A stretch of DNA of 64,000 nucleotides from a virus (lineage: Duplodnaviria > Heunggongvirae > Uroviricota > Caudoviricetes): positions 19,147-83,146 of the IMG/VR virus record IMGVR_UViG_3300020048_000032, one strand, 5' to 3'. This document shows positions 1 through 64,000 of this stretch, one piece after another. How positions within the stretch are numbered: position 1 is the first letter of the stretch; each line of letters begins with the position of its first letter. A program made the translations under genes and the position numbers. Under the pieces are notes generated by a model. That model did no database searches, had not been told where the DNA came from, and saw nothing but the letters and a program-made list of their open reading frames with translations.

Positions 1-69
1 TCTAACGCGTCTCCCTTCGCCCTAATCAGGTTGTTCTTATATAGCTCTTTGATATCATCTGCGTTCATG
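1..69 (-). CDS. hypothetical protein, N-terminal part only; gene runs off the left edge
   Basis: ATG at 67-69 (minus strand) abuts the stop of the upstream ORF; frame is open to position 1 (MNADDIKELYKNNLIRAKGDAL...). Confidence 0.35.
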
Positions 70-318
70 TTATTCTACCTCTCTAAATTCAAAATAATGT
101 ATATTCTTTAATGCTATTCCACGGAATAAATGGCAGGTTCCAACTTTCCACTCAGGACTATTTAATGGTTTATATTCAAACTTTGTTTCCCAATGGTCTA
201 ACAGAAACTGCAATTTTTCTTTTAGTGTCATTACACTCCCTTTTTGATTCTGCTCAATCACTCTATTCTTTTCTTCTACAGTAACCCCTTCAACAATTTC
301 AATTATTGGCGACCACAT
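70..318 (-). CDS. hypothetical protein
   Basis: ORF track; tightly packed minus-strand gene array. Confidence 0.5.
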   Translation of the reverse strand: MWSPIIEIVEGVTVEEKNRVIEQNQKGSVMTLKEKLQFLLDHWETKFEYKPLNSPEWKVGTCHLFRGIALKNIHYFEFREVE

Positions 319-319
319 A

Positions 320-640
320 CTACTCCTCCTTTATCTTAAGATATTTACCTAACGAATACTTTTCGATAAGTTCTTTTGTAAGCCGCTTAATCTGGTGCGG
401 CTGGTCTATATAGTATTTTCCTTCAACTATACGTAAACATACCCAGACGTCTTCAGACTCTACTAAGGTTATACTCTTGCCGACAAAATCTGTTATACCA
501 TCTGAAGTAAGAAATGTTTTAACTTTTCCTATATCTTCTAATGCTACCTTAGGTTTTAATACGATGTGTGGATATTTAACTTCATAGCTGATTATCTTTT
601 CTTCCGTAGATACTTCTACTTTTTTTATGCGACCCATCAA
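320..640 (-). CDS. hypothetical protein
   Basis: ORF track; 1-nt gap to downstream gene, 4-nt overlap with upstream gene (operon packing). Confidence 0.5.
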   Translation of the reverse strand: MMGRIKKVEVSTEEKIISYEVKYPHIVLKPKVALEDIGKVKTFLTSDGITDFVGKSITLVESEDVWVCLRIVEGKYYIDQPHQIKRLTKELIEKYSLGKYLKIKEE

Positions 641-873
641 GTTTCCTTTGTTACTAGATAAAAGAAGTCATGGTGACTGCCATAATCAAATAAAGTATTA
701 CCGTACTCATCAAACCAGCTGCGCATATAAAAACACTGCACCTTCATGGTCTTGTGCATCTCTTCAAAAAATGCAAGACGAATCTCTTCAAAGTCGTCCG
801 CTTTAAATGTTCTAATCAGTATGCTGTCCTTAACATCGTACCCAGGACCCTGTCTTAATTCAAACTCTGGCAT
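637..873 (-). CDS. hypothetical protein
   Basis: ORF track; GGAGG-like RBS upstream. Confidence 0.5.
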   Translation of the reverse strand: MPEFELRQGPGYDVKDSILIRTFKADDFEEIRLAFFEEMHKTMKVQCFYMRSWFDEYGNTLFDYGSHHDFFYLVTKET

Positions 874-981
874 ATAGGCCTCCGTTCTTTTTTATAATAT
901 TAGTAACAATAGAATGATAACAAGAATTATCTCAACGCATAACGCAATGATAAACCCTCTAAAAAATTCCATAGGGATACC

Positions 982-1157
982 TATTTAATCAACAGGTCAA
1001 ATATACCCGCCATATAAAATAGTCCCATTTGAATTAAAAACGCAATAAATGTAATCCAAAAATTATTATAACCCTTCTTGGGCATGCCGTGTTCTGACAT
1101 AGATACGCCCATACCCAAAAATACTAAAATAAAATATATGATTAAATATATATTCAT
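982..1157 (-). CDS. small hydrophobic membrane protein (58 aa), missing from the 60-aa ORF track
   Basis: ATGA start/stop overlap with ORF 1154..1618; translates to MNIYLIIYFILVFLGMGVSM...FIAFLIQMGLFYMAGIFDLLIK with two predicted TM helices. Confidence 0.4.
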
Positions 1158-1618
1158 CTGTTCTCCTTTATGTTGTCTTCAACAATTTTTTCAAAGTTTG
1201 TATCTATGAAGTAAACCATTTCAAATCCTTGAACATATATTCTTCTTGACATAACCATTACATTATTAGAAGGGATATAATCACAACTTAACTCTGTCTT
1301 AATAGGTTCTTTGTCGGTTGTAGCCATATTCAATTCATTAACGATTTTGTCATATACCTTTTTGTTTACTTCTTCTACTTTTTCACTTTCTTTTACTAAC
1401 TTTTCTAATAGTTCTTCAATTACCTTTTGGCGATATTCAAGCCGCAAACTCATTTCGTATTTATCTGTCCTAAAAAATAATTCGAACGGATTTTTAGATT
1501 GAGAGATAATCTTTTTATCTCTAACATAGCTGTCTTCCTGTTCTCCCATGCGAAGTGATTTATATAGGTCTAATATTTGTTCCTTAGCGTTCATATCATT
1601 TCCTTTCATTATAAGCAC
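1154..1618 (-). CDS. hypothetical protein
   Basis: ORF track (154 aa). Confidence 0.5.
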   Translation of the reverse strand: MLIMKGNDMNAKEQILDLYKSLRMGEQEDSYVRDKKIISQSKNPFELFFRTDKYEMSLRLEYRQKVIEELLEKLVKESEKVEEVNKKVYDKIVNELNMATTDKEPIKTELSCDYIPSNNVMVMSRRIYVQGFEMVYFIDTNFEKIVEDNIKENR

Positions 1619-2022
1619 TTTCTCAATTCATCAAGTGATACTTCTGTGTCAAGTTTGATAAATCGAAACACATTGTAAAATGGTAGCCAAGTAGGTATTG
1701 CGAACTTATTTCTTACATACAAAGAACCGTTAGCGTCAACACCAATAACATCCATATCCTCAAATACATTTCTAACTATCGCCTTTTCATCTTCACTCAA
1801 TGTGTATTTAGGCAAGGGTGTAATTTCGGCATCAAGCAAATCGCTAATAGAAAAATCGTTATATTCCCACTCATCAGTGATACGGTTATAACCTTCAATT
1901 TTAAGTTGCTCACGAATAATTCTATATTTTTTACCAAGATTAAATTCACTGCACATAAATTCTGTTTTTCCTACTTCTATTCCTAAATGTGATAAGAACT
2001 GCTCTGTTGTCATTTTAGGCAT
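1609..2022 (-). CDS. hypothetical protein, paralog family A (N-term TTEQFLSHLGIEV, central EITPLPKYTLSEDEKAIVR, C-term LDELRKCL)
   Basis: Clear sequence similarity to ORFs 21074..21544, 42641..43051, 43051..43473 and 43479..43943. Confidence 0.6.
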   Translation of the reverse strand: MPKMTTEQFLSHLGIEVGKTEFMCSEFNLGKKYRIIREQLKIEGYNRITDEWEYNDFSISDLLDAEITPLPKYTLSEDEKAIVRNVFEDMDVIGVDANGSLYVRNKFAIPTWLPFYNVFRFIKLDTEVSLDELRKCL

Positions 2023-2282
2023 AAGTTCGCCGCCTTTCTTAGTAGGTCATTGTACTCATCAAACAAGGTTTCATAAGTTCTGTCAATCATCATTAAGATT
2101 TCTTTCATCTCTTCTTCTCCGATAATATATTCATTTAACTGGTCTAATCTAATTGCATAGGGCATCTCGTTTACCCTTAACTCTAAAGTTGAGCTAATTT
2201 TAGCAAACTTAAAACAAGTAACAATATCAGTAACATAAATAATCTTCTGGTCCCTTTTACTGAATACTGCAATTTTAGTCAT
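2010..2282 (-). CDS. hypothetical protein
   Basis: ORF track. Confidence 0.5.
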   Translation of the reverse strand: MTKIAVFSKRDQKIIYVTDIVTCFKFAKISSTLELRVNEMPYAIRLDQLNEYIIGEEEMKEILMMIDRTYETLFDEYNDLLRKAANLCLK

Positions 2283-2505
2283 TGTCTAAACTCCTTTGCA
2301 ATTTGAACTTAACATCATTAGGATAAACCCAAGGGTTATTTAGGTTATAATAATTTTCTACATATATAAATCCATTTTCTTCCCAAATCTTACTAACAGG
2401 GTCAATCCACTCATGTTCCGTTCCATCTTCTCTAATTAGGCAAAACTGCATTTGTTCTTCTTGTGTAAACTCCTGTGTCATTATTTCAGTCATGCTGCTC
2501 CTCAC
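2275..2505 (-). CDS. hypothetical protein
   Basis: ORF track. Confidence 0.5.
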   Translation of the reverse strand: MRSSMTEIMTQEFTQEEQMQFCLIREDGTEHEWIDPVSKIWEENGFIYVENYYNLNNPWVYPNDVKFKLQRSLDND

Positions 2506-2686
2506 TTATTTCTAACCATACCAATGAGGCATATAAGATGCTAAAAAGGAATTGTATTATATGACCCCAATTGCCTGTGTTTAAATAAATAGGAATGAAA
2601 CTAATAACAGCCGAAGCTAAACTAAGTAAAAACAGAAATCTAGTCCATACTTTCTCAAAGTGTTTCATTAGTATCCTCCTCATCAA
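2486..2686 (-). CDS. small membrane protein
   Basis: ORF track; two hydrophobic segments. Confidence 0.45.
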   Translation of the reverse strand: MMRRILMKHFEKVWTRFLFLLSLASAVISFIPIYLNTGNWGHIIQFLFSILYASLVWLEISEEQHD

Positions 2687-2930
2687 GAAATGGGAATTGT
2701 AATGCTCTCATAACGTCTTCATGCATTCTCTTTTCAGAAAAGTTAAGTAACCCCAGCTGTTCCTCAAGCTCTAGTAAAACTATTTTTTGCTGCTTAATTT
2801 TATCTAGATGAGACTCTATAGCATCTCTAGACACGTCTAAGTTCTTTCTTAGTTCTAAATAATCTTTCCTTGTCATTTGAAATTCTTTCTTGGAACCTTC
2901 GTAGTGGTCGATAGATTTTTCTGTTGGCAT
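2655..2930 (-). CDS. hypothetical protein
   Basis: ORF track. Confidence 0.5.
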   Translation of the reverse strand: MPTEKSIDHYEGSKKEFQMTRKDYLELRKNLDVSRDAIESHLDKIKQQKIVLLELEEQLGLLNFSEKRMHEDVMRALQFPFLDEEDTNETL

Positions 2931-2948
2931 TTTAATCTCCTTTGTTGT

Positions 2949-3353
2949 TTAACCGAAGTATAAGTTTCTTCTGTGCTTATAACAGTATTCAAACGCTTGA
3001 ATAAAGTCTTGATTAATATAGTATGCAGTACTTCCGTCTAGCGGGTCTAGCTTTAGTTTTATTAACTCATTATAGATTAAGCGACATTCTTTAGGAGTAA
3101 ACATTCCATCGCAGTCGCTGTGCTCCAAGAATACCTTTAGGCCTTCATTTTTTGATAACAAGTCCCAGTAATAATGTTCTTCTGTATACGTGATATCATC
3201 CTGATAAGGAATCGACATTGCCTTCTTATAAATCTCTCCAAGTGTTTTATCATATGCTTTCGCAACAGATAACCTATAGAAATTGAAAGTGCTATAACAG
3301 ATTCTAATATAAGCCTCTATTGCATCATTTTTTGTATAGGTAGCTAACCCCAT
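2949..3353 (-). CDS. hypothetical protein
   Basis: ORF track. Confidence 0.5.
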   Translation of the reverse strand: MGLATYTKNDAIEAYIRICYSTFNFYRLSVAKAYDKTLGEIYKKAMSIPYQDDITYTEEHYYWDLLSKNEGLKVFLEHSDCDGMFTPKECRLIYNELIKLKLDPLDGSTAYYINQDFIQAFEYCYKHRRNLYFG

Positions 3354-3656
3354 TTAGTTCTCCTTTGGCGTGTTTTCTTCCACTAGTTTAAGTGCAAGTT
3401 CATCGAGTTTTTTCTCATAGTTTTTCTTTACTTTGTGTAGCGTCTTTATCATAGCTTTTGCTTCAGGCAAGCCTATAGTAAACTGCCAAGTATCATCTTT
3501 CTGATAGTCTTCCTTCTTTATAATATACAAATTATCTTTTTTAAGCTTCTTAGAATCGCTATATTCCCTGAGCAAGGCTATTTTGCGTTCTGCATCGCTT
3601 ATTAAGCCGTGACAAATCTGCATATGAGTCAAAGTTGCTTTAGATACTGGGTTCAT
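3354..3656 (-). CDS. hypothetical protein
   Basis: ORF track. Confidence 0.5.
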   Translation of the reverse strand: MNPVSKATLTHMQICHGLISDAERKIALLREYSDSKKLKKDNLYIIKKEDYQKDDTWQFTIGLPEAKAMIKTLHKVKKNYEKKLDELALKLVEENTPKEN

Positions 3657-3805
3657 TTTCTTTCTCCTTATAGTTGTCTATTAGTTCTTTTAGTTTCATA
3701 ATCGCTACATCAAACTGCTTATATTCAACAAAAGACAAATCACGCTTATTAAAAAGTTTGCTTACCTTTTCTAACGCTTCTTGATACTCCCTTTTAGTTC
3801 TCATC
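3657..3805 (-). CDS. small protein (about 50 aa), MRTKxEYQEAL family; missing from ORF track
   Basis: ATG at 3803-3805 overlaps the stop of 3794..4102; N-terminus MRTKREYQEALEKV matches ORFs 62503..62817 and 62807..63088. Confidence 0.45.
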
Positions 3806-4102
3806 AATCCACCCTAACTCTTTCATTTGTTGTGTAATTGCTTTTAATGTAGGCATATCAACCCAGCTATATTGCTCTTTATGTTTCTTATCAATATAAC
3901 AAACTTTAAACTCATATGTGAACTTAGATATTGTTAATATACACTCATCCTGTTGATATGCTATGCTTCCATTATTCTCATATGCAAAAGCCCAGCCTAT
4001 CTTCTTAAACATTTCCTTAGCCGATAAAGGTTTATTATCTTCTTCGTTGAATCTTTCAATTATTCTTTCAGCATCATCATAACAACAGCCTTTAGTTTTC
4101 AT
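3794..4102 (-). CDS. hypothetical protein, paralog of 63066..63317 (shared C-terminus ITQQMKELGWIDEN)
   Basis: ORF track; about 40 nt of near-identical DNA at both loci. Confidence 0.55.
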   Translation of the reverse strand: MKTKGCCYDDAERIIERFNEEDNKPLSAKEMFKKIGWAFAYENNGSIAYQQDECILTISKFTYEFKVCYIDKKHKEQYSWVDMPTLKAITQQMKELGWIDEN

Positions 4103-4281
4103 TTGCTCTCCTTGAAAGTTAAGCGTTTTGCGTATTCTTTTTGAGAAATGTGGGCGGGGTTATAAACGGTTGAGGCATCCCGACTAGACGTAATATGAAA
4201 ATTGCTTTTAAAAGACAGAGGGTCTTTCACGCGGTAGGCTTCCTCTTTAGTACAACGTTGCTTTTTCATAATGCGTTTCAT
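4099..4281 (-). CDS. hypothetical protein
   Basis: ORF track; 4-nt overlaps on both sides. Confidence 0.45.
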   Translation of the reverse strand: MKRIMKKQRCTKEEAYRVKDPLSFKSNFHITSSRDASTVYNPAHISQKEYAKRLTFKESK

Positions 4282-4637
4282 TTTAAGTTTAATCCTTGAG
4301 AGGCATGGTCTCTAGCAAGCATAAGCAGCGCACGGTCCGTTATTCCATAACGTCTGAGCTGGCCTTCTCTCGCAATAAGATAAGTAACAATTACTTTCTT
4401 TACTAAGTTGGCAATTACTACCACACCTGTAGTCGTTACTGTATGCAATTCTAATCCCTCGGTGTGACCTGTATCTACGATATAAGAAGAATGCTTCTTA
4501 AATTCACCTAAGGCAAGTGCTGCATCGCGGCGAGTTTTACGATAAGATTCATGAATGGTGTTAACACATTCTAATTCTAAGGCATTTAATTCAGAAGATT
4601 CTTTTACTTCAAATTTTGTTCTAGCTGTTTGTGTCAT
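4278..4637 (-). CDS. hypothetical protein
   Basis: ORF track; AGGAGA RBS; directly downstream of a consensus promoter. Confidence 0.55.
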   Translation of the reverse strand: MTQTARTKFEVKESSELNALELECVNTIHESYRKTRRDAALALGEFKKHSSYIVDTGHTEGLELHTVTTTGVVVIANLVKKVIVTYLIAREGQLRRYGITDRALLMLARDHASQGLNLK

Positions 4638-4653
4638 GTTTATCTCCTAATTC

Positions 4654-4682
4654 ATTATATCATGCTTTTTGACATTTGTAAA
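4654..4682 (-). promoter_or_regulatory. sigma-A-like promoter, minus strand: -35 TTTACA, 17-nt spacer, -10 TATAAT
   Basis: Plus strand reads cATTATAtcatg...TGTAAA; one of five near-identical copies (also 12646, 22285, 24909, 37518). Confidence 0.65.
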
Positions 4683-4685
4683 TAA

Positions 4686-4874
4686 TTATTTATTCTTTGT
4701 ACCAATTGGTTCTAACAAACTTAAGATAGCTTCGTTATGTTCACTTGTAATCTTAGTTGCTACGGAATATTCTAACCCTTCTACTATTTTATACCCAGTA
4801 TAAGTTTCAACAATTATCTTACCGTTCCCTACGTCTGATACTCTCCACAATAATCCATTTAAATATTTATCCAT
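4686..4874 (-). CDS. hypothetical protein
   Basis: ORF track. Confidence 0.45.
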   Translation of the reverse strand: MDKYLNGLLWRVSDVGNGKIIVETYTGYKIVEGLEYSVATKITSEHNEAILSLLEPIGTKNK

Positions 4875-4952
4875 TTGTTCCTGCTTTCTTTAAATAACTC
4901 TCCATTAATATATACTCTTTATCTTAATCCTGAGTTAGAGAAAGCACAGTTG

Positions 4953-5165
4953 TTACTGTGCTTTAATTTCTTCTTCTTCTTTTTCACTTTGCATATATGC
5001 TAACAATATTTGACCCGTAACTACGGAAGACTGCGCCATAGCATCGGCTAATCCTTTTATAATCTCTCCAAATCCGTTAACGGATGATGCTAAACGTGTA
5101 ATTGCCAACCAATAGCCCATTCCGAGCCCCAGGGAGAACAATACTAAACCCGCCAAGTATAACAT
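4953..5165 (-). CDS. small membrane protein
   Basis: ORF track; hydrophobic N-terminal half; stem-loop at its 3' end (4941-4964). Confidence 0.5.
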   Translation of the reverse strand: MLYLAGLVLFSLGLGMGYWLAITRLASSVNGFGEIIKGLADAMAQSSVVTGQILLAYMQSEKEEEEIKAQ

Positions 5166-5371
5166 TACTCTTTAAACCAATGCTTCTCAAACTCAATTAA
5201 ATACTCCTCAAGGCGTTCGTCTTCTATATAGAATAGGTCATCTATCCTATAGGTAGCATGCATGTACTCTTGGAACGCACCAAGCAATTGAATAAATCTC
5301 AAGTCAGGTGATTTCTTCCATAGTCGGCTTAGGGTACGTAATAAATTACTTATTCGCTTAGGGTCACGCAT
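5165..5371 (-). CDS. hypothetical protein
   Basis: ORF track. Confidence 0.5.
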   Translation of the reverse strand: MRDPKRISNLLRTLSRLWKKSPDLRFIQLLGAFQEYMHATYRIDDLFYIEDERLEEYLIEFEKHWFKE

Positions 5372-5757
5372 CAGCTAAACTCCTCTTCCATAAACTCATA
5401 CCCGTAAGGGTCGGTATATACATTTAAGTCTACCTTAGCATGCAGACGTCTTGGTTCCTTAAACTGCCTATAATTAATGAGCTCTAGCAAATCACCAAAA
5501 GAAAGTTCTTGGTTGTACTCATCGACTACTTTCAAATACTTTTTATTCTCTGAGTAAAATTGTTCAAACTCTATATAGGTACTGAAGTAGTCTGACTTCA
5601 TAAACAATGCCGCCCAGCCCATAGACATCTTACAGATGTGTAACACCTTAGTGTCAAACACTCTTTTGAAGGGTCTATGGATTCTTATTGAAACCCATTT
5701 GGTATCTATCTTATAATCTTTGTCATGCTTATGAATAAAATAATAGTTTGTTCCCAT
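5371..5757 (-). CDS. hypothetical protein
   Basis: ORF track. Confidence 0.5.
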   Translation of the reverse strand: MGTNYYFIHKHDKDYKIDTKWVSIRIHRPFKRVFDTKVLHICKMSMGWAALFMKSDYFSTYIEFEQFYSENKKYLKVVDEYNQELSFGDLLELINYRQFKEPRRLHAKVDLNVYTDPYGYEFMEEEFS

Positions 5758-5760
5758 TGT

Positions 5761-5894
5761 TATTTCCTCTTTACGTATGGATTTCTTACAGGAGTACTTG
5801 CGATATTTTTTGCTCTAAGTGCTGCAAATGCTCCAACGCTTAAAGTAAGTAGGAATACCCAAACTGCCCCAGCTGATACATGTCTATTTTTCAT
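5761..5894 (-). CDS. small membrane protein (about 44 aa), missing from ORF track
   Basis: Strong RBS TAGGAGGACAA-ATG; MKNRHVSAGAVWVFLLTLSVGAFAALRAKNIASTPVRNPYVKRK; stop overlaps the start of 5371..5757. This replaces the plus-strand ORF 5725..5964. Confidence 0.45.
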
Positions 5895-5902
5895 TTGTCC
5901 TC

Positions 5903-6238
5903 CTATAAAACTCTACATGATATACTGTCTAATTTATAAATTAATTTTCTTAAGATATTGCTAAATATAATTCTTATACGATTGCCATGTAGAGTTTTGT
6001 ATAGGTAGTCGTTCTTGTCTATACTTATTGGTGTGTTCACTTTTATAGGAAGGACTTCAGAGATATGGTCTATAATTACCAATCCAAGCTGAACAGAATG
6101 TTTGTCAAGCCATAACAGTAATGTCCCATACGAATTAAACTGCGCTACGTATGTTCTACCTGTAGTGTACTTAATAATAAACTTTTCTTCTGTACCTGCA
6201 TACTTAGCAAGTAATTCTAGGCTTCTCTTTATTTCCAT
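5903..6238 (-). CDS. hypothetical protein
   Basis: ORF track. Confidence 0.5.
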   Translation of the reverse strand: MEIKRSLELLAKYAGTEEKFIIKYTTGRTYVAQFNSYGTLLLWLDKHSVQLGLVIIDHISEVLPIKVNTPISIDKNDYLYKTLHGNRIRIIFSNILRKLIYKLDSISCRVL

Positions 6239-6239
6239 A

Positions 6240-7598
6240 TTAAACTCCCGGGTATGTTTTTGATTCTAACTCCTCGAATAAGTATTGTGTCGAATTGATA
6301 TACTTCCCTGATTTGCTTACATTCAATCGTAAGAAACCTGGCATGCTGCTAAAGAATAAGTGGTCTGAGAAGTCTGTATCACTTGTTACTGCAGGCGCAA
6401 AGATTAAACTTTCCTGAACACCACGATACATATTTTTATTCTTGTGTGAATATGAATGCCAGTGGCCTGCTAAGAAATAGTTAATATGACGGTCATGTCT
6501 TGTTGAACCATTTTCTAATAGGCGTTCAGACCGTGAATATTTATGTCCATGTGAAACTAACATAGTAGCCCCATCGAATTCTAAAATAAATTCCGACTTC
6601 TGGATATAAGTCAAGTTAAGTAAGTCATTGTATTTGTGTGCCATATTAATGTCACTTTCAATTCGTGCTGTTACTAATAGTTGTAATGAGTCTTCAAGTT
6701 CATTTCTCTTTGTATTAAATGTTCTCAACTGGGAGTGGTTATCATCGTTAACATGAAGCATGGTAATCTTTACGTCTGAATGTTTCTTTGCAAACTTCTG
6801 AAGTGTTTCAGATAAGAATGTAGAATAGTCCCTTGCTTGAACAGTCATATCTTCTGTTATACGCATTAGCTGCGATACACGTAATGAACTGCCTTCAATG
6901 TCATCAGCTAAATCTATAATAAAGATTTCTTTCAGTTTATACTGTATAATCTGCTCACTTATAACTCGATAGATTGCCTCTATTCTGCCTGCAGCAATCT
7001 CTGGATTATAGGGTGTCTGGTCAGGTTTATTTCTATATCCCCAATGAACATCACCATATGCATAAATAGGTGGACGTCCGGAGCCAACATTCAAAACAAC
7101 AAACTCTGGAATTGGGTTAAACACTATATTCCATAAGCGTATCATGGTCTCTACAGTAGCACTTCTGGTTGCGTTCTCTTTGGCGTAACCCTCTACTATT
7201 GCACGCTCAAGCACAAGTCTTTTACGCTCTTCTCTAAGCTCTGCCATAGCTCTGGCAGCTCTCTGTATAATATTTTCATTTCGGTCTATAGTAGATTGTG
7301 AGATTGTTGGATTAGGATTCTCTATTTCAGTACTAGAGTCCGTGGCTTCCAGAACATCTTCTACAATTTCTGCCATCTCTGTGTCAGATACTTCCCATGG
7401 TCTTGAATCGTAGTGATATGCGCGGTAGTATGTTGACTTCTCACAGTCTAATCCTAGTTCCTTATTAATACAATCTGCCGCCTGCTGAATTGTACATCCT
7501 TCGTCCATACAGTATCCATAAAGCTCTACTGCCTTCTGTCGATTTTCACCTTTAAGGGTAGTTCTCGGTTTTCTAATTGTCAAGTAAGTTTCCTCCAT
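6240..7598 (-). CDS. two-domain protein: N-terminal HTH-like region plus C-terminal calcineurin-like metallophosphoesterase
   Basis: Motifs GDVHWG (GDxHG), LADDIEG, NDDNHS, SHGHKY in the C-terminal half. Confidence 0.5.
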   Translation of the reverse strand: MEETYLTIRKPRTTLKGENRQKAVELYGYCMDEGCTIQQAADCINKELGLDCEKSTYYRAYHYDSRPWEVSDTEMAEIVEDVLEATDSSTEIENPNPTISQSTIDRNENIIQRAARAMAELREERKRLVLERAIVEGYAKENATRSATVETMIRLWNIVFNPIPEFVVLNVGSGRPPIYAYGDVHWGYRNKPDQTPYNPEIAAGRIEAIYRVISEQIIQYKLKEIFIIDLADDIEGSSLRVSQLMRITEDMTVQARDYSTFLSETLQKFAKKHSDVKITMLHVNDDNHSQLRTFNTKRNELEDSLQLLVTARIESDINMAHKYNDLLNLTYIQKSEFILEFDGATMLVSHGHKYSRSERLLENGSTRHDRHINYFLAGHWHSYSHKNKNMYRGVQESLIFAPAVTSDTDFSDHLFFSSMPGFLRLNVSKSGKYINSTQYLFEELESKTYPGV

Positions 7599-7954
7599 TA
7601 CTTCAATAAGTCTTCTGTTTCATTTAATTCATCTGACAATCGCGCTGCTGCACGAAGTAAACGAACTAGTTTAGAATATTCCTTTTTCTTATTAATTTCC
7701 ATAACACTATCTACTAATGTCTCTAGGTCTGAGGATACTTTATCTAGTACCTTCTTAACTGCTTCTGGACTTGCTGCTTCCTCTGGTTCATACTCTTCAG
7801 TATCACCTTTTTCCTCAGGTTCAAATCCAGGGTCTAACTCATCAAGCTCTGCATCTTCGATAATATCGTTATCTTCAACTGGCACATCGCTTTGTGTATC
7901 TGCTTTTCTAGTCTGTCCTAGGTTACCAACTACTTTTGCTAATGATGATTTCAT
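7598..7954 (-). CDS. highly acidic hypothetical protein
   Basis: ORF track; D/E-rich; GGAGGGAG RBS; class-2 promoter immediately upstream. Confidence 0.55.
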   Translation of the reverse strand: MKSSLAKVVGNLGQTRKADTQSDVPVEDNDIIEDAELDELDPGFEPEEKGDTEEYEPEEAASPEAVKKVLDKVSSDLETLVDSVMEINKKKEYSKLVRLLRAAARLSDELNETEDLLK

Positions 7955-7968
7955 TTTCTTTCTCCCTC

Positions 7969-8002
7969 CTAAATAAATACTTTAGAATATTTTCTTAAGT
8001 TA
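7969..8002 (-). promoter_or_regulatory. phage-specific promoter class 2 (minus strand): TAACTT, 15 nt, AG, TATTTATTTA, then RBS
   Basis: One of nine copies that align at fixed spacing. Confidence 0.5.
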
Positions 8003-8006
8003 CAAT

Positions 8007-8096
8007 TGGCGACAGAGGTGAGATTCGAACTCACGGAACAGTTTTGTTCTCCGGGTTTCAAAGCCGGTGCCTTAAACCAGAATCGGCCACTCTGCC
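8007..8096 (-). tRNA. tRNA-Ser(TGA): tRNA-Ser(TGA), class II with long variable arm, CCA encoded
   Basis: Hand fold: acceptor GGCAGAG/CTCTGTC, anticodon loop TTTGAAA, variable arm AGAACAAAACTGTTCC, T-arm GTGAG-TTCGAAT-CTCAC, 3' CCA. Confidence 0.75.
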
Positions 8097-8100
8097 TTCA

Positions 8101-8625
8101 TTACTTTGTTTTAATTGCGCGTTTATTTTCTAAAATTATTCTTCTTGCTTTATTAACTTCACGATGCATTGAACCGATATACTGACGATAAATCTCGTCA
8201 TGTGATAGCTTAAGCTCCACGCTCTTCGCGCGTTTAAATGAACTCAACGTATATGGGAGTTCGTGAGCGGGATTTCTCCAAGCTTCGTATACTAAAACAA
8301 ACACCCCTATGTCTTCTGGAATGTCTTTTTTAACTATTTCATAAAGTTCTTGTGGCATAACATAATAGTTATAATGCCCTATAAATGTTTTCTTCGCTCG
8401 TGAATAAAAATCGGCTTTAGATGATTTTATTTCATAGCATCTCCAGATAGGATTAAACGTAATAGGTTTACCTCTGCCATTATGTGAGGTCTTAAGTTGG
8501 TAGGATAGCATATCGACAATACCTAATCGCTTGGGCATTGTGACTTCCTCTATACCAAACTGGCCTGCTTCTTCACAGTAATTAAGGAGTGCTACTTCTA
8601 AAGTTCTTGTTAGTTCTGTTTTCAT
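8101..8625 (-). CDS. MmcB-like / PD-(D/E)XK nuclease-fold protein
   Basis: Motif WRCYEIKSSKADF (CYEIK-S-aDF is typical of the MmcB/DUF1052 family); upstream D residue. Confidence 0.5.
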   Translation of the reverse strand: MKTELTRTLEVALLNYCEEAGQFGIEEVTMPKRLGIVDMLSYQLKTSHNGRGKPITFNPIWRCYEIKSSKADFYSRAKKTFIGHYNYYVMPQELYEIVKKDIPEDIGVFVLVYEAWRNPAHELPYTLSSFKRAKSVELKLSHDEIYRQYIGSMHREVNKARRIILENKRAIKTK

Positions 8626-9004
8626 TACGCTCCTTACTTAAAAATAAGATAACTGTTGTTCGACATCAAAGGGCTTAACACCTACCACATGCCTGTGGAC
8701 TGTCTGATACAGTTATCTTATCCAGCCAACCCATACAATGTAATTGGACTGTGGACACCGTAGTGCACAATGTCTCCATTGCCAAGCACGGTATAACGCC
8801 TGCCTGTTTTGTGTCTCAAGGCTGACTTCCGGCCCATTCGTCCGGGTCCTACCTCGTGATAGCACTGTTTTGTATATTGCTTGAGTTCACAATATTGTTT
8901 GTCAATGTTCACTATGCTTTAGGGTGTTTTTGCCTTTCTTCCAACGATGTTAGCACCGTCTGAGAGTTAGATATAACCCTAAGATTATATCTCGGTTAAA
9001 AATG

Positions 9005-9150
9005 TTCTCTCGGTAAGGATTTGCACCTTACATGCAAAGGGTTCCGCGTCGTGTTGTCGTGCCTTGATGCACTTTCACATGTGCGACATGAACTGGGAAC
9101 ACATCTTCTTGCTTATATCAAGTAGCGTCTACCTATTCCGCCACGAGAGA
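9005..9150 (-). ncRNA. tRNA-like structured RNA element, copy E1 (146 nt)
   Basis: 7-bp closing stem TCTCTCG/CGAGAGA; D-arm-like GCG-GAATAGGTAGA-CGC; about 75-nt structured insert; hairpin GTAAGG-TGCAAAT-CCTTAC. Same architecture with compensatory stem changes at 17233..17360 and 17530..17643. Confidence 0.55.
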
Positions 9151-9154
9151 TATT

Positions 9155-9298
9155 TTAGTATTTTAAATTTCTAGCAAGCTGCTTATCGCAGGATGCACAG
9201 ATTATTCTTCCGTCTTTATTTGATGTTTGACTATACAATCTCTTATTGCATTCTTTACACACCGCCTGCACTGAGCGTTTCTTTTTCTTTCCGTTCAT
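9155..9298 (-). CDS. small zinc-ribbon protein (47 aa), missing from ORF track
   Basis: GAGG RBS 7 nt upstream; MNGKKKKRSVQAVCKECNKRLYSQTSNKDGRIICASCDKQLARNLKY (CxxC...CxxC). Confidence 0.45.
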   Translation of the reverse strand: MNGKKKKRSVQAVCKECNKRLYSQTSNKDGRIICASCDKQLARNLKY

Positions 9299-9313
9299 AG
9301 GTACCTCGCTTTC

Positions 9314-9841
9314 TTAATCCCAAAGTCCAGTAAGATGTTTTCCAAATGCCTCTAATCCTGCTTGCGCACGAGTAGCTGCATCTCTATGTTCTTCAAATGT
9401 TTTTTCACTAAATGGTGTAAGATAACAATTGTCATCAATTATCCATTGTAAGCCATAAAGCATTTCTTCTATTATTTTATCCCAAGCAGTACAAGGGTCT
9501 TCATCACGTGATGATGCGGTGTTATCAAAAAAGTCCACTGGGCATCCATGCTTCTCCATTTTACTAAATCGTACAAGTAACGGGTATATTTTCCAAGCCA
9601 CAGTATAATCTAATCCCCATAACTCAGTTTTCTTAGTAGGTCTATCCCAGTGAGTAGCACCTAAAGCACGCAACTCTTTTGCAACAAATATTCGGTCTAA
9701 TACCCAATCGATGGGCGGAATTTTTATTTGCATCCTTAAGATACGACCAGGTAAGATTCTAAGTTCATCACGTAGAGTCCAATCATCCATATTGTTGTCA
9801 TCGCTCTTCTCAAAAAGGTAATGCATAATCTTTTTTAACAT
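9314..9841 (-). CDS. hypothetical protein
   Basis: ORF track; 4-nt gap to the RNA ligase gene. Confidence 0.5.
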   Translation of the reverse strand: MLKKIMHYLFEKSDDNNMDDWTLRDELRILPGRILRMQIKIPPIDWVLDRIFVAKELRALGATHWDRPTKKTELWGLDYTVAWKIYPLLVRFSKMEKHGCPVDFFDNTASSRDEDPCTAWDKIIEEMLYGLQWIIDDNCYLTPFSEKTFEEHRDAATRAQAGLEAFGKHLTGLWD

Positions 9842-9845
9842 AGTA

Positions 9846-10901
9846 CTACTCCTTATTTTTCATTAAGAACTCTGGACTAACCGCTTTAAATGAACGCACT
9901 AGTCTACCAAAATCATCATATTGTCTAAACACTAGACCCTCTGCTAAGACATCCTTGTTTAGCGTAGATGGATAAGTTGCCATCTCTAAGATGTCATCAA
10001 CTTGTTTATCCTTAATATTAACCCAAGGGAATCTCACCGGGACATTCATAATATACTCATGCCCATTAAAGTTAGGTTGTTCTAGTGCAAGGCTTACACC
10101 ATCAATAATAAAATTAAACATATAAAATCTAATGTCGTCCAAGCCATACTTATTACCTTGAATCTTTGGTCCTATAATCTCACCTTGGATAACAACGGTC
10201 TTTGCACTAGTAGTTCTAGCAAACGACGTTAGGACACCTTTAATATTATATTTTACAGCAATCTTTGCCCAAATATTATCTTCATCATAAATACGATTGT
10301 TTCTAGAACAAATAATAAATTCATTATCCTTAAGTGCATAAGTAGCAGATGAACCATCTAGTTTTTCTGTAGCGGTCCAGCCACCATCTTCTTTAAGAAA
10401 CGCTGTATTATTTTGAATGCGGTCTTCGTCTGTTTTACGAATCCACCCAGGCCAATTAGATGTAACCTTTTTTCTAGAGATAGTCTTCTTGAATAGTTTT
10501 CTAAACCAAAGATATCTCATCATAAAAGAAAACAGTCTGCCTAACAGAGTCTTGCGTACTTCTACTTCTTTGTTATATTGTATGATGCCTAATTCTTTAG
10601 TAACATCATCACCAAGCTTATGCTTCTTCTTTAGGATACTAAGAGGGAACACAATTCCCTCGCTTCTTACCCCGGACATTTTCATAGTTTTAATAATATA
10701 ACGTTTTGATTCAAGAAACTTAAATTCTTCTTTAGGTGGAAGTTGACTATCAATTTCCACGTAAACACATAGGTCACCATTTTGAAACTGCCCCTTGACC
10801 ACAATAACATTCCAACCATCAACTTTAACTTGCTCGATACGGTCTTTACCTTCAATAGGGCGAATGTCACTAACTTGTCTAATTGTTGCTAGCTTTCTCA
10901 T
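9846..10901 (-). CDS. ATP-dependent RNA ligase (Rnl-type nucleotidyltransferase)
   Basis: Ligase motif I KxDG in TEKLDGSSATYAL; N-terminal MRKLATIRQV...VDGWNVIVVKG domain as in phage/bacterial RNA ligases. Confidence 0.6.
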   Translation of the reverse strand: MRKLATIRQVSDIRPIEGKDRIEQVKVDGWNVIVVKGQFQNGDLCVYVEIDSQLPPKEEFKFLESKRYIIKTMKMSGVRSEGIVFPLSILKKKHKLGDDVTKELGIIQYNKEVEVRKTLLGRLFSFMMRYLWFRKLFKKTISRKKVTSNWPGWIRKTDEDRIQNNTAFLKEDGGWTATEKLDGSSATYALKDNEFIICSRNNRIYDEDNIWAKIAVKYNIKGVLTSFARTTSAKTVVIQGEIIGPKIQGNKYGLDDIRFYMFNFIIDGVSLALEQPNFNGHEYIMNVPVRFPWVNIKDKQVDDILEMATYPSTLNKDVLAEGLVFRQYDDFGRLVRSFKAVSPEFLMKNKE

Positions 10902-10912
10902 GTACCCTCCGT

Positions 10913-11815
10913 TTATTTAGTTGTGTCTACAATAGCTGAGCCTGTAGTAATAGTTACCCAGCCCCATTTAATTCTTGCTTCCATTTCCATTTTCTTTAAA
11001 ATCTCTGGAGTGATGGAGAACGATAATAATTTATTTGCGTCAGCAGCTGTTTGAGCTTCGATTAAAGTAACCTTAGCTGCGGCCTCTGCTTCAATGACTT
11101 TAGTGGCTGCTTCAATGCGTGCTTTCTCTTGCGCTTGTAATGCTGTTTCAGCATCTTTTTTAGCGACAGCTTCTCTTACAATAGCACTCTCGATAGCTTC
11201 ACCTGCATCCGTATCTACTAAGGTTAAGTATTTAAAATTAATACCTACTGCGGACAGTTCCTCTTGAAGTCTTACATTTACTTCAGCAATTAAGTCTGCA
11301 CGAGCAACCCCTAGAATATCGATAATGTTATACCTTACCGTAACTTCTGAAATAGTTTTACGTAGTAAGTCTGGGATAAGAACCTCATCTACTGCTTTTA
11401 GAGTTCTAAACCCTTTAAATACAGCACTAGGTTCTGAGACATTGTACTTTAGATTGACTATAATAGTTACATATTGTGAATCTTTAGTTTGAGCATATAA
11501 CCCTTCAACAGTTTTCTCACGGACCTCAGTAGAGATAACATACAAAGTGTCTAATGGGGATTTAATATGCATGCCTTGTTCAATAACAGAGGTCTCACCT
11601 GTAACTTGATTAAACAAGATACCGGTAGAATTAACTGGCACTGAGGCATACATGGCAAATGCAATTAAGAGAAGTGGTAATAACCCTAAGAGAGTCTTTG
11701 CTTGAATCTTAAACGTAAGCTTGTCATTCCCCGCCTTGTCTGTAACAATACGAGCAGAAGCTAAAACTAATCCAATAATGGTAAATACGATAGATAGTAC
11801 TAAAAATAACATTTT
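10913..11815 (-). CDS. SPFH/band-7 (prohibitin/HflKC-like) membrane protein
   Basis: N-terminal TM helix; SPFH-like core; Ala/Glu-rich coiled coil (AQEKARIEAATKVIEAEAAAKVTLIEAQ). Start moved to MLFLVLS (RBS AAAGGAAAT) rather than the upstream in-frame ATG at 11899. Confidence 0.6.
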   Translation of the reverse strand, partial: KMLFLVLSIVFTIIGLVLASARIVTDKAGNDKLTFKIQAKTLLGLLPLLLIAFAMYASVPVNSTGILFNQVTGETSVIEQGMHIKSPLDTLYVISTEVREKTVEGLYAQTKDSQYVTIIVNLKYNVSEPSAVFKGFRTLKAVDEVLIPDLLRKTISEVTVRYNIIDILGVARADLIAEVNVRLQEELSAVGINFKYLTLVDTDAGEAIESAIVREAVAKKDAETALQAQEKARIEAATKVIEAEAAAKVTLIEAQTAADANKLLSFSITPEILKKMEMEARIKWGWVTITTGSAIVDTTK

Positions 11816-12046
11816 GTGATTTCCTTTCAATAGAGATAGCCAGTCTTTCCTTGCCTCGGGAACTGGCTGTGGCATGGTACCATGCGCCCTGTACAACATG
11901 CAGTGTTGTGAGCCGGTCAGTTTACTAACTGACTAAAGAGAGGTTTTTAATCTAACCACCCAACCTCTAAGGTCCCGCTTTTTTGTATTCTACCAGTACG
12001 GGCGTTTACTGAAGCAGTTTTATGACCACGTACTCAGGTCAGCTGA

Positions 12047-12382
12047 TTATTCGATAGACTCAACAACGTCTGGTTGAAGTTGTTTTTTGTTCTGCTTTAG
12101 CCAATATAAAGTATTTCTTAAATCGTTGATACGACCTTCCGCACCACTCAATGCATAAGACTGCTCAAAATTAAATGGTTCCTTCGATATACGAATGAAA
12201 CGCTCAATATCGTTATTTAACGCACTCTCATAACGTTTAATGGTATCGTCTAAACTCTGCAATAACGTCTTACGTGGATAATCTGGATTCTTTTTCATCT
12301 CTGCGCATAAATTGCAATACACCTTCGCATGATTTTCAACTACTATATGTAATTCACGACCACAACTACTACACTTTATCAT
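12047..12382 (-). CDS. hypothetical zinc-ribbon protein
   Basis: CSSCG...CNLC at N-terminus; GGAGGACAAG RBS. Confidence 0.5.
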   Translation of the reverse strand: MIKCSSCGRELHIVVENHAKVYCNLCAEMKKNPDYPRKTLLQSLDDTIKRYESALNNDIERFIRISKEPFNFEQSYALSGAEGRINDLRNTLYWLKQNKKQLQPDVVESIE

Positions 12383-12394
12383 CTTGTCCTCCTG

Positions 12395-12428
12395 ACCACA
12401 AAAATTTAGACCCTCAACGAAGAGGGTC
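12395..12428 (-). terminator. rho-independent terminator (minus strand)
   Basis: Minus strand reads GACCCTC-TTCGTT-GAGGGTC followed by TAAATTTTTG. Confidence 0.55.
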
Positions 12429-12477
12429 GTTTCAATCTAACCGTATGTTAAGTCCAACGAAGGACTAACGGGTAATA

Positions 12478-12618
12478 TTACTTCATCAAGTATACTATCA
12501 ATAATACCCAGCACAAAGTATCTAGGCTTGATAGTGCAATGACCAAAGCAGGATTCGTTCTCATCATATAACTTATACGCTGATTAGCACGGTATACTGC
12601 ATAGTTAACTCGTTTCAT
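12478..12618 (-). CDS. small hydrophobic protein (46 aa), missing from ORF track
   Basis: Strong RBS AAAGAGGACACCAA-ATG; MKRVNYAVYRANQRISYMMRTNPALVIALSSLDTLCWVLLIVYLMK; sits between promoter 12646..12674 and terminator 12395..12428. Confidence 0.45.
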   Translation of the reverse strand: MKRVNYAVYRANQRISYMMRTNPALVIALSSLDTLCWVLLIVYLMK

Positions 12619-12645
12619 TTGGTGTCCTCTTTCTTTAATAAATTC

Positions 12646-12674
12646 ATTATATCATGTATTGCTTATTTTGTAAA
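12646..12674 (-). promoter_or_regulatory. sigma-A-like promoter: -35 TTTACA, 17 nt, -10 TATAAT
   Basis: Conserved cATTATATCATG...TTTGTAAA block on the plus strand. Confidence 0.6.
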
Positions 12675-12714
12675 CATTTATTTTACAAAGTTCTTAATAT
12701 ATTCAATAAATCTT

Positions 12715-13386
12715 TCAGTCATTTTTATTCTCATATCGTTTTTCTATTTTTAACATCTTATTTAACTTCTCAATATCTGTTAACATTGTTGATAAAAACA
12801 TTGGACTTACATTTGACTCATTTTTATATATAGCATACATTCTTTCCGACCGTTCTAATTCATCCTTAAGGATATCTCCGATTATCGACATAAATTGTAC
12901 TTCCTCCTTTGGGCCTCTTGAGTCTAACGGTCCCATATCATGTTGCTTAAATTTACCCTGATATTTATCCCTACGCTGGGTTAACTCCCACATTAATTTA
13001 GTCATTAACACTAGTCCATATGGATTATAATTATCGTGACCCTTCGCAAAATTTATGCATGCTTTGTCTATTACGCTTTTAAATATTTCAATTCTACTAT
13101 TAATGTAGGCTTCATTAAAATAGTATCCGCAGCTTCTATCAATAGCATCTAATATTTTATCATCACAACTAATAGCAAATGCAAAGTCGTCTTCATACAT
13201 ATGGTTCCAGTAATTATCAAAATTAACCTTTGTACCACAGTTAGGACAATACACACCACCATAAGTGCCAGTACCAACTCCAACCCCACCATAAATAGCT
13301 TCTTCGCATGCGGAGAGCATATTTACGTAATCGCAATATCCACAGTAGCCTCCACCGCACAGCTCTTGACCAGTGACTATGCTCAC
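12715..13386 (-). CDS. Cys-rich hypothetical protein
   Basis: ORF track; CGGGYCGYCDY...CPNCG cluster near N-terminus. Confidence 0.5.
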   Translation of the reverse strand: MSIVTGQELCGGGYCGYCDYVNMLSACEEAIYGGVGVGTGTYGGVYCPNCGTKVNFDNYWNHMYEDDFAFAISCDDKILDAIDRSCGYYFNEAYINSRIEIFKSVIDKACINFAKGHDNYNPYGLVLMTKLMWELTQRRDKYQGKFKQHDMGPLDSRGPKEEVQFMSIIGDILKDELERSERMYAIYKNESNVSPMFLSTMLTDIEKLNKMLKIEKRYENKND

Positions 13387-13655
13387 TTAGTGTGCTGACC
13401 TTTCCAGTATGCAAACCAGGTTAACAAATAAACTAGAGTTGTGTGCATTGTAATAATCAGCAAGATGATTAGTATATCGCTTTTAGGTGACTTTAAATAA
13501 GTAGATATCAATATGCCTATAAACAAAAATAAATCAATTAACAATATAGGCCATAACCCTCCATGTACTTTTGTATTTAGCACTTGTGTTATTTTTTGAG
13601 ATACAAAGAAGTACCCCATGCCAATTAATACTAATAGTATATACCCATAATTCAT
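13383..13655 (-). CDS. membrane protein (3 TM helices)
   Basis: ORF track; hydrophobic throughout. Confidence 0.5.
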   Translation of the reverse strand: MNYGYILLVLIGMGYFFVSQKITQVLNTKVHGGLWPILLIDLFLFIGILISTYLKSPKSDILIILLIITMHTTLVYLLTWFAYWKGQHTK

Positions 13656-13681
13656 AATATACCTCCGATGTTAATAATTAA

Positions 13682-13788
13682 GCCGCCCCAGGGGAATTGA
13701 ACCCACAGACCCTACTATACCACTCCGCCACTAAGGCGGTGCGGAATCGAACCGCTAGTAGACGATACCATCGGGGCGGATTTGGTCA
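13682..13788 (-). ncRNA. tRNA-like segment I could not fold cleanly (two T-arm-like motifs; possible 98-nt long tRNA or two degenerate tRNAs)
   Basis: GCGG-TTCGATT-CCGC and GGG-TTCAATT-CCC motifs; ends CCGCCCC...GGGGCGG could pair as an acceptor stem. Confidence 0.3.
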
Positions 13789-13862
13789 TGCTACGCAGAA
13801 TTGAACTGCGATTGGTAGGATGAAAACCTACTGTCCTTCCATTAAACGATAGCACGATGAGA
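13789..13862 (-). tRNA. tRNA-Glu(TTC): tRNA-Glu(TTC), CCA encoded
   Basis: Hand fold: acceptor CGTGCTA/TAGCATG, D-stem GTTT/GGAC, anticodon arm GTAGG-TTTTCAT-CCTAC, T-arm CGCAG-TTCAATT-CTGCG, A-CCA. Confidence 0.7.
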
Positions 13863-13917
13863 ATGTCTTTTCGTGAAGGCTAGGCATACAGAACCTTAAT
13901 TACATTATATCACAATT

Positions 13918-14718
13918 TTATTCTTTTGTAAACTCTTCTTCTATACTTTTTTTAACTATCTGTTTAATTAGGTCATTTACTTTATAGAGAGTAGTACCTT
14001 CAATTGGATAAAGGACTTCCTGTTCTTGCTTTTCCCTCTTCAACTTTTCAATTAAATATTTTGCAGCTTCTTCTGCCTCGTCTAAAGTTAACTTACCTAC
14101 CTTAATGTCCAGCATACTATCACGCGCTGGGCCTTCTGAAAACCACAGGCTGTTTGTAAAGCTTATTCCCATTACTAGTCTATCCATCATGTGAGATAAT
14201 CTTGCAATGTGATGTAGCTGCTTTGGGTCATAGCCAAACTTTTCTATTTTCTCGAGCGTGGCTGGATACGGATGCTTCAGGGCCTTCTGTTTCTCTAAGG
14301 CCATACCATATATACATTTTATTAAAAGTGCCTTACGGTCGCTTACAATGTCCGGTAGGAAGTCTCTAATTTGTTTCCATTCATCTGAATAATCAGTAAC
14401 GAAAATATTACTGGCTAGGAGTTCCAAGTAACTCGGATTCGCTTTAGCCAGTAACTCTTCTAACAACCTAACATCTTTGATTTCTACTTGGCCCCAATCT
14501 GTCTTAATAACTTTTGAGACCATTTTATTAGTATAAATATCATCGAAGTCTGGCAAGACAAAAGCCTTGCAATCAATATCAGAGGAGTAGTCTGGACTGT
14601 AGATATCTAAATTATAGTTCTGAGACCCGTGTAAAACTATTACGAATACTTTGTACCCGTCTGCTTTTAAGTCACATGTGACCTTGGCTAGAACGCCTAT
14701 AATTTCTTTCTTATTCAT
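13918..14718 (-). CDS. Pol-beta superfamily nucleotidyltransferase (RNA-repair-associated type; possible CCA/tRNA nucleotidyltransferase role)
   Basis: Motif LHGSQNYNLDIYSPDYSSDIDCKAF (hG[GS]...DxD); class-2 promoter upstream. Confidence 0.45.
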   Translation of the reverse strand: MNKKEIIGVLAKVTCDLKADGYKVFVIVLHGSQNYNLDIYSPDYSSDIDCKAFVLPDFDDIYTNKMVSKVIKTDWGQVEIKDVRLLEELLAKANPSYLELLASNIFVTDYSDEWKQIRDFLPDIVSDRKALLIKCIYGMALEKQKALKHPYPATLEKIEKFGYDPKQLHHIARLSHMMDRLVMGISFTNSLWFSEGPARDSMLDIKVGKLTLDEAEEAAKYLIEKLKREKQEQEVLYPIEGTTLYKVNDLIKQIVKKSIEEEFTKE

Positions 14719-14769
14719 TGATACTCCTCCTCTGTTGTTATTAATTATCTCTTCCCTATATAAATAAAT

Positions 14770-14803
14770 ACTACATAAAAAGAATCTAAGTTAATTTACT
14801 TTG
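14770..14803 (-). promoter_or_regulatory. promoter class 2 (TAACTT, 15 nt, AG, TATTTATTTA)
   Basis: Aligned copy. Confidence 0.5.
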
Positions 14804-15335
14804 TTCCTTTTTTGTCTGTACGTTTTCTAAACAAATATGCAGCAATAATAATTAGTACTAAAATCCAAAACGGAATTGTGCCTATCATAAACCACATCCA
14901 ACCTCCACCACAGAAGGTACAGACAAGTTTATCAACGTAAACAATTTTTTCGACAACTTTATCCACATAAATAATTTTATCTACTAAAATTTCTTTAGTA
15001 ATAATTTTATCAACATAAACAGTTTTAACTACCTCTTTGTCTACATATACAATTTTATCTACATAGATGTTTTTAATTACTTCTTTGTCGACATAGATAA
15101 GCTTGTCCACATAAATGGTCTTAATGACTTCTTTATCTATATATACAATCTTGTCTACATAGATAATTTTTGGTTCACATGTACATTTTGGGTCATCATG
15201 ATGGTTACTGCCATCATTATGTACATTTTCATTATGGTTACAATTATCATTGTCATGGGCACTAACATTTGCGGCCGGTGCAAACAATAACAGCACAACT
15301 ACAGAAAGCAGTAGTATACTAACTAATTTTTTCAT
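14796..15335 (-). CDS. secreted, membrane-anchored tandem-repeat protein (signal peptide; His/Asp/Asn-rich segment; about 9 YVDK repeats; C-terminal TM helix)
   Basis: MKKLVSILLLSVVVLLLFAPAANVSA signal; HDNDNCNHNENVHNDGSNHHDD; repeats YVDKIVYIDKEVIKTI; the DNA carries 48-nt tandem repeats at about 14935-15175; C-terminal WMWFMIGTIPFWILVLIIIAAYLFRKR. Confidence 0.6.
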   Translation of the reverse strand: MKKLVSILLLSVVVLLLFAPAANVSAHDNDNCNHNENVHNDGSNHHDDPKCTCEPKIIYVDKIVYIDKEVIKTIYVDKLIYVDKEVIKNIYVDKIVYVDKEVVKTVYVDKIITKEILVDKIIYVDKVVEKIVYVDKLVCTFCGGGWMWFMIGTIPFWILVLIIIAAYLFRKRTDKKGTK

Positions 15336-15434
15336 TATGAGTCCTCCTTTTGGACAGAAGGTCGGTTACACTATTAGCTTCATATTGTTCAAGTGTCCAT
15401 ATACAAACAATACTTCATCGCGTCCAATTTATAC

Positions 15435-15713
15435 TTAGCTTTCGCTAGAGTATTTTGCTAACTTCTTTAAATCTGATATCTTCCAATTCTTATTCAGTCT
15501 TAATCCCGCTTTATGATAAGTAGAGTAGCGACGCATTGTTTTAGTATTTGTCTTCTCTGTGCAATAGGAACAAGAGCAATGAATCTTGTTCTTACTTAGT
15601 CTACCATCGTCTCTCCACCATGGATAATCATTTGACCAAATCTTAGTTAGAATGAATTTCTTCTTTTTAATATGGCGTTCTCTTTCGTAGATAATTTTTT
15701 CTCTAGTGTGCAT
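15435..15713 (-). CDS. basic hypothetical protein
   Basis: ORF track. Confidence 0.45.
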   Translation of the reverse strand: MHTREKIIYERERHIKKKKFILTKIWSNDYPWWRDDGRLSKNKIHCSCSYCTEKTNTKTMRRYSTYHKAGLRLNKNWKISDLKKLAKYSSES

Positions 15714-15743
15714 AGTTCCTCCATATATTATATTGGCACCCCA

Positions 15744-16331
15744 CTACTGTTTTGTCTGTACCTTGCCTGCTCTTGGGCCACGGATAACACCTTTTTGAGC
15801 AGCAGATATTCTTGCTCGGTGTTCTTCTGAAAATGGAGGAAGTTTTCGCCCTGTTAATGCTTTTGATAGGTTCTTTTTATGCACTTCCGACCTAGGTGCT
15901 CGCTTAACCCCGGTATGAGCAATTGACATCTTCTCTTTTGTTTTATCTGAATGACATTTGCCTTTCATCCAGGGTACTTGACCTTTATTAGATAAAGATG
16001 CTTTTAATTTAGATTCTTCTGAATGAGCGGCATACTCTCCACCTGTTGTAGAATTATATCCAAACTCATAATTAGTAGAATTATGTTCTGCAATCAGCTT
16101 AATTTCAAGTGCACAGGCATCTTCTTTTGTTAAGCCAGATGCTATAATCTCATGCTGTACATTTTCCCAACTATACTTCTGGATAGCCCTAGCTAAATTT
16201 GGCTGACTAACCTCTTTGTATTTATTACCAAAAGTTCCCCACCTGCTTGTTGGTATTTTTGCCCCAGTTAATCCTATATAAACTTTTCCATTAGGAAATG
16301 TATGTTTATAGACTACATAAGATTTAATCAT
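15744..16331 (-). CDS. GIY-YIG homing endonuclease with NUMOD3-like DNA-binding repeats
   Basis: YVVYKHTFPNGKVYIGLT (GIY...YIG); repeats GKCHSDKTKEKMSIAHTG, RSEVHKKNLSKALTG, FSEEHRARISAAQKG. Confidence 0.75.
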   Translation of the reverse strand: MIKSYVVYKHTFPNGKVYIGLTGAKIPTSRWGTFGNKYKEVSQPNLARAIQKYSWENVQHEIIASGLTKEDACALEIKLIAEHNSTNYEFGYNSTTGGEYAAHSEESKLKASLSNKGQVPWMKGKCHSDKTKEKMSIAHTGVKRAPRSEVHKKNLSKALTGRKLPPFSEEHRARISAAQKGVIRGPRAGKVQTKQ

Positions 16332-16794
16332 AATTTACCTCCAAATTTTCTTTCCTAAACAATATTTATATTAGATACTTATGTTTAATTGGTCCGCTCA
16401 GAAGAACTTGAATCCTCAACCTTCTCGTTCGAAGCGAGCTGCACTATTCAATTGTGCTATAGGCGTATAGAAGTCCCCCTAACGCGCAACACTATCCCTT
16501 TGATATAAGGTCGTGTCAGATGCACCAGAAGCAGAGTTCTTTCATCTGCCGAAGGACTATATTGAATCTGGTTACCGCTTGCCTTGGTAATATCGTTTAT
16601 CCAAGACGCTCTAAATCTTAGTATGTCGCCAAACATACCATTACTGTCAATTAGTGGAGTAGCACATTTTTCAATTGTTAGTGGTCAACCGAAATCGTCA
16701 CTTGTTTTATGTCTGGACGCCAGATGGCAGAGTACTCCCAACTCTTCCCGATAGTTTTAATGGCACTATCTACGCCCATAGATTTATTTGGTGG

Positions 16795-16830
16795 AGCTGA
16801 CGAGAATCGAACTCGTGTTAGTTACTGTGC
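16795..16830 (-). ncRNA. tRNA-Ala/tmRNA-like 3' terminal module (T-arm CGAG-TTCGATT-CTCG, then CAGCTCC-A-CCA) with no canonical 5' partner nearby
   Basis: Minus strand reads ...ACGAGTTCGATTCTCGTCAGCTCCACCA. Confidence 0.35.
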
Positions 16831-17232
16831 TGGCTCTATACATTCGTACTTACAGCACTACTAGTATAGACACCGTGCGTTGTAACTCTGACCATGACAA
16901 CCCCATAAGTTGAGCAGTTAGATAGCATGCTCAGGCTTTCTCACCCTGGTAATTCGCAATACCAGAATCGGTAAGTAAGTATCTTCGTCAAGACTTACTT
17001 ATCTTATGGTTTCTCGTCGACTGCAACCATCAAACTCCGACTGCCCCTTGACCATATACTTTAACTAGGGTAAGTGCCTGTAAGTACTGTTGGATTCGAA
17101 CCAACGGCTCAGCCATTACCAATCAACGATAACTCGTTAACTCGTAATGATGAATACCGATATGTGCCTCGGTATAACGGCTAACTGTCTAGCCAGTTAT
17201 ATTTATAGTGCATACTGGTTAGCACATAGTTT

Positions 17233-17360
17233 TCTTCCAGTAAGGATTTGCACCTTACACGATTGTCGACCAAACACAATAACTCCATATACGTTTATTG
17301 TGAGTCACCAGTATGAACCATCGTTCAAGCCTGTGTGTCTACCTATTCCACCATGGAAGA
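17233..17360 (-). ncRNA. tRNA-like structured RNA element, copy E2
   Basis: Closing stem TCTTCCA/TGGAAGA (compensatory relative to E1); GTG-GAATAGGTAGA-CAC; hairpin GTAAGG-TGCAAAT-CCTTAC. Confidence 0.5.
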
Positions 17361-17529
17361 ATCTTAGCTCCCACTTACTGGTAGGGTACACCATATCTAG
17401 TAGGTTGGCTATGTCCCTACATCTCTTTAAGACCACTGTATTCTTCGATGTATGCGTTGAAAGTATTCTCCGTAATAAGCGTTGTTGATTCGTGGTGTGG
17501 CAGCTGCCTGTTCTGCCCTTAGATAAATA

Positions 17530-17643
17530 TTTCTTGGCAAGGAATCGTCACCTTGCACTGCTGTCCTAATTGGTGTTCACCGTCCCAGCACACCAGCAAA
17601 ATTGAACCAAACCTGTTGCGTCTCACTTTTCCGCCACAAGAAA
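17530..17643 (-). ncRNA. tRNA-like structured RNA element, copy E3 (divergent)
   Basis: Closing stem TTTCTTG/CAAGAAA; GCG-GAAAAGTGAGA-CGC; hairpin GCAAGG-TGACGATT-CCTTGC. Confidence 0.4.
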
Positions 17644-19191
17644 TATTAATGTAGGCGTTCCAATCCTACTTCCGTCGCTGGCTTACTCAATCCTATAAGA
17701 GTTACCTTGGCGTTATCGACGAACCTTTCGGGTGTTTCCCAACTCCTGGATGGTTATCCGATTCTGTCGCATACTGGCATATGCATTGAACTTTGTTACA
17801 TACTCTCCATATGTAGTCCAACTAGAGACTCTTTTTTCGTAAAGAAAGAGCCTTAAACGTTAAAATGGTCTGGATTATTTATCACTATTCTAGCATGGCG
17901 CTAGCGCCATGCCGCCATACAGGGGCGGAGGGAGCCAATGTCGAACCTTACTCTATCCATCATTCGAGTTCGTGGCATCGGGAATTTTAGCTCTACCCGT
18001 AAGAGTACTAGTTATAGGTTTATCGTCTCCAGACCGACTAGATAGCATACTATCATCTGACCTAGTTTCCGTCTCATAGGCTGACAGTGAATACTTACGT
18101 TTCACATGAAAGGATTGCTCCCTTATTCTGGTTGATTACGAGCCATAACTCGCTTTCGCCCGCGCATTTACGAGCCCTAGGTTGCTGGTTTAGCGACACG
18201 GCTTGTCGGATAGTCTGTGGATTGTGGCCACATTCTCATCATGATGGTGTATGCACTCTCCCTTTAAACTCAAGCTTCATGAGTACCATCACTAATACCG
18301 TTCTCTTTGGCACACGGTAACACTGTGCGATTGGCAATACCGCCTATTTCACTGTCGTCGGGTAAGCAACGTATAGTTCTTAAGGAACCACAAATTAAAT
18401 CGCGATTAATCTGCAGTCCCTCATCCCGCTCATACGTCAGGATTGCCACAGCGAACTATAAAGTCTTATCTTCTAGTGGTATCTATACGAAGATATCGTG
18501 GTGTAGATTTTGTTTACGTGTTCCTCGCGAGTCTACGCTTTTTTGTCCTACAAACACTAGCCTTATTCTGTAGCTTAACATAATACGCTTCTTAGGGCGT
18601 CAAATTTGCTCCCTTTTCTGGAAGACTTTCGCTCGTTTTTGAGACCATACTCACATGGTTAGTGAGAACTAATAGACCTTGCGAGGTTATAGTATTGGCC
18701 ATAGAGTGAGCATTTTTATAACTTGCTCAGGTTAACACATTTTATATATACCCCGTACTAGATAGAGGAGCTGCCCTTGATGTTACTCCAGGGAAACAGC
18801 AGTGTATTGGTAGTTTTTAGACGTGTCCGGTCTTGTATATTACCACATAGTGGTTTATACCAATTTAGGTACCAACTGTCGGACTTGCACCGACATCCCC
18901 CGTGGTCATCGCCCATATTGAGTGGACGACTACTGACAGGGCCTCTGCTAATTGATAAGTAGGTTGGTATAATGATGGTTCCGCCTGCGGTTTTACGCAT
19001 ACTGTAGCGACGCCTATTGAAGGTCGTTAGTCTTCTGTCTCTGGATTAACAGTCCAGTATGTTACTTTACACTATTTAGGTTTTTCAAGTGGCGAAACCG
19101 TGAAGTAGTAAATGGATTTTGTCGAGAGGTTTGCTCCGGAGCTACTCAGTTTTGTTCCATTTCACGCGGCCATTATAACGACCGCATATTA

Positions 19192-19845
19192 TTAGTCTAC
19201 TTTTTCGAATACATCTAAAACATATCCTAAAGCATCTTTCTTACGGGTATTCCTTAATAGGATACTCTCATCTATTTTAATCTTTCCATTCTCATCGGTT
19301 ACTACATCATTGCGACCTGTAACAGTAAATAAATATTCTCTAGCATACCATTCTTCCAAGAAATGATAATTCTCTTTTGGCAACCTGCCTACAATATTTG
19401 CAGGCGTATGCTCTGGAACAGGTTTATAATCTACTACAGCAATTGATACGTTTAAGTGATTCCTACTGTCCAGCTTAGCACCATGAATATGACCATGGAT
19501 ATTTAATACTGAGTCATTAACCTTGATGGGTTCGTGACTAAGCACAATGCGTTTAGTAAAATAAATAGGTCTATCATGCACTTCTGTAAAATAAGTATAG
19601 TACTCATTAATAGGCCTGTTGTCATGATTTCCCATAATAAGAATTTTCCTGCCATTCAATTTGCGAACATTTTCTGCTTCGCCTATATCACCTAGGATAT
19701 AGAGTACATCATTTAATTTAACTACTTTATTAATTTGTTCTATAATAAAATTGTCATGTTCTTGAATTGTTGAAAACTGCGTTCTCTCGAACTTTAAAAT
19801 ATTAGCATGACCGAAGTGAAGGTCAGAGATAAAGTATGTGTTCAT
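19192..19845 (-). CDS. calcineurin-like metallophosphoesterase (candidate end-healing phosphoesterase for RNA repair)
   Basis: Motifs SDLHFGH, LGDIGE, MGNHDN, HGHIHG. Confidence 0.7.
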   Translation of the reverse strand: MNTYFISDLHFGHANILKFERTQFSTIQEHDNFIIEQINKVVKLNDVLYILGDIGEAENVRKLNGRKILIMGNHDNRPINEYYTYFTEVHDRPIYFTKRIVLSHEPIKVNDSVLNIHGHIHGAKLDSRNHLNVSIAVVDYKPVPEHTPANIVGRLPKENYHFLEEWYAREYLFTVTGRNDVVTDENGKIKIDESILLRNTRKKDALGYVLDVFEKVD

Positions 19846-19867
19846 GTGACCTCCTATAGGTGTTCTG

Positions 19868-21058
19868 TTAGTCTTGTGCTTTATAATTAAATAACGTTTT
19901 AAGATGTGTTACTACTTCATATTGCTCAGACACCAACTTCTTAATTTCTTCCGCTGGTTTATATGCATCTGGTGCTTCATCCAAAGTACTTTCATTTACA
20001 GAAGCTGACCAAATGTCTTTCATAGTTTCTTTGAAGTCTTCTACGTTCAAGGTTTTCTTAGCAGTAGACCTGCTCATGGTTCTACCCGCACCATGGGGCG
20101 CAGAATTGTTCCAGGTGAGGTTTTCTTTACCCTGGCATATTAACGTGCCGTCTCTCATATTAAGAGGAACCAGGAATAACCCCGAGGCTCTAATAGCACC
20201 CTTACGAAGAATCATTTCATTGAAATCAATATAGTTATGTACTGATTCAATTTTTTGTCCGACTATCCAACCCATTTTATTAAAAATAGTTTCAGCAATC
20301 ATTCTTCTATTTTTGTAAGCAAACATCTGCGCAATCTCCAAATCATTAAGGTAAGCACCCATTTCAGTTCCTGTTAAAAACGCTAAGTCTTTACTTTGGT
20401 TTAATTCATCTTCGTGAGCTTCCTTATAAGCTTTAACTTCTCTTTCAATTTCTTGAGCTTTGCCTTCTACTTTTAATCTTGCGATTAATGCCTGTACTCC
20501 AGAATTCTTAACTAAGTCTTCTGCTTTATCTTGATGATGACGCGCTACCTGTAAGCCCAGGTTTCTCGAACCTGTATGGATAATCAAGTAATGATTTGTC
20601 CCATCCGATTCAACAGAAATAAAGTGGTTTCCTCCTCCAAGAGTACCCATAGAACATTTAATTCTACTTGCTGTCTTCGCGGGCAAAGGAGTAGATAATC
20701 CAGCTAATAAGAATCCTACATCAAAATTCTCTACTTCGTGTACCTGCATTCCTGATGGTATGTAATTGTTTATTACGGATTGTAGCTGTTCAAAATCAAT
20801 ATCCTGGGCAGGAATCTTATATGCAACTACACCACAGCCAATATCAACACCAATTAAATTTGGTACAATACGGTCTGTAATAGTCATAGTTGTTCCAATA
20901 ACACAACCAGCTCCTGCATGGACATCTGGCATAATAACAATATTTGAATTCAAAGAAGCAGGGTGACTAATAAGTCTTGCAATTTGTGCAATGGCCTCTT
21001 GCTCAATGTTATCAGTTGTAACTAATGCATTAGCGTATTTTCCTTTTAGTTCAAACAT
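19868..21058 (-). CDS. rtcB: RtcB-family RNA ligase (3'-phosphate/5'-hydroxyl)
   Basis: 396 aa; GGNHF motif, metal-binding His/Cys pattern, C-terminal NSAPHGAGR. Confidence 0.85.
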   Translation of the reverse strand: MFELKGKYANALVTTDNIEQEAIAQIARLISHPASLNSNIVIMPDVHAGAGCVIGTTMTITDRIVPNLIGVDIGCGVVAYKIPAQDIDFEQLQSVINNYIPSGMQVHEVENFDVGFLLAGLSTPLPAKTASRIKCSMGTLGGGNHFISVESDGTNHYLIIHTGSRNLGLQVARHHQDKAEDLVKNSGVQALIARLKVEGKAQEIEREVKAYKEAHEDELNQSKDLAFLTGTEMGAYLNDLEIAQMFAYKNRRMIAETIFNKMGWIVGQKIESVHNYIDFNEMILRKGAIRASGLFLVPLNMRDGTLICQGKENLTWNNSAPHGAGRTMSRSTAKKTLNVEDFKETMKDIWSASVNESTLDEAPDAYKPAEEIKKLVSEQYEVVTHLKTLFNYKAQD

Positions 21059-21073
21059 GTTGCCCTCTTTCTT

Positions 21074-21544
21074 TTATAGACACTTTCTCAAGTCACTAAT
21101 TAATATACAGTCTCCCTCTTTAATAAATGTGAACAGACTATCCTTAAAATAAAGGGGTTGCACTCTTTCATTTTCTTTAAGTAGACAAAGTGTAATATAT
21201 CCACCAAAAATAGTATTTACATTCCTTCTTGCAATACAATACCCGCTTGGAGTATCAAATGATTTAATAATTACCTTCTCGTCTTCTGTTAAGGTATATC
21301 TAGGCAGCAGCCTAATCTCCTCATTCATAAGTAAGCTTACTGATTCCCAATATGAAACATAAGGACCATCCCAGTTATAATTTACCCTAATAGTACCAAT
21401 ATCCCCAATTTCTAAAATGGTTATAATGCCGTGGTCTCCGCATTCGAATGGTACATTAAGTGTTATTCCAAGAGAATCTATAAAGTCTTTTGTTGTCATC
21501 AGTCGCATATGTGGACTCCTTTGTTTTTTAAGTTTAATACACAT
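21074..21544 (-). CDS. hypothetical protein, paralog family A
   Basis: MTTKDFIDSLGI...YTLTEDEKVIIKS...ISDLRKCL. Confidence 0.55.
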   Translation of the reverse strand: MCIKLKKQRSPHMRLMTTKDFIDSLGITLNVPFECGDHGIITILEIGDIGTIRVNYNWDGPYVSYWESVSLLMNEEIRLLPRYTLTEDEKVIIKSFDTPSGYCIARRNVNTIFGGYITLCLLKENERVQPLYFKDSLFTFIKEGDCILISDLRKCL

Positions 21545-21873
21545 TCATTTAAATATTGAGTAGTATGTTCACAGTATATTGGATGCCAGTATGGTATCAC
21601 TAATGCGGTGCTTAAGCTAAGCATGGGTGCGGTCTTGCCGCGATAACGACTATCTTCCCAAACAGGGTCTACATTATAACCACGTCGTTCCATTTCTTGC
21701 ATAACTAATCTATGGTATCCAACTAAGCAACCATAATCATGTTCAAATACGTAATTAACTGTTGCATGAGGTTTACCCCATCCATTTCCACGAAGTGCAC
21801 AGCATTCACGATGCTGACCTAACAGCTGTTGTCGTGGTAACTTAGTAATTAAATCTTGGTGCCAAAGTCTCAT
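21499..21873 (-). CDS. pyrimidine-dimer DNA glycosylase (T4 endonuclease V / DenV-like)
   Basis: N-terminus [29 protein letters not shown] parallels T4 DenV [45 protein letters not shown] segment also matches. Confidence 0.5.
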   Translation of the reverse strand: [124 protein letters not shown]

Positions 21874-22259
21874 TTACTTGGCTCCAATATATCTATAATG
21901 GTACGCGCATAATTAAGTAGACGCTCCTCAGTCAATGAATAAACCTCATGATTTTTAACCTCAAAGCAAATCCACTTAGGTGCTATGTAAGTACTCGACA
22001 GACCATTAATCCCATAACACCATCGCAAGGCATCAAGGTCTTTTTGTGAAGTAATATAATACAACCAAGTAGAATCTGCAGCTCCGTTTAAATAGAGTTC
22101 ATGCTGTTTCATTTTATTGCAAACATCAAACGCATTCCCATTAAGTTCAGTTTCGCGTTCTTCTGCTTCTTCTCTTGTATTCCATTGGCTTTTGTCACTG
22201 GCCTCAAACTTAGTTATAGTTGTTACCACGGTGTGTTTTACTTCAGTAATTTGTTTCAT
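21870..22259 (-). CDS. hypothetical protein
   Basis: ORF track; consensus sigma-A-like promoter 25 nt upstream. Confidence 0.55.
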   Translation of the reverse strand: MKQITEVKHTVVTTITKFEASDKSQWNTREEAEERETELNGNAFDVCNKMKQHELYLNGAADSTWLYYITSQKDLDALRWCYGINGLSSTYIAPKWICFEVKNHEVYSLTEERLLNYARTIIDILEPSK

Positions 22260-22284
22260 CTTGGTACCTTATCTTTCTAAAAAC

Positions 22285-22313
22285 ATTATATCATATTTTA
22301 GTTACTTTGTAAA
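22285..22313 (-). promoter_or_regulatory. sigma-A-like promoter: TTTACA, 17 nt, TATAAT
   Basis: Conserved block. Confidence 0.6.
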
Positions 22314-22329
22314 TAACTATTTAATAAAT

Positions 22330-22403
22330 TGGCGGGAACACTAGGAATTGAACCCAGGTCAGTGAGGTTGGAGCTCACGATTTTGCCACTAAACTATATT
22401 CCC
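22330..22403 (-). tRNA. tRNA-Trp(CCA): tRNA-Trp(CCA)
   Basis: Hand fold: acceptor GGGAATA/TGTTCCC, anticodon arm GTGAG-CTCCAAC-CTCAC, T-arm CTGGG-TTCAATT-CCTAG, G-CCA. Confidence 0.8.
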
Positions 22404-22404
22404 A

Positions 22405-22479
22405 TGGTTGCTCGGAAGGGATTCGAACCCTCGACCTCCGGGGTATGAACCCGACACGCTACCGCTGCGCTACCCAGCT
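22405..22479 (-). tRNA. tRNA-fMet(CAT): tRNA-Met(CAT), initiator-like (three G:C pairs in anticodon stem; 1:72 mismatch)
   Basis: D-arm GCGC-AGCGGTA-GCGT; anticodon arm TCGGG-TTCATAC-CCCGG; T-arm GAGGG-TTCGAAT-CCCTT; ...CCGAGCA-A-CCA; acceptor has an A1 x A72 mismatch. Confidence 0.6.
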
Positions 22480-22646
22480 ATAAATTAAATTGTCGGAAAG
22501 GTTAGATTGGTTACTAACACTCGTTGCTATTCCCTACTCCCCCGTAGTGGGCATATCTTCGATATACCTGGTTCACCTCGGCAGAGGGTTATATTCACAA
22601 CATCCCTCCCATGAGGGTGCGCTTGATTTATCGCTACTTTCCGATA

Positions 22647-22722
22647 TGGTGCCCTCTCGGTGAATCGAACACCGATTTGATGCTTACAAGGCATCTGTAA
22701 TAGCCTTTATACATAAGAGGGC
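22647..22722 (-). tRNA. tRNA-Thr(TGT): tRNA-Thr(TGT)
   Basis: Acceptor GCCCTCT/AGAGGGC; D-stem TGTA/TACA; anticodon arm GATGC-CTTGTAA-GCATC; T-arm CGGTG-TTCGATT-CACCG; A-CCA. Confidence 0.75.
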
Positions 22723-22727
22723 ATTTA

Positions 22728-23147
22728 CTACATATGCTTATCTGAATATTTTTTACGACCTACTCTACCATTTCCCATGTTTAGACTCCGGTAAGTTGAA
22801 GTTAAACTGTGACAATTAGGACACAACAATGTTAGATTATCCTCTGACATATTGTCATGATGTCCATCGATGTGCTCTACTTCCAAAGGTATTCTACCTG
22901 TAGTATGATTTATCTGATGCCACCCACACTGTGCACATTGACTGTCATACTTCTCGAATAGGTATCTCCTAACATGGCTAGATATTGAATATTCACCTGC
23001 TGCACCACTGACCGCTCCGATTTTCCACTTATCAATAAAACTCTTATATTGATAATTAAGTTGACACTTTTGTGAGCAGTATTTAGTTGCTCTGTGTTTG
23101 TATATTAATTCTTTTCCACAATGTATACAATGCTTTTCTTTCCTCAT
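22728..23147 (-). CDS. HNH homing endonuclease with N-terminal zinc ribbon
   Basis: CIHCGK...CSQKC; EVEHIDGHHDN...CPNCH (HNH motif); sits inside the tRNA cluster. Confidence 0.7.
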   Translation of the reverse strand: MRKEKHCIHCGKELIYKHRATKYCSQKCQLNYQYKSFIDKWKIGAVSGAAGEYSISSHVRRYLFEKYDSQCAQCGWHQINHTTGRIPLEVEHIDGHHDNMSEDNLTLLCPNCHSLTSTYRSLNMGNGRVGRKKYSDKHM

Positions 23148-23174
23148 TACTCATCCTTTCTAAGGTGTTCGGAT

Positions 23175-23203
23175 GTAAGCCCCAGATGAGGGGGCTTACT
23201 TTT
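23175..23203 (+). terminator. strong GC stem-loop followed by a T-run on the plus strand
   Basis: GTAAGCCCC-agatgag-GGGGCTTAC-TTTT. Confidence 0.35.
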
Positions 23204-23381
23204 ACCTATATAATACTTGCAAATATTATACAGAACCATTAAATCTTATTGCCCTCAGTAAGTGTGCATTGTTAAGAGGCATCTGAGGTACTGTCAATAC
23301 TGAGCAACCAGCGGGACTTTAACCCACATTCTCCACACAATCACACGTGTGCCATTCTAATTAAAATATGGTTGCATAAGT

Positions 23382-23460
23382 TGGACGAGGAAGGAGTTGA
23401 ACCTTCATACCTAAACTTGTTAACTGAGCACTCAACGCTTTACCCTTAAGCTACTCGTCC
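23382..23460 (-). ncRNA. tRNA-like gene with aberrant anticodon arm (pseudo-tRNA or non-canonical tRNA)
   Basis: Perfect acceptor GGACGAG/CTCGTCC, D-arm GCTT-AAGGGTA-AAGC and T-arm GAAGG-TTCAACT-CCTTC, but I found no 5-bp/7-nt anticodon stem-loop. Confidence 0.35.
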
Positions 23461-23590
23461 ATATGATGCCTGTTGTTTAAACAGGGAGGCATCACCCTAT
23501 GCCACAATTGTTACTGACGGAATGTGGGAAACCAATGTCATGAATCATCAGTTTAATTAGGAGATGAAACTGATAAAGAACCTTAAAATT

Positions 23591-23677
23591 TGGTGAGTTA
23601 GGTAGGATTCGAACCTACGAACCCGTTCAGGGGACAGAGTTACAGTCTGCCTGCTTTAACCACTTGCATACTAACCC
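23591..23677 (-). tRNA. tRNA-Tyr(GTA): tRNA-Tyr(GTA), class II
   Basis: Acceptor GGGTTAG/CTAACTC; anticodon arm GCAGA-CTGTAAC-TCTGT; variable arm hairpin CCC-TGAAC-GGG; T-arm GTAGG-TTCGAAT-CCTAC; A-CCA. Confidence 0.75.
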
Positions 23678-23678
23678 A

Positions 23679-23755
23679 TGGTGGACCATGTAGGACTTGA
23701 ACCTACAACCAACCGGTTATGAGCCGGGAGCTCTGCCAATTGAGCTAATGGTCCA
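23679..23755 (-). tRNA. tRNA-Met/Ile(CAT): tRNA-Met(CAT) elongator type, or tRNA-Ile(CAT, lysidine)
   Basis: Acceptor GGACCAT/ATGGTCC; D-arm GCTC-AATTGGCA-GAGC; anticodon loop CTCATAA; T-arm GTAGG-TTCAAGT-CCTAC; A-CCA. Confidence 0.7.
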
Positions 23756-23944
23756 GATGAGGCATTTGATAACTGAGTGCCTCGACTCAGGACCTCTCGG
23801 TCACCAAGTATCAAAAGTAATGCAGGAGTATGTAAACGGTGAGTAATTCCGTTAACACCAATAAGTGCAACTTTAGGTAAGTTGCCAACCCTTCTAAGGA
23901 GGTAATCAAGAATATGTAAACAGTTATCACTCTGTTAACATTAA

Positions 23945-24150
23945 ATGTTGGGAACTGCTGGACTCAAACCAGCAACGATAGTTTTATAGCGCGCATCTTC
24001 CTATCACCAGGGTCTAATCCCCAGCTCGTATTTCAATTCCGACAAGTTCCCATAGATGAGGGGTTTGTAGGAGTTGAACCTACCGTAGTCTGCCGACTAC
24101 CGACCGCAGTATAGTGGAGTTGAACCACTCAGCACGTGCAGAAGCTGCCA
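23945..24150 (-). ncRNA. three further T-arm-containing tRNA-like segments that I could not resolve into canonical cloverleafs
   Basis: Minus strand motifs GCTGG-TTTGAGT-CCAGC+AGTTCCC, AGTGG-TTCAACT-CCACT+ATACTGC, GTAGG-TTCAACT-CCTAC+AAACCCC. Confidence 0.3.
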
Positions 24151-24160
24151 ATTTACCCTC

Positions 24161-24194
24161 ATAAATAAATACTATAGATAATGTTTATAAGTTA
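24161..24194 (-). promoter_or_regulatory. promoter class 2 (TAACTT, 15 nt, AG, TATTTATTTA) reading into the tRNA cluster
   Basis: Aligned copy; first downstream elements are tRNA-like genes. Confidence 0.5.
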
Positions 24195-24617
24195 AGCAAT
24201 CTTAGTAAATCTTTCGCAATATGTGTCGTATTCTTTCTTTGCTTTGTTATACTCAGCTGTTAGAATTTCTATTGGAGTTGGCTCTGTGCCAAACAAGGAA
24301 ATTTGCTCTGGTTCACTTAAGCGGATAGTTGCTTTCTCTAATTCCAATTTATGATGATAGAAATCTGATGCATACCCTACGTCAATCATTAAGCCTAGCT
24401 GGTGAGCTAAACTTAGATTGTTCTGTGGGCGATATGTATACAGTCGTCCAGTTTTAGAATAAGTTACGTATACTCTGGTCTTATCCCCAGGATAGTAAGT
24501 TCTTTTCCCGTCGGCATCTACTTGCCAACCTGAACCAGGGTGATTAATAGAGCCATTAGGATTCTTTTCCATAAAAGCTTTTTGTACATCCTCAAACATA
24601 ACTTTTATTGTTAGCAT
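24192..24617 (-). CDS. hypothetical protein
   Basis: ORF track. Confidence 0.5.
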   Translation of the reverse strand: MLTIKVMFEDVQKAFMEKNPNGSINHPGSGWQVDADGKRTYYPGDKTRVYVTYSKTGRLYTYRPQNNLSLAHQLGLMIDVGYASDFYHHKLELEKATIRLSEPEQISLFGTEPTPIEILTAEYNKAKKEYDTYCERFTKIA

Positions 24618-24632
24618 GTTGTGCTCCTTTTG

Positions 24633-24824
24633 TTACAGTAGAGTTGTTAGCAAATCTCCATACCCTACAAACATAAACTTTGCATTTTTCGTCATGTTCG
24701 TCTCTGGGTCATAATATCCTTTAATAAGGTAGTTAACGTCCTTAAGTCTTTTCTTACCGTCTTGGAATACTTCTATAAATCCAATTACTTTAAAATTTTT
24801 ATCTTTTAAGATTAGTCTTTGCAT
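24633..24824 (-). CDS. hypothetical protein
   Basis: ORF track; AAGGAGGA RBS; long structured 5' leader. Confidence 0.5.
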   Translation of the reverse strand: MQRLILKDKNFKVIGFIEVFQDGKKRLKDVNYLIKGYYDPETNMTKNAKFMFVGYGDLLTTLL

Positions 24825-24908
24825 TTAATCCTCCTTAGTATACTGCGGCCAGATATTCTACAATTACGTATTACTATCCGGCCGGGTATTTCATTTTTCA
24901 TCCTATGA

Positions 24909-24937
24909 CATTATATCATACAATTTAATATTTGTAA
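24909..24937 (-). promoter_or_regulatory. sigma-A-like promoter: TTTACA, 17 nt, TATAAT
   Basis: Conserved block; followed by an approximately 85-nt leader containing a 10-bp stem (CGGCCGGATA...TATCTGGCCG). Confidence 0.6.
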
Positions 24938-24941
24938 ACAA

Positions 24942-25397
24942 TTATTTTAAGAAATGTTCTAAGTCTTCGCATGCGCCTTTTAACTCTGATACTGCGGCAC
25001 GTGCTTGTCTATAAGCGTCGCGCAGTAGTGTTGCTATGGCTCGATTGGATTCCACCTGTCCATCAATAACACCTAGGACTGATTCACGCTCTGCTATGAG
25101 ATAAGATTCTATTTCATTTATCATTTCAAAAACGCTTTCAAAAGAGGTCTCACCTGTAACTTGAGCTTCTGATACAGGCACAAAGTCCTGATTCCGCGCA
25201 ACGGCTTGATTAGTATCCATTGCAGAATGGTCATTACCTTCTTTTTTCTTTTCTTTTATTTGCTGGATGCCACTTAGTTTACTGACTCTTCCGGCCGAAA
25301 AGTCTTGACTCACGGCTTCCTTCACTGCTGTTTTGGGTTGTTCTAGCGTAGCTAAAAGGTCCACCATAAGTTTATCATACGAACCGCCTTGGGCCAT
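24942..25397 (-). CDS. hypothetical protein
   Basis: ORF track. Confidence 0.5.
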   Translation of the reverse strand: MAQGGSYDKLMVDLLATLEQPKTAVKEAVSQDFSAGRVSKLSGIQQIKEKKKEGNDHSAMDTNQAVARNQDFVPVSEAQVTGETSFESVFEMINEIESYLIAERESVLGVIDGQVESNRAIATLLRDAYRQARAAVSELKGACEDLEHFLK

Positions 25398-25400
25398 AGG

Positions 25401-27650
25401 TTAATCCTCCTGTTTTAGCAAGTTTTTAAATAATAGTTTCTTGCGCTCTATGTCTCTACTTAATAAGGTTTCTGTTACTGTTCTATAGGTAACTTCATCC
25501 ATACCTGCAACATTATAATATTTATTTACTGCCTCAAATAAGGCAACGCTCTGCTCAATGTTTTCACTTGTAAATCCCTCAACTGCAAATTTATAAGTAA
25601 GTGATTCTGCTGCAGACCTATAATCTTTAGGCCCATGAATTGCTAATTTTTCTAGGTCGTCCACTAACTTCAGTTTATTACTATTTGAAGCATAGTATTG
25701 TACGCCAGGTATTTTAGACAATCCAAAAGATTCTATTGGGTTATCTTCATCATACTCTTTAGAAAGTGACCCTAATGGAATACCTGTGTCTCCAGGTTCG
25801 TAGTCTCCGCCAGCTCCACCCGTTGGGGTTTCTACGGGTGTCTCTTCTCCCGTTGAAAGTTCTTCAGGTTGCCCAAGCTCTCCAAAGTCTTCGCCACCCA
25901 AGTCTAGCGGGCTTCCACCACCCATACTAAATGAATCACTACCACCAAAGCTTGGAGCAGCTATGCCACCTCCAGGTGCCTCTAGGTCTAATCCAGCTTG
26001 GTCTGCTGTTTGAGCTTCTTTCTCTGTAAGTAGTCCGTTTACTTTTAAATCTAGAACGGTACTATACATTGTTTTGCCCGTGTTGATACTATTAACTCTT
26101 GCTTCATTCAATTGAGAATTTATATTCAAATGACTGATTGCAATTGCTTTACTTAATAGGTCATCGAATATTTCTTTTATTCTCGGAGAATCCATATACT
26201 CATCAACAAGTTCTGTATATAATTGAACCAAGTTTACAGTGTCTGGACCATACTGAGAAACAGATTTTACAATATTATCAATTACTTCTATTCTCTTTAG
26301 AGTTTCATCAAGACGAGAAAGTTCTTCTGCACTTGATGGATTTGTCATTCTAATTGCATACTTCTTCGTATCATAGACACGTCCACGACTTACAAGGTAT
26401 GCATCAATTAAGTCTTCAACACCACGGAGTAATGCAAGCTGAACTCGTCTTACTGCTCTGGTATATCGGATATCTAATTTGGCCAGTGTCGCATCACCAG
26501 GGTTGGTTGGCAAGGATTCTTCAAAACCTAAGAATGTCTTAGGGATTTGTAACCCTGCAAACATCTTACTTCTAAAGTATTCCACGTCAACAATAAATTG
26601 AGTTTCTACGTTACCGCCTAATTCTTTTACGTCAATAGCACCTACGCCTTTATTAACTGAATTAAACAAGGCATCAGCGGCTGGACGATAAATTCTTTGT
26701 GACTGATATTCACCAGTAGCACCATCAAATCTTGGTTTAGCATCGAATAATCTTTTTAATTTATTTATTACTCTTGCTGCGCCTTCACCTGTTGCTTCAC
26801 CAACTTCAACGTTAAAGATACGTACATATTCTGAACGAGCTATCTTATTCGTAATAACAGTATCTTCAAGAAGTCGAAGGATACGATAATTTACACGGAC
26901 AGGTTCTAATATTGAACGGCCTTTTAATATGTTTAATTCTAAAGGAGAAATTGTCCCACCTTCATTTATTGCCTGGATGACAACAGAGTTTACTCTTGGC
27001 GTATCATCTAGATAGAAGTGGGTAAACTTGTTTATAGCATAAGCATCAAATTCACTTGTACTATGCGAATGTACTGCAACCTTACGGTCGTCTCTCTTTA
27101 CAACAAATCCTTCTGAATCATCTTCATGGTCTATGAGATGAAGGATATTCTCTGGTACAGATACAGGTTTTATATTGATTAAGTATCCATGTTTATTATA
27201 CATGTTCTCTAAATATAAATCTCCGAACTGTGCAATTTGATATGCCCAACCCCATAGCTTATAGTCAATCTGAATATTACTTAAAAAGTTTGTAAGCTCT
27301 GCCCCCAGTGCAGGGTCTTCTGTATCAATCCATACCGGAACATTCTTAATGTTATCAAATATTGTTGCATCATCTGCGTATGAACGAAGTGCTGCGGCAA
27401 TAATTACTTCATTTTCCATATTCTTGTATTCGCTGTACTTATCGTTGTGTACGGCTAACGGATTTCTTAAATCATTAATAATTTTATTTAGATTCACTAA
27501 CGAGGTTGAATCTATAAATTCCCCAAAATTTCCTTGTGAGACTGGTTTATTTAAAAATTTAGTAAAATCATCACTAGGATTAGTGGATGAAATAACATTG
27601 CTTTTAAATAAACGGGAAAGCGACCATCTCCAATTTGTGCGTTCAGCCAT
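25401..27650 (-). CDS. large virion-associated protein, portal-like (assignment tentative), with Gly/acidic low-complexity insertion
   Basis: 750 aa from MAERTNWRW (GGAGG RBS); size and position near terminase; segment GGGSPLDLGGEDFGELGQPEELSTGEETPVETPTGGAGGDYEPGD. Confidence 0.4.
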   Translation of the reverse strand: MAERTNWRWSLSRLFKSNVISSTNPSDDFTKFLNKPVSQGNFGEFIDSTSLVNLNKIINDLRNPLAVHNDKYSEYKNMENEVIIAAALRSYADDATIFDNIKNVPVWIDTEDPALGAELTNFLSNIQIDYKLWGWAYQIAQFGDLYLENMYNKHGYLINIKPVSVPENILHLIDHEDDSEGFVVKRDDRKVAVHSHSTSEFDAYAINKFTHFYLDDTPRVNSVVIQAINEGGTISPLELNILKGRSILEPVRVNYRILRLLEDTVITNKIARSEYVRIFNVEVGEATGEGAARVINKLKRLFDAKPRFDGATGEYQSQRIYRPAADALFNSVNKGVGAIDVKELGGNVETQFIVDVEYFRSKMFAGLQIPKTFLGFEESLPTNPGDATLAKLDIRYTRAVRRVQLALLRGVEDLIDAYLVSRGRVYDTKKYAIRMTNPSSAEELSRLDETLKRIEVIDNIVKSVSQYGPDTVNLVQLYTELVDEYMDSPRIKEIFDDLLSKAIAISHLNINSQLNEARVNSINTGKTMYSTVLDLKVNGLLTEKEAQTADQAGLDLEAPGGGIAAPSFGGSDSFSMGGGSPLDLGGEDFGELGQPEELSTGEETPVETPTGGAGGDYEPGDTGIPLGSLSKEYDEDNPIESFGLSKIPGVQYYASNSNKLKLVDDLEKLAIHGPKDYRSAAESLTYKFAVEGFTSENIEQSVALFEAVNKYYNVAGMDEVTYRTVTETLLSRDIERKKLLFKNLLKQED

Positions 27651-27760
27651 AACATTACCTCCATTATTTGAATGTAGTATAGGTATGTCGTGAAACATAC
27701 CTATCGTTCTCAACATATAAGCTATACAGACTTACAGTTATAATATAATTTTGGCGGATA

Positions 27761-28198
27761 TTAAGCTTTATTTTCTGTTTCTTGGTGTACAATTAAGAAA
27801 GTTTTTAACAATGCATGAAACATGTTCTCTAATGCAAAAGATTTATATGACATTTGTGCATGTCGGTCCTCATCTGCAATAAAATTGCTCATAATTACAT
27901 CTTCTACAAAGTATCTATCGTCACCTTCTCCAATATCTGCTGCAAAAATGTGCACAACGGCCTCTCCAATCGCAATATCTACATCCATATCGTTGCTACT
28001 CATCACTGGAATAGGTAATCCTGTGACATTAAAGGTAATTGTTAGGATAGATGGGTCAGTTTCTTCTTCCTGTACCGATTCACTGAGCTTTATCCCAGAG
28101 ATATTGTATCCAAGAGCTTGTACTGTCTTAAAAATCTGTCCTATGTCGTATGCGGGCGGACGCTGGTCTAGCGTCGCTGTTTGTAATTGTTCAGTCAT
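27761..28198 (-). CDS. hypothetical protein
   Basis: Start placed at MTEQLQ (AAGGAGA RBS) to avoid a 100-nt overlap. Confidence 0.45.
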   Translation of the reverse strand: MTEQLQTATLDQRPPAYDIGQIFKTVQALGYNISGIKLSESVQEEETDPSILTITFNVTGLPIPVMSSNDMDVDIAIGEAVVHIFAADIGEGDDRYFVEDVIMSNFIADEDRHAQMSYKSFALENMFHALLKTFLIVHQETENKA

Positions 28199-28508
28199 TA
28201 GTCTCCTTAGTGTTTTTAATATTTTGTAAATCCTGAATTCCAACTGCTTCATAAGTCTTATAAAAAATATCTGGTTTACATGGATACAATTCTCCATTTA
28301 CTCCTTGAATAACAAAATCACCTTCATTTACTGTCATGTCTCCTTCAAGAGTTCTAATAACTGTTAGAGTAGTGCTCTTCGATTTTGCCGTAATCATCAC
28401 GCGTCCGTCTTGCCAAGCTTCAACAAACCATTTTGGCATGTTATCGGAATAGTCACTAAAGTATTCAAATGCCTCAATTATAATTGGTCTCTTTTTATAA
28501 AGTGCCAT
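28191..28508 (-). CDS. hypothetical protein
   Basis: ORF track. Confidence 0.5.
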   Translation of the reverse strand: MALYKKRPIIIEAFEYFSDYSDNMPKWFVEAWQDGRVMITAKSKSTTLTVIRTLEGDMTVNEGDFVIQGVNGELYPCKPDIFYKTYEAVGIQDLQNIKNTKETND

Positions 28509-28520
28509 ACGTCCTCCTTG

Positions 28521-28844
28521 TTAATTTTTATTGGCTTGCAAATTACTATATAAAACTATCTCAAGTAAAGAGCCAGTCATCAAGTCATAAATATAGTCTA
28601 AGCTAACAATATCAAATAATAAATCTTTCCCATTGATATCTAGCACAACAAACTCTTTAACAGTTTGATAATGTTTGAAGTCAATAAGCTTGCCTTGTGG
28701 TACGTTTACTCTTACAAAGAATTCGCGTCCTGGATAAATATTATTAGGGGTTTTACCTTGAGTAATATTATAATCCTTAACCGTTATGGTTATAAATTTA
28801 ATATTGAGCAGTCTTGCGAAAATATTTCTAAAAAAGTTTTTCAT
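28521..28844 (-). CDS. hypothetical protein
   Basis: ORF track. Confidence 0.5.
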   Translation of the reverse strand: MKNFFRNIFARLLNIKFITITVKDYNITQGKTPNNIYPGREFFVRVNVPQGKLIDFKHYQTVKEFVVLDINGKDLLFDIVSLDYIYDLMTGSLLEIVLYSNLQANKN

Positions 28845-28847
28845 AGT

Positions 28848-29552
28848 TTATTTATGATACACATAGTTGAAATAATCTATAGTAGTGTAACTCTGTACAA
28901 TTAGCGAGAATACTCTGTTTAATACTAACTGTTTAGTGTGCGTTTCCGTGCTAAAATTACTAATGTGTTCCTTGTACTCCTCTTTTGATTCTGCTAGATA
29001 CATATGTAAACCATCCATAAAATCTGCTAAAATCATACATATAAGTATTCTAATTTGTAACTTTGGGTCCTTGTATTTATTACCAGCATCTATTACTAAA
29101 TGATTCATATTTAAAATTGATACGTACGTTCTTGAGTCACTTCCTCTTGCAAGCAGAGTTGCATAATCCCACGCATAATCATTTTTTCTTAGTATTCCTG
29201 AAGTGGCTACAACATCTCCGGAGCCATTATGAAATACCGTATTTAAAGATAGGTCATTATGACAGATAACATGTGGGACTAACTGGCTATCAATTTTTAC
29301 TGCTAACGGTCGAATCATCCGGTCGTATAATTTTAAAGTCTGCTTAAGTACATCATCAGTATCTTTTAGCTCTTTCGCTTCTCTAACTAAACTATCTAGG
29401 TGTGAAGTAATATCAAAAGACTTAAAGCTAGGGTCTGTTGGCATATCATGGTAAGCCATCAACGCAGTGGTAAATGACTCTCTTTTATTTATTACGTCGT
29501 GTATACCTGTATAGGCGCCATACCCTGCGGGCACCTTCTCTAAAGCAATCAT
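28848..29552 (-). CDS. phosphotransferase/kinase-like protein (APH/choline-kinase fold?)
   Basis: HVICHNDLSLNTVF resembles the HxDxxxxN catalytic loop. Confidence 0.35.
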   Translation of the reverse strand: MIALEKVPAGYGAYTGIHDVINKRESFTTALMAYHDMPTDPSFKSFDITSHLDSLVREAKELKDTDDVLKQTLKLYDRMIRPLAVKIDSQLVPHVICHNDLSLNTVFHNGSGDVVATSGILRKNDYAWDYATLLARGSDSRTYVSILNMNHLVIDAGNKYKDPKLQIRILICMILADFMDGLHMYLAESKEEYKEHISNFSTETHTKQLVLNRVFSLIVQSYTTIDYFNYVYHK

Positions 29553-29749
29553 AACTTGTTAGTAAAGCCGAGCAACTCTACAACCTCATACAATACTTTA
29601 CTTTTAATCTTTGGTGTAAATGACGCAATAATATTTCTGTTTATTGCATCATACACTACTAAGTTGTGGTCGGCATTTATTTCTAATAATAGTTTCCCTG
29701 AAGGGTCTTTATAGGACCCCCAGACATCTGTAATCGTTTTATATGACAT
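29549..29749 (-). CDS. hypothetical protein
   Basis: ORF track. Confidence 0.45.
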   Translation of the reverse strand: MSYKTITDVWGSYKDPSGKLLLEINADHNLVVYDAINRNIIASFTPKIKSKVLYEVVELLGFTNKL

Positions 29750-29760
29750 AACAATACCTC

Positions 29761-31440
29761 CTATTTCAGTTCTACTAATACAGAGTTTTCTGTACTAACA
29801 AATAATGATATGGCCGATACTGCGTTTTCTAAAACTGATTTTGCAACTAGGTACGGGTCATATACTTTACAATCTTCTTTATCTAATACTTCTAATTTCA
29901 TTGTGTCTAGATTAATATACAGTATAGTACTTTCTAGTTTTTTGTGATTCATGCCCTCTGCTGTCTTTACAAGCTCTTCATAATTTACTAAGCCGCTATT
30001 CATTGGGATAAGCTGGAAGGGTAATCGTAATGAATCCATCAGTAATAAGAATCCGATATATTCATTTGGACGATTCGCTTTCATATCTGAAATTTCTTGA
30101 GCATAGTTTTTCAAAAGCCAGTAGTACGCTTTGAAGTAGGTATACCCTCCTCCAATAACAACACCTTCTTTGCTTGCGGCATGAGTTGCTAGAACTGCAT
30201 CATCATATTTTAACTTACGTTCTGTGCGTTCAATGTCGGTTACTCCGCCTACTTCTATAGTAACTGCAATGCCATTCAACTTAGAAATACGCACAGCCAA
30301 GTTTGCAAAATCTCCTGCTTGACCTTCGTCCGTCATATTCCCTTGTGTTTCTTTTAGCAATGCAATATGGTCTTCAACTGCTTTTTTATTTTCTAGAGTA
30401 TCTTGTGCCACAACATAAGTAATCTTTTTACTCGCTTTAATATTCTTAGCATGTCCCACTGCATTTACTAAATCATTGATGTCTAGTTTTGAGACTTGCG
30501 CTGAGATAATCTTTGCACCCGTAATTATGCTTAAATCTTGGAATGTACCCATATGGTCAACTGTTTGTGGAACTTCAACTGGAATAATCGGTACGCTTAT
30601 TTTATCAGTTCTCATAAACCAATTGTAATGAATAACTTTAAGTGCTTCTCCGTCTAACTTGTTACATAATACAATAAGAGGTGTATCGTAAGTAAGGCCA
30701 TGACGTTTAATTAACGCTGCGTAGGTATTGATAATTGCCGACGCATCTTCCGTTGTCATAATCATCCTGTCTAAAATTAGAACTAAGGGGTCAATACAAT
30801 CAATAGGTTTATTTGAGAACATTTCTTGATTTGCAAACCCACCGGTAAACTCATACCCATTTGAATAGTTTACTGCATCTTCGCTATTCCTAGAAAGACG
30901 AATATTAACCAATCCATCTGGACCAAGTTTATCTCGTAGCTCTCCAACAATCTTACCAATTTCTTTTGAACCAGATGAGCTCTCTGCAATATTAATAAGA
31001 ATGTCTTTAGTCACGTCTTTGTTTACTACGCTTTTGAGATATTCTAGAATTAAATCCTTTGCGCGATTTATACCTTTTCTAACAAGCACCGGATTTGATA
31101 ATTCCTTCTGCTTCATTAACTCAATATACTTTGAAATCACACTGGCTGCAATAAGATATGTACTTGTTGTACCGTCTCCTACATCCTCCTCTGTTTTCTT
31201 TGAGGAGGTATAGACTAGTTTTGCTCCAAGCAGCTCTAGGTCTGAAAGCGTGCTCAATGCGAACTCAACTACTCTTACCCCATCATCTGTAAGCAACGGC
31301 TGACTTCGTTCCGCTCGGGTGTCCATAATGGCTACATTGCGACCATACGGACCTAAGGTACATCTGACAATATCTGCTACCTTCTGTACCCCTTCATTCA
31401 TTTGTATTTGTGTTTCTGGATTCTTAATAAGTGATTTCAT
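29761..31440 (-). CDS. groEL-like: GroEL/Cpn60-family chaperonin
   Basis: VRCTLGPYGRNVAI matches GroEL VKVTLGPKGRNVVL; EEDVGDGTTSTYLIAASVI matches ANDAAGDGTTTATVLAQAI; NPVLVRKGINRA matches NPMDLKRGIDKA. Confidence 0.8.
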   Translation of the reverse strand: MKSLIKNPETQIQMNEGVQKVADIVRCTLGPYGRNVAIMDTRAERSQPLLTDDGVRVVEFALSTLSDLELLGAKLVYTSSKKTEEDVGDGTTSTYLIAASVISKYIELMKQKELSNPVLVRKGINRAKDLILEYLKSVVNKDVTKDILINIAESSSGSKEIGKIVGELRDKLGPDGLVNIRLSRNSEDAVNYSNGYEFTGGFANQEMFSNKPIDCIDPLVLILDRMIMTTEDASAIINTYAALIKRHGLTYDTPLIVLCNKLDGEALKVIHYNWFMRTDKISVPIIPVEVPQTVDHMGTFQDLSIITGAKIISAQVSKLDINDLVNAVGHAKNIKASKKITYVVAQDTLENKKAVEDHIALLKETQGNMTDEGQAGDFANLAVRISKLNGIAVTIEVGGVTDIERTERKLKYDDAVLATHAASKEGVVIGGGYTYFKAYYWLLKNYAQEISDMKANRPNEYIGFLLLMDSLRLPFQLIPMNSGLVNYEELVKTAEGMNHKKLESTILYINLDTMKLEVLDKEDCKVYDPYLVAKSVLENAVSAISLFVSTENSVLVELK

Positions 31441-31452
31441 TTTTCTTCTCCT

Positions 31453-33573
31453 TTAGTCATCGAATTCGTCATTAAACATTTTGTCCAATTGGTCAAAGAT
31501 GTCTTTATTTTGTCTAATCTTTTTACCATTAAATTCTTCTGGTAATACTGTATCACGACCAAGCTGTGCATCCAAAGATGCTTCTTGTATTCTAGCTAAC
31601 TCACTTGCTGAAATTACTTTCTGCTGATTTATACTAGCGTTATAGAATGCTCCTGTAACTCCGTCCGCAAGGTCTTTACTGCCGGAAATCGGGTGGTCTA
31701 TCTTACCTGTACGTTTGTCTTCAATCAATTCAGTAATTTCTGTTTCAAGAAGTAAATTCGTGATTGTGTCCACGCGTTCTTCATAAATAGATTTTCTAAA
31801 CGCTAGGTATGCTACGGGAGTTCTATCCACAGATACGGTCGTCATATTAAATCCGTTTTGTAACAACTCTTGCTGTAAGAATAAGGACTGATACGTATCA
31901 GTTGATACTGATGCAATATTCAATCCAGCATTACGTAAATGTACAATAAGCTCTAATAGCTTTCTATATGGAATCATATCCCCTACAGGAGCTTCTATAC
32001 CCATTGCACCTAGTACATAGTATGTATAGTCTCTAACTCGGACTATAATACCTTGGTCAAACCGGTCAACATCTCTGTACTCCGATGACCTAGCAACAAT
32101 TCCTATCCCAGTTCTATCATTATTTTTAGAGGTATCTAAGTGAATGTATACCTGTAAATGTCTAAGATTATCCGGTATTCTTGATAGGTCAACCAATGGA
32201 ACTAAAGAGTCTGCAGTACCTAATCCGGATTTTACAACCTCAACCTTAAAGATATTGTTTCTAACTTTACTAATACATTTAACGTATTTATTTGCATCAA
32301 TGTATTTAGAGCTGGAAGACAGCGCAATGCCCGCATCGTCTGTTAAAGCTTTGTCAGCATCTAATTCAAAATCTTTTCTATACTCTTCTGGTACATCTAA
32401 GACTTTGCGGCCCTGACTTTCAATCAATGCCCAGTCTTCGTCTGGAGAAAGTATTCTTGTACTATTGTACTTGTCTCCGACAGCTACTTTAAATCGCTTC
32501 CCAGAATACTTTCCTTTGATATTCCAAATTGGCTCATCAACAATAAGTACAGTAGGGTCTTGACGATACTTGTTAGCATACATTTCCAATGCTTCATTCT
32601 CGGCTTTCTTCGATGATACCATGAATATAACGCCAGGTATCTTTCCATAAACCATGAATCGAGATTGCATACGACGTTTAATCGCCATGTAAACTTGCAT
32701 GATTTCCGTTGCAGTAAATGATTCATTAGTATTTGGTACTTGCTTCCCTTTTTCATAGAAGTTCATTTCATCCAAGAATGCACAGAATACATCATATCCG
32801 GTAAAGTGAGTTACTTTTGACCCAATAAGAATTGTTATATCTTTACTTGGTTCAAAAGTTAATTCATCTATTGCAGCTTGTGGGACTTCATTTCCGGCTA
32901 GTACTTGATTTGTAACTAGGGTTGCTGTTCGACCCCTTAGAATCCCGTGTTTAATAAACCACGGAGATTGTTTTAGAGTTGCTTGAAGTTTGCCATAACC
33001 AATACCAGTAACGTGTTGTAAGTCAATATTAAATATTGCTTCCGCTATTTTAGAACCACCCATTAATCCATAATACTCTGCAGGTGATTTTAAACACATC
33101 AATCGATATAAAGTATATGCCATACCAATTACAGCTACGGTAGACTTACCGATACCAATAGCCCCAGTTAAAACTACTTCCATAATTTTGCTATCTGGGG
33201 CAAATATCTTTTCTAAAACTTTTATCCAGTAAGGATAAATAGAAGTACCACCATCTGTTGATTTCCCTAAATATTCTGGGTCACAAATAAATGTACGGAT
33301 ATCTACTGGTATTTCTTCGTAGTCTTCTGCTCTGATTCTATTATAAATTGCTGATTCACCAGCCTCAACCGTTTCCGCTAGGATTTCTAAGAAAACAGTA
33401 TATTCCTCGTCGGTCATTCTGTCCACTAGGCTAAGCAGTTCTTCACTCAATACCTTTGTGGACAGCTCCGCCATTACTTGTTTAAACTTCTCTTTGGACT
33501 CTTTTGGGAACTGCTTTAGCTTCTCAATAGTCTCCTTTAATGCTTCTGCAGTTTCGTTTGGTACATTAGTCAT
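31453..33573 (-). CDS. terL: terminase large subunit
   Basis: Walker A GAIGIGKST; size 707 aa; start MTNVPN with GGTGAGG RBS. Confidence 0.7.
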   Translation of the reverse strand: MTNVPNETAEALKETIEKLKQFPKESKEKFKQVMAELSTKVLSEELLSLVDRMTDEEYTVFLEILAETVEAGESAIYNRIRAEDYEEIPVDIRTFICDPEYLGKSTDGGTSIYPYWIKVLEKIFAPDSKIMEVVLTGAIGIGKSTVAVIGMAYTLYRLMCLKSPAEYYGLMGGSKIAEAIFNIDLQHVTGIGYGKLQATLKQSPWFIKHGILRGRTATLVTNQVLAGNEVPQAAIDELTFEPSKDITILIGSKVTHFTGYDVFCAFLDEMNFYEKGKQVPNTNESFTATEIMQVYMAIKRRMQSRFMVYGKIPGVIFMVSSKKAENEALEMYANKYRQDPTVLIVDEPIWNIKGKYSGKRFKVAVGDKYNSTRILSPDEDWALIESQGRKVLDVPEEYRKDFELDADKALTDDAGIALSSSSKYIDANKYVKCISKVRNNIFKVEVVKSGLGTADSLVPLVDLSRIPDNLRHLQVYIHLDTSKNNDRTGIGIVARSSEYRDVDRFDQGIIVRVRDYTYYVLGAMGIEAPVGDMIPYRKLLELIVHLRNAGLNIASVSTDTYQSLFLQQELLQNGFNMTTVSVDRTPVAYLAFRKSIYEERVDTITNLLLETEITELIEDKRTGKIDHPISGSKDLADGVTGAFYNASINQQKVISASELARIQEASLDAQLGRDTVLPEEFNGKKIRQNKDIFDQLDKMFNDEFDD

Positions 33574-34207
33574 TAACCTCACCCGATACTTTTATAATGG
33601 AAGCGATGCGGCTATCATGTAAATAATAACTCGCGCCATCTGTTCTGTTTTTGGTTGGATAAGAGAAGACTTTTGCATACACATTAACTGCATCATCTTT
33701 ATTTAATGTCTTAATGATTTCTGCCATTCGGCCGACACCTGTTAGTTTTGCAATAACTCTACGCCCATCTGCATTTTCTGTCATAACAAGAATACTGATA
33801 GAGGTAATATCTTTACTCACTGTCTCTGGACTTATTTTAATAATTGTACCTGTCATATCGAGAACGGAGCCGGTTGCTAAATGAAGGTTTAACTCTTCGT
33901 TTTCTTTTAACTCTTCTGGAGTAACTATCGCAACCGTCTCTAACGACACCGCGATATCGCTAAGGGATTCTGTTATTTTTGATTTAACTAAGTCACCCGT
34001 ATACTTAATATAATTACCCACTGTAAACAGTGCTGTATCAAACTTGCCTTGCTCAAAGTAAAGTCTCAGGTGGTCAACTTTAGAGTTCTTATCCCCACGA
34101 TATGACAATACTGTTACGCTATTAAATACTTTTCCCTCATGATAGTGATTGGCTATTGGGGCTTCTTCTACGACTACTAATCCTTTAACTGTTGCTTTTG
34201 TTAACAT
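33566..34207 (-). CDS. hypothetical protein
   Basis: ORF track. Confidence 0.5.
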   Translation of the reverse strand: MLTKATVKGLVVVEEAPIANHYHEGKVFNSVTVLSYRGDKNSKVDHLRLYFEQGKFDTALFTVGNYIKYTGDLVKSKITESLSDIAVSLETVAIVTPEELKENEELNLHLATGSVLDMTGTIIKISPETVSKDITSISILVMTENADGRRVIAKLTGVGRMAEIIKTLNKDDAVNVYAKVFSYPTKNRTDGASYYLHDSRIASIIKVSGEVND

Positions 34208-34419
34208 TATAAATGTCCACCTTTCTTATTGAAATTAAATTTGGTACCTTGGCTGCCCTCTCGAATAAGCTGTGCTTCCGAAAAGGTTAACCTTAAACTC
34301 CCAACCAGGATAGTATATTCAATCCCACGAGGTGTCATAAAAACATCAACAATCTTTCCTTTAATGCCATTAGCGGTATTAGTTACATACCAGCCACGCT
34401 TATACTTTGCTAAAGCCAT
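34207..34419 (-). CDS. hypothetical protein
   Basis: ORF track. Confidence 0.45.
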   Translation of the reverse strand: MALAKYKRGWYVTNTANGIKGKIVDVFMTPRGIEYTILVGSLRLTFSEAQLIREGSQGTKFNFNKKGGHL

Positions 34420-35106
34420 TTATTTCTTCTTAGAAGCAGCAACCCAATGTTCAGGCAGATGTACACCGTCTAACACGTCTGCTGTCATGCGGTTAGTGTT
34501 ACTCATAAAACAACATTCTGCAGACTCTCCTGGGCTACAATATTCTACCCCGGTCATACAAGGATGAACATTTTTACTAGGCATCGCAGTTGCAGTTGTC
34601 GAGGCGATATTTAATGGTTTCGTTGAATTAGATACTATAGTAGAACCTGAAGATGCAGGCGTAGATGTCAATACTCCAGTGTCTGTTGCCACATTACTTG
34701 GATTCAGATATCCAGCGGTGGTTACAGTAATAGGAGTACCTTCTGGTATTGCACTAGTAGAAACATTAGTATAGTAAGGATATCTCCAATAGTCCCAACC
34801 GCCAAATGGTACATTCTGATATTGTGGCAGATATACAATCTTTTCTTTTACATTATGCTTTTCTTTTTCGAGCTCATTTTTTAATTTCTGAATCTCTAAC
34901 TCTTTTTCTAATAAAGCTACTCTTACATCGGGAGCAAATTCAGCTTTAGGTTCTGTAAAGCGGTCTAACAAGATATCGATAATCTTACGTCGAGTTTTAG
35001 CTACTTGTACTGCAGACCAGTCCTCCGTCTCAACATAATGATTGATGTCCTTTATCTCAAAGTCCAATTGTTCTAATAAGTATTCTATGATTAGATGTTC
35101 TTCCAT
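34420..35106 (-). CDS. hypothetical protein (coiled-coil N-terminus, Thr/Ser-rich and Cys-rich C-terminus)
   Basis: ORF track. Confidence 0.5.
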   Translation of the reverse strand: MEEHLIIEYLLEQLDFEIKDINHYVETEDWSAVQVAKTRRKIIDILLDRFTEPKAEFAPDVRVALLEKELEIQKLKNELEKEKHNVKEKIVYLPQYQNVPFGGWDYWRYPYYTNVSTSAIPEGTPITVTTAGYLNPSNVATDTGVLTSTPASSGSTIVSNSTKPLNIASTTATAMPSKNVHPCMTGVEYCSPGESAECCFMSNTNRMTADVLDGVHLPEHWVAASKKK

Positions 35107-35483
35107 TATTTGTTTTCCTCCATTATTTTATTATATAAGGCTGTTCCAGCACTTATCTTTAAAAAGATATCTGCATTACGCACAAGGGATATCGACCCAT
35201 ATTCGAATAATTTAAATGATTCTACTGCTGTTGCCCATACGCACACTAAGTCCCCTACTTCTGCTAACAGAGGTGGGGTATCACAATCCATTGACTCGAA
35301 GCATGGTTCATCAATAATTCTACAAATATTCATATACTTTCCTTGAAACTTGTCATCTACTCCAACTTCTGCAAACCCGTCACGGTGGACGTTGTTTACA
35401 TCTACTCCCTTAACTACTTCAATAATATACCAAGGAAAGTTAGCTGTTAAACTTTCTGTTAATACTATAGGTTCTTTATCCAT
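35106..35483 (-). CDS. hypothetical protein
   Basis: ORF track; class-2 promoter upstream. Confidence 0.5.
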   Translation of the reverse strand: MDKEPIVLTESLTANFPWYIIEVVKGVDVNNVHRDGFAEVGVDDKFQGKYMNICRIIDEPCFESMDCDTPPLLAEVGDLVCVWATAVESFKLFEYGSISLVRNADIFLKISAGTALYNKIMEENK

Positions 35484-35500
35484 TTTGTTCTTTCTCCTTC

Positions 35501-35534
35501 ATAAATAAATACTCATAAAACATTCTTTAAGATT
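35501..35534 (-). promoter_or_regulatory. promoter class 2 (variant -35 AATCTT)
   Basis: Aligned copy. Confidence 0.4.
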
Positions 35535-36177
35535 CCTTAAACTCAGCGTCTATGACATTCTCTACTATAACTTCTTCTGTAGGGGTCTCAGCATTTAATG
35601 CATCAATAAACAAGGTAGTCATACGCTCAATTTTCTTTCTAGAATCTAACGATAATATTTGTGTTGTTGATGTATACCCTAGGTTGCGGTTAGTACTTAT
35701 TTCATCATTAATATTATTTAAATTAACAACAAATAAATTCATTAACGTTTCTGATTCTGTTAGTTTTAGCATTAAGCTGACGCTTGCAGTAATTGATGTT
35801 TGAATCTGGTCTATCATTGCCAAGGCTGTTTTTGGATTCATATACTGGCTACTCAGTAATGTGTCGTAATACTTTGTTTCAAGTCGCTCCATGGTCTTCA
35901 CAAGTCGCGCCAGGCGAGACATACTATCACTCGTATATAAAACCACAAAGGTTTTAATATTGTTGACATGGACTGGCGAAAGGTACCGTGAGATGTCTAC
36001 TCCTACCTTACTTATTTTTGAAAGCTCCTCCATAGACAAGCTATTCAATAACATAGGAGACTGGTCAAGCATCTCAGTTATAGCTTGAATATCATCTGGT
36101 CCAAACTTTACTTTACCTACGATTGCTCTAATTTGTTTTATAGCTTTACTACTAGATATGTTAACTAAATTATTCAT
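35527..36177 (-). CDS. hypothetical protein
   Basis: ORF track. Confidence 0.5.
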   Translation of the reverse strand: MNNLVNISSSKAIKQIRAIVGKVKFGPDDIQAITEMLDQSPMLLNSLSMEELSKISKVGVDISRYLSPVHVNNIKTFVVLYTSDSMSRLARLVKTMERLETKYYDTLLSSQYMNPKTALAMIDQIQTSITASVSLMLKLTESETLMNLFVVNLNNINDEISTNRNLGYTSTTQILSLDSRKKIERMTTLFIDALNAETPTEEVIVENVIDAEFKES

Positions 36178-36556
36178 CGCTGGCCTCCATTGGAATACTA
36201 GGGTCTACATCAAAAATGGAGTTTACATCTCCAGCACTATATCTATCTAATAGTTCTTTATTAAACTGAGTAATTATTGCTTCAGACAGGAAGTCACGAC
36301 CAAGTTTTACCGTATCATGTATTCTATCTGTGAGTAACTGGCTTGCGCCTATTTTAATATCTTGATAATCTCTGTTGTCTATAGTGATACTACCAACTTC
36401 AATAAAGTCAATGTCCTCATCTGAGAGCTGACTTTCTAAAAGGTTGTCTAGAATCACTAGCTCATATGCGTCTAAAACGAGCTTCACCACGTCTAACTTT
36501 AATCCGGTAAAGCTCGCTATTTCCCCGACTACATCGGTATGCTTAACTTCTGTCAA
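36170..36556 (-). CDS. acidic hypothetical protein
   Basis: ORF track. Confidence 0.5.
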   Translation of the reverse strand: MTEVKHTDVVGEIASFTGLKLDVVKLVLDAYELVILDNLLESQLSDEDIDFIEVGSITIDNRDYQDIKIGASQLLTDRIHDTVKLGRDFLSEAIITQFNKELLDRYSAGDVNSIFDVDPSIPMEASDE

Positions 36557-36592
36557 ATTTGTACCTCAACTTTTTTGTAATGTTGTTGGTAA

Positions 36593-36952
36593 TTAAATTG
36601 TATTGATATAGGATGTGATATCCGCATCCATAATCTCAGCTGCGGTTGCGACCTTCCAGGTAACTCTTAATATTGGTTTCGCTTTAGATGTCTTTGTGTA
36701 TCGGTTATATAGCTCTTCTTGTTCTTCTTTGAACTTCTTAGAATCGAATAAAGTCTTTTCTACACCTTCTACCTTAGTAAAGGTTGCAAGAGTATCTTCA
36801 ATTGTTTTTAATTGTGAAGTTTCCATCTCTGTATCCAAAATCTTTAGCAAGTCTTTCTCTTGCGCTTCTAAGGCAGCGATGGTTCTCTTGATTTCTAAAA
36901 GTCTACTGACTACTCTTGGTTTTACTTGTAGTGATTCTGTTAATGTTTTCAT
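36593..36952 (-). CDS. hypothetical protein
   Basis: ORF track. Confidence 0.5.
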   Translation of the reverse strand: MKTLTESLQVKPRVVSRLLEIKRTIAALEAQEKDLLKILDTEMETSQLKTIEDTLATFTKVEGVEKTLFDSKKFKEEQEELYNRYTKTSKAKPILRVTWKVATAAEIMDADITSYINTI

Positions 36953-36954
36953 TG

Positions 36955-37485
36955 TTATTTTCCTCCGTTTAGGTTTTTCATCAATGCAGTAAGCTCAGCT
37001 GTCATTTGAATATAGGTTACATTACCTGTAGTAGACCTACGTACTGCGCGTTTTTGCTGGCGTACTTGACTAACCGCTTTAGCCTCATCCTTCGAAGCAT
37101 ATGTAGAAATATGATATTTTCCAGGGTACGTATTGTTAACTAATTTAGCAAGTGCTTGAAATTTTGGTCCATGTCCCGGATTTTCGTATCTAGGATTTTT
37201 TACTTGAGAGAAATTAATCGCATGAATTACTTCGTGCATTAAGGTCTCATGAGCAAGTTCAACTGGAATGTCCGCACTTACTTTAATAATACGCTTAGTA
37301 ACAATAAACTTTCTTTCGCCCAGTATTGTATAGTCTCTTTGATAGAATTCACAATAATTACCATGTGCTCTTGTCATTCTCTTAGAGACTTTATATTCGA
37401 TTCCATTAGGTACGCTAATTCCTAATGCTCTGATATCTTGTTTAACTTCGCTAAGAACTGTCATAAGTTGCGTCTGGGTTAACAT
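36955..37485 (-). CDS. SprT-like zinc metalloprotease-fold protein
   Basis: HExxH motif in LMHEVIHAINF; preceded by a consensus promoter. Confidence 0.45.
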   Translation of the reverse strand: MLTQTQLMTVLSEVKQDIRALGISVPNGIEYKVSKRMTRAHGNYCEFYQRDYTILGERKFIVTKRIIKVSADIPVELAHETLMHEVIHAINFSQVKNPRYENPGHGPKFQALAKLVNNTYPGKYHISTYASKDEAKAVSQVRQQKRAVRRSTTGNVTYIQMTAELTALMKNLNGGK

Positions 37486-37517
37486 GGGTTTCTCCTTGGC
37501 GTTTCTCGCTCTTAAAC

Positions 37518-37546
37518 ATTATATCATGGATTCAATTATTTGTAAA
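37518..37546 (-). promoter_or_regulatory. sigma-A-like promoter: TTTACA, 17 nt, TATAAT
   Basis: Conserved block. Confidence 0.6.
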
Positions 37547-37555
37547 CAATTATTT

Positions 37556-37852
37556 TCACTTTGTGTATCTTTTCATTATTGTTGAGATACTCTCGAATGA
37601 ATCCGAGATAGAAACTAGCGTATTATTTATCTTTCCTAATATTAATAGGATAGTTGCATCATCTGCAATCTCTAGAGAGTACTCGAGAGTTCTTATTAAA
37701 TTATCGAACTGAGTGTTATTATTATCAACTATACCGACTGCCTGCGCCATAGTTAATCTCTCTATAAGGACTTCTTTTACTCCAATGAAATCAGGCTGCT
37801 CTTTAAACAGGACCGCATTAGACTGGTTAAATAGTTTTTCTAAATCACTCAT
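37556..37852 (-). CDS. small regulator candidate (SPO1 gp33-like by size and position)
   Basis: 98 aa, immediately downstream of the 198-aa sigma-like protein. Confidence 0.3.
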   Translation of the reverse strand: MSDLEKLFNQSNAVLFKEQPDFIGVKEVLIERLTMAQAVGIVDNNNTQFDNLIRTLEYSLEIADDATILLILGKINNTLVSISDSFESISTIMKRYTK

Positions 37853-38441
37853 ATCGTGTAGTTAAAGTTTCCGCAAGTTCCGGAGAAATAACTCCGTTCT
37901 CTAGTAGGTCTGTAAATATTGTTTTTGCAACTTTATCAAACAGTTCTTTAGCTACATAAGTATCTTGGCAATGAACAGGTGCAATGGCTTGTGGAGGTGT
38001 TTCCGTTTTTACTACTGCAGTGATATCAGGCACCTTGTGCTCCGCTGCATCCATTATATCTTTAAATACTTTCCATCGATTTCTAAGAAGTCGTCTTCCG
38101 CCTTTTGTAGGTGCAACTCCGAGTTTTTTCATTACTTCATTCCAACTAAGACCTTTAACATTATAATAGTAATAACTCATAACCCCAAGTAAATTGCTTT
38201 GTAATTCTTCTCTTGTTGGAATATATAAACTTGTTCCTCCAAAGTAATTTATTAATTCAGAGTATGCTTCATAACTTATAATTAAAGCTAATTCTGGACT
38301 TACTTTTGTTCGCATATTTACGGACATTGCAAGGTTTGCTAAGTAATATAGTTCTGGAATTGAGTTAACATCCTCTAAAATATCCCGGGACTCAGCATGA
38401 TAAAATTTTGTGCTATCTATTCTTTTGACTTTTGGACTCAC
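37845..38441 (-). CDS. sigma-factor-like/HTH transcription factor (SPO1 gp34-like by size)
   Basis: Region-4-like HTH GLSWNEVMKKLGV; 198 aa. Confidence 0.35.
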   Translation of the reverse strand: MSPKVKRIDSTKFYHAESRDILEDVNSIPELYYLANLAMSVNMRTKVSPELALIISYEAYSELINYFGGTSLYIPTREELQSNLLGVMSYYYYNVKGLSWNEVMKKLGVAPTKGGRRLLRNRWKVFKDIMDAAEHKVPDITAVVKTETPPQAIAPVHCQDTYVAKELFDKVAKTIFTDLLENGVISPELAETLTTRYE

Positions 38442-39136
38442 TCGAACCCTCCCTTATTTGCATGGCTGTAATTCTCCACCGCTGCATCTGCATCAATTAT
38501 AGCTTGCAGTGTGCTATATTCATGGTTATTTAGGGTTTCCATAGATTTTTCATAAATTGACTTACGTACTAATTTACAAATAAAATCTACATATGAGGCA
38601 TAGTCCTCCGACAATCCTATAACTGCTTTTTCATTAAAGAAATTTGCAATAACAGATAGATATAACTTACGATTAAAAACTATGTTTGTTGTTCTACTAA
38701 ATCTAAGCACATCTACTTTAATTTCTTCAAATAAAGTTTGTAGATAATCTTCTAGTTCAAACTTTCTAATATACTCATTGCGATTCGACGACCCGTACAT
38801 TTTAGTAATAAAAGAATCTTTTGCTACTGGGTCTAGTATCGTGGTCTCTATCTGAGTTCTATTATGCGCCTTATAGTAATTATACAATGTGGAAGAAACA
38901 TTCAACATAATATACTTTGTCCAATTATTAATTACTACTCCATTGCACAATCTAAGCCACAGGTTTATCGCATAGTCATGCGCAACCTGGTCAACGTCTT
39001 CTCGGTCTGTAACTAGATTCTTAACCACAAGTATTTTTTCAGTCAAAGTTCTAAGAACCACATACATATTTTCATCGTAAGGGTTCTTAGCAAATTGTGC
39101 TTTTACATCCAATTCTAACTTAACTAAGATATTCAT
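38438..39136 (-). CDS. hypothetical protein (possible second sigma/regulator)
   Basis: ORF track; position in a regulator cluster. Confidence 0.4.
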   Translation of the reverse strand: MNILVKLELDVKAQFAKNPYDENMYVVLRTLTEKILVVKNLVTDREDVDQVAHDYAINLWLRLCNGVVINNWTKYIMLNVSSTLYNYYKAHNRTQIETTILDPVAKDSFITKMYGSSNRNEYIRKFELEDYLQTLFEEIKVDVLRFSRTTNIVFNRKLYLSVIANFFNEKAVIGLSEDYASYVDFICKLVRKSIYEKSMETLNNHEYSTLQAIIDADAAVENYSHANKGGFE

Positions 39137-41016
39137 TTTACTACTCGGGAAATATTGTTCTCTTTTCTAACAACCAGCATGTTGTCATAGTCGATATCTG
39201 CATCATTCTTATGTGTAATCAAGAAGATACTATTAATAGTTGATTTCTGATTAGTAATCAAATCTAAAACGGTAGATACTCCTAAGCTATCTAGGTGGTC
39301 AAATACCTCGTCAATAATTAAAAGGTTGGAAGCAAATCCAGCTTCACTCATTACTAAGTCTCTGATAGCGAGTTGTAAAATTATATCCGCGCGACGATGT
39401 TCGCCACCAGATGTATTCTCAATTTGCTTTTCCCCAAGGAATATATCTAGACTAGAATTATCTACAACGAGTGCTACTTTATCTGAATCAAATAAATATC
39501 CAGAATATTCCGCACATCTCATATTTAAAAATTCGATAACTCCTCCTAACATGTAGGAACGAAGACCTCTCGACATTTGAGAAGTGAACCACTTTGCAGT
39601 TGTTAACTTAGCTTCTACCTTAGACGCTTCTCTGTTCAGACTCACTTCTTCTGCTTGTAATACTTTATTACTGTCCGTTAATTCTACAATCTTTACTTCA
39701 TAGGCATCTGTGCTCTCAACTTTAATTGCCTTAAGATTTAACAGTTGTTTTATTTTATTGTTTAATTCTTCCCTGTCCATAATTAACCGACGACTTTCTG
39801 TATTAAGGTCGCGGATAATTGAGGAGTACTGCGAATTCTGTTGCTCTAAATTATCAACTTGCGATTTTGAGAACTGTGTCGTTTCTTTAACTATTCCTAA
39901 AGCGATTGTCCATTCCTGTACTTTCTGAACATCGGCTGTTGCTAATTCTTTTGTATCACTTAAAGATTGTAATAGTTGCTTGCGCAAGTTATCTGTAAGG
40001 TCTTTGTCAACTTCTTGATGGCAGGTAGGACATTCGTTATCTTTAAGTGCATCTAGCTCTTGTCGCGTACGCGTCATAGTTTCAGTAAACTTTGCGATTT
40101 CTTGACGAAGTTTAGCCGTGCCCATTTCTAGAGAAGATTGTTCAGCAGCTTGAAGATTATACGTTGTGGTCAAATCACGGAGGTCTGCTACAATTTTTTC
40201 TTTAAGGTCACTATTCTGTAAAATGCTTTGCTGAGTTTTCTCATAGCTTTCTACATTAGCTTTAACCAGGTCTTCGTAAGCACTAATCCCGGCATCAGCG
40301 TCACTTGCTAAACTCACCGTGGTATTCTTTGCTTTAATGTTTGTAATAGTATCTAACAAGGATTTAATCATACTATCATTAGTTCCAGACTTTATGCTAT
40401 TCTCATAAATTTGTTTTTGTAAGATATTCCATTTTGACTGGTATCTTAATTCTACAGTGTCTGCTAGTCCTTTAACATTATTATAAATCATATCTACTTT
40501 AGATAATTCTTCTAATTTCTCTTTGCGGTCTCTGTTATTCATTGTAGATAATCCCCCAATGAGTCCTTGAGATAATATTACAATTGAAGTCAATACAGAC
40601 CAGGTGAGTTCAGGAAATTCAGTTTCAAAGTATTCTTCTGTTTCTCGAATTTTTGACTTCGTAACGTTCTCGCCATTCTTTATAATAGTCAATCCATTAG
40701 CCGCTGCTGAACCAATAGTGCCTCGAGTAATAGTATACTCGATATCATTCTTTTCAAGCACCACGGTCACCGATGCGCCCCGTGGTAGATACAGATTTTT
40801 AACTTCATCCGCATTTCTACTTGTGCGACCAGTTAAGCACCATAACAAGCTTTCAGATACTAAAGCGGACTTTCCAGACCCATTAGAATCTGACTTAGAA
40901 TCTTGCCCGTTTTCTCCTTTAATAAAAACCACACCTGCTTGGTTTATTTCAAGCTCTTCGTGGTCATACGATAAGAACGAATCCAATACTATTTTTTTAA
41001 ATATTATATTATTCAT
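39133..41016 (-). CDS. sbcC: SbcC/Rad50-like ATPase (T4 gp46-like recombination nuclease subunit)
   Basis: Walker A GENGSGKS; long coiled coil with CPTC zinc hook; signature SGGEHRRAD; Walker B LLIIDEVFDHLD. Confidence 0.75.
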   Translation of the reverse strand: MNNIIFKKIVLDSFLSYDHEELEINQAGVVFIKGENGQDSKSDSNGSGKSALVSESLLWCLTGRTSRNADEVKNLYLPRGASVTVVLEKNDIEYTITRGTIGSAAANGLTIIKNGENVTKSKIRETEEYFETEFPELTWSVLTSIVILSQGLIGGLSTMNNRDRKEKLEELSKVDMIYNNVKGLADTVELRYQSKWNILQKQIYENSIKSGTNDSMIKSLLDTITNIKAKNTTVSLASDADAGISAYEDLVKANVESYEKTQQSILQNSDLKEKIVADLRDLTTTYNLQAAEQSSLEMGTAKLRQEIAKFTETMTRTRQELDALKDNECPTCHQEVDKDLTDNLRKQLLQSLSDTKELATADVQKVQEWTIALGIVKETTQFSKSQVDNLEQQNSQYSSIIRDLNTESRRLIMDREELNNKIKQLLNLKAIKVESTDAYEVKIVELTDSNKVLQAEEVSLNREASKVEAKLTTAKWFTSQMSRGLRSYMLGGVIEFLNMRCAEYSGYLFDSDKVALVVDNSSLDIFLGEKQIENTSGGEHRRADIILQLAIRDLVMSEAGFASNLLIIDEVFDHLDSLGVSTVLDLITNQKSTINSIFLITHKNDADIDYDNMLVVRKENNISRVVK

Positions 41017-41174
41017 CTTTATCCTCCGTATCCTGAACAGGTATTATAACATTGAAGCAGCAAGCGTCAGTACCTTCAAGAGCTTCTATTTCTATTCTAT
41101 AGTCTATCTTCCGCTTAGTAAGCATATGAACAGTCGATGCTAATGACTCTAAATTATATACCTTCTTAACTATG

Positions 41175-41390
41175 CTACTCATTTGAGTCCTCTGATGTAA
41201 ATATAATCATAATCTTAGGATAAGGTTTATCTTCCCAGTCCAGCTCATCAATTTGTATTACACTTATTAGATTAAAGTTAATATTATGATTAATATACTC
41301 GCGATACTTGTATTCTGACTTATCATTACTATTCAACCAGTTGAGAGCATCATCTATATCATCAAATACTATCTTCTTGTAAGCTTTCAT
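41175..41390 (-). CDS. hypothetical protein
   Basis: ORF track. Confidence 0.45.
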   Translation of the reverse strand: MKAYKKIVFDDIDDALNWLNSNDKSEYKYREYINHNINFNLISVIQIDELDWEDKPYPKIMIIFTSEDSNE

Positions 41391-42460
41391 TCGGCACCTC
41401 CGGTAATATAATCACTAAGCAGCATCGCTTCCATTTCTTTTCTGGACATTGGTAACTTTGCATCCTGAACTGTTTTTATAAAGCCCATAAGAATTTCTAC
41501 AGGGGTTGATGTTAATCTAATGTTTGTAACTGAGCCATCAACATTATTTATCTTTTTGTTTTCTTTTGCATTGCTTACAATAATAGAAGAAAGTATTTTT
41601 GAGTTTTCTTTCATATACTTGTCGAGCAATAAGCGTATTTCTGGTTTTGCTTCGTTCATACATTGTATTCTTAAATAAAAATTATTGGGCAGAAGTAACA
41701 AGTCTTCAATTCCTTTTTTAACCTGTAACAGGTCGCTAGACTCTATAGTGAAGTATAGTACGGCATATGGGTTAGGAATTCTTGTAACATCGCCAGTCTC
41801 TGTATCAATTAAGATTGCGGAAGGCAAACCTTTTGCATAGTCATCTCCTAGACCATTACCGATAAAAGAACCCGTATTCATTACAATACCTAGCTGGTCT
41901 GGAATATGGATATGTCCATTAAAAACTACTTCAAAGTAATCTTTAAGTATTACCGGGTCGAACCCACTTGTACAAAATATATTTCTTGCATACTGTGTTC
42001 CAACAATATCTACATGACTAAATAAAATTTTATTTCTCAATGCCTCTAAGGTTTCTAAATTTATCTCTGACGTATAAGGTAGAAAAGATACCTCATTAAT
42101 TTTTAATGGAGTATCAATAACTGTTACGTTTGAATAATTACGAAGGATAGCTAAAGCGTTTGTTGCTGTGTCTTTTCTATCATGATTGCCTACCAAAACA
42201 TACTCTGGGATATTCGTAGTATTTTTTGCAAAGGACTCTTCTATCGCGTGTGCTTCCCTTGCCATAATCATTGGCTTATCTAGCAAGTCTCCCCCATGAA
42301 CAATAAGGTCCACATTATAGTTTCTCGCCTGTTCATAAAACCAAGCAAAAGACTCGATAATTAAATCAAGCCGAGTACTATATTTAGAATTTCGTCTAGC
42401 CTCATTAGATAAGGAGCCAAGCTCTTTAAAATGCGGGTCTGTTTCAAATAGTATTTTCAT
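41387..42460 (-). CDS. sbcD: SbcD/Mre11-like nuclease (gp47-like)
   Basis: Phosphoesterase motifs DPHF, HGGDLLD, GNHDR, GHIH. Confidence 0.75.
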   Translation of the reverse strand: MKILFETDPHFKELGSLSNEARRNSKYSTRLDLIIESFAWFYEQARNYNVDLIVHGGDLLDKPMIMAREAHAIEESFAKNTTNIPEYVLVGNHDRKDTATNALAILRNYSNVTVIDTPLKINEVSFLPYTSEINLETLEALRNKILFSHVDIVGTQYARNIFCTSGFDPVILKDYFEVVFNGHIHIPDQLGIVMNTGSFIGNGLGDDYAKGLPSAILIDTETGDVTRIPNPYAVLYFTIESSDLLQVKKGIEDLLLLPNNFYLRIQCMNEAKPEIRLLLDKYMKENSKILSSIIVSNAKENKKINNVDGSVTNIRLTSTPVEILMGFIKTVQDAKLPMSRKEMEAMLLSDYITGGAE

Positions 42461-42461
42461 G

Positions 42462-42650
42462 TTACCTGCTTTCCAGTAATCTTTTTAATTCATCAATAAT
42501 AGCTTCATTAACTTGATGCGTATCTTTTAATGTATAATAGAATGTAGATACACCTTGTCTGCTCAATATTCGATTTAATACAGCTTGCTCTGTAACTTTA
42601 GATTTAAATAATCTAGTAAGGGTAGCTCTCATCCATAAAGTCATAGACAC
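42462..42650 (-). CDS. hypothetical protein
   Basis: ORF track. Confidence 0.45.
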   Translation of the reverse strand: MSMTLWMRATLTRLFKSKVTEQAVLNRILSRQGVSTFYYTLKDTHQVNEAIIDELKRLLESR

Positions 42651-43051
42651 TTCCTTAATTCATCGAGAGGTATTTCGCTGCCTTTATCCATAAAAGCAAA
42701 CATTTCGTGAAAGACCATAAATGATGTTCTGTCACCACCTTTTTCAAGTAGTACTAACCCCCAATCATCAGTTCTTCTTAGTGCTTTGTATCTTGGGTCC
42801 TTAATGCTTCTAATTATTGCCTTCTCGTCTTCCGTCAATGTGTATTTAGGGAGTGGTGTGATTTCTTCATCGAGCAAATCTTTAATATCACTTGCAGACT
42901 TTAACCATTTTTGAAAAATATCTGAATATAATTCCAGAACATATGATTTCGATATTCTGTATTTTGTGGAACAATCTCCGCTCCAAGTGAACTCTCGCTC
43001 TACTTCTATTCCAAGATGCGATAAGAACTGCTCTGTTGTTATTTTGCTCAT
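42641..43051 (-). CDS. hypothetical protein, paralog family A
   Basis: MSKITTEQFLSHLGIEV...EITPLPKYTLTEDEKAIIRS...LDELRKCL. Confidence 0.6.
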   Translation of the reverse strand: MSKITTEQFLSHLGIEVEREFTWSGDCSTKYRISKSYVLELYSDIFQKWLKSASDIKDLLDEEITPLPKYTLTEDEKAIIRSIKDPRYKALRRTDDWGLVLLEKGGDRTSFMVFHEMFAFMDKGSEIPLDELRKCL

Positions 43052-43473
43052 TACATGTACCTCTTTAAGTCGTGGATACGGACTCTTTCACCACATCTAA
43101 TACAATTAAATACGTTTGCAAGTGGGAATAAAACGAGTTCTTCCTCGTCTTTCATACCTGCGAATCTAACAATGAATAAATCTACACCATTAGGACTTCG
43201 CTCAATACAATCATTGCTACAGTAACCCTCCAGTAACTTGGTAAGGATAACCTTATCCGCGTCTGATAGAATATATTTTATTATCTCACAATCAAGTAAG
43301 CTCCCTAAGTTATCTTCGCTTTCCGCCCAAGATTTTTTAATCGGATTGAAATAATGTAATGTAACTGGATTTTCTGTAACCTTAATCTTTCTAGTAAATC
43401 CGTTAGGATATCTGCAATTAAACTCTGCACCTATTCTTATTCCAAGATGGTCTAGGAATTCTTGTGTTGTCAT
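43051..43473 (-). CDS. hypothetical protein, paralog family A (divergent)
   Basis: MTTQEFLDHLGIRIG...IHDLKRYM. Confidence 0.55.
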   Translation of the reverse strand: MTTQEFLDHLGIRIGAEFNCRYPNGFTRKIKVTENPVTLHYFNPIKKSWAESEDNLGSLLDCEIIKYILSDADKVILTKLLEGYCSNDCIERSPNGVDLFIVRFAGMKDEEELVLFPLANVFNCIRCGERVRIHDLKRYM

Positions 43474-43478
43474 TTTGT

Positions 43479-43943
43479 TTATAAACCCTTTCTCAATTCA
43501 TCAAGTGATACAGGTTCGTCATTTTCCCACTGTATGAAATTGAATACATTTACGAACATTTTCATATACAGATAATTACCATCGTTAGAACTCCAATCAA
43601 GAGATTGTTTACTTGCCTTAAATGGTTTTTCTGTGCAGACAAACAATCCGTAAATCTTATCTCTGACAATCCACTTATATTCTTTTGAAATACATCTTAC
43701 TATTGCCTTTTCGTCTTCAGTAAGTTTGTACTGAGGTACCGACTTAATTTCTTTGCCTAGCAGCCAACTAAGAGGGTATGCAGTATCAGTCCACCCTAAA
43801 TCGTAGTGGTGCTTTGTCCAAATCATAATATTATATTTTTCATCAACGGCAAATAGGTCATCATCAACCTTAAAAGGTTTCCATATAGTTATTCTCAATT
43901 GTTCTAAGAATTGCTCTGCTGTCATTTTACCCATTGTCTTCAC
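43479..43943 (-). CDS. hypothetical protein, paralog family A
   Basis: MTAEQFLEQL...KSVPQYKLTEDEKAIVRC...LDELRKGL. Confidence 0.55.
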   Translation of the reverse strand: MKTMGKMTAEQFLEQLRITIWKPFKVDDDLFAVDEKYNIMIWTKHHYDLGWTDTAYPLSWLLGKEIKSVPQYKLTEDEKAIVRCISKEYKWIVRDKIYGLFVCTEKPFKASKQSLDWSSNDGNYLYMKMFVNVFNFIQWENDEPVSLDELRKGL

Positions 43944-44223
43944 ACCTCTCTAAATATTCAAGCAGATTTTGTCTAATACGCTCTGCTTTTTTGCCTATCT
44001 CTCTTGCTGACCCGCGGTCGTCTGTATCCCGTTTCGACATACTTCGTATCATACCACACAAGTGTGTTAATAACTCTTCGTACGTATCTAAGTTTTCAAG
44101 AACTTCTCTATCATGACTACTTTCACAGTAAATCTCTAAATCACCTGCTAATGATTTTACTACTTCAATAACGTTGAATTGCCTCATTTTGTTACCTCTG
44201 GTTTCTTTAGTGCTTGTAAACAT
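43927..44223 (-). CDS. hypothetical protein
   Basis: ORF track. Confidence 0.45.
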   Translation of the reverse strand: MFTSTKETRGNKMRQFNVIEVVKSLAGDLEIYCESSHDREVLENLDTYEELLTHLCGMIRSMSKRDTDDRGSAREIGKKAERIRQNLLEYLERCEDNG

Positions 44224-44459
44224 TCATAACTTGGGCATACTTTAATATGCTCCGATAATACCCACATTCCACACTTAGGACATCTAAGATTTTTACCATC
44301 GTATGTCATACTTTGTGGGATGGTCTTATCTATTAATTCCTGGAGTAATGCTTTATCTTTTGCTAAGAGGTCATAATCTACACTCCGCTCCCTTTGTGTA
44401 ATAAATATTACATATTCAAATTTTGACATTCTATCTAGTGCTTCTTGGTACTTATTCAT
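44184..44459 (-). CDS. small zinc-ribbon protein, family MNKYQEAL (tandem array member 1)
   Basis: Start trimmed to MNKYQEALDR; C-terminal CPKCG...CPSYEC. Confidence 0.5.
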   Translation of the reverse strand: MNKYQEALDRMSKFEYVIFITQRERSVDYDLLAKDKALLQELIDKTIPQSMTYDGKNLRCPKCGMWVLSEHIKVCPSYECLQALKKPEVTK

Positions 44460-44709
44460 CCTTGCTCCAGTCGATTGCTTGGCCGCAGTCTTGGCAACAA
44501 TCATAATACCCGCCATTTGAGTCATTCACTAGGAAGCTGAAACACGCGGGACACTTTGGAAAATCATTCCACATAATATATTTCTTTGGTGTCGCCCTAT
44601 CTACTAACCCTTGGAGCACGTTATACTCAACTTTTATATTATATGCGTTAGGACTTTCACCTGCGATTTTAAGTAATTTATTCAGTGCTTCTTGATGTTT
44701 ATTCATTTT
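44452..44709 (-). CDS. small zinc-ribbon protein, family MNKYQEAL (member 2)
   Basis: Start trimmed to MNKHQEALNKL; C-terminal CPAC...CQDCGQAIDWSKDE. Confidence 0.5.
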   Translation of the reverse strand, partial: KMNKHQEALNKLLKIAGESPNAYNIKVEYNVLQGLVDRATPKKYIMWNDFPKCPACFSFLVNDSNGGYYDCCQDCGQAIDWSKDE

Positions 44710-45007
44710 TCTTCTTCCAAGCGATTGCTTGACCGCACCCTTCTTTTTCGTGAAAATGAATATCTCTATCGCTGTAAACAAAGTCATTACAGCATGGGCA
44801 TCTACCCCTCCACATAGTAGGATAGTTTCTGAACATGTCTCTTTCATATACTCTAATGTTCAATACTTTCTTTACAGTTGCTTTGTCTAATAACTTGTAT
44901 AACTCTTCTGCTGAACACAGTTCCGTTTCCCCAAGGCCTGTCAGCCTTGCAATAACTGTATCATGATGCGTTAGCAATTCAAGTAATTCTTCAAGTGTGT
45001 ATTTCAT
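44699..45007 (-). CDS. small zinc-ribbon protein (related C-terminus CGQAIAWKKKNE)
   Basis: CPCCNDF...EGCGQAIAWKKKNE. Confidence 0.5.
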   Translation of the reverse strand: MKYTLEELLELLTHHDTVIARLTGLGETELCSAEELYKLLDKATVKKVLNIRVYERDMFRNYPTMWRGRCPCCNDFVYSDRDIHFHEKEGCGQAIAWKKKNE

Positions 45008-45362
45008 CTTTACTCCAGTCTAGTGCTTGGCCACAATTCGAACAAAAGTCGTTTTCCTCTTCTCGAACAGAATAACTTATCTTCATATTCTCTTCATAAT
45101 CATAGTCTATGTCCTGCTCTAATATATCATGTGTCAAGCCGTGAGTTTCATGACAGCCAGGACATTTACCATTAACAGGTTTCATCGGTGTTGCTTTGTC
45201 TACTAACCCCTTAAATAAAACTATGTCCTCAAAAAATATTTCTTGGTCGTAGATGTCATATACAAGATGGGTTATTGTATCATTGTTGTGGCTGTCTTCC
45301 CTTATTTCTTCTAATGTTTTATAATTAAAAGTTCTATCGAATGCTTGTTGATATTTGTTCAT
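44991..45362 (-). CDS. small zinc-ribbon protein, family MNKYQEAL (member 3)
   Basis: MNKYQQAFDR...CPGCHE...CSNCGQALDWSKDE. Confidence 0.5.
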   Translation of the reverse strand: MNKYQQAFDRTFNYKTLEEIREDSHNNDTITHLVYDIYDQEIFFEDIVLFKGLVDKATPMKPVNGKCPGCHETHGLTHDILEQDIDYDYEENMKISYSVREEENDFCSNCGQALDWSKDEIHT

Positions 45363-45366
45363 AAGT

Positions 45367-45663
45367 TTATTTCTTTTTATTAAATGTTATTGTAGTATCT
45401 GTAGAGACGGTCGTTCCTGGTTTTAAAATCAAATTAGAAATATCACTTTCCATCTTACTGTCTTTTGTTTCTGGAACTGAATCAATAAAAACTTCTTTAG
45501 GAGTGTTTGATATCATTGCCTCACGGGTTTCAACCGTATGCCTATAACCACAGCCACTACAAATATATTCTTGAGAATGAATTGCAGGCAAGACAGTATA
45601 GACCATTGATTTACCAAGGGTCCAAGCTGTTCCGCCGCACTTAATACAAATTAGTTTTTCCAT
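45367..45663 (-). CDS. zinc-ribbon hypothetical protein
   Basis: CIKCGG...CSGCG. Confidence 0.45.
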   Translation of the reverse strand: MEKLICIKCGGTAWTLGKSMVYTVLPAIHSQEYICSGCGYRHTVETREAMISNTPKEVFIDSVPETKDSKMESDISNLILKPGTTVSTDTTITFNKKK

Positions 45664-46328
45664 TATTCTTCCTCCGGTATTTCTATGTCGATATAGTATT
45701 TTATTAATTTAACATTATCCTTAGAAAACATATTGATATAGGTTGTGTATACATCGTTAAATAAAATCTCTGCTGAGTTTAACTTTATAAAGTACTCTTC
45801 AAAACTAGAGAACTTCCCTAAAATACTTTCTGCATTAACTAACTGGTGGGGGTTTGAGGTGTATGGCGACACATGTATTATTGCAATACTCCATCCCTCA
45901 ACCAGCCTATGGTAGACGGAAAGCATTTCATCAATACTTACGTCTTCTGTTGCAACTAACTTACTATAAACTGCATCACTAAATATGGACTTGTCCAGAA
46001 TTAATCGAAGCTTGCGTGGTCTAAATGCCCTCCATATTTCTGGGAATAACTCCATAATTGGCAGGCGTAAAACATATCTGTTCTGTACACTAGTTATTCT
46101 TTCATATTCAATTAAGTCGTAGTCCGGACGATATACTAAAGTTCTCGGCATATCTAGCCCACGGCCCATTTGTATTAAATCTCTCTCGTATAAAACATTA
46201 TATAAATTTTTGATTAAATAGTTCTTTCCAACAAACTCAAAGCCTTCAATAATAATGATATCACTATTCTGTACAAGCTCTGCTAATGTTGCTATATTTG
46301 TTGTTTTACTATCATATATTTCTGGCAT
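45663..46328 (-). CDS. hypothetical protein (possible P-loop kinase-like)
   Basis: IIIIEGFEFVGKN is a weak P-loop; class-2 promoter upstream. Confidence 0.35.
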   Translation of the reverse strand: MPEIYDSKTTNIATLAELVQNSDIIIIEGFEFVGKNYLIKNLYNVLYERDLIQMGRGLDMPRTLVYRPDYDLIEYERITSVQNRYVLRLPIMELFPEIWRAFRPRKLRLILDKSIFSDAVYSKLVATEDVSIDEMLSVYHRLVEGWSIAIIHVSPYTSNPHQLVNAESILGKFSSFEEYFIKLNSAEILFNDVYTTYINMFSKDNVKLIKYYIDIEIPEEE

Positions 46329-46349
46329 ATTTCACCTCTGTTCCCATAC

Positions 46350-46381
46350 AAATAAATACTGTTTAAATAAGTTATAAGTTA
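46350..46381 (-). promoter_or_regulatory. promoter class 2 (TAACTT, 15 nt, AG, TATTTATTTG)
   Basis: Aligned copy. Confidence 0.5.
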
Positions 46382-49300
46382 GCTTATTACGATATTTACT
46401 TTACGTGTAACTTCTAATCTATGTGTACCTGTTAGGTAACTAATGTTCTTCTTAGGAGTAAACAAATCTTCCTTAGGAACGTATACTGGTTTAGGCTCTT
46501 CTTCGTCTACCCACTCCACGGATTTATAAACTTTCTTCCAGTTCTCGATGAGTAAATTAAAATCCTCTTCTGGGCCACTCAAAACCATACTGCCTACTGT
46601 ATTCGAACTGTGTGTAATTTCTGTAGCTTTCAATTCTTGCCCCATAGATATTCCAAGCACGATGTCAGCTGTTGCAGGCACTTGGTATTCTTGCATTGGA
46701 TACTCATTCATAGTCTTCGCAATGACCTCAATCATCTCAAACAGCTCTAATGGATGAATATCAAAGTATAATGCATCATGGACAAACGAGAATGCTTTAG
46801 ATAGGAAGTTATTTTCTTTTACGTACTCAATAATCTTGAATAGCACAACCCCCGCAATATCATTACTAAACCCTTGAATAGGGTAGTTCTGAGAACATCT
46901 AAATCCTTTAGCGCGTTTACCATTATATTTTTCATCGTGCTTATCAGGCTTAGGAATCATAATAAGGCGGTTGGACATTAATGTAACGTAACCTGTCATA
47001 TCCCAAAGCTTGTGCATTGTATCAATCCAAGTTTTTAATTTTGGATATCCTAAATAGTACTTATCAAATAGTTCTTGGGCACGCTGTACATCTCCACCCA
47101 TAATATCTTCCGCGACACTCTTAACGCTTGACCCATACAGGATAGCAAATGTAACCGCTTTAGAGAAACCACGTTCTGCTGATGTGATATCTTCTTTTCT
47201 CTTTTGGTATACCGCCATCGCAGTTTTCTTGTGGATATCCTCATTATTCATAAAGGCTTCCAGCATAGTTGTTTCTCTTGCAATAGCAGCTAACGCACGG
47301 ACTTCCATCTGAGAATAGTCTGGAGAACAAATTATCCCACCAGTATATCTTGAAGTATAAATGTTCTTAATTGTACTGCCCGCAGGTATGGTGTGAATTC
47401 CACTTCTCCAACGCCCAGTTTCAGCTGTACATATTCCGAAGTCAACTGATAGCAACATGTCCTCGGTCTCCGGGTTGAATGTTCCTACATCGTTATACTT
47501 ACGTATACGTTTTGGTAACAAATCACTTATAGCATTTTTATCTACAACAGTAACTGACTTTCTTCCTACTGACCCAATAATAGAGGAGGTAATCATCTTT
47601 ACTGATTTCTTATAGCTTCTAAAATTAACTAACCATGCATACTCTGGGGTCCATGTCGATTCATCTTCGATTTCTACTCCGAGGTATTTAAACTTTTGGT
47701 GCATCTTAATCATGATGTCATCGCGCATTGCTGTAATCTCTTTTGTCATTTCTGTATTATACAGCTCAGCAAAACGCAGGTCCTCGGATAAATCTATCTT
47801 ACTAACGTACTCTTTAAATGTTTTAAATACTTTTCTTGCTGGTAAGAACTTTGGTTCTGCTTTAACGGACTCCTCGCCATTATGTTTTTTAACCGCATCA
47901 ATAAAAGCAAACAGTTTAATAGTGGCTTGAGTTTTAGGTGTAATGAATACAGGGTTTTCCCAGTACCTATTTGAACCTGATTCTTTTACGCAAGCAACAT
48001 ACAGTTCTGCAAATCTTAAGTCCTCTGAATTAAGAACGGTATTTATTAATGCAAAGTGTTCCTTTGTTGATTTTGCTGGATTAAAGATTTTCTTTAAGTC
48101 AGAGTAAACAGTAATACTATCTCTGCTTACTAAACGGTTAAACATCTCTTCAAATTCTGGTTCAAACAAAGGTTCAAGTTCTTCTTTATACGTTTCATAT
48201 AGACGATTAAATCTAACAGATAAAGCCGTGCCTGTATCCCCATTATCTACAATAATATCAAGAAACTTAACCTGTACTTTTTGAAGATAATTTGTTCCCT
48301 TAGATGAAAAGAAATTATGTAGCTTTTCCGCCGCGCGAGATAGCGGTACGAACTTTACAACTTTCGTGTAATCCTCTTCCTCTGGTATGTTATTAAGTTC
48401 CTCTGCGGCATCAACAATAATTTTATTGTATAAATCCAATTTGTTCTTCTCTTTAATATATGAGGCAAACTTTTGATTATCAAAAAGGTTAAACCAAGAG
48501 TCTATTGCCTTGCGATTTAACCATACATATTCCTTTGAGGCTACGTCATCATCCCAATGTGCCCCAGACATTTCCAAATTAATGCCAGCATCAAACTGAG
48601 CTTTAACTCCTTCATACCCTTTTCTAAAATCAAAGTAGTCATATGAGTTATCTCCAGAAATGGAATGCAATACGTCTCTAATAGACTGAGAACGTTCATC
48701 AAATTTAGAATCGCAATAAGTATTTAATTCGTAAGTTGCTATAGCATCTAGCGCACCATACTTTGAAATAATCTTCATAGGAATCATACTATAAGGTATT
48801 ACATCGGTTTCAAGTCCACCTAATTCTACTATCTCATTAATACGGTCAATAAGAAGACCAAATAAAGGAGTTTCAATTAAATCATTTAAGGCAAGTACTT
48901 GCAAGACTGACATAAGACTAATTACAAATTCTGTCTCTCTATAGTTTCCCGCTGCTAAATTAGCGTAGATAGTTGCTGTGTCAGTAAGCGTCTTGTCTCT
49001 AAAAATTTGTTCATAAATAATATTATCGTCAAAGCGTTCAGCTTTTAGTTTCTTCGCTGCTTTTAAATAAAGTAGTGTATTGATAATATTCTTTACTGCC
49101 TTAGTATACATAGCAAGCTCCGAATCCCAATCCGCATATCCAAGTAAGCGGGCAGCGGCAGGTTTTAACCCAGCAGCTTCCCCTGTAAAAAGTATACGAC
49201 ACTTAATCATCGTGTCTTCAATTACGTCATTTTTTATTTCATAGCCCATACAATTAATCGTGTATGGGTTCTCATACTTTCTATTATGTACAATAATATG

Positions 49301-49774
49301 CTTACTCTTCTTCATTAATACTTTAAATACTCTGATAATTCTATCCCATTCAGAATCAGATAAGACAAAATCTAAGGACTCTCTTACTATGTATATTCCT
49401 GTGTTTTCTGAAAAAGAAACAGAAAAGCCAATGATTTTGGCATTGGCTGACTTTGGGTCTTCTGCATTAGTTTCAATATCGTACGCAATCTTACCTGTAT
49501 TTAAATAATTTTCATTGCTAGAAACATTAGTAAAAACATAATTCTCAAAGTCTTTACTTGTAAGCGCAATATACAGCTTCTTGTTATTAATTAATGTTTC
49601 TGGCTTTATTAACTTTGAAGTGTCAATAAAGGTAAAACGCTCTCTTGCAACTGTTTGTGTATCAAGGTCTTCGTCATCTTCGTCTTCCAAGTCTTCCTCG
49701 ATTTCAACATCTTCCAACAGAGGGTCGATATCATCTATTAGTTTTTCGTCTACTAAACTGTTTTTGATAGTCAT
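46379..49774 (-). CDS. polA: family A DNA polymerase (Pol I-like) with 3'-5' exonuclease domain
   Basis: Exo I YDIETNA; motif A DYSQMEVRALAA; motif B RGFSKAVTFAILYGSS; motif C FVHDALYFD. Confidence 0.9.
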   Translation of the reverse strand: MTIKNSLVDEKLIDDIDPLLEDVEIEEDLEDEDDEDLDTQTVARERFTFIDTSKLIKPETLINNKKLYIALTSKDFENYVFTNVSSNENYLNTGKIAYDIETNAEDPKSANAKIIGFSVSFSENTGIYIVRESLDFVLSDSEWDRIIRVFKVLMKKSKHIIVHNRKYENPYTINCMGYEIKNDVIEDTMIKCRILFTGEAAGLKPAAARLLGYADWDSELAMYTKAVKNIINTLLYLKAAKKLKAERFDDNIIYEQIFRDKTLTDTATIYANLAAGNYRETEFVISLMSVLQVLALNDLIETPLFGLLIDRINEIVELGGLETDVIPYSMIPMKIISKYGALDAIATYELNTYCDSKFDERSQSIRDVLHSISGDNSYDYFDFRKGYEGVKAQFDAGINLEMSGAHWDDDVASKEYVWLNRKAIDSWFNLFDNQKFASYIKEKNKLDLYNKIIVDAAEELNNIPEEEDYTKVVKFVPLSRAAEKLHNFFSSKGTNYLQKVQVKFLDIIVDNGDTGTALSVRFNRLYETYKEELEPLFEPEFEEMFNRLVSRDSITVYSDLKKIFNPAKSTKEHFALINTVLNSEDLRFAELYVACVKESGSNRYWENPVFITPKTQATIKLFAFIDAVKKHNGEESVKAEPKFLPARKVFKTFKEYVSKIDLSEDLRFAELYNTEMTKEITAMRDDIMIKMHQKFKYLGVEIEDESTWTPEYAWLVNFRSYKKSVKMITSSIIGSVGRKSVTVVDKNAISDLLPKRIRKYNDVGTFNPETEDMLLSVDFGICTAETGRWRSGIHTIPAGSTIKNIYTSRYTGGIICSPDYSQMEVRALAAIARETTMLEAFMNNEDIHKKTAMAVYQKRKEDITSAERGFSKAVTFAILYGSSVKSVAEDIMGGDVQRAQELFDKYYLGYPKLKTWIDTMHKLWDMTGYVTLMSNRLIMIPKPDKHDEKYNGKRAKGFRCSQNYPIQGFSNDIAGVVLFKIIEYVKENNFLSKAFSFVHDALYFDIHPLELFEMIEVIAKTMNEYPMQEYQVPATADIVLGISMGQELKATEITHSSNTVGSMVLSGPEEDFNLLIENWKKVYKSVEWVDEEEPKPVYVPKEDLFTPKKNISYLTGTHRLEVTRKVNIVIS

Positions 49775-49790
49775 TGTTTTACCCTTCCTT

Positions 49791-49825
49791 CATAGATAAA
49801 TACTCTAATTAATACTTACGAGTTA
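49791..49825 (-). promoter_or_regulatory. promoter class 2 upstream of the DNA polymerase (TAACTC, 15 nt, AG, TATTTATCTA)
   Basis: Aligned copy. Confidence 0.5.
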
Positions 49826-50082
49826 AAAGCTTTCTTCATCATCTGAATTACTTTGTCTCTTGTCGTGTACCCCATAATTCTTCCAGCCTCTTGGTTATCT
49901 TTCAGAAATACCAAGGCAGGCACAGACATGATGTTATATTCCGCAACTTTAAACAGGTCTTCTTCTGCATTAATCTTTATCAACTCAATGTTATGCTCTT
50001 TAGACAACTGCTCTACAATTGGGTATAGAATCTTACAAGGCGCACACCAACCTGTAGAGAAATATAAAATTTTAGCTCCCAT
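49816..50082 (-). CDS. trx: thioredoxin
   Basis: WCAPCK active site; 88 aa. Confidence 0.85.
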   Translation of the reverse strand: MGAKILYFSTGWCAPCKILYPIVEQLSKEHNIELIKINAEEDLFKVAEYNIMSVPALVFLKDNQEAGRIMGYTTRDKVIQMMKKAFNS

Positions 50083-50333
50083 TATAGTGTTTCCAATTTC
50101 TTGAGTAACTCTTCTTTTTCTTCTAGAAGAAGTCTTTTAAGCTCCTCTTTAATATAACTGTTTAACTTATCGTCATTAATATAAATATCGAGTGATGTAA
50201 ACCTTCCTCTAATTGAAAATCTTTCCTTTTGAAATTTAAATGATAATGTATCTTTTAACCCATTTAACTCATCATCAATTCGTTTTAGCCTGTCGCAGGT
50301 GTAGTTAGCAATATTAATGTTTTCTTTCTTCAT
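50082..50333 (-). CDS. hypothetical protein
   Basis: ORF track. Confidence 0.45.
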   Translation of the reverse strand: MKKENINIANYTCDRLKRIDDELNGLKDTLSFKFQKERFSIRGRFTSLDIYINDDKLNSYIKEELKRLLLEEKEELLKKLETL

Positions 50334-50481
50334 TTAGCTCCTTTTCTATTAAATACGCGGTGTATAATATCCATCACGGTAGCATACGCTAAAGTGCCTA
50401 TAATCATTATAACACAAATAAACATAATTGTAAATGTAATTACATCATTTGCAGTAAAAACTATATGGAACATGTTCCTCC

Positions 50482-50964
50482 TTAGAACGTATTTGAGCGC
50501 TTGGCTTCAAACACTTTGCTCTTACTTCTTAAAATCAATACTTCAGATTTCAAATAATTAATAACTTGCTCTAAACGATTTATCTTATTCTTCATATTTA
50601 GCAGCTTGTTACTATCTTTTGACATTGCTTCTGCTTCTACCGCAGCCTGATTCGGTCTACCTGCTCTTGTGAGTGATGCAAAGATAGGGTCGTATTGTGA
50701 CCTAAATTCCAAAGTTAGTTGCTCATAGCTTCTAAGCAAACTATAAATCAAATAATTAAACTCTGACTCTAACATAGTCAATGTTTCCATTGCGTCCATG
50801 ACTGCCGCATAATTATTTACCGTTTGTGTTTTAGCAAATACTATCCCGTCTAAAATAATCTTTTTCTCATAATCTGATAAGACTACTCCAGCCGTGGCTT
50901 TAATCTCAGAGTCTATTGTTTCTACCATACTATTAATACGATTATCTACAATTTCATTTGGCAT
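50482..50964 (-). CDS. hypothetical protein
   Basis: ORF track. Confidence 0.5.
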   Translation of the reverse strand: MPNEIVDNRINSMVETIDSEIKATAGVVLSDYEKKIILDGIVFAKTQTVNNYAAVMDAMETLTMLESEFNYLIYSLLRSYEQLTLEFRSQYDPIFASLTRAGRPNQAAVEAEAMSKDSNKLLNMKNKINRLEQVINYLKSEVLILRSKSKVFEAKRSNTF

Positions 50965-51979
50965 AGGTGTTTATATTTCCTGCTTCCTTTCTTGTACGTG
51001 ATACGTGACTAATCATTTTAGTATAATCGAAAGAATTTATCCCTTCACAACTGAGTGCCTTTACTACATCAATTAACATCGGAGTTTGACATGCCTTAAT
51101 AAGTTCACCGATTAATTCTGACATAACTATCGGGTCCATATCAATTAAGGACAAATCTATTAGCTGTTTATTAATCAGATACTGTTCGTGATTATCTATA
51201 AACTTTTTAAAATAAGGTTCTTTCATCTCTGACATAATAGGGAGGTATGCTTCTGGATTTTCATGGGCAGAGATAATATAGTCTGTCAATACTTCCGCAC
51301 GTTTGTCTCCTAGACCATGTGCAACCTTCGGGATATTATCCGATGGGTCACCGACGATTGCCTTGTGAACTACGTAGCTTCTTGCATCATTGAATACAGG
51401 GTGCTTTGCTTTCTCAAAAGTAACCACTTCACCCCGATTTCCATCTTCATCCAATCTGATAGGTCTAAAGATTTGCGTTGTTGGTGAGAGTAATTGATAA
51501 AGGTCTTTATCATCTGTTACAATAACTCCGTTGTCCGCAATTCTAGAAAGGATAGCCATAAGGTCATCACCTTCCCAACCACGAATAGATACTACAGGTA
51601 CTCTCATAACACTTAGTAAATACTTTATTACGTCTCCCTGTCTATACAATTCATCTAAATACTCATTTGCCGCTGCATCTTTTGTTATTAGCCCTGATGA
51701 GATATCATTTTGTTTTTTATCATTCTCAAGTTTAACATCTTCAGTATGCTTATAATTAGGATAAAGGGCTAAACGTCTAGCGCTTCGCCCCTTATCAAAT
51801 ACAATAATCGGATAATGAGTAGGGTATTTATTTAATGCAACTAGTAACGACCGGAAGAATCCAAACACAGCACCTGTTCTTTTGCCTTGGTATTTTAAGT
51901 CCCAAAGCTCTTGTTGACTTAGCTGTCTGTGTAATAAATTCGACCCATCTATTATTAATATTTTCCCTAACAAATTCAT
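50954..51979 (-). CDS. 5'-3' exonuclease / flap endonuclease (T4 RNase H-like, Pol I 5'-nuclease family)
   Basis: KILIIDGSNLLHR N-terminal motif; acidic metal-binding clusters. Confidence 0.75.
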   Translation of the reverse strand: MNLLGKILIIDGSNLLHRQLSQQELWDLKYQGKRTGAVFGFFRSLLVALNKYPTHYPIIVFDKGRSARRLALYPNYKHTEDVKLENDKKQNDISSGLITKDAAANEYLDELYRQGDVIKYLLSVMRVPVVSIRGWEGDDLMAILSRIADNGVIVTDDKDLYQLLSPTTQIFRPIRLDEDGNRGEVVTFEKAKHPVFNDARSYVVHKAIVGDPSDNIPKVAHGLGDKRAEVLTDYIISAHENPEAYLPIMSEMKEPYFKKFIDNHEQYLINKQLIDLSLIDMDPIVMSELIGELIKACQTPMLIDVVKALSCEGINSFDYTKMISHVSRTRKEAGNINTYAK

Positions 51980-51981
51980 GC

Positions 51982-52473
51982 TTACCAGCCCTTCGTCATT
52001 CCTTCTGTAAGTACAGAGATTCTTTCAGTCAATGCTTTATAGTAAGATTCCATTACTGTTTTTTGTAATGAATATTTGTCTCCTACTATATCCATAAATA
52101 CTAACCTCATAACTAAATAGAATACTTCGTTAGTACGCATGATTTCAATCCAATCATCAAATCGTTTATTACCTGCAAACTTATTAAGGAATTCAAAATA
52201 GAACTTTCCAGTTAAATCTAGTTCCTTGGAAGCGGTAAGTAATGGATTAATATGCCACCACCCGCCGTTAGAGGTTAAGTAATCTCGTTCTTGAAAATAC
52301 TTTAGAAAGGAATAAGCTTCATCTAAACGTCCACCTAGTTTGTTATCAAACACAATTGGGATATTATTAATCTTAGGACTAAGCTTTGTCTTATCTAAAC
52401 TTACAGCGGAGAAATCTCTTACTGCCATACCCGTATTCTCATCATATTCTGTTTTCTTCTTGTCGATATACAA
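51982..52473 (-). CDS. hypothetical protein
   Basis: ORF track. Confidence 0.5.
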   Translation of the reverse strand: MYIDKKKTEYDENTGMAVRDFSAVSLDKTKLSPKINNIPIVFDNKLGGRLDEAYSFLKYFQERDYLTSNGGWWHINPLLTASKELDLTGKFYFEFLNKFAGNKRFDDWIEIMRTNEVFYLVMRLVFMDIVGDKYSLQKTVMESYYKALTERISVLTEGMTKGW

Positions 52474-52802
52474 ACGTAAATGCTCATCGTGTTTTACCTT
52501 TGTTCTTATCCTTAGGCTCTTTATCCTAAGCTCTAGGGCTCTTACCCATTTTCATCGATATGTTAATTCATATCTAGTGTAGACTATATCATCACTCTAT
52601 TGAGTGTCAGTATTTCGTGGACCTTACGGTCTAGTCGTTGAACCTTTATCTGGTCTAGATAATTGGTTGCACTTGGTTGCCCAATCTTAAGCGATTTCAC
52701 TATACCAACTCCGTTACTAGTTGCCATTAATATATTCCTATATTAACTTAGTTGCTTAAGCTCTAAGGGTCGTTCCTGCAATTAAACTGATTTTACTTGG
52801 AC
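52474..52802. repeat. intergenic region with several short direct repeats (iteron-like); candidate origin or regulatory region
   Basis: CCTTAGGCTCTT / CCTAAGCTCTAGGGCTCTT / CTTAAGCTCTAAGGG; GGTTGCacttGGTTGC; GGTCTAG twice. Confidence 0.35.
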
Positions 52803-53648
52803 CTATTTTACTATACTACAATTTAATGACTTCGTACTAATTATTACCGGAATTTCTACAAATCGTCTAACCCAGCAAAACTTCAAACTATTTTTCGCGC
52901 AATATTCTAAGGCGCCCTCGACTTTGTCTGGAAATTCAGCTGCAGATTCTTTGTACTTTACCTCTATAAGATACTGCTGACCTTCTAATGTGCACTCTAT
53001 GTCTGGGACATATGTATGCTCTACCCCATTAATATAATAAGGTACTCGGCGGTGTTCTTGTATAATATCAGTTGCACCTATTTGCTCGAGAGCAAGGATT
53101 AACTCATGTTCGCCTTGTGACCTACAGTAGTAGTTTTTGTATCGTACAGGTTTGCCAAATATACTTTTTTTATAACTATTTAGCATTTTTGAAGAAGCCT
53201 TAGGGTCTTTCCATAACTTACGGAATAACTCCGACTTCTTTTTAATAATCTCTGGATTTTTATTTAGTTTATTCTGGGTAGCTCTTGCAGCATCTGACCG
53301 CCTCTTTCTATATTCAGGATTTTCCCACATTTTGATATTATTCTTAGCAGTTCGCTCTGACATTTTTGTCTTAGCGCTAGGCTTTGCTAACCCTTGTTTT
53401 ACTTTTTCAATATGTGTGATACTTTTATTCATTTCCTGAGTGGTCTGTCGGGCTTTTTCCGATTTATTTCTTGCAGTCATTGTTTTTGATGCATGCTGTA
53501 TCATTATATCGGAAATAACTTGAGCTTCCGGATAGTCTTTTCTATATTCTTTTGTAGTAAGCTTATGCGCACTCTTTAAGTGATAAACTATATTTCCTGA
53601 TTGGTAATCGCAAATTAAACATTTTGGCATGTTAATTCCTCCTACCAT
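52803..53648 (-). CDS. zinc-finger plus PD-(D/E)XK nuclease-fold protein
   Basis: CLICDY...HLKSAH at N-terminus; VPDIECTLEGQQYLIEVKYK near C-terminus. Confidence 0.45.
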   Translation of the reverse strand: MVGGINMPKCLICDYQSGNIVYHLKSAHKLTTKEYRKDYPEAQVISDIMIQHASKTMTARNKSEKARQTTQEMNKSITHIEKVKQGLAKPSAKTKMSERTAKNNIKMWENPEYRKRRSDAARATQNKLNKNPEIIKKKSELFRKLWKDPKASSKMLNSYKKSIFGKPVRYKNYYCRSQGEHELILALEQIGATDIIQEHRRVPYYINGVEHTYVPDIECTLEGQQYLIEVKYKESAAEFPDKVEGALEYCAKNSLKFCWVRRFVEIPVIISTKSLNCSIVK

Positions 53649-53674
53649 ATAAGCGATACAGTTTGTCAGTTACG

Positions 53675-54358
53675 TTACGCTTTTAATCCAACGCCACCAC
53701 CAGCACCAACAATTAAGTTTCCATAAGAGTCGGAACTGAGTATAACTTGGTTTAGAAGAATCAATATAATATCAATCTTTTCTAACCATGGATTCAAGTC
53801 GTTCATTCTTGACTTAATAACACGGGCGCGATTTCTAGCATCCATACGTGATGCTGTTTCTTCTTCTTCACCCTTACCTTTAGTAATCGTATCCCATACT
53901 ACAAACAATGGAATGCGTTTACCAGAAGCTGATTCTTTTTTACTTGTCATATCAACAAGCTTAAGCAGCGTATCGAACCCAGAATCAATCGAGTTGGACT
54001 TTACACGAATTACTCGGTGTGAATCTAACCCAAGATATTCCAAGCGACTGGGGTCAGCAGATGACTCCTGGTCGAGTATTATTACTATACCATCTGGTTC
54101 CTGATTAAGAAACTCTGCAGCAGACTCATATGCTTCGGTGGATTTACCACCAGAAGGTGGACCAAACGACCCTGTAATCGAGCCATATGGTCTGCCACCT
54201 CCGAGTAAGCAATTTAATACTTCTATTCTACTACGTACTTTTCCTCGAGTATTTAAAATATGATTATCGGATAGAATTGATACTCCATCCAATCCTTTTA
54301 TAAACGACTCAAGGTCTAGAGACGCATCTACTTCTACAACTTTTTCTTTTTTAGCCAT
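53675..54358 (-). CDS. RecA-superfamily recombination ATPase (Sak4/UvsX-core-like)
   Basis: Walker A GPPSGGKST; Walker B IVIILDQES; 227 aa. Confidence 0.6.
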   Translation of the reverse strand: MAKKEKVVEVDASLDLESFIKGLDGVSILSDNHILNTRGKVRSRIEVLNCLLGGGRPYGSITGSFGPPSGGKSTEAYESAAEFLNQEPDGIVIILDQESSADPSRLEYLGLDSHRVIRVKSNSIDSGFDTLLKLVDMTSKKESASGKRIPLFVVWDTITKGKGEEEETASRMDARNRARVIKSRMNDLNPWLEKIDIILILLNQVILSSDSYGNLIVGAGGGVGLKA

Positions 54359-54365
54359 GAGCCTC

Positions 54366-55550
54366 CTAGAATGATGGTTTTACTTTATAGGGACAGAATT
54401 TTTCAGCTAAACAGTCATCACAAGATTTTTTCTTTGGGTCATAATGAGTATCACAATCTACATTGATAAAATCTTTAATTCCACCTAAATCAAAGGTAGG
54501 GGTAACAGGTGCTACAGTAGGCTGAGCTACTTGACTAGGGTACCCAGTAGTAGGCATTGGCACATTCGTAGTTGGGATAGGCGCAGCAACGACTGCAGGC
54601 TGCATGGCTGGATTGAACACAGGCAATGGGTCACTAGCAATTGGAGCGATGTGCATAGCAGGCTGAGCAACTGATTGTACAAATTGCTGAGGTGCAGGCT
54701 GTGCTTGAACTACTCCAGGCGCCATCATCTGAGGCGCAGCTTGTTGAACAATACTTGCTCCAAGGGGTTGTGCTTGATTTGTCATCTGATTCATAGTAGG
54801 CGTAGAAATATTAGTAGGCTGAGGGCGTAAGCTATTCATAACTTGAGTAGCTGCATTACGAAGTTTTGTATAATCTTCTTCAGTAATTCCACCAAAGAAT
54901 GCTACGCTTTCCAACGAAGGCAAGCTCGCAAGAAACAATTCCATGTTTGGTGCATCATAACCTGAATTAAACTTATTAAATGGGTCTAGCATTACAATAA
55001 CTTGTTTACCTTGTGCATCACGAGCAATTGTTACAATTGTACCAATTGGGTCTGCAATAAGTTTTGAATAGTTTTCAAAACCAACATTCAATAAGGATTC
55101 ACTAATACTCGTATGCAATGAAGTAGGTCCAAGAACTAAAATAGTTTCCCCAACTGCTGGGCATGGAAATTCTTCTGTCCAGTCATAGCCGCTGGAACTA
55201 ATATATTGAGCAAACATAATTGCTCTGCCTTTAGCGGATTCTTGTGCTTTAACCTTAGTCAAATTAAACTTTGATTGCAATGCATCACAAAGTTCACATG
55301 TAGGGTTGTTTTTGTTATTGCGTCCGCAAGATACTTTAGACCCGTCGGACAGTTCGTGAATGGTGTATGGGAACGAAACTGCGTCGTTCTTGACATTATA
55401 CAAAATTCGCACGTTTAACTTTGCAGTGTTATTCGGTCTTACGAATACTGCGCGGTAGGGGTACTTGCGGCCTGACCCCTGTGATTTTGACGCATTTGCC
55501 TGCGTCGTTTGAAACTTAGATTCTAGGTTTTTAAAATTGATTTGTGTCAT
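54366..55550 (-). CDS. putative ssDNA-binding protein (gp32-like zinc subdomain) with long Gln/Pro/Ala-rich linker
   Basis: CGRNNKNNPTCELCD; low-complexity QAQPLGASIVQQAAPQMMAPGVVQAQPAPQQ; position between recombinase and primase. Confidence 0.35.
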   Translation of the reverse strand: MTQINFKNLESKFQTTQANASKSQGSGRKYPYRAVFVRPNNTAKLNVRILYNVKNDAVSFPYTIHELSDGSKVSCGRNNKNNPTCELCDALQSKFNLTKVKAQESAKGRAIMFAQYISSSGYDWTEEFPCPAVGETILVLGPTSLHTSISESLLNVGFENYSKLIADPIGTIVTIARDAQGKQVIVMLDPFNKFNSGYDAPNMELFLASLPSLESVAFFGGITEEDYTKLRNAATQVMNSLRPQPTNISTPTMNQMTNQAQPLGASIVQQAAPQMMAPGVVQAQPAPQQFVQSVAQPAMHIAPIASDPLPVFNPAMQPAVVAAPIPTTNVPMPTTGYPSQVAQPTVAPVTPTFDLGGIKDFINVDCDTHYDPKKKSCDDCLAEKFCPYKVKPSF

Positions 55551-55580
55551 GTTTCCTCCTATGACTTTGCGTTGTATTAC

Positions 55581-55793
55581 TTATTCTTTTGATTCTGCTA
55601 GAGCTATTGGCTCTGGTCCTGCCATTGATTCTACTGCGTGTGCTAGACGACGTCTTGCATATTCTAAATTAACTTTTCCAGCTTCTGCTTCTAATAACTG
55701 ACGTTGTACTTCTAGTTCGTTTAAACTAACTTCAATTTGCATTTGTCTAATATACAATTCATCTTCTGAAAAATCTTTTAATAATTGTTCCAT
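55581..55793 (-). CDS. coiled-coil hypothetical protein
   Basis: ORF track. Confidence 0.45.
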   Translation of the reverse strand: MEQLLKDFSEDELYIRQMQIEVSLNELEVQRQLLEAEAGKVNLEYARRRLAHAVESMAGPEPIALAESKE

Positions 55794-55806
55794 GTTCCTC
55801 CTTTCT

Positions 55807-56775
55807 TTACAATCCTAATGAGACTAACATATACTCATTCATATTCTTTATTCTAACAGCGTTGGCAATAAGAGTATTTCTATAATAGTCTCGGCCAACA
55901 TCAACGGCATCTTTTCCTGGAGGCATTCTTACTAAGTATATCTCTGACTTAGAGTTATTTAATAGCTTGCCCACTAGTTCATCTACTTTATACTGTGTAG
56001 GGTCACGCATAATACCATCTTCTGGTTTTGCATCATTGTCAAGTGATACATAAATACGTTTTGAGTTTTTACCTACAATCTGGCGTATTTGCTCATCCGT
56101 TACAGATTTTCCATAAGTCGCAACAGAATCATATCCTGCAGCGATAGAAGTTAGTACTCCCTCGTTTATAATAATTTGTTCACAGTTTTCTTTTTGATTA
56201 TGCAAATTAAATACTGTGCGTGCTCTCGGACTATTCTTAGGATTCAGATACTTTGGCTCTAATCCAGTATAAGTGCGAGCGGAATACATATCTGTCCATT
56301 GAGTTGCAATGATTTTATTCGGAATAACAATACGCCCGAAAAATCTCATATTATCCTCTCGTGTAGGCACTCTCATATTGTACCATAAGACATCTTCATA
56401 AGATATCCCACGTTGATTTAAATATAAAACCGCAGGGTCATCTCGTAAAGGTACTTGCGTAGGTATCTTAAAAAACACAGGGTCCGTGGATTCCACAACT
56501 GCTGTAGATATTCCGGAAAATGTTTCCAGCGTCTTAAAAAACTTGCTAGTAGTTCCCTCTTGTAAATAATCATCGGAGGAAAGCTTGCCTTTCCAATCGC
56601 ATCGAAAACAATGAAACATAAGTGTATCATAACTTACATACAGTTTACGGTCTTCATATGTTTTCCCTAATTCTTTACAGTGGGGACATTCATAGCGTAA
56701 ATCATGAGATGAAGTATCATCAACATAGTTTTCACCAAAGTTTGTTATGATTGTGTATCTGTAGTTATTTGGCAT
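55807..56775 (-). CDS. DNA primase (zinc finger plus TOPRIM)
   Basis: CPHCKE...HCFRCDWKG; TOPRIM EGVLTSIAAGY...YVSLDNDAKPEDG. Confidence 0.7.
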   Translation of the reverse strand: MPNNYRYTIITNFGENYVDDTSSHDLRYECPHCKELGKTYEDRKLYVSYDTLMFHCFRCDWKGKLSSDDYLQEGTTSKFFKTLETFSGISTAVVESTDPVFFKIPTQVPLRDDPAVLYLNQRGISYEDVLWYNMRVPTREDNMRFFGRIVIPNKIIATQWTDMYSARTYTGLEPKYLNPKNSPRARTVFNLHNQKENCEQIIINEGVLTSIAAGYDSVATYGKSVTDEQIRQIVGKNSKRIYVSLDNDAKPEDGIMRDPTQYKVDELVGKLLNNSKSEIYLVRMPPGKDAVDVGRDYYRNTLIANAVRIKNMNEYMLVSLGL

Positions 56776-56787
56776 ACCTTTTCTCCT

Positions 56788-56821
56788 ATAAATAAATACT
56801 ATTAAAATAAATTACAAGCTA
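56788..56821 (-). promoter_or_regulatory. promoter class 2 upstream of primase (TAGCTT variant)
   Basis: Aligned copy. Confidence 0.45.
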
Positions 56822-57148
56822 GTCTTCTAAGATGCCTTGTCTTAATTTTTTAACACGTTCACGATAATTTTTATGAATTTTGTCATGACGCGCTGCTTTG
56901 TCGGTAAATTGTTTTGCTTTGCTCTGATAATCTCTTGCAGTGCTTAGCTCTATCTTTCTAAGAGCTAAATGCATTTCCGCTTGAGCACGTGCTGCTGCGA
57001 GTCTACGCCCAAGGTCTTCGTTCCATACATCATCTTTACTACAGTAAGCAATACCAATAACTTTTCGCATTTCGCAATAGTCTACTGGATACTCAATTCT
57101 ACACACAACAGTTCTCTTCTCTTCATTTACAGTATAGGTTGTAATCAT
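56819..57148 (-). CDS. hypothetical protein
   Basis: ORF track. Confidence 0.5.
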   Translation of the reverse strand: MITTYTVNEEKRTVVCRIEYPVDYCEMRKVIGIAYCSKDDVWNEDLGRRLAAARAQAEMHLALRKIELSTARDYQSKAKQFTDKAARHDKIHKNYRERVKKLRQGILED

Positions 57149-58545
57149 TAACGGTCCTCTTTTCCTTTGTAATTTGATTTTTTTGGTTCCCCGAATCCGG
57201 CTGCATTTGCAATATCATAAAGTTCATTCTTTCGCACTGCATAATCTGTTTCGCTCATTTCGGAAATTTTCTGCTGTGCTAATTCTAATTTTAGTCTAAT
57301 CCATTCCCCCGTAGTGCCTTCTCTTATCTTTGCAAGCAACATAGTCGCAATGTCAGCTTCTCGTTTAATCTTTCCAATTGTAAGTGTGATATCTACAATA
57401 TGAAGTTTCTTTGAGGATTCCGCAATACCAGAAAAAGGAATTACTTCTTCGTCATAGTATGCGTTCTTTGGCTGAGATGCGGTTAATACAACACATCTAT
57501 TATTAACTGCAATTGCCTTTAGCTTGTCATAAATCTTACCTCCGTTTTGATATAAGGCTTCGTGCTCTTCTGCAAAGTTATCTGCGTAGTCAATAATTAT
57601 CATGTCAAAGTGTACTTCATATTTATCCTGTAACTTATTGATAATTGCTCGCAGCTTATCTACGGACATTTCACCTGGGGCGAAACGCGTTGTAAATATT
57701 CTATTAAATATCTTCATAGTTTTAATACGAGGGTCATTCATTAAAACATTATTGTAATTTTCCGGATGTAGCGCATAAGTATCGATTGGCATCCCTGTTA
57801 GTCTGGCCATATATCTATTACCTGCGGTGATTTCATTCATATCTCCCAAGTAAACGTGGAATACATTGAATCCTTGGAAACTTGCAGCGAGTCCCTCATT
57901 AATTAAGAAGGATGTCTTACCGGTTCCGGGGGCAGCAACAACCGTAACGAGGTCTGTTGGCTTATACCCTTTATAGGTTAAGTGCTGATTTAGCGTTGGA
58001 AAGCTAGATTTTATAATTTTGTTCTGGTCAATTGAACCAAATAGTTCTTCTCTTATTTCAGAGTACATTGAGAAGTCGTCTAATCGCATAGCTTTTACAT
58101 CAGTTACTTGGTAATCATATGCCTGCAAGAAATCTTCCATGATTCCATCAATAGTATATGTCTTGTCACTTGTAGACTTTTGTGCAGCGTCTGAGATTAA
58201 CTCTTCAAATTTAGCCCGCTTAACAAAAGTTTCAATCGAGGCTAAAACAAATGGAACGTTAGAAATCTGTGCGTTTAATACCTCCGTGGTATCAGCAATA
58301 ATTTCTGATAAGTTACCAAGCTCTGGTTTATAATCTCGTTTCAATAAGAAATGCAGCTCAGGCTCTGTTGGCACTTTGTGATATGCTTTGTAGTATTGTG
58401 CAATTACTTTATATAAGAATTGATAATTGTTACTGCTAAAAAAGCTGTCTTTCATGTCATCTATGATACTTCCAAGTAAATTCGAATCATTAAGTATAGC
58501 GGTTAATACAATCTTTTGTAAGTCACTGCTGGTTTGAATTGCCAT
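57148..58545 (-). CDS. dnaB: DnaB-like replicative helicase
   Basis: Walker A AAPGTGKTSF; Walker B IIIDYADNF; 465 aa. Confidence 0.8.
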   Translation of the reverse strand: MAIQTSSDLQKIVLTAILNDSNLLGSIIDDMKDSFFSSNNYQFLYKVIAQYYKAYHKVPTEPELHFLLKRDYKPELGNLSEIIADTTEVLNAQISNVPFVLASIETFVKRAKFEELISDAAQKSTSDKTYTIDGIMEDFLQAYDYQVTDVKAMRLDDFSMYSEIREELFGSIDQNKIIKSSFPTLNQHLTYKGYKPTDLVTVVAAPGTGKTSFLINEGLAASFQGFNVFHVYLGDMNEITAGNRYMARLTGMPIDTYALHPENYNNVLMNDPRIKTMKIFNRIFTTRFAPGEMSVDKLRAIINKLQDKYEVHFDMIIIDYADNFAEEHEALYQNGGKIYDKLKAIAVNNRCVVLTASQPKNAYYDEEVIPFSGIAESSKKLHIVDITLTIGKIKREADIATMLLAKIREGTTGEWIRLKLELAQQKISEMSETDYAVRKNELYDIANAAGFGEPKKSNYKGKEDR

Positions 58546-60097
58546 TGGCTCCCTCTGCTTTCTCCAATAATAAATACTGCTCTAAAATTTTCTGAGTTTG
58601 TATTGAGTCAAATATATTTTCTTCTTTGACTCCAATAATATTAAGAAACATTTCTCGTCTAGCTACAGAGTGCCGATTTAGAATTGTATCCTTATCATCT
58701 GTAAAGTCTATTATGTATGCGTATTTGCCGCTCTTGCCTTTTCTTAAAACCCTACCGATACCTTGAATAAACACTCGTTGTTCTACTCCAACAGAGTATA
58801 ATACCACAACATCTAACACTGGGATATCTGCGCCCTCGTACATTACGGAGGTTGCAATCACAATATTTATTTCACCGCGAGTGAGCATTTCAACTGGGTC
58901 ATCAGGTTCTTTTTCAATTTCACCGGTACTGCCTTGTTTATAGTATTCATTTCCGCCAAAAACAGTTCTTGACAAATTACCTAAACCAAGTTGCCATAAT
59001 TCATTTAAAATCTGGAATGCAAAATCTTTTGTTTCCGCTAGGATTAATATTTTGCAGTTGGTACTTATAAAGGGTAATATTGAAAGCGCACACTGTTTAC
59101 TTCGGGTAATGGAGCCTACTCGGTGTTTTTTAATTGCTTGATAATCCACTCCATTATATTTATAGGCGTTCTTACTTTTTTTCTTTGGAAGCTCTTCGTC
59201 TGCCGCGTTATATACTCTAAACACAATCGGCGTTGCTAGTATTCCCTGATTTATGTAGTAGGCCGGTGGGAAATTGATAAGCAGCTTACCTGCAACCCCT
59301 ACAATTAAACTTTCATCAAAATCTAACTCTAATAAAGAAGAAAATTTTACTTTATCTTGACTTATGATTGATGCGGAAAATGCTAACTTAACCTCTAGGT
59401 TTTGTGCACTATCTAAAATCGTGCGCCAAGTTATTGCAGATAGGTGATGTCCTTCATCACATATAATGCAATTTAATGTTGCTAGACTGTCTTTATTTTT
59501 GTCTAGGTCATTATAGAGTGATGCAGGATGTGTAACCTTAATTCCGTCAATTGTACGGTCTGCTTTATATTCTGAAGACTCTATCCCATACTTTTTAAGT
59601 CGTGCAATAGTCTGATTAACTAACTTCACAGTAGGCTCAAGAATTATTATATTCGGATAGTAATTTAATTCACTATGCCAATACTTAATGATTGCACAAA
59701 TGATTTCTGTTTTACCTGAACCTGTTGCGAGTTGAAATATCCCGCTCTTTTCATTTAGAGCATATAATACTGAGATAACCTGGTCTTTACGTAAGACTAC
59801 GCTAGGTAGGATATTTTGTACCCTACCTAACATTTTTGTGATTGATTCGTTGTTAAACAATACTCTTGGTATCATTGTAGTACGTAGGTCTAGTATGTCT
59901 GTTACATCAAAAGGTAAAAAACTTAAATATCCGACTGGAATTTTTACTAAGCCTTCCTCTAAAATAAACATTTGTTGTCTCTCTTTTGTTTGAGGGTCGG
60001 TAAGTGTTAAGTAATTTAAAATATCCCGTACAAAGTCTTGATGTGCGTTTGCATACTCTTCATCAATAACTATATAGGTATTTGTTATCTTTATCAC
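58523..60097 (-). CDS. superfamily-2 DNA helicase (UvsW/SNF2-like, DExH box)
   Basis: Motif I LATGSGKTE; motif II CDEGHH; helicase C-domain motifs. Confidence 0.7.
   Translation of the reverse strand: MIKITNTYIVIDEEYANAHQDFVRDILNYLTLTDPQTKERQQMFILEEGLVKIPVGYLSFLPFDVTDILDLRTTMIPRVLFNNESITKMLGRVQNILPSVVLRKDQVISVLYALNEKSGIFQLATGSGKTEIICAIIKYWHSELNYYPNIIILEPTVKLVNQTIARLKKYGIESSEYKADRTIDGIKVTHPASLYNDLDKNKDSLATLNCIICDEGHHLSAITWRTILDSAQNLEVKLAFSASIISQDKVKFSSLLELDFDESLIVGVAGKLLINFPPAYYINQGILATPIVFRVYNAADEELPKKKSKNAYKYNGVDYQAIKKHRVGSITRSKQCALSILPFISTNCKILILAETKDFAFQILNELWQLGLGNLSRTVFGGNEYYKQGSTGEIEKEPDDPVEMLTRGEINIVIATSVMYEGADIPVLDVVVLYSVGVEQRVFIQGIGRVLRKGKSGKYAYIIDFTDDKDTILNRHSVARREMFLNIIGVKEENIFDSIQTQKILEQYLLLEKAEGANGNSNQQ
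58566..58599 (-). promoter_or_regulatory. promoter class 2 upstream of helicase (weak -35 AAACTC)
   Basis: Aligned copy. Confidence 0.4.
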
Positions 60098-61224
60098 TCA
60101 GTTGTCCCGTCCCAAAAGAACGGTATTTGTAGTGCATCTAACTCAAGCTTATTCTCTACAATCCAAGCTGTATTTAGATATGCCAACAGCTTTAAGATTT
60201 CTGGCTCAAAAGCATTCGCATGTATAACTCTTCTAAACTCTACAAGAGTCAATTCGCCTAGTAAATCCATCATATCTTTATAAGTGAGGTCTTTTGAGAA
60301 ATACAAATGAGGCTTCGCAGTCTTCAGTTTATCATGAATTAAGTCTGGGTCGGTAACCGTTGTTCTTGTGTTATCGTAGTAGAAATAATATTCAGGCAAT
60401 TTTTCATAAAGATTGGTTATCTTTTCTGATAACGATGGGTCAATAAACCCATATTCTTCTATAATCTCTCCTAACCATTGCGCAGCGTCTGTTGCTAGCT
60501 GTTTCGTAGATTGCATAGTTCTAAGTAATTGAATGGTCTCAAATAAAGAGAAACGGAATGATTCATCATTTTCAGGTTGGAATTCTGGCATATTAATTAT
60601 ACTGTACTCATAACCAGAGAAGTCAACATCCAATAATGAAAATGCATGCTTCTTACCAATAAGTTTAGCATCGAACACCTTGTAAACTTTAACGTTATTT
60701 AAAGTGTCTGTTCTAATCGCGAAACAAGTTATGCTTGCGGTTTCAGGAAAGAATATATTAATGGTATCAATAGTATAGCTTTCTGTGTGTCGAGTTTCTA
60801 CTGCAAGTAATCCAACTTTGGTACCATCAAAAAGTACTGTTCGTACTTGTACTTGGTTTTCTGCAAATTGTTCATACATCAGTGCTAGTTCAGAGACTTC
60901 CTCTTCTAAAGGATTTTCTAAGAATGAATAAATAACGGTCCCATCACCGTTTGTATACATTGGATGGTTCTCTAACTCTGCGGACCATCCTGTTAAAGCA
61001 TCAGTAAAATATTCCCATTTCACGGGATTAAATAAACTTAACTTAGTTGCTGCTTTAGTATTAGGTAAGCCTGCAATATCCGCAATATAATCTGATGCTG
61101 CTGGGTATAGTTCTAGATACTCTCCCGATGGTTCTAAAATCATGCTTGGAGCAATCCAGATGCTTCCTGGCACTAATACCATAATACTTAAGTCTATATC
61201 CTTAAATCTTTTAATTAGTCTCAT
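60094..61224 (-). CDS. hypothetical protein
   Basis: ORF track (376 aa). Confidence 0.55.
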   Translation of the reverse strand: MRLIKRFKDIDLSIMVLVPGSIWIAPSMILEPSGEYLELYPAASDYIADIAGLPNTKAATKLSLFNPVKWEYFTDALTGWSAELENHPMYTNGDGTVIYSFLENPLEEEVSELALMYEQFAENQVQVRTVLFDGTKVGLLAVETRHTESYTIDTINIFFPETASITCFAIRTDTLNNVKVYKVFDAKLIGKKHAFSLLDVDFSGYEYSIINMPEFQPENDESFRFSLFETIQLLRTMQSTKQLATDAAQWLGEIIEEYGFIDPSLSEKITNLYEKLPEYYFYYDNTRTTVTDPDLIHDKLKTAKPHLYFSKDLTYKDMMDLLGELTLVEFRRVIHANAFEPEILKLLAYLNTAWIVENKLELDALQIPFFWDGTTE

Positions 61225-61232
61225 ATGTCCTC

Positions 61233-61724
61233 CTAGGGCTTTTTGACCTGCTTAGCTAAATCTAAATAAGTTACACCTACTGCAAAAGCACTCCAAATGT
61301 CTGCCTTAACCCCATAAAAGAAATCAGGGTTATCCTTAGTTCCTTTACCATTTTTAAAATCAAACTTGGCAAAGCGCTTAATTAAGGCTGCTCTAATATT
61401 TGTATCTTTTGCTTTCATAGTCCCGCATAATACAATCTTTTCTTGTCTACGATATATGTACTCTACGGGTAATGTCTCTGCACATTCAATAAATCTTCCT
61501 ATCCATACACACGTCTCAAACACGTCTTTACCTACACCCATACCCATAAAACCTATCATCTCAATAATAACCTTATCTAAAGTAAAAGGTAGCTGGTCTC
61601 GGTGCCTAAGCCATATTGATAAACTTTCATTTGGTACTTTGCCTTTTTCTATTATTTCATATTCTGAGTTTATAACGCAATAAGCAGAAAAGATGTTGCC
61701 TGGGTCTATCGCTAAAATTTTCAT
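61233..61724 (-). CDS. RuvC-like Holliday-junction resolvase
   Basis: N-terminus MKILAIDPGNIFSAYCVI (RuvC ILGIDPG motif); 163 aa. Confidence 0.65.
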   Translation of the reverse strand: MKILAIDPGNIFSAYCVINSEYEIIEKGKVPNESLSIWLRHRDQLPFTLDKVIIEMIGFMGMGVGKDVFETCVWIGRFIECAETLPVEYIYRRQEKIVLCGTMKAKDTNIRAALIKRFAKFDFKNGKGTKDNPDFFYGVKADIWSAFAVGVTYLDLAKQVKKP

Positions 61725-61870
61725 TAAATCTCTTCACTACTGTACTTTTGTTTACGTCTGTTTTTCTTTTCGACACGAGAGATTTTTGAACTATTTTTTA
61801 CTTGTTCGTAATATTTTCGCAGTTCTTCATCTGTCATTTTAGTACGTGTCTTCCTAATTTTTACCTTCAT
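61725..61870 (-). CDS. small basic protein (48 aa), tentative
   Basis: MKVKIRKTRTKMTDEELRKYYEQVKNSSKISRVEKKNRRKQKYSSEEI; the start overlaps a class-2 promoter -10 element, so the true start may be the internal Met. Confidence 0.3.
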
Positions 61871-62088
61871 TTAATAAATACTCCTTTTTTATTTTTCAAG
61901 TTAGCTATTGTTTTGTCTTCTAAATATTTTTTATATAGGGATTGACTGACGCTACTCTCTGTCATGCTGTCATATTCTTTTATGGGGTATCTAGAACCAC
62001 AGTCATTATACTCAAGAAAGGAATCATCAAAACTGTCTTTAGGTTTTTCTTGAGGCAAAGCACTCATTTTCCACATCCGATATGCCAT
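61867..62088 (-). CDS. hypothetical protein
   Basis: ORF track. Confidence 0.45.
   Translation of the reverse strand: MAYRMWKMSALPQEKPKDSFDDSFLEYNDCGSRYPIKEYDSMTESSVSQSLYKKYLEDKTIANLKNKKGVFIK
61870..61903 (-). promoter_or_regulatory. promoter class 2 (TAACTT, 15 nt, AG, TATTTATTAA)
   Basis: Aligned copy. Confidence 0.45.
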
Positions 62089-62360
62089 AGGGTAGACCCA
62101 CCGGAACTGAGTAAAGGTTCAATGGAGATACCACCAATAGTACCACCGTTATCAACTGCATAAGACCATGTATATACAACGTCTGTTTCTTTATCGCATA
62201 CAACTCGTACTTGTAGAAAACCTACCTTTTGATAAGATAAAATCTCAAAACGTTCTCCAGATGTATCGACAGCTTTAATATCATTTCGCTTCGGAGCGAA
62301 CGTAAGAAGGCTCATAAGAACAACCGCTAATAATACTATAATCGATATTTCTTTTTTCAT
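62064..62360 (-). CDS. secreted/lipoprotein-like hypothetical protein
   Basis: N-terminal signal MKKEISIIVLLAVVLMSLLTFA. Confidence 0.5.
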   Translation of the reverse strand: MKKEISIIVLLAVVLMSLLTFAPKRNDIKAVDTSGERFEILSYQKVGFLQVRVVCDKETDVVYTWSYAVDNGGTIGGISIEPLLSSGGSTLWHIGCGK

Positions 62361-62502
62361 TTTGTTTCCTCTGTAATTAACCCAAGTCTTTTTAATATAA
62401 TATCCAAGTTTTTAATTTTTCTGCATGCAACATAATCTAAATTATACCATGTGTGCTTTCTATGCCTTTCTATAATATATTTGACAGTTAATCTGCGTTT
62501 CT

Positions 62503-62817
62503 TCATGTGTTGTCCTCAGCAGGGTCTTTGCTTTCCCAGTCAAACTTAGTTCCACACAAACAACAGTAGTCTTCTTTATCAGAAACCCAAGCACCACAAC
62601 GACATTCGCCATCAACTTCGCCACCCCAATATTCTCTTTTTATAGGAATCCAAACTAGTTCCTTTACGCTGTCTATCAATTCTCTAAACAATTCAAGATT
62701 ATGCTCAAGGTCTTTTTCACACTGTGCAAGGCATTCCTTCTTAACGTGAACTAAATATATTTGATACTTAATTTCAAAATCGTCTAATGCGTTTTCGTAT
62801 TCTTCCTTAGTTCTCAT
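62503..62817 (-). CDS. small zinc-ribbon protein linking the MRTKxEY and CGxxxDW(S/E)KD families
   Basis: N-terminus MRTKEEYENALDDF; C-terminus CRCGAW...CCLCGTKFDWESKD. Confidence 0.5.
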   Translation of the reverse strand: MRTKEEYENALDDFEIKYQIYLVHVKKECLAQCEKDLEHNLELFRELIDSVKELVWIPIKREYWGGEVDGECRCGAWVSDKEDYCCLCGTKFDWESKDPAEDNT

Positions 62818-63088
62818 TTTTCTCCTTACTTAATCTTTTTAGTATTTCGTTTACTTTTGTTCTATCTTCATCTTCAACTATTTTAGGAACATCTTTGAAA
62901 GTTTCAAATACATTCTTAGTAGGTAAGTTGTCTATCAGTTCTTGAAGTATATCAAAAGTTGAACCATATATTGTCTTTATGTCTTCATAAAGCTCGTGAC
63001 CATGCGAAATACCAATCTCTATGTCTATATTCCCAATCTTGTTTAGTGCGTCTTGATACTCTTGTTTAGTTTTCATCAATCCACCCAA
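62807..63088 (-). CDS. small protein, MKTKQEYQDAL family
   Basis: Same N-terminal motif as 3657..3805. Confidence 0.5.
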   Translation of the reverse strand: MGGLMKTKQEYQDALNKIGNIDIEIGISHGHELYEDIKTIYGSTFDILQELIDNLPTKNVFETFKDVPKIVEDEDRTKVNEILKRLSKEKNEN

Positions 63089-63317
63089 GTTCTTTCATTT
63101 GTTGTGTAATTGCAAGATGAAGGCTTACGTCTACTGGCGCTTGTGTTGTTCCTTTTGTATAATCGTCATAGAATACATCATAGAGTTGGGTTTGGTCATA
63201 AAATATAACGTGCTTCTTATTTTTATAATCATCTACAACCTTACTATATACTACGCAAACATCGTCATGTCTAATCAGACTATACCCTAACTTCCTAAAC
63301 ATTTCTTCTGCGTTCAT
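63066..63317 (-). CDS. hypothetical protein, paralog of 3794..4102
   Basis: C-terminus LHLAITQQMKELGWIDEN. Confidence 0.55.
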   Translation of the reverse strand: MNAEEMFRKLGYSLIRHDDVCVVYSKVVDDYKNKKHVIFYDQTQLYDVFYDDYTKGTTQAPVDVSLHLAITQQMKELGWIDEN

Positions 63318-63470
63318 AGTAGTCCTTGTTTTTCCAAGTAGGACAAGATAGTATTTCTTGCATCGGTTAAACTCATTTCAAGTTTTCCTACTTTAATTAC
63401 TTCTGCTTCATCACATAAATTATCTTTAAGATGCTGCCACGCTAAGAAATACATAAAAGCTACTGCTTGG

Positions 63471-63665
63471 TCAATCTTTATAGTATCCATGTAATTGTTC
63501 CTTTGTTAAAATTTTGTATATGTCCCGTAAAAGACCTAACTCTCTAACTAGTTGTGAATACTTATCCATATCGTAAATGACTGCGTTTTTTGCGGCAAAC
63601 TCTTTATTCCGCATTTCGTCTTGCGCATATGAGATAAGTGTTTGAATGTCATTATTATACATCAT
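63471..63665 (-). CDS. hypothetical protein
   Basis: ORF track. Confidence 0.45.
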   Translation of the reverse strand: MMYNNDIQTLISYAQDEMRNKEFAAKNAVIYDMDKYSQLVRELGLLRDIYKILTKEQLHGYYKD

Positions 63666-63868
63666 CTCTCTCCAGGTATGTCACAGATTTCATAAGGTTC
63701 GTCTAATAGGTCTTGTGGGCGTAAAATAATTCCAAGTCCAGCAAAAACTAGACCTTCATTCTCATAATAGACCACTTTCAATCGGTGACCTCTCCAGATA
63801 ATTTCACTTTTAACCTGGAGACCCATGGCCTGTAAAAGGTTTTCGTTAGTAAACGTTCTAGTAGGCAT
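63662..63868 (-). CDS. hypothetical protein
   Basis: ORF track. Confidence 0.45.
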   Translation of the reverse strand: MPTRTFTNENLLQAMGLQVKSEIIWRGHRLKVVYYENEGLVFAGLGIILRPQDLLDEPYEICDIPGER

Positions 63869-64000
63869 TAGAGTAACTCTGGGGTAGAAAGCAAAACTTC
63901 ATTAACAGTTAATCCTGTTTGCCATTTTGTGGGTTCTCCCGCATATCTTTTGTAGAGCCCTGTTTCGTTAATACTATACACCATAGTAAATCCGGAGAGT
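63867..64000 (-). CDS. hypothetical protein, C-terminal part only; gene runs off the right edge
   Basis: Frame open from the window edge to a TAA that overlaps the ATG of 63662..63868 (TAATG). Confidence 0.3.

Follow-up and report, generated by a model that had tools for sequence, protein, structure and literature searches.

Why would a phage keep several copies of a small protein in which three short conserved motifs alternate with segments that differ from copy to copy? The question is raised by a 64,000-nt stretch of phage DNA (hereafter the window), in which the sequence-only reading had recognised a diversifying family of five paralogues, three of them in tandem, and had proposed host takeover or anti-defence as their role. 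Here, we combine profile searches, structure prediction, breakpoint mapping and codon comparisons to ask how these proteins are built, how their diversity arises and what they may do for the phage.

Family members and their two-module architecture

All five ORFs and the three motifs are found as that reading had described them, and all five lie on the minus strand (Table 1). Their homology is evident from all-against-all BLASTP, with full-length alignments at E 4.6e-06 to 3e-31 and 24–44% identity, the pair p43051/p43479 being linked solely via other members and the family profile. A profile HMM of the five members retrieves exactly these five from 522 six-frame ORFs of the window (E ~1e-56 to 1e-59), with the next-best ORF at E 0.24. 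Confinement of the similarity to low-complexity segments is ruled out, as both halves of the protein yield confident folded models. The size range of 137–156 aa needs some correction: its lower bound is wrong, as p42641 has 136 aa, and likely starts shorten p21074 to 144 aa and p43479 to 151 aa. These two starts were reassigned from ribosome-binding site position, family alignment and database gene calls; that of p21074 is likely at 21508 instead of 21544, with AAAGGAG 7 nt before the ATG and a database gene call (P0001) of 144 aa, and that of p43479 is likely the ATG at 43934 instead of the GTG at 43943.

Together with a relative that consists of the N-half only, in which the match to the wide-family HMM spans profile positions 74–141 and thereby the whole N-module, the window holds five full copies and one N-half copy. 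Outside the window, the same 148,196-bp contig is listed with one more full member (P0022), which in a 2.4 kb copy (L001) lies within a second tandem cluster of four members. The family spans 521 cluster representatives, its ORFs are all intact, and its proteins are ~125–160 aa long and mildly acidic (pI 4.8–5.7).

Table 1. Positions in the window of the family members and of the host-type promoters discussed in the text.
Feature	Position	Strand	Description	Evidence
p1609	1609..2022	-	Full N-C member, 137 aa	ORF; family HMM E 5e-59; AlphaFold2 pLDDT 89.3
p21074	21074..21508	-	Full N-C member, 144 aa	ORF; HMM E 1e-59
p42641	42641..43051	-	Full N-C member, 136 aa; third gene in tandem trio	ORF; HMM E 1.5e-57
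p43051	43051..43473	-	Full N-C member, 140 aa; most divergent copy, linker without TPLP	ORF; HMM E 4e-56; alignment
p43479	43479..43934	-	Full N-C member, 151 aa	ORF; HMM E 1.8e-57
N-module-only relative	63662..63868	-	68 aa (MPTRTFTNENLLQAMGLQVKSEI...DLLDEPYEI)	ORF; wide-family HMM E 5.6e-05
Strong host-type promoter	22285..22313	-	TTTACA-N17-TGATATAAT; heads unit containing p21074	Exact match, copies aligned
Promoter of the same type	4654..4682	-	TTTACA-N17-TGATATAAT; heads run of small ORFs ending with p1609	
Strong host-type promoter	50406..50434	-	Nearest upstream of unit of DNA polymerase, small ORFs and tandem trio	11/12 consensus plus TG extension

AlphaFold2 models of full-length p1609 (pLDDT 89.3, pTM 0.59) and of the C-module of p43479 alone (pLDDT 91.2, pTM 0.82) predict an N-module in which a helix leads into a β-meander of four strands, followed by a short helix and one last strand, and a C-module that is a small α/β domain. 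The conserved motifs form the frame of this arrangement, namely the N-terminal helix (TEQFLSHLGI), the junction (DLLDxEITPLPKYTLTEDEKAIVR) and the C-terminal strand and helix (VSLDELRKCL), and the β-regions between them are hypervariable. Across 36 close relatives, mean pairwise identity along the conserved (C) and variable (V) segments is 60% in C1, 12% in V1, 62% in C2, 16% in V2 and 68% in C3, and the invariant columns of the alignment are Y73, L75 and L133. The modules are separate evolutionary units, found alone, repeated or fused to other domains: 164 of 257 members have the N-C architecture, 64 have another domain before the C-module, 14 carry extra sequence before N-C and 11 consist of the C-module alone, with single cases of C-C, of five N-modules, of N alone and of C followed by an extra part. 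The two halves are alike in secondary-structure order and helix motifs; an internal duplication, however, has no sequence support, because hhalign of the half-profiles gave no match (a single column at best, E 0.11). A few members have a fused N-terminal extension that resembles PcrA/UvrD-Tudor or CarD-RID-like domains at E 5.9e-05, below the gathering score, a match too weak to infer RNA-polymerase binding.

Searches of Pfam, PHROGs, NCBIfam, PADLOC and PDB sequences returned no functional assignment. p43479 has a match to phrog_22292 in its C-module (residues 69–151, E 2.5e-12); the remaining four members in the window match no PHROG profile at E <= 0.01 and are tied in through the family profile. 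Among 125 members of the wider family, 77 match phrog_22292 (best E 4.8e-23) and 23 match phrog_1972, both PHROGs entries without a function. Cultured carriers are the Clostridium innocuum phages Amboise and Maintenon and the Thomasclavelia ramosa phages TR-TP1 and TR-TP2, all from gut Firmicutes. These cultured-phage relatives have only the C-module in common with the family, and the close N-C family with its three near-invariant motifs has so far come from metagenomes only. No relatives were confirmed by a pattern scan of IMG/VR and GTDB genomes, and an exact-sequence look-up of P0002 gave no record.

Exchange of modules at the conserved motifs

How does the diversity of this family arise? 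The earlier claim of a diversifying multi-copy family is borne out, and the diversity arises through shuffling of the two modules at the conserved motifs. Identity in V1 is unrelated to identity in V2 among the 36 close relatives (r = -0.06, 630 pairs), and all ten pairs that are >=60% identical in one variable core have <=27% identity in the other. One p1609 module recurs, at 96–99% DNA identity, in each of two chimeric genes from unrelated phage contigs. In the first (L009), the 246 nt that run from the start codon through C2 are 96.3% identical to p1609, and V2 and the flanks are unrelated; the second (L010) matches p1609 in V2 (99%) and C3 (95%), with V1 (38%) and flanks (31–40%) unrelated. 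Crossovers map to the ITPLP linker, the start codon and the stop codon in three chimeric contigs (L009–L011), which are k-mer assemblies in which chimeric assembly at conserved motifs is possible. Two further pairs, P0009/P0019 (both ENA assemblies; V2 86% shared, V1 22%) and P0004/P0006 (V2 71% shared), are discordant yet diverged and are therefore not assembly artefacts. Modules are thus swapped by recombination at the conserved motifs, both between paralogues and between unrelated phages.

The motifs are not all conserved for the same reason. At identical residues, codon identity in C2 is 44% versus 42% expected; its synonymous sites are saturated, so that selection on the protein holds the central motif. 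For C1 and C3 the corresponding values are 71% versus 40% and 59% versus 39%, and these gene ends are also under nucleotide-level conservation. That a repeat at the DNA level underlies motif conservation is accordingly ruled out for the central motif and partly true at the gene ends. In the tandem array, C3 holds the Shine-Dalgarno sequence for the next gene: the stop codon of p43051 and the start codon of p42641 overlap (TAATG), and the AAAGAGG for p42641 sits within the C3 codons of p43051.

We also considered a diversity-generating retroelement target, for which one would expect a reverse transcriptase close by, a near-identical template repeat and changes confined to adenine-templated positions, and rejected it, as the copies differ along the full length of the variable cores, with indels (mean DNA column identity 58%). 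Similarity outside the conserved motifs was seen neither when related loci were compared with the window by BLASTN nor when the copies were aligned as DNA, and no reverse transcriptase was found in the subset of window ORFs whose proteins were scanned.

Genomic setting and possible roles

The family genes sit in early or middle-type units, apart from structural genes, and the neighbours of the window copies are mainly replication and repair genes; p21074 is flanked by a pyrimidine-dimer glycosylase and RtcB. The promoter sequence TTTACA-N17-TGATATAAT has 6 exact matches on the minus strand versus 0 expected. The promoter at 50406..50434 probably drives the trio, since the genes below it are co-oriented and tightly packed. 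In several other phages with the family, DNA methyltransferases or MazG/NTP-pyrophosphohydrolase genes are nearby, which points weakly to counter-defence.

What might such a set of proteins do? Our preferred reading, which we hold tentatively, is that of a recombining panel of non-enzymatic binders, possibly involved in counter-defence. The proteins, which are small, mildly acidic and made of two modules that would fold independently, are probably non-enzymatic, because there are few invariant columns and no family-library match; conserved catalytic-type residues are absent from the 36-protein alignment. The phage would keep them as binders with differing specificities, five full and one half in the window and four elsewhere, which would be expressed from host-type promoters alongside replication and repair genes. 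Most likely, these binders would neutralise variable components of the host, such as defence proteins or the signals of these proteins, much as fused sponge or inhibitor domains do. An anti-defence role is favoured by the small, acidic and non-catalytic nature of the proteins, by the position of two loci below strong host-type promoters and by the exchange of cassettes across unrelated phages. Of the earlier proposal of host-takeover or anti-defence effectors with different targets, the multi-copy diversification stands, and the function is one that we infer and with which the data are compatible. Relaxed constraint on surface loops, instead of selection for new targets, might also account for the hypervariability. 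DNA mimicry was set aside, as the acidity is only mild and hence offers nothing specific for it.

The predominance of replication and repair genes among the neighbours would also fit proteins that assist phage DNA replication, recombination or repair, such as adaptors that reach a common partner (clamp, SSB, nuclease or helicase) via the conserved motifs, with the variable cores as tolerated surface, a role that we consider unlikely.

The exchange itself might suggest that the genes are largely selfish or near-neutral recombination cassettes, in which conserved ends and linker persist mainly by aiding spread and the proteins add little to the phage. Gene-boundary sequences of 29–60 nt are 86–100% identical between otherwise unrelated phages, both gene ends are more conserved in nucleotides than expected, and insertion sites vary, between unrelated conserved genes. 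Boundary-mediated shuffling is moreover known in the hyperplastic regions of T4-type phages, where short conserved borders of small non-essential genes (PeSLs) recombine and move ORFs between phages (PMC2839356). Nonetheless, selfish cassettes seem an improbable explanation: the central motif is conserved at the protein level despite saturated synonymous sites, both modules have confident compact folds, the ORFs are all intact with the family kept across the 521 cluster representatives, and the unit is without a nuclease or recombinase able to drive mobility. Neighbouring small genes have likewise conserved boundaries and variable cores.

Least of all do we expect virion-packaged, injected proteins whose conserved N-terminus would be a signal for capsid targeting or for processing, as in the internal proteins of T4. 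T4-type internal proteins carry a short N-terminal targeting peptide that is cleaved by the prohead protease, are packaged in the head, are polymorphic and act against host defence; the window encodes a T4-type portal, and the conserved N-terminal MK(M)TTEQF is loosely like the T4 capsid-targeting sequence, MKTYQEFIAE. However, the N-terminal motif is shared by siphophage-like contigs (~36 kb) with different morphogenesis genes, one wider-family member is located in an integrative element, the N-terminal helix belongs with high confidence to the folded N-module, the genes are not beside structural genes, and the conservation of the central and C-terminal motifs would be left without explanation.

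Comparison with known systems

For the reading as a panel of binders, a comparison comes from Tad2 (DUF2829, PF11195), an anti-Thoeris sponge family that includes AcrIIA7 and in which Tad2 forms a homotetramer that sequesters gcADPR or related signals. In the Tad2 fold, helix α1 precedes an antiparallel sheet of strands β1–β5, the last of which is preceded by a short helix, and the predicted secondary-structure elements of the N-module come in this published order. No PF11195 match was found in the five window proteins (E <= 1) or in 125 relatives (E <= 0.01). An hhalign comparison of 103 N-module segments with DUF2829 proteins of <=110 aa, drawn from 120 PF11195 proteins, covered 25 columns in the expected register and was not significant (P 0.064, probability 0.9%); for the C-module the P-value was 0.29, and nothing in Tad2 is comparable to this module. 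All solved Tad2 and AcrIIA7 sequences have a GWNGKG/N pocket loop after the first strand, whereas the family is without a GWNGKG-type loop and has the hypervariable V1 as the equivalent segment, which argues against a conserved small-molecule pocket. Known sponge domains likewise occur alone or as fused pairs (PMC12265669). The family might constitute a combinatorial counter-defence repertoire, with a Tad2-like N-module and a C-module of a fold absent from the PDB, each in many specificity variants that are reshuffled, inside one phage as well as from phage to phage, at three junction motifs that would act at once as frame, recombination sites and 3′ ribosome-binding sites; we think this rather unlikely.

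In gp38, the adhesin of T2/T6-type phages, a structural core is formed by conserved glycine-rich motifs, with interchangeable hypervariable segments between them (PMC3157838), and our family similarly has short conserved core motifs interleaved with such segments. In contrast to gp38, which is located at the tail-fibre tip, has a known receptor-binding role and is present in one copy per genome, the family is multi-copy and, judged by its context, cytoplasmic, exchanges whole domains and has neither sequence nor fold in common with the adhesin. The window also resembles the T4-type hyperplastic regions in its repeated strong σ70-type promoters in small-gene regions. PeSL junctions, however, are promoter and terminator cassettes, whereas the mapped junctions of the family fall in coding motifs and in regions of translation initiation (at the start codon, the ITPLP linker and the stop codon), and recombination in the family also takes place inside the gene, between its two domains.

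In conclusion, the family is, whatever its function, a clean case of intragenic modular exchange between unrelated phages, and the evolutionary mechanism is unusually clear, with cassettes the size of whole domains exchanged at short conserved junctions. The natural chimeras, among them p1609, P0007 and P0008 with one module each in common, are a ready set for mapping specificity to modules, and the ten-copy phage is a starting point for an anti-defence screen. If the inferred role is true, these proteins would represent an unnamed superfamily, spanning 521 cluster representatives, without a Pfam entry and with a C-module that has no solved relative, by which phages and mobile elements of gut Firmicutes engage variable host targets. 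If the combinatorial reading is true as well, domain shuffling would give gut-Firmicutes phages a route to new anti-defence specificities, and the ten-copy array would be a broad-spectrum panel.

A two-module protein family expanded in one phage

The five minus-strand ORFs that a sequence-only reading of the window had grouped as paralogues (p1609, p21074, p42641, p43051 and p43479, named by left coordinate, the last three in tandem) are all present, and their homology stands: all-against-all BLASTP alignments are full-length (24-44% identity, E 4.6e-06 to 3e-31), one pair, p43051/p43479, being joined only indirectly, by way of the remaining members and the profile of the family, and the three shared motifs are confirmed as described. 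A five-member HMM recovers exactly these five from 522 six-frame ORFs (E ~1e-56 to 1e-59; next-best match, E 0.24). Two starts should be moved: p21074 most likely begins at 21508 (144 aa), with AAAGGAG 7 nt upstream, and p43479 most likely at 43934 (151 aa), both consistent with the family alignment and public gene calls. P0022, an additional full member, is listed on the 148,196-bp contig that includes the window. On L001, a 2.4 kb copy of that region, it comes last in a second, four-gene tandem cluster; this cluster also contains a 68-aa gene with the N-terminal module (N-module) only and a gene with the C-terminal module (C-module) behind a different N-terminus. The family is expanded in this genome, and its roughly ten copies are exceptional, as contigs elsewhere carry one or two.

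Searching 5.8 billion proteins with the five-member alignment returned only 36 close relatives, all metagenomic. In their alignment, the conserved motifs C1 (MKMTTEQFLSHLGIEVGKPF), C2 (DLLDxEITPLPKYTLTEDEKAIVR) and C3 (VSLDELRKCL) have mean pairwise identities of 60, 62 and 68%, compared with 12 and 16% for the variable cores V1 and V2 between them. Most invariant or near-invariant residues are hydrophobic or located in helices, and no conserved catalytic-type constellation was found in these 36 sequences. A pI of 4.8-5.7 (family median 5.0) makes these proteins mildly acidic. The AlphaFold2 model of p1609 consists of two confidently predicted modules (pLDDT 89.3, pTM 0.59), this pTM fitting two domains of uncertain mutual orientation; in the predicted N-module, helix 6-12 is followed by four strands, helix 59-62 and strand 67-69, while the predicted C-module combines helix 77-85 with several strands and a helix at the C-terminus. 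Modelled alone, from 88 sequences, the C-module of p43479 reaches pLDDT 91.2 and pTM 0.82.

This is a real two-module protein family, whose halves also occur separately. Exhaustive HMMER searching of 1.84 billion cluster representatives gave 521 relatives at E ≤ 0.001. The N-C architecture accounts for 164 of the 257 members collected, followed by an unrelated N-terminus plus C (64), an extra domain before N-C (14) and C alone (11); C-C, N alone, C plus an extra segment and five consecutive N-modules occur once each. The last, P0100, is a metagenomic protein of 381 aa without a C-module. C-module relatives only are found in the cultured Clostridium innocuum phages Amboise and Maintenon, the cultured Thomasclavelia ramosa phages TR-TP1 and TR-TP2, and a 176-kb human-faecal phage. 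The TR-TP1/TR-TP2 protein (in TR-TP2, XPO98185.1 at 4878-5324 of L008) bears the name 'putative ankyrin repeat protein L23', which looks like an annotation artefact and is supported by nothing in this analysis. P0063, P0080, P0086 and P0122 bear an additional SH3/Tudor-like segment at the N-terminus, falling just under the Pfam threshold for PcrA_UvrD_tudor in P0063 and P0122 and likewise for CarD_TRCF_RID in P0063; both are RNA-polymerase-binding domains.

A pattern scan of IMG/VR and 185,579 reference genomes found no member of the close family, and three JGI metagenome loci hold one copy each. In siphophage-like contigs, family genes lie among small accessory ORFs, with replication genes before and terminase after; they are often near DNA methyltransferase and MazG/NTP-pyrophosphohydrolase-type genes, in one case after a Holliday-junction resolvase and in another within a long small-ORF block of a large phage. 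The wider superfamily is not confined to virulent phages, since P0359 (6001-6447 of L012/L013, ENA metagenome scaffolds) belongs to a small integrative element, where it is flanked by a Rep_trans rolling-circle replication protein on one side and a tyrosine integrase on the other, with the chromosomal genes LytB, Band_7 and NfeD adjoining.

Module exchange at conserved junctions

Recombination at the conserved junctions, within as well as between phages, has reassorted the modules. The 36 close relatives include 10 pairs that are ≥60% identical in one variable core; all of them are ≤27% identical in the other, and V1 and V2 identities are uncorrelated (r = -0.06, 630 pairs). The best V1 match of p1609 is P0007 (97%) and its best V2 match P0008 (98%), different proteins from different genomic backgrounds, while P0006 combines a p42641-like V1 (50%) with a p43479-like V2 (71%). 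At the DNA level, contig L009 is 96.3% identical to p1609 over 246 nt, from just past the start codon through the end of C2, V1 being nearly identical and the differences concentrated in C2 as synonymous changes; V2 is without similarity, the last 35 nt are again similar (94%) and the flanks are unrelated. Contig L010 is the reciprocal case (V2 99%, C3 95%, C2 88%; V1 38%, the random level; flanks 31-40%). Together these breaks place both crossovers inside the ~15-nt ITPLP linker, the boundary between the modules, and the outer exchange boundaries are the start and stop codons. L009-L011 are k-mer assemblies in which chimeric contigs seeded by the conserved motifs are possible in principle, but such chimeras cannot explain pairs that are both discordant and diverged, namely P0009/P0019 from ENA assemblies (V2 86% versus V1 22%) and P0004/P0006 (common V2 at 71%).

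What keeps the motifs conserved? Identical C2 residues of the window paralogues use the same codon in 44% of cases versus the 42% that codon usage predicts; with synonymous sites saturated, C2 is maintained by protein-level selection. C1 (71% versus 40%) and C3 (59% versus 39%) retain extra nucleotide identity, for C3 partly because its ELRK codons (GAA TTG AGA AAG G) hold the following gene's Shine-Dalgarno sequence in the tandem arrays, whose genes overlap at their start and stop codons. Recombination at gene ends would add to this.

Genome setting and neighbouring small genes

The window (36.5% G+C, nearly all genes on one strand) encodes family A DNA polymerase, SbcC, SbcD, DnaB-type and DEAD-box helicases, a T4-type portal, pyrimidine-dimer glycosylase, RtcB, eight tRNAs and a GroEL-like chaperonin, a gene type uncommon in phages. 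No close relative was found among GenBank phages; the SbcD proteins of Listeria phage LIS04 and Bacillus phage SP-15 share ~32% identity with the one encoded here. The coding strand carries seven strong promoters, TTTACA-N17-TG(A)TATAAT (six exact pattern matches versus 0 expected, the seventh from a consensus scan), and their extended -10 type suggests that a Firmicutes-like host RNA polymerase may transcribe much of the region. One heads a unit of a small ORF, glycosylase, p21074 and RtcB, another a run of small ORFs ending in p1609; for the tandem trio, the nearest upstream stands before the DNA polymerase gene. The same promoter type is repeated on L001 (~150-200).

The tightly packed glycosylase-p21074-RtcB unit lies just downstream of the six-tRNA cluster, itself directly upstream of the promoter at 22285-22313; RtcB and tRNAs together hint at tRNA repair as a counter-measure to anticodon nucleases of the host. 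The tRNA at 23380-23461, for which the prediction gives a four-base anticodon (gctc) but no amino acid, may be frameshift-suppressor-like or a prediction artefact.

Variable cores framed by conserved gene boundaries look like a general feature of this accessory region, beyond the N-C family, because one 29-30 nt translation-initiation region (TGAAAGGAAATGATATGAACGCTAAGGAA: Shine-Dalgarno plus MNAKE) recurs at 100% identity in four phage contigs that are otherwise unrelated; the coding sequence downstream diverges immediately. Two further small multi-copy families have no Pfam match: one with conserved ends (N-terminal ...AKEMFxKLG(W/Y)..., C-terminal ...LAITQQMKELGWIDEN), a variable middle and a stop overlapping the next start, the other variable except for a conserved M(R/K)TKxEYQxAL N-terminus. 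An N-C family gene followed by an MNAKE gene and an MRTK gene is an order seen repeatedly, in the window (~63.9-62.5 kb and 4.1-3.6 kb), L004 and L005.

Features of the window and of related contigs (L-numbers)
Feature	Position	Strand	Basis
Family ORFs, as first delimited	1609-2022, 21074-21544, 42641-43051, 43051-43473, 43479-43943	-	
N-module relative, 68-aa ORF	63662-63868	-	whole N-terminal module of wide-family profile, E 5.6e-05
Strong promoters, σA/σ70-type, extended -10 (AATAATTGTTTACAAA-N12-TATGATATAATG)	4654-4682, 12646-12674, 13904-13932, 22285-22313, 24910-24938, 37518-37546, 50406-50434	-	pattern/consensus scan
tRNA genes, six clustered	22330-23754	-	tRNA prediction
tRNA genes, two others	8007-8096, 13783-13856		tRNA prediction
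GroEL-like chaperonin	29761-31440	-	Cpn60_TCP1, E 2.9e-33
p21074 with flanking pyrimidine-dimer DNA glycosylase and RtcB-like ORF	19868-21873	-	glycosylase: Pyr_excise, E 1.8e-25
MNAKE initiation region, window	1580-1609	-	
MNAKE initiation region, elsewhere	L004 3564-3592; L005 3425-3454; L010 1096-1124		
Second small family, window	63066-63317, 3794-4102	-	
Second small family, elsewhere	L004 ~3576-3830; L005 ~3437-3670		
Third small family, window	3640-3807, 62807-63088, 62503-62817	-	
Third small family, elsewhere	L002 1460-1771; L009 3375-3716		

Relation to known systems and possible function

Family members match no Pfam, NCBIfam or PADLOC model and no PDB sequence; phrog_22292 and phrog_1972, two PHROGs of unknown function, are the counterparts of the wider family, whose members no source names beyond "hypothetical protein". 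When the N-module profile was compared with a profile drawn from 120 retrieved proteins of PF11195 (Tad2/DUF2829, the anti-Thoeris sponge family), the alignment, at P 0.064, covered 25 columns in the expected register (W..S.SDLLD.EI on W.pS.SDiLAEDWxIV). The predicted secondary-structure elements of the N-module follow the published Tad2 order (α1, then β1-β5, β5 being preceded by a short helix). The N-module is a possible distant fold relative of Tad2. Membership of DUF2829 is not established at this P value, with the GWNGKG pocket loop of Tad2 missing and the equivalent position hypervariable. In design, the nearest known parallels are the gp38 adhesin, in which conserved motifs separate interchangeable hypervariable segments (PMC3157838), and the modular shuffling mediated by PeSL boundary sequences in T4-type phages (PMC2839356); unlike these cases, the N-C family exchanges whole domains inside one gene, and its junctions are coding motifs and translation-initiation signals.

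What might such proteins do? The conserved helices and termini would form a framework and the hypervariable β-regions specificity surfaces, and the copies may act as a set of binders aimed at host targets that vary, defence components being the most plausible. We hold this reading tentatively, at somewhat below even odds; it draws on small proteins with no conserved enzyme signature, upstream host-type promoters and fast turnover, on modules that stand alone or are fused, like known sponge domains, and on the weakly Tad2-like N-module. The multi-copy, diversifying family of the sequence-only reading is real and more structured than had been seen, and the effector role proposed with it is one that we infer. 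An accessory adaptor in replication or repair is unlikely, a near-neutral recombination cassette more doubtful still, and a packaged internal protein very improbable; the remaining probability goes to functions outside these four.

That phage accessory proteins diversify through modular exchange is already known. New here is an unnamed family, without solved structure or known function and with one module lacking a known fold relative. With natural chimeras at hand, the N-C family, whose function we infer, is a well-defined candidate for anti-defence screening.

Follow-up and report, generated by a model that had tools for sequence, protein, structure and literature searches.

In engineered tRNA scaffolds and in the tRNA-miRNA units of MHV68, the tRNA frame gives processing signals and nuclease resistance to a cargo RNA. 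In phages, T4 encodes the species 1 and 2 RNAs (rnaC and rnaD) in its tRNA cluster, and their role is still not established (PMC3014915; PMC9697503). Below we compare these systems, together with tmRNA and class II tRNA-Leu, with three elements, E1, E2 and E3, found in the window, that is, the whole 64,000-nt stretch of phage DNA analysed here. For their detection we used a covariance model, R1, whose 40 training copies all come from other phage contigs and none from the window. The three elements have a common order of parts. In each, the 5' strand of a 7-bp terminal stem is followed by UG, a D arm of the tRNA-Leu type, a variable structured insert and a T-like arm of 6 bp, and the 3' strand of the stem closes the element, as follows.

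9006-9150, minus strand: E1, whole element, 145 nt (sequence and full-length R1 match)
9144-9150, minus strand: E1, acceptor-like 5' strand
9142-9143, minus strand: E1, U8 and G9
9125-9141, minus strand: E1, D arm GCG-GAAUAGGUAGA-CGC (motif positions)
9032-9124, minus strand: E1, variable insert, 93 nt
9013-9031, minus strand: E1, T-like arm GUAAGG-UGCAAAU-CCUUAC (motif positions)
9006-9012, minus strand: E1, 3' stem strand
17233-17360, minus strand: E2, whole element, 128 nt (sequence and R1 match)
17354-17360, minus strand: E2, 5' strand
17352-17353, minus strand: E2, UG
17335-17351, minus strand: E2, D arm GUG-GAAUAGGUAGA-CAC (motif positions)
17259-17334, minus strand: E2, variable insert, 76 nt
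17240-17258, minus strand: E2, T-like arm (motif positions)
17233-17239, minus strand: E2, 3' strand
17530-17643, minus strand: E3, whole element, divergent copy, 114 nt (sequence and R1 match)
17637-17643, minus strand: E3, 5' strand
17635-17636, minus strand: E3, UG
17618-17634, minus strand: E3, D arm GCG-GAAAAGUGAGA-CGC
17557-17617, minus strand: E3, variable insert, 61 nt
17537-17556, minus strand: E3, T-like arm GCAAGG-UGACGAUU-CCUUGC, 8-nt loop
17530-17536, minus strand: E3, 3' strand

In the DNA, the terminal stems read TCTCTCG/CGAGAGA (E1), TCTTCCA/TGGAAGA (E2) and TTTCTTG/CAAGAAA (E3). The D arms are G(C/T)G-GAATAGGTAGA-C(G/A)C in E1 and E2 and GCG-GAAAAGTGAGA-CGC in E3, and the T-like arms are GTAAGG-TGCAAAT-CCTTAC in E1 and E2 and GCAAGG-TGACGATT-CCTTGC in E3. 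The stem, TG, D arm and T-like hairpin that the initial annotation had listed are thus all in place on the minus strand, and no CCA is encoded in E1-E3, as it had claimed. Its boundaries of E2 and E3 are right, but E1 starts at 9006 rather than 9005, since base 9005 lies beyond the stem, and the inserts, put at 50-75 nt, are actually 93, 76 and 61 nt long. R1 scores E1 with 63.7 bits (E=3.8e-15), E2 with 67.8 bits (E=2.9e-16) and E3 with 44.1 bits (E=9.6e-10). On the whole window it detects these three and nothing else, the runner-up being a class II tRNA at 14 bits. Since this independent model recovers all three at high score, their resemblance is far above chance. Folding of the single sequences is weak (z = -2.0, -1.6 and -0.75). 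No complementary target of the three inserts is found within the window. As side observations, E3 lies 2 nt away from a skipping-rope RNA, and a tmRNA-like mini RNA, separate from E2 but adjoining it, is located at 16789-16904.

Overall, more than 270 copies of the family are found in IMG/VR phage contigs, in Bacillota prophages and in cultured phages of Leuconostoc (LN34, phiLNTR2/3, P974, CHA/CHB), Lactiplantibacillus (Gut-P1) and Liquorilactobacillus (UCMA21115), and the contigs of rumen and gut phages that carry copies number in the hundreds. None of these copies carries any existing annotation, and ARAGORN makes zero tRNA calls on them. Rfam 15 has no family for the elements. At E<=5 no Rfam match overlaps E1-E3, the tRNA model (RF00005) included. 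At 29 further loci Rfam gives only tRNAs, one RAGATH-18 match and one sub-threshold chance match opposite a tRNA. The family is therefore real, widespread and abundant in phages, yet unannotated. Protein coding does not account for it, as no frame is consistently open, and the best one, which is antisense, is open in only 63 of 192 copies (33%).

Because three copies by themselves are insufficient, the proof of covariation comes from the wider family. All 7 pairs of the terminal stem covary, with 97% of cells paired and the outermost pair formed in 83% of copies. For the T stem, a sample assembled without selecting on the T arm shows covariation at 5 of 6 pairs, and in the D stem 2 of 3 pairs covary. 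The initial annotation had proposed a tRNA-like structured RNA family with compensatory changes, and both its homologs and their covariation are now amply documented. In the terminal stems of 167 copies, G-U pairs outnumber A-C pairs 41:8, and therefore the element is RNA, read from the minus strand in the window. Pairing frequently runs 1-2 bp beyond the 7-bp stem (67% and 54%, against a background of 38%), and the base that follows the stem varies (A 52%, U 37%, G 8%, C 3%; U in E3), which is unlike a clean tRNA 3' end. NCCA is encoded in few copies (L310, L280 and L250).

The frame itself is that of a tRNA. Among 148 copies, U8, A14, G18, G19, U54, C56, A58 and the pair G53-C61 are each conserved at 99-100%, A15 at 100% and U48 at 99%, the A15-U48 pair being as in class II tRNA-Leu. 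Such core bases of the D arm, U8, U48 and the T arm are the builders of the tRNA elbow. The T loop, described earlier as non-canonical, is indeed UGCAAAU, with G55 in 146 of the 148 copies and UUCAAAU in a minority; the 6-bp T stem and the 7-bp acceptor stem make 13 stacked pairs. The class II D arm recognized in the initial annotation is borne out by a 19-mer, UGGCGGAAUAGGUAGACGC, that exactly matches bona fide phage tRNA-Leu genes of 81-85 nt with GGUUCGAnUCC loops and ACCA ends. An anticodon-arm-like hairpin (5-bp stem, 7-nt loop, U33, purine 37) occurs in 6 of 160 copies (3.8%, against 3.1% in the null), so the anticodon arm is missing in about 96% of copies and the elements are not canonical tRNAs. 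The E1 insert opens with the hairpin ACUUG-AUAUAAG-CAAGA, which has 4 of 5 bp, an A-A mismatch and an anticodon that would be AUA; in E2 and E3 an anticodon-arm hairpin was looked for and is not present. L038 retains a Leu GAG anticodon arm, and L206, a minimal member of 75 nt, matches the Rfam tRNA model over its full length at 26 bits (gathering score 29). We predict, with an even chance of being right, that E1-E3 encode tRNA-like RNAs which do not decode and which derive from phage class II tRNA-Leu. The shared 19-mer, the arm of L038 and the tRNA score of L206 point to the tRNA-Leu origin, and the structured hairpin standing in place of the anticodon arm suggests that the elements cannot decode. 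The tRNA with a giant variable-arm insertion, as suggested before, thus stands in architecture, with the insert at the class II variable-arm site, but not in function. A tRNA gene split by a group I intron was also considered and rejected, for intron family matches are absent at E1-E3 and at long-insert copies, and inserts of 20-170 nt come without the 3' half of an anticodon stem.

The insert is a hairpin of 20 to ~170 nt at the variable-arm position, ending 2 nt (AU) before the T stem; the helix ends exactly there in 109 of 200 inserts, and the mean folding z is -0.83. Clustering of the 201 unique inserts gives 167 groups, and none of the inserts matches an Rfam family. Between related inserts the differences look compensatory, an appearance judged by eye and not by a formal test. 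The same flanks and the same acceptor stems hold 4-5 unrelated inserts, while one insert recurs in differing contexts; the insert of L087 is a complete tRNA, and that of E3 is homologous to the insert of a copy in the IMG/VR contig L021. By these sequence comparisons the inserts are cassette-like.

As for genomic context, all 53 tRNAs within 500 nt of a copy share its strand. As many as 5 copies stand in tandem, with few-nt spacers, and some phages hold 3-5 copies within tRNA arrays; lone copies, with no other tRNA nearby, make up 143 of 210, many of them in temperate phages. In a single instance, that of the related phage LLC-1, a real tRNA lies between the flanks that enclose an element in L037 and L089. 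In prophages the usual site is between a DUF722-family regulator gene and HNH/terminase genes, and in Leuconostoc phage LN34 the element lies 146 bp from the end of the genome. No consistent link of the element to any protein family emerges, and no aminoacyl-transferase gene is linked to it.

The most likely explanation, to which we give a probability of about 0.5, is that the elements are non-decoding tRNA-Leu derivatives, predicted to mature in the manner of tRNAs and to display a variable RNA module. They would be transcribed jointly with their neighbours, excised from the transcript by RNase P and RNase Z, and given a 3' CCA, which few copies encode. The mature RNAs would then accumulate as stable L-shapes outside translation, with the tRNA frame as a scaffold for processing and stability and with a phage-specific, exchangeable structured module on it, whose target may be a host protein, a nuclease or an RNA. 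Of the roles listed in the initial annotation, that of a decoy or of a regulatory RNA may apply. Selection on the module is suggested by the insert clusters, the apparent compensatory changes, the exact helix end and the cassette swaps. A bolder version, which we offer tentatively, is that Bacillota phages possess a natural tRNA scaffold, a fixed frame derived from tRNA-Leu and used as a universal cassette for the expression, processing and stability of swapped, diverse structured RNA effectors. Here G55 and the 13-bp acceptor/T helix would exclude the frame from translation, and the effectors, which may be aptamers, sponges or decoys against host defence or physiology, would be exchanged when the conserved D-arm and T-arm blocks recombine. 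If so, phages would own a large repertoire of RNA effectors, still unexplored, in the form of the more than 160 insert classes, with T4 RNAC and RNAD as distant analogues.

Among the alternatives, the one that survives best, although we regard it as unlikely, takes the frame as the active part, since minimal copies without much insert exist (L206 of 75 nt and L006 of 80 nt). The frame would serve as decoy or sponge, and the host factor bound would be one that reads the tRNA elbow and acceptor end. Examples of such a factor are a defence nuclease that cleaves tRNAs, a tRNA-tail nuclease and a tRNA-modifying toxin. Owing to G55 and the 6-bp T stem, translation factors would use the frame poorly or it would withstand cleavage, and the insert would be mostly spacer. 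The near-invariant elbow bases and UGCAAAU loop against a freely varying insert are consistent with this, as are the many single copies of temperate phages with no tRNA close by. In addition, tRNA-targeting immunity is common, with phage tRNAs among the cleaved targets (PMC13056530; PMC12851939). However, without an anticodon loop the element could not distract anticodon nucleases, the best-known class, and conserved insert subfamilies with apparent compensatory changes and cassette exchange are not spacer-like.

Clearly less probable is a role in processing only, with the excised RNA itself being roleless. Like the tRNAs of mitochondrial transcripts and mascRNA in MALAT1, the fold would bring in RNase P and RNase Z, here to cut long phage transcripts. 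The very short spacers to genes or other RNAs (2 nt in the case of E3), the prophage site between regulator and HNH/terminase genes, and the failure to detect an own promoter or terminator in the window agree with it; but an ordinary tRNA would suffice for this, and the G55 loop, the 6-bp T stem, the insert subfamilies and the arrays of up to 5 copies are left unexplained. Leucine charging, by which the charged RNA would donate leucine off the ribosome or titrate LeuRS, is very doubtful. For bacterial LeuRS the anticodon and variable arm are dispensable, and identity lies in A73 and the tertiary core of the D and T loops (E. coli tRNA-Leu). The elements do retain the tRNA-Leu D arm (A14, A15, G18, G19) and U48, some encode ACCA, and the 13 stacked pairs could, by analogy with tRNA-Sec, disfavour EF-Tu; but the discriminator would be A in only 52% and U in 37%, as in E3, and the element has no linked aminoacyl-transferase gene. 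It is highly improbable that the element is a DNA-level signal (for packaging, attachment or a homing endonuclease) or a decaying tRNA pseudogene. The HNH and terminase neighbours, the nearness to the LN34 genome end and the exact 19-nt blocks common to unrelated phages might suggest a signal, including the recombination or packaging signal of the initial annotation, but the excess of G-U over A-C marks a transcribed strand, covariation keeps pairing rather than sequence, some phages hold several copies in tRNA arrays, and integrase is not among the recurrent neighbours; a pseudogene would not retain all tertiary-core bases. Finally, it can practically be dismissed that the elements are tRNAs active in decoding, with either a giant variable arm or a removed intron, for the E1 hairpin directly after the D arm, the Leu arm of L038 and the full-length tRNA alignment of L206 are outweighed by a hairpin frequency near the ~3% null, its absence from E2 and E3, the mismatched stem and AUA anticodon of E1, the lack of group I or other intron family matches, and the failure of ARAGORN and the Rfam tRNA model on the elements.

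Under the preferred reading as tRNA-Leu derivatives with a displayed module, the tRNA regions of phages hold a second class of genes, non-decoding tRNA derivatives with exchangeable modules. A strongly covarying and abundant RNA family, carried by dairy and gut phages, has been missed by annotation pipelines and Rfam models, and the covariance model, which tells the elements apart from true tRNA-Leu genes, can be of use in annotation. Small phages of 28 kb are possible test systems. If the elements are a natural scaffold or a tRNA decoy, they would bear on phage counter-defence against tRNA-targeting immunity and could serve as an RNA-expression chassis for Gram-positive bacteria. There is also a link to the half-century-old question of the role of T4 RNAC and RNAD.

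Compared with the known systems, the elements share with class II tRNA-Leu (phage/Bacillota, RF00005) the 7-bp acceptor-type stem, U8 and G9, the 3-bp D stem with its GAAUAGGUAGA loop, U48, the T-loop bases U54, C56 and A58, a long arm at the variable-arm site and a home in tRNA arrays. Unlike it, they lack the anticodon arm in ~96% of copies, have inserts up to ~170 nt, G55 instead of U/Ψ55 and a T stem of 6 rather than 5 bp, rarely encode CCA, have no fixed discriminator base, and escape ARAGORN and the Rfam tRNA model. The tRNA-like domain of tmRNA also has the acceptor stem and T arm at the ends of the RNA and a big insert at the place of the anticodon arm, but it has the G3-U70 alanine identity, a tag frame with pseudoknots and an encoded CCA, and no D stem; a tmRNA identity of E1-E3 was rejected, as their acceptor sequences are free (no fixed G3-U70), the D stem is full and there are zero tmRNA matches. 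The T4 species 1 and 2 RNAs are likewise small stable RNAs whose genes lie on the tRNA strand of a phage tRNA cluster, and rnaC (139 nt) has a terminal stem, a T arm near the 3' end and long hairpins between. However, the T arm of rnaC is canonical, with 5 bp and a UUCGAAU loop, and rnaC misses the tRNA-Leu D arm and comes from a Gram-negative host lineage, and a cassette-like diversity of inserts is not known for it; with R1 at only 5.1 bits (E=3), it was rejected as a member of the same family. Engineered tRNA scaffolds and the MHV68 units resemble the elements in that a tRNA frame carries an unrelated structured RNA, the scaffold role here being putative. They are man-made or from a eukaryotic virus, and the MHV68 cargo follows the tRNA, whereas in the phage elements the cargo replaces the anticodon arm within a natural RNA of bacterial viruses.

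On re-reading the sequence, the layout which the initial annotation gave to the three tRNA-like elements E1-E3 is recovered exactly in all three copies, located as follows:

9006-9150, minus strand: tRNA-like element E1
17233-17360, minus strand: tRNA-like element E2
17530-17643, minus strand: tRNA-like element E3

Each begins with a 7-bp terminal stem, both strands of which differ among the copies, followed by UG. Next is an 11-nt loop (GAAUAGGUAGA in E1 and E2, GAAAAGUGAGA in E3) on a 3-bp stem. A long stretch that varies among the copies leads from there to a hairpin of 6 bp, GUAAGG-UGCAAAU-CCUUAC in both E1 and E2 and GCAAGG-UGACGAUU-CCUUGC in E3, after which the terminal stem is completed by its 3' strand. 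Two figures are revised: E1 starts at 9006 rather than 9005, and the insert, i.e. the variable structured stretch between the D arm and the T-like arm, put earlier at 50-75 nt, measures 93 nt in E1, 76 nt in E2 and 61 nt in E3. On the strand of E1 itself no ORF of at least 40 aa spans the element, and the 2-kb stretch around E2 and E3 has no convincing genes. ARAGORN reports eight tRNAs in the window, none at the E1-E3 sites. No promoters or terminators of the elements' own are detected in the window; beyond it there is a weak enrichment, 26 of 149 against 9 in a smaller, unrecorded number of control windows. The longest complement of the E1-E3 inserts in an antisense search of the window is 10-11 nt, equal to shuffled controls. 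Folded singly, E1, E2 and E3 are weakly better than shuffles, and since three sequences are unable to establish covariation, the question was settled through relatives.

Searching the INPHARED genomes of cultured phages by BLAST with the E1 and the E2/E3 region gave no matches: what is conserved is too short, and the insert varies too much. Relatives were found instead by exact-pattern scans of the T arm and the D arm. The E1/E2 hairpin 19-mer occurs exactly in at least 120 IMG/VR stretches and in 67 stretches of species-representative genomes, mostly Bacillota, its bacterial carriers including Weissella, Leuconostoc, Pediococcus, Levilactobacillus, Megasphaera, Bacillaceae and Lachnospiraceae. 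In nearly all such stretches the 19-mer is preceded, at 60-200 nt, by the block (G)UGGCGGAAUAGGUAGACGC, and the whole unit is bracketed by a 7-bp inverted repeat of free sequence, paired at 7 of 7 positions in 84 of 104 cases; copies from the T-arm scan have total lengths of 80 to 220 nt. A covariance model, R1, was then built from 40 copies, none of them from the window. Against the window it gives 67.8 bits for E2, 63.7 for E1 and 44.1 for E3, all other matches being at most 14 bits and the weak ones class II tRNAs. Over 190 fetched loci, R1 finds 213 copies with useful scores, with a maximum of five per locus. BLAST with two family-specific queries detects the element in the Leuconostoc phages LN34, phiLNTR2, phiLNTR3, CHA, CHB, P974, Ln-9 and phiLM33_01, in Liquorilactobacillus phage UCMA21115 and in Lactiplantibacillus phage Gut-P1, and it is unannotated in every one of these records. 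The covariance-model search first proposed as a check has yielded homologs in other phages and no Rfam counterpart, as no family of Rfam 15 is matched by E1-E3 even at E<=5. On the whole, the finding is real and leads to a large unannotated RNA family.

In the alignment of copies (A2), 7 of 7 pairs of the terminal stem covary, 97% of cells are paired and 0 of 500 shuffles are as good; in the D stem, 2 of 3 pairs covary. As the first sample had been picked by the T arm, a second was drawn, anchored on the D-arm 19-mer, and here 5 of 6 pairs of the T stem covary with 97% pairing (variants seen are GUCAGG/CCUGAC, GCGAGG/CCUCGC and AUAAGG/CCUUAU). Among 167 unique copies, the terminal stem has 41 G-U pairs against 8 A-C juxtapositions. 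Such an excess marks an RNA read in this orientation, the one that neighbouring genes and tRNAs share. With covarying terminal, D and T stems, the original structural reading of a tRNA-like RNA with compensatory base changes is right, and the possibility that the shared blocks might be coding elsewhere is answered by there being no reading frame consistently open across copies.

The 5' block of the element is the D arm of class II tRNA-Leu. A scan anchored on it splits cleanly into two classes: true tRNA-Leu genes of 81-85 nt, with the T loop GGUUCGAnUCC and often ACCA, and the E1-E3 type of at least 100 nt, with a 6-bp T stem and a UGCAAAU loop. The elbow bases (tRNA positions U8, A14, A15, G18, G19, U48, U54, C56, A58 and the G53-C61 pair) are 99-100% conserved, and the family's distinguishing marks are G55, a T stem lengthened to six pairs and a near-fixed G7-C66. 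Among the homologs (L-numbers denote IMG/VR contigs, prophages and phages), the minimal member L206, of 75 nt, can be aligned over its entire length to the Rfam tRNA model, scoring 26 bits against a gathering score of 29, and L038 has kept its anticodon arm, which reads GAG (leucine). A hairpin of anticodon-arm geometry 3' of the D arm is present in 6 of 160 copies, the rate at random internal positions, so that the family RNAs are as a rule unable to read codons; one is found in E1, with 4 of 5 pairs and the anticodon AUA, and neither E2 nor E3 contains one. Judged from its sequence, the element is shown to be a tRNA-Leu-derived RNA with the acceptor/D/T frame intact and the anticodon arm absent. 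NCCA is encoded after the stem in a few copies (ACCA in L310, GCCA in L280, CCCA in L250). The linker motif UAAG 3' of the D arm, weakly enriched and present in 20% of copies, was rejected as a family feature.

All tRNAs within 500 nt of an element (53 of 53) are on its strand, with spacers down to a few bases, and for 143 of 210 copies, i.e. two thirds, the element is the sole tRNA-like gene of the locus. Sole-copy loci are typically prophages, with the element between the gene of a DUF722-family regulator and the HNH, small-terminase and large-terminase genes. A dedicated partner protein was rejected, since these recurrent neighbours (DUF722 regulator, HNH, TerS, TerL) are generic prophage genes. 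In the 28-kb Leuconostoc phages the element comes after an HNH gene and is 146 bp away from the end of the genome. Leuconostoc phage LLC-1 (KJ608189.1; L199) has at 2563-2637, plus strand, an unannotated genuine tRNA with anticodon UGC, whose flanks on both sides are those enclosing the element in the related prophages L037, L089, L029 and L045; the downstream flank closes with an intrinsic terminator about 230 nt further on. One genomic slot here takes either the element or a tRNA, a single example which suggests that the two are interchangeable. Overall, the element is shown to live where tRNA genes live.

Other loci hold further variants. Rfam tRNA matches of 114-146 nt with canonical T loops, at L088 12696-12841, L124 2533-2661 and L044 1106-1219, sit in the same phage tRNA arrays and may be tRNAs with large insertions, a type distinct from the E1-E3 family. 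Enlarged T loops are seen in L070 (455-585, 910-1035, 1237-1399, 6335-6460) and also in L200, L236 and L275, for example GUAAGG-UGACAGAAAUUCAAAU-CCUUAC, and the 8-nt loop UGACGAUU of E3 begins alike. The D loop bears insertions or truncations in L061 (3559), L073 (7674) and L087 (404). A Bacilli MAG contig with three family copies, L146, also has a RAGATH-18 RNA (701-773, minus strand, 73.2 bits).

In the window, E2 and E3 fall in about 3 kb (16300-19200, minus strand) almost without convincing ORFs and dense in tRNAs and tRNA-like RNAs. The features of this stretch and its surroundings are:

9846-10901, minus strand: RNA ligase (PHA02142 OB fold and RNA_ligase)
13918-14718, minus strand: nucleotidyltransferase-like protein
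15352-15434, minus strand: c-di-GMP-II riboswitch aptamer, 59.8 bits (gathering score 53.5)
15744-16331, minus strand: GIY-YIG/NUMOD3 homing endonuclease
16393-16466, minus strand: tRNA
16789-16904, minus strand: mini tmRNA-like RNA of 116 nt, Rfam tmRNA 37.8 bits (gathering score 47), no ARAGORN call
17089-17105, minus strand: T-arm-like hairpin GTTGGTTCGAATCCAAC
17392-17527, minus strand: skipping-rope RNA (RF02924), 51.9 bits, with a 54-nt insertion
19011-19081, minus strand: tRNA
19192-19845, minus strand: metallophosphoesterase
23380-23461, minus strand: tRNA with four-base anticodon (gctc), by ARAGORN
23950-24051, minus strand: weak tRNA-like element with long insert, R1 12.3 bits

The 16789-16904 RNA has the acceptor stem GGGGUUG/CAGCUCC with G3-U70, no D stem, and one long hairpin where the anticodon arm would stand. 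Its T arm (ACGAG-UUCGAUU-CUCGU) is canonical, and ACCA is encoded. It resembles the tRNA-like domain of tmRNA, minus the tag frame, and represents, next to E2 and E3, another type of tRNA-like RNA that lacks an anticodon. The skipping-rope RNA lies 2 nt downstream of E3 and 31 nt upstream of E2; none was seen adjoining the element in 29 other scanned loci. The c-di-GMP-II aptamer, in a phage genome, is directly upstream of a 179-aa ORF (14796-15335). The four genes for RNA ligase, nucleotidyltransferase-like protein, homing endonuclease and metallophosphoesterase are scattered among the tRNA-like genes, and the set recalls tRNA repair by phages as well as the homing endonucleases of tRNA regions, for example T4 SegB.

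On average the inserts fold better than shuffles (mean z -0.83, 78% below zero, n=200), and in 109 of the 200 the outer predicted helix stops exactly two bases (AU) 5' of the T stem, the same distance at which the variable arm ends in class II tRNAs. Their diversity is large, 201 unique inserts forming 167 clusters. It is not noise: related inserts (L016/L183, L026/L144, L028/L050/L054 and the L310/L297/L280 group) show, by eye, apparent compensatory changes with loops kept. The E3 insert has a homolog in a copy in L021, the only real relative in IMG/VR, as the other candidates proved to be coding sequence. Some prophage groups with near-identical flanks and an identical acceptor stem (TGACAGG/CCTGTCA or TGAGATG/CATCTCA) have four or five unrelated inserts, and one insert is found again in different flanking contexts. 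Such patterns are cassette exchange of inserts, presumably by way of the conserved D-arm and T-arm blocks, and that the element carries a structured, exchangeable insert is shown. In L087 (404-565, minus strand) the insert is a complete tRNA-Thr (GGU; ARAGORN 447-519, Rfam 448-518 at 53.5 bits), a tRNA nested within a tRNA-like frame, and several other inserts contain a canonical T arm. Rfam at permissive thresholds matched no insert to a family in E1-E3, the multi-copy loci or the long-insert loci.

We give a probability of about 0.5 to the reading that the frame (the acceptor/D/T remainder) is a scaffold presenting a structured, exchangeable insert, in an RNA that is tRNA-processed, stable and out of translation. 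RNase P and RNase Z would cut the element out of polycistronic transcripts, and it would receive CCA and persist as a stable L-shaped RNA, with G55 and the 13-bp acceptor/T stack holding it off Ψ55 synthase, EF-Tu and the ribosome. Stem pairing often runs 1-2 bp past 7, and members with very short inserts exist (L206, L006). Both count against a clean tRNA-type end, and the latter show that the frame alone can be maintained. A frame that is itself active, as a decoy for tRNA-binding defence factors, is a possible but unlikely explanation. It is improbable that the elements are mere processing punctuation. A leucylated non-ribosomal species, for all the tRNA-Leu D arm, is weakened by the position after the stem (the discriminator), which is A in only 52% of copies, and is more improbable still. 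A DNA-level signal or a decaying pseudogene, even taken together, are very improbable beside the covarying stems and the G-U excess. A real decoding tRNA, with anticodon-arm hairpins at the background rate, is hardly credible.

Among known RNAs, membership of the tRNA family is ruled out by the decoding arm, the T loop and the Rfam model, and tmRNA and intron-bearing tRNA were rejected as identities of E1-E3. Searches of the literature on phage tRNA-like RNAs, anticodon-less tRNAs, Schlafen/Cas12a3 tRNases and T4 rnaC/rnaD turned up no account of the family, which may be among the 10,006 unnamed candidate RNAs catalogued from IMG/VR (PMC10690425). Of the RNAs already described, species 1 and 2 of T4 (rnaC, rnaD) come nearest, stable RNAs of the T4 tRNA cluster with roles still unknown (PMC3014915, PMC9697503). 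Long hairpins are flanked in T4 rnaC by the terminal stem and by a T arm of canonical type; R1 gives it only 5.1 bits and does not recognize it. The E1-E3 family falls within a kind already known, that of phage-encoded tRNA-like RNAs.

Follow-up and report, generated by a model that had tools for sequence, protein, structure and literature searches.

We propose, with a probability of roughly 0.55, that the locus described here is an accessory-gene region combining a supply of phage tRNAs with enzymes that repair RNA breaks, and that it sustains protein synthesis while tRNAs are being cleaved by host defence or toxin RNases. It lies in a window (the whole stretch of DNA analysed, 64,000 nucleotides) from the genome of an uncultivated phage of approximately 148 kb, the terminase of which is 42% identical to that of Bacillus phage vB_BceM-HSE3. 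The host is probably a member of the Bacillota. Within 16 kb it encodes two RNA ligases of opposite chemistry together with one phosphoesterase, an RlaP-like enzyme and about nine tRNAs. The grouping of these genes is loose and does not amount to a single operon.

Phage counter-measures against host tRNA cutting have been published (T4; the jumbo-phage survey of 2021; RlaP biochemistry of 2025). A counter-defence role in phages was earlier proposed for the gene combination (PMC7824862, section 3.4.9; PMC12776372), and phage tRNAs are known to evade tRNA-targeting defences (PMC10264068, PMC11555353). For the present gene set this role is plausible. The broad counter-defence suggested in the original prediction agrees with the presence of both ligation chemistries and a nucleotidyltransferase, as published for other phages, but its role in this phage is our inference.

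Enzymes acting on RNA ends

9846-10901, minus strand: Rnl5-family ATP-dependent RNA ligase, 351 aa (PF21189 and PF09414, NgrRnl 5cot)
13918-14718, minus strand: divergent RlaP-like Pol-beta nucleotidyltransferase, 266 aa (phrog_388, PF10127-matching homologues, triad)
19192-19845, minus strand: metallophosphoesterase, 217 aa, 22 nt downstream of RtcB (phrog_547, Metallophos_2, 1xm7, motifs)
19868-21058, minus strand: RtcB RNA ligase, 396 aa (PF01139, phrog_1075, catalytic residues)

The coordinates of these four open reading frames, all on the minus strand, are exactly those originally predicted. The superfamilies proposed for them hold. As expected for a cluster within 12 kb, they span 11.2 kb and are interleaved with tRNA genes.

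The identity of RtcB was correctly predicted, with matches to PF01139 (185 bits, E 2.7e-54) and phrog_1075 (E 1e-121). When aligned to P. horikoshii RtcB, it keeps all the catalytic residues; the conserved positions are D45/H47, D72/C75, N144/H145, H161, H274 and H322, the last being the GMP-histidine in PHGAGR. By sequence, the enzyme is intact. The metallophosphoesterase adjoining RtcB, also anticipated, matches phrog_547 (E 5e-44), PDB entry 1xm7 (E 1e-11) and, slightly below the cut-off of 27, Metallophos_2 (24.6 bits). All five MPE motifs are found (DLHFGH, GDIGE, GNHD, SHEP and GHIHG), the active site is complete, and the protein is a candidate 3'-end healing enzyme. Two phosphoesterases had been expected in the segment 9846-24150. 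Just one is found there, and the other MPE-like ORFs, 6240-7598 and 41387-42460, both fall outside it. No polynucleotide 5'-kinase is found in the window, where just two P-loop ORFs occur, both in other contexts. With the genes found, a heal-and-seal route of the T4 kind is therefore incomplete, and 5'-OH ends are out of reach of the Rnl5 route.

The ATP-dependent ligase consists of an N-terminal OB domain (PF21189) followed by the nucleotidyltransferase domain (PF09414), with no C-terminal domain. The predicted ligase family and KxDG motif stand (K180 in KLDG, PF09414 matched), but the enzyme is not of the T4 Rnl1 type. The assignment as an Rnl1-type anticodon-loop ligase was rejected in favour of the Rnl5 (NgrRnl/DraRnl) nick-sealing type, which acts on duplex nicks. 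The likeness to NgrRnl and DraRnl (PMC4408790) extends over the full length (E 2e-34 for NgrRnl, 5cot), the two-domain layout, motif I (KLDG) and motifs III, IV and V, with GEIIG, EGLVF and FKAVS among the further motifs found. However, the identity is only about 30-35%, and the TIGR02306 score of 124 bits is under the trusted cut-off of 151. By sequence, this ligase is also intact.

The nucleotidyltransferase matches phrog_388 (E 8e-18). The original prediction of a Pol-beta enzyme of the RNA-repair kind is supported through its homologues, of which 11 of the 26 aligned match PF10127, and through the G-S / DxD / D triad, which is invariant in the alignment (G31-S32, D47xD49, D82). Its own PF10127 score, however, is only 14.1 bits, below the cut-off of 23. 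The AF2 model (pLDDT 94.5) has an NTase domain and a helical domain.

tRNA and tRNA-like genes

8007-8096, minus strand: tRNA-Ser(UGA), CCA encoded (ARAGORN, Rfam)
13783-13856, minus strand: tRNA-Glu(UUC), CCA encoded (ARAGORN, Rfam)
16390-16466, minus strand: tRNA-Arg(UCG)-like, CCA encoded (Rfam tRNA 45.5 bits; ARAGORN at relaxed settings)
22330-22479, minus strand: tRNA-Trp(CCA) and initiator-like tRNA-Met(CAU) (ARAGORN, Rfam)
22647-22722, minus strand: tRNA-Thr(UGU) (ARAGORN, Rfam)
23302-23375 and 23380-23461, minus strand: two non-canonical tRNA-like genes (Rfam tRNA 33.8 and 48.6 bits; ARAGORN; folds)
23591-23754, minus strand: tRNA-Tyr(GUA) and a second tRNA(CAU), Met or Ile2 (ARAGORN, Rfam)

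Eight canonical tRNA genes and the tRNA-Arg-like gene are real, and CCA is encoded in all of them (ARAGORN, Rfam). The predicted genes for Ser, Glu, Trp, initiator-like Met, Thr, Tyr and Met/Ile were all recovered and the tRNA-Arg(UCG)-like gene was added; the tRNA-Ser gene, thought to be in 9846-24150, lies outside that range. The acceptor stem of the tRNA-Arg-like gene has two mismatches, and the initiator-like tRNA-Met has a 1-72 mismatch and a GGG/CCC anticodon stem. The non-canonical genes that had been reported also exist. Both have 8-nt anticodon loops and no CCA, and in the one at 23380-23461 an 8-bp acceptor stem is combined with a long variable arm. Further T-arm elements are located at 13683-13780 and 23950-24150.

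Proposed mechanism

As the original prediction held, the phage encodes both ligation chemistries, the joining of 3'-phosphate or 2',3'-cyclic-phosphate to 5'-OH ends by RtcB and that of 3'-OH to 5'-phosphate by the ATP-dependent ligase. In the reading we prefer, depleted host tRNA species would be replaced by phage tRNAs, and RtcB would directly reseal the breaks (2',3'-cyclic-phosphate or 3'-phosphate / 5'-OH) left by metal-independent anticodon nucleases. Rnl5 would seal 3'-OH/5'-phosphate nicks in base-paired RNA, with ends that metal-dependent tRNases (Toprim/OLD-type) leave and that need no healing. Toprim tRNases do leave 5'-phosphate and 3'-OH ends, which 5'-phosphate ligases seal without healing (PMC12445682). 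Where a 3'-OH end has been trimmed, as in RloC-type damage, the RlaP-like enzyme would put back one or two nucleotides; a cyclic or 3'-phosphate may be taken off beforehand by the phosphoesterase, and Rnl5 would then seal the product. RlaP is known to add one or two NMP to damaged RNA 3'-OH ends, by which tRNA aminoacylation is restored, but its 3'-OH products are incompatible with RtcB (PMC12776372), which counts against the tRNA-repair reading.

Gene arrangement and conservation

22285-22313, minus strand: promoter-like site TTTACA-17-TGnTATAAT (consensus match only)

It is important to compare this reading with a neighbourhood of independent accessory genes assembled by chance, with no coordinated tRNA-repair pathway. 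RtcB would then serve general RNA repair (rRNA, mRNA or tRNA), while Rnl5, the phosphoesterase and denV would serve repair or replication of DNA or RNA-DNA hybrids, for example at nicks with a ribonucleotide 3'-OH, and the tRNAs would just supplement codons frequent in an AT-rich phage. The arrangement favours this view over tRNA repair, as the repair genes belong to three or more predicted transcription units, with at least three promoter-like sites and several unrelated genes (SPFH, homing endonucleases, a riboswitch-controlled membrane protein) separating them. The site at 22285-22313 precedes ORF 21870-22259, denV, ORF 21074-21544, RtcB and the phosphoesterase, and matching promoter-like sites are found at 13904-13932 and 12646-12674; all are consensus matches only, their total count being not above chance. 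RtcB and the phosphoesterase are the only near-contiguous pair of the four genes (22-nt gap).

Several properties of the genes likewise count against tRNA repair and fit independent roles. The DNA-repair gene denV shares the predicted unit of RtcB and the phosphoesterase. The single NCBIfam match of the phosphoesterase is a weak one to the DNA-damage protein PdeM, and members of phrog_547 are found in about 2000 phage records, mostly without RtcB. NgrRnl has no requirement other than RNA on the 3'-OH strand and has been discussed as a possible DNA-repair enzyme, and Rnl5 could act on RNA-DNA hybrids (PMC4408790). The tRNA set also suits supplementation of A-ending codons, as judged by window codon usage; UCA, GAA, ACA and ATA are favoured, with ATA accounting for 30% of the Ile codons in the window ORFs.

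The repair set is not a conserved cassette. Two sets were compared: 80 other RtcB-carrying viral loci from IMG/VR and six closer relatives. Rnl5 and the phosphoesterase were not found in the 80 RtcB-centred loci, nor in L005, L006 and L008-L010, and a phosphoesterase adjoins RtcB in none of the 80. The nearest relative, L007, has a phosphoesterase copy (80% identical) directly after RtcB. RtcB is present without such neighbours in phage f2b1 and in the Bacillus phages Grass and Bcp1. Across the 80 loci, only proximity of tRNA genes (44 of 80; 5 of 6 in the closer relatives) and occasional RlaP adjacency (2 of 80) recur.

Against a chance assembly, four RNA-end enzymes in 11.2 kb of 148 kb would be expected with a probability of 4 x (11.2/148)^3, about 0.002, or about 0.01 if only about half of the genome is eligible, a rough estimate based on window genes only. 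Adjacency of RlaP and RtcB recurs, with a RlaP homologue immediately upstream of RtcB in L006 and L059. The proximity of RtcB to tRNA genes recurs, as does that of Rnl5, with a 17-tRNA array followed directly by an Rnl5-like ligase in Microbacterium phage A3Wally. Moreover, RlaP works on RNA only (PMC12776372). We regard a purely chance neighbourhood as unlikely, although it retains real weight.

ORF-poor stretch of structured RNA

16470-19190, minus strand: ORF-poor stretch rich in non-coding RNA, about 2.7 kb, directly downstream of RtcB and the phosphoesterase
16789-16904, minus strand: tmRNA-like tRNA-like domain (acceptor/T-arm RNA)
17392-17527, minus strand: skipping-rope RNA (Rfam)
17649-17861, minus strand: conserved structured RNA, about 210 nt, covarying
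18868-18956 and 19011-19081, minus strand: weak tRNA-like elements

This stretch is more unusual than the repair gene set itself. It suggests another explanation, modelled on the bacterial rsr-Y RNA-rtcBA operons: the enzymes could act mainly on the unusual RNAs of the phage, with RtcB or Rnl5 maturing them by cutting and rejoining, or else employing them as decoys or scaffolds. The unit of RtcB and the phosphoesterase continues into the stretch, with no strong terminator-like site found between the phosphoesterase and the stretch, and the RNAs listed above, the T-arm elements and the tRNA-like genes with insertions or 8-nt anticodon loops would offer substrates. However, profile searches found no splicing endonuclease, Ro/TROVE protein or archease. 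The 210-nt RNA, which matches no Rfam family, did not occur in any of the other RtcB loci searched, the canonical tRNAs do not require ligation, and proximity is the sole link between the enzymes and these RNAs. This explanation appears improbable.

That the Pol-beta enzyme adds or repairs CCA, maturing or replenishing phage tRNA 3' ends as originally suggested, is very improbable: it has the superfamily, an intact triad and, in RlaP, a precedent for nucleotide addition at RNA 3'-OH ends, but PolyA_pol (PF01743) is unmatched at E <= 1, the folds nearest to the model are predicted to be ANT(4')/KNTase (nearest in the PDB) and Hailong HalB, not class II CCA enzymes, the canonical tRNA genes already encode CCA, and RlaP is limited to one or two nucleotides with no CCA specificity reported (PMC12776372).

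Comparison with known systems

The T4 precedent, in which Pnkp and Rnl1 repair PrrC-cleaved tRNA-Lys, holds in part. Both would be phage answers to anticodon nucleases with an ATP-dependent 3'-OH/5'-phosphate ligase, but the window has no Pnkp or P-loop kinase, the phosphoesterase is a binuclear MPE and not of the T4 acyl-phosphatase type, and the ligase has the Rnl5 architecture, with an N-terminal OB domain and no tRNA-specific C-terminal domain, instead of that of Rnl1. RtcB gives this phage a healing-independent route that T4 does not have.

Bacterial counterparts are the Pseudomonas rtcB-rlaP-rtcA operons (PMC12776372) and the E. coli/Salmonella rtcBA system (PMC7790460). The phage likewise has RtcB accompanied by an RlaP-family enzyme, and the Pseudomonas adjacency is matched in the relatives L006 and L059. 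In contrast, the phage has no RtcA cyclase or RtcR regulator, its RlaP-like gene is 5 kb from RtcB and very divergent from PF10127, and the genes are set in a phage genome that carries tRNA arrays.

A close correspondence is seen with the jumbo phages (Iyer et al. 2021, PMC7824862, section 3.4.9; based on Burroughs & Aravind 2016), where the component list is matched: phage tRNAs, RtcB and/or ATP-dependent RNA ligases, end-healing phosphoesterases and RlaP. The same purpose, countering host tRNA attack, was proposed there. The present genome differs in size, being below the jumbo range, and in its lineage, which has no close cultured relative. Its ligase is Rnl5, while the Rnl1/Rnl2 types were reported as the majority in jumbo phages; a kinase is not seen in the window, and the genes are dispersed among unrelated ones. 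The locus may be regarded as a fresh example of a described phage counter-measure against host tRNA-cutting defences.

The RNA-repair enzymes and tRNA genes of the window were originally predicted to serve as a counter-defence against host nucleases that cut tRNA. The observation behind this proposal is largely right and its interpretation is reasonable, with corrections that concern the type of ligase, the addition of CCA, the number of phosphoesterases, the kinase and the presence of an operon.

Putative RNA-repair enzymes

Four enzymes form the basis of the proposal, and all four ORFs are present at exactly the proposed coordinates:
9846-10901, minus strand: Rnl5-type RNA ligase
13918-14718, minus strand: RlaP-like nucleotidyltransferase
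19192-19845, minus strand: metallophosphoesterase
19868-21058, minus strand: RtcB

The RtcB assignment is confirmed by a match of 185.4 bits to PF01139 (cut-off 27) and a match to phrog_1075 with E 1e-121. The reference residues, in the numbering of the P. horikoshii enzyme, are the metal ligands D95, C98, H203, H234 and H329 and the GMP-accepting histidine H404. In the alignment to this enzyme the segments DIGCG (D72, C75), GNHF (N144, H145), HTGSR (H161), HNY (H274) and PHGAGR (H322) are conserved, and H322 takes the place of the GMP-histidine. The metal-ligand and GMP-histidine positions are invariant across 18 homologues. The protein is predicted to join 3'-phosphate or 2',3'-cyclic phosphate ends to 5'-OH ends in a GTP- and Mn-dependent reaction.

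The ORF 9846-10901 is an ATP-dependent RNA ligase with a KxDG motif, as had been proposed. Its 351 residues consist of an N-terminal OB domain of the PHA02142 type (PF21189, residues 4-87) followed by the RNA_ligase domain (PF09414, residues 175-341), and no C-terminal appendage is present. The alignment with the Naegleria gruberi RNA ligase NgrRnl (E 2e-34) spans both ends of the protein. Residue K180 in KLDG pairs with the nucleophile K170 of NgrRnl, and motifs III, IV and V are present as GEIIG, EGLVF and FKAVS. The two domains, the end-to-end alignment and the K180/K170 match all assign the protein, at the level of sequence, to the Rnl5 family (NgrRnl/DraRnl) as a divergent member; its score against the NCBIfam equivalog TIGR02306 (DRB0094) is 124.2 bits, under the trusted cut-off of 151. 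Characterised Rnl5 members seal 3'-OH/5'-P nicks in duplexes in which RNA is the 3'-OH strand (PMC4408790). Rnl5-like ligases were found in 334 phage records, chiefly of Pseudomonas and Aeromonas phages and none of Bacillus phages; a search of IMG/VR with the single Rnl5 protein gave no close relatives. The T4 pair of Rnl1 and Pnkp had been taken as the precedent. The window ligase lacks the Rnl1 architecture and its tRNA-specific C-terminal domain, and no Walker-A kinase is found in the enzyme region, the two P-loop ORFs of the window being located elsewhere. The Pnkp step of the T4 type is therefore missing from the sequence visible in the 64-kb window.

The metallophosphoesterase does lie next to RtcB, as was expected, and begins 22 nt past it. 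All five motifs of the family are present (DLHFGH, GDIGE, GNHD, SHEP and GHIHG). The protein matches phrog_547 (E 5e-44) and PDB 1xm7 (E 1e-11), scores 24.6 bits against Metallophos_2, just under the cut-off of 27, and has a weak match to PdeM. Its place beside RtcB, both here and in the nearest relative (L007), makes it a candidate RNA end-healing enzyme; the family is also widespread among phages that have no RtcB. Two phosphoesterases had been counted, and one is found within 9846-24150. The other ORFs of this kind in the window are at 6240-7598 (phrog_284 exonuclease, degenerate motifs) and 41387-42460. Searches of the ORFs at 8101, 9314, 12047, 12715, 13383, 15435, 21074, 21870 and 24192 with Pfam, PHROG and NCBIfam gave no second phosphoesterase, 2H phosphoesterase, archease or kinase, and a motif scan found no P-loop in the same ORFs.

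The ORF 13918-14718 matches phrog_388, annotated as nucleotidyltransferase, and has 2474 homologues. The Pol-beta residues G31-S32, D47xD49 and D82 are invariant. The proposed repair-type identity agrees with this catalytic triad and with the homologues: those with 39-43% identity carry precomputed PF10127 matches, and 11 of 26 aligned homologues match PF10127 at E <= 0.01 (best 1e-6). However, the window protein itself scores 14.1 bits, under the gathering cut-off of 23. Its AF2 model (pLDDT 94.5) consists of a nucleotidyltransferase core with a beta-sheet and an all-helical C-terminal half. The solved structures closest to it in fold are ANT(4')/KNTase, 3c18 and HalB, and the PfRlaP structure is absent from the PDB matches returned by the fold search. 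We treat the protein as a divergent RlaP relative. A class II CCA-adding enzyme is made very unlikely by these nearest folds and by the lack of any match to the PolyA_pol head domain PF01743 at E <= 1, so that the suggested addition of CCA finds no basis in profile or fold. Other RlaP-like homologues adjoin IF3 or RNR/thioredoxin genes rather than RNA ligases. In two viral contigs (L011 6790-7308 and L012 6969-7316) a homologue is followed directly by a phage IF3 gene.

tRNA and tRNA-like genes

ARAGORN and Rfam concur on tRNA-Ser(UGA), Glu(UUC), Trp, an initiator-like Met, Thr(UGU), Tyr and a second CAU tRNA, which bears out the tRNA set named earlier; the non-canonical genes named with it are present as well. 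When its settings are relaxed, ARAGORN also reports a tRNA-Arg(UCG)-like gene (16390-16466). The CCA end is encoded in every canonical tRNA gene of the window. The non-canonical genes and elements are the following:
23302-23375 and 23380-23461, minus strand: two adjacent tRNA-like genes with 8-nt anticodon loops and no CCA
13683-13780, about 17092, 23950-24052 and 24060-24150, minus strand: further tRNA-like elements with T-arm motifs and no normal anticodon arm

T-loop-like motifs occur 21 times on the minus strand against 8.25 expected, a number reached in none of 100 shuffles. In the tRNA-like element that directly follows tRNA-Glu, a CCGCCCC/GGGGCGG stem encloses two hairpins that resemble T-arms, and another element has an 8-bp acceptor-like stem with an insertion of about 60 nt. 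A weak abiF RNA-like match is located just downstream of the tRNA array (23252-23288, minus strand; 31 bits against a gathering score of 37, E 0.004).

Codon supplementation also fits as a role for the tRNAs: the phage favours A-ending codons, and the tRNA set matches this preference.

Gene neighbourhood and conservation

Every credible gene of the window is on the minus strand, and the G+C content is about 36%. The RtcB sequence is present on a metagenomic contig of 148,196 bp; no close relatives at the DNA level were found among cultured phages. The host is likely to belong to the Bacillota, judging by the large terminase (42% identity to that of Bacillus phage vB_BceM-HSE3), by the RtcB and nucleotidyltransferase, whose most similar proteins are those of Bacillus-group phages, and by a c-di-GMP-II riboswitch. 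Three near-identical promoter-like sites (TTTACA-17-TGnTATAAT) each precede one gene group:
group 1: ORF 21870-22259, denV, ORF 21074-21544, RtcB, phosphoesterase
group 2: tRNA-Glu
group 3: ORF 12047-12382, SPFH gene, Rnl5

Other features of the region are:
15352-15434, minus strand: aptamer of a c-di-GMP-II riboswitch (59.8 bits against 53.5); 16 nt separate its end from the start codon of ORF 14796-15335
15744-16331, minus strand: free-standing GIY-YIG/NUMOD3 homing endonuclease gene, inside the tRNA/RNA regions
21499-21873, minus strand: pyrimidine-dimer DNA glycosylase, T4 denV-like (PF03013, E 2e-25), in the predicted transcription unit of RtcB
22728-23147, minus strand: free-standing HNH homing endonuclease gene, inside the tRNA/RNA regions

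Rnl5 lies 3 kb and RtcB 5 kb away from the RlaP-like gene. Genes unrelated to RNA repair are interspersed in the region, namely SPFH/Band-7, the two homing endonucleases and the glycosylase. The region is a neighbourhood and not an operon. The SPFH protein was compared with a 'lipoprotein' encoded close to the ligase gene in phage PAK_P5; no homology was detected, and therefore no linkage is claimed. The product of the riboswitch-controlled ORF 14796-15335 has a signal peptide, regions rich in His/Asp, regions of YVDK repeats and a transmembrane segment at the C-terminus. The ORF is followed 77 nt later by the RlaP-like gene with no strong terminator between them, and this gene may therefore be co-regulated with it. 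In the related locus L006 a c-di-GMP-I riboswitch is found at 2321-2408. The two homing endonuclease genes recall the Seg genes in the tRNA region of T4; such an endonuclease (SegB) is linked to the amplification of anti-defence tRNA loci in a 2026 paper (PMC13096335). A group I intron-like match lies away from the enzyme and tRNA region (52574-52855, minus strand; 41.1 bits, under the gathering score of 50; E 5e-7).

The conservation of the gene set was assessed in related RtcB loci. In the nearest relative, L007, whose RtcB is 79% identical, RtcB is again followed by the phosphoesterase, and both genes are flanked by tRNA genes. In L006 (RtcB 57%) SPFH is followed in turn by a small ORF, an RlaP-like gene, RtcB and 18 tRNAs. 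Three further loci (L005, L008 and L009) have RtcB with 5-15 tRNAs and no other enzymes, and L010 has RtcB with neither. The single RtcB protein found no close relatives in IMG/VR; a profile query retrieved loci where it had not. Within 10 kb on either side of RtcB in 80 such loci (42-48% identity), at least one tRNA occurs in 44 and at least three in 21. An RlaP-like gene occurs in 2 of the 80, directly upstream of RtcB in one (L059), and the phosphoesterase or Rnl5 in none. RtcB of Bacillus phages Grass and Bcp1 and of phage f2b1 also lacks such neighbours. In Microbacterium phage A3Wally an Rnl5-like ligase directly follows an array of 17 tRNAs. In these comparisons the links that recur are those of RtcB with tRNAs and of RlaP with RtcB, and a link of Rnl5 with tRNAs is seen in one case. 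The combination of all four enzymes is peculiar to the window phage. In two more distant relatives (L008 11271-12089 and L009 14135-14932) RtcB is followed, either immediately or at a distance of 3 kb, by a methyltransferase of the Methyltransf_23 type, which recalls Hen1 of the bacterial Pnkp-Hen1 RNA repair system.

The poor conservation of the set would fit another explanation, in which independent accessory genes came together by chance and do not carry out coordinated tRNA repair. The sharing of RtcB's predicted unit by denV and the weak PdeM match of the phosphoesterase point in the same direction; in this explanation Rnl5 and the phosphoesterase may serve DNA or hybrid repair. We regard this explanation as the less probable one, at about the level of a serious minority view.

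Non-coding RNAs

Less expected than the enzyme genes are the non-coding RNAs next to them. The 2.7 kb that separate the phosphoesterase from the GIY-YIG gene have no recognisable ORF, and the following RNAs were located there:
16789-16904, minus strand: tmRNA-like RNA of 116 nt, tRNA-like domain only (37.8 bits, under the gathering score of 47; E 6e-13)
17392-17527, minus strand: skipping-rope RNA, RF02924 (51.9 bits, above the gathering score of 36.7); one hairpin carries an insertion of 54 nt
17649-17861, minus strand: structured RNA of about 210 nt

The acceptor stem of the tmRNA-like RNA is GGGGUUG/CAGCUCC and contains G3:U70. The RNA also has a T-arm and an ACCA end that is encoded, and its predicted fold consists of the acceptor stem, a long helix and the T-arm. 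The mRNA-like and pseudoknot part is replaced by about 35 nt, and the short frame GCA CGG UGU CUA UAC UAG UAG is found inside the RNA. ARAGORN made no tmRNA call at these positions. Skipping-rope is an RNA class without an assigned function (PMC5737381).

Copies of the 210-nt RNA are found in L005 (13945-14163) and in three metagenome contigs (L014 1965-2171; L015 1-190, minus strand; L016 868-1085) with 80-84% identity, yet the RtcB of L005 is only 62% identical to that of the window. The alignment, of only five sequences, has indels of 5 and 11 nt and compensatory changes in 10 of the 59 predicted pairs. No Rfam family matches the RNA at E <= 10, and a covariance model run on 1.7 Mb of RtcB loci returned only the five training copies. 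A resemblance by eye to CR-I/CR-V of RNase P was not supported. The folding z-score of the ORF-free stretch (mean -0.94 in sliding windows, against -0.14 to -0.91 in coding controls) differs only weakly and is therefore not used as evidence.

An RNase P-like RNA occurs in L005 only, none being found in the window:
L005 18469-18651, plus strand: RNase P class-B-like RNA of 183 nt (57.8 bits against a gathering score of 97; E 3e-15), inside a tRNA array

It keeps the catalytic core only, with CR-I (GAGGAAAGUCCA), the AGAAACCCAAAUU..GGUAGGGG segment and CR-V (AACAGAAGGUGGCUUAC), and the specificity domain is missing. In a reading that we consider improbable, RtcB, the phosphoesterase and the 2.7-kb stretch would form one functional module. 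The tmRNA-like, skipping-rope and covarying 210-nt RNAs and the anticodon-less and twin-T-arm tRNA-like elements would then serve RNA repair or the host tRNases as substrates or scaffolds, or act on them as decoys. In the same reading, given also the RNase P-like RNA in the tRNA array of L005, some of the RNA machinery for tRNA processing and translation rescue may be encoded by the phage lineage itself. That the repair enzymes act mainly on the phage's own unusual RNAs is likewise improbable.

Possible role in tRNA repair

[quoted passage not shown] Ends of this kind are produced by the Toprim tRNase P2-OLD, and tRNA with a single nick was sealed by 5'-P ligases with no end-healing step (PMC12445682). 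The RlaP-like enzyme would refill damaged RNA 3'-OH ends. RlaP adds 1-2 nucleotides to such ends and can restore the aminoacylation of over-trimmed tRNA; its product suits 5'-P ligases and not RtcB (PMC12776372), which would give a rationale for carrying Rnl5 besides RtcB. The phosphoesterase might convert cyclic or 3'-phosphate ends to 3'-OH, a role suggested by gene position only. Phage tRNAs would replace the cleaved host tRNAs, as is documented in other systems (PMC10264068, PMC11555353). The list of components, tRNAs with RNA-repair enzymes, was proposed as a counter-defence in jumbo phages (PMC7824862), and the overall concept is already published.

If the counter-defence reading is true, a single phage would be equipped against both classes of tRNA damage: with RtcB against the cyclic-phosphate/5'-OH ends from metal-independent anticodon nucleases, with Rnl5 against the 3'-OH/5'-P ends from Toprim-type tRNases and with RlaP against the excision of nucleotides. 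The phage would also bring its own tRNAs. The region would then be a natural test case for the channelling of RlaP products to a compatible ligase, an open problem in PMC12776372, for the in vivo role of Rnl5 ligases, which is unknown according to PMC4408790, and for the role of the RNA-rich stretch, including a new covarying RNA family.
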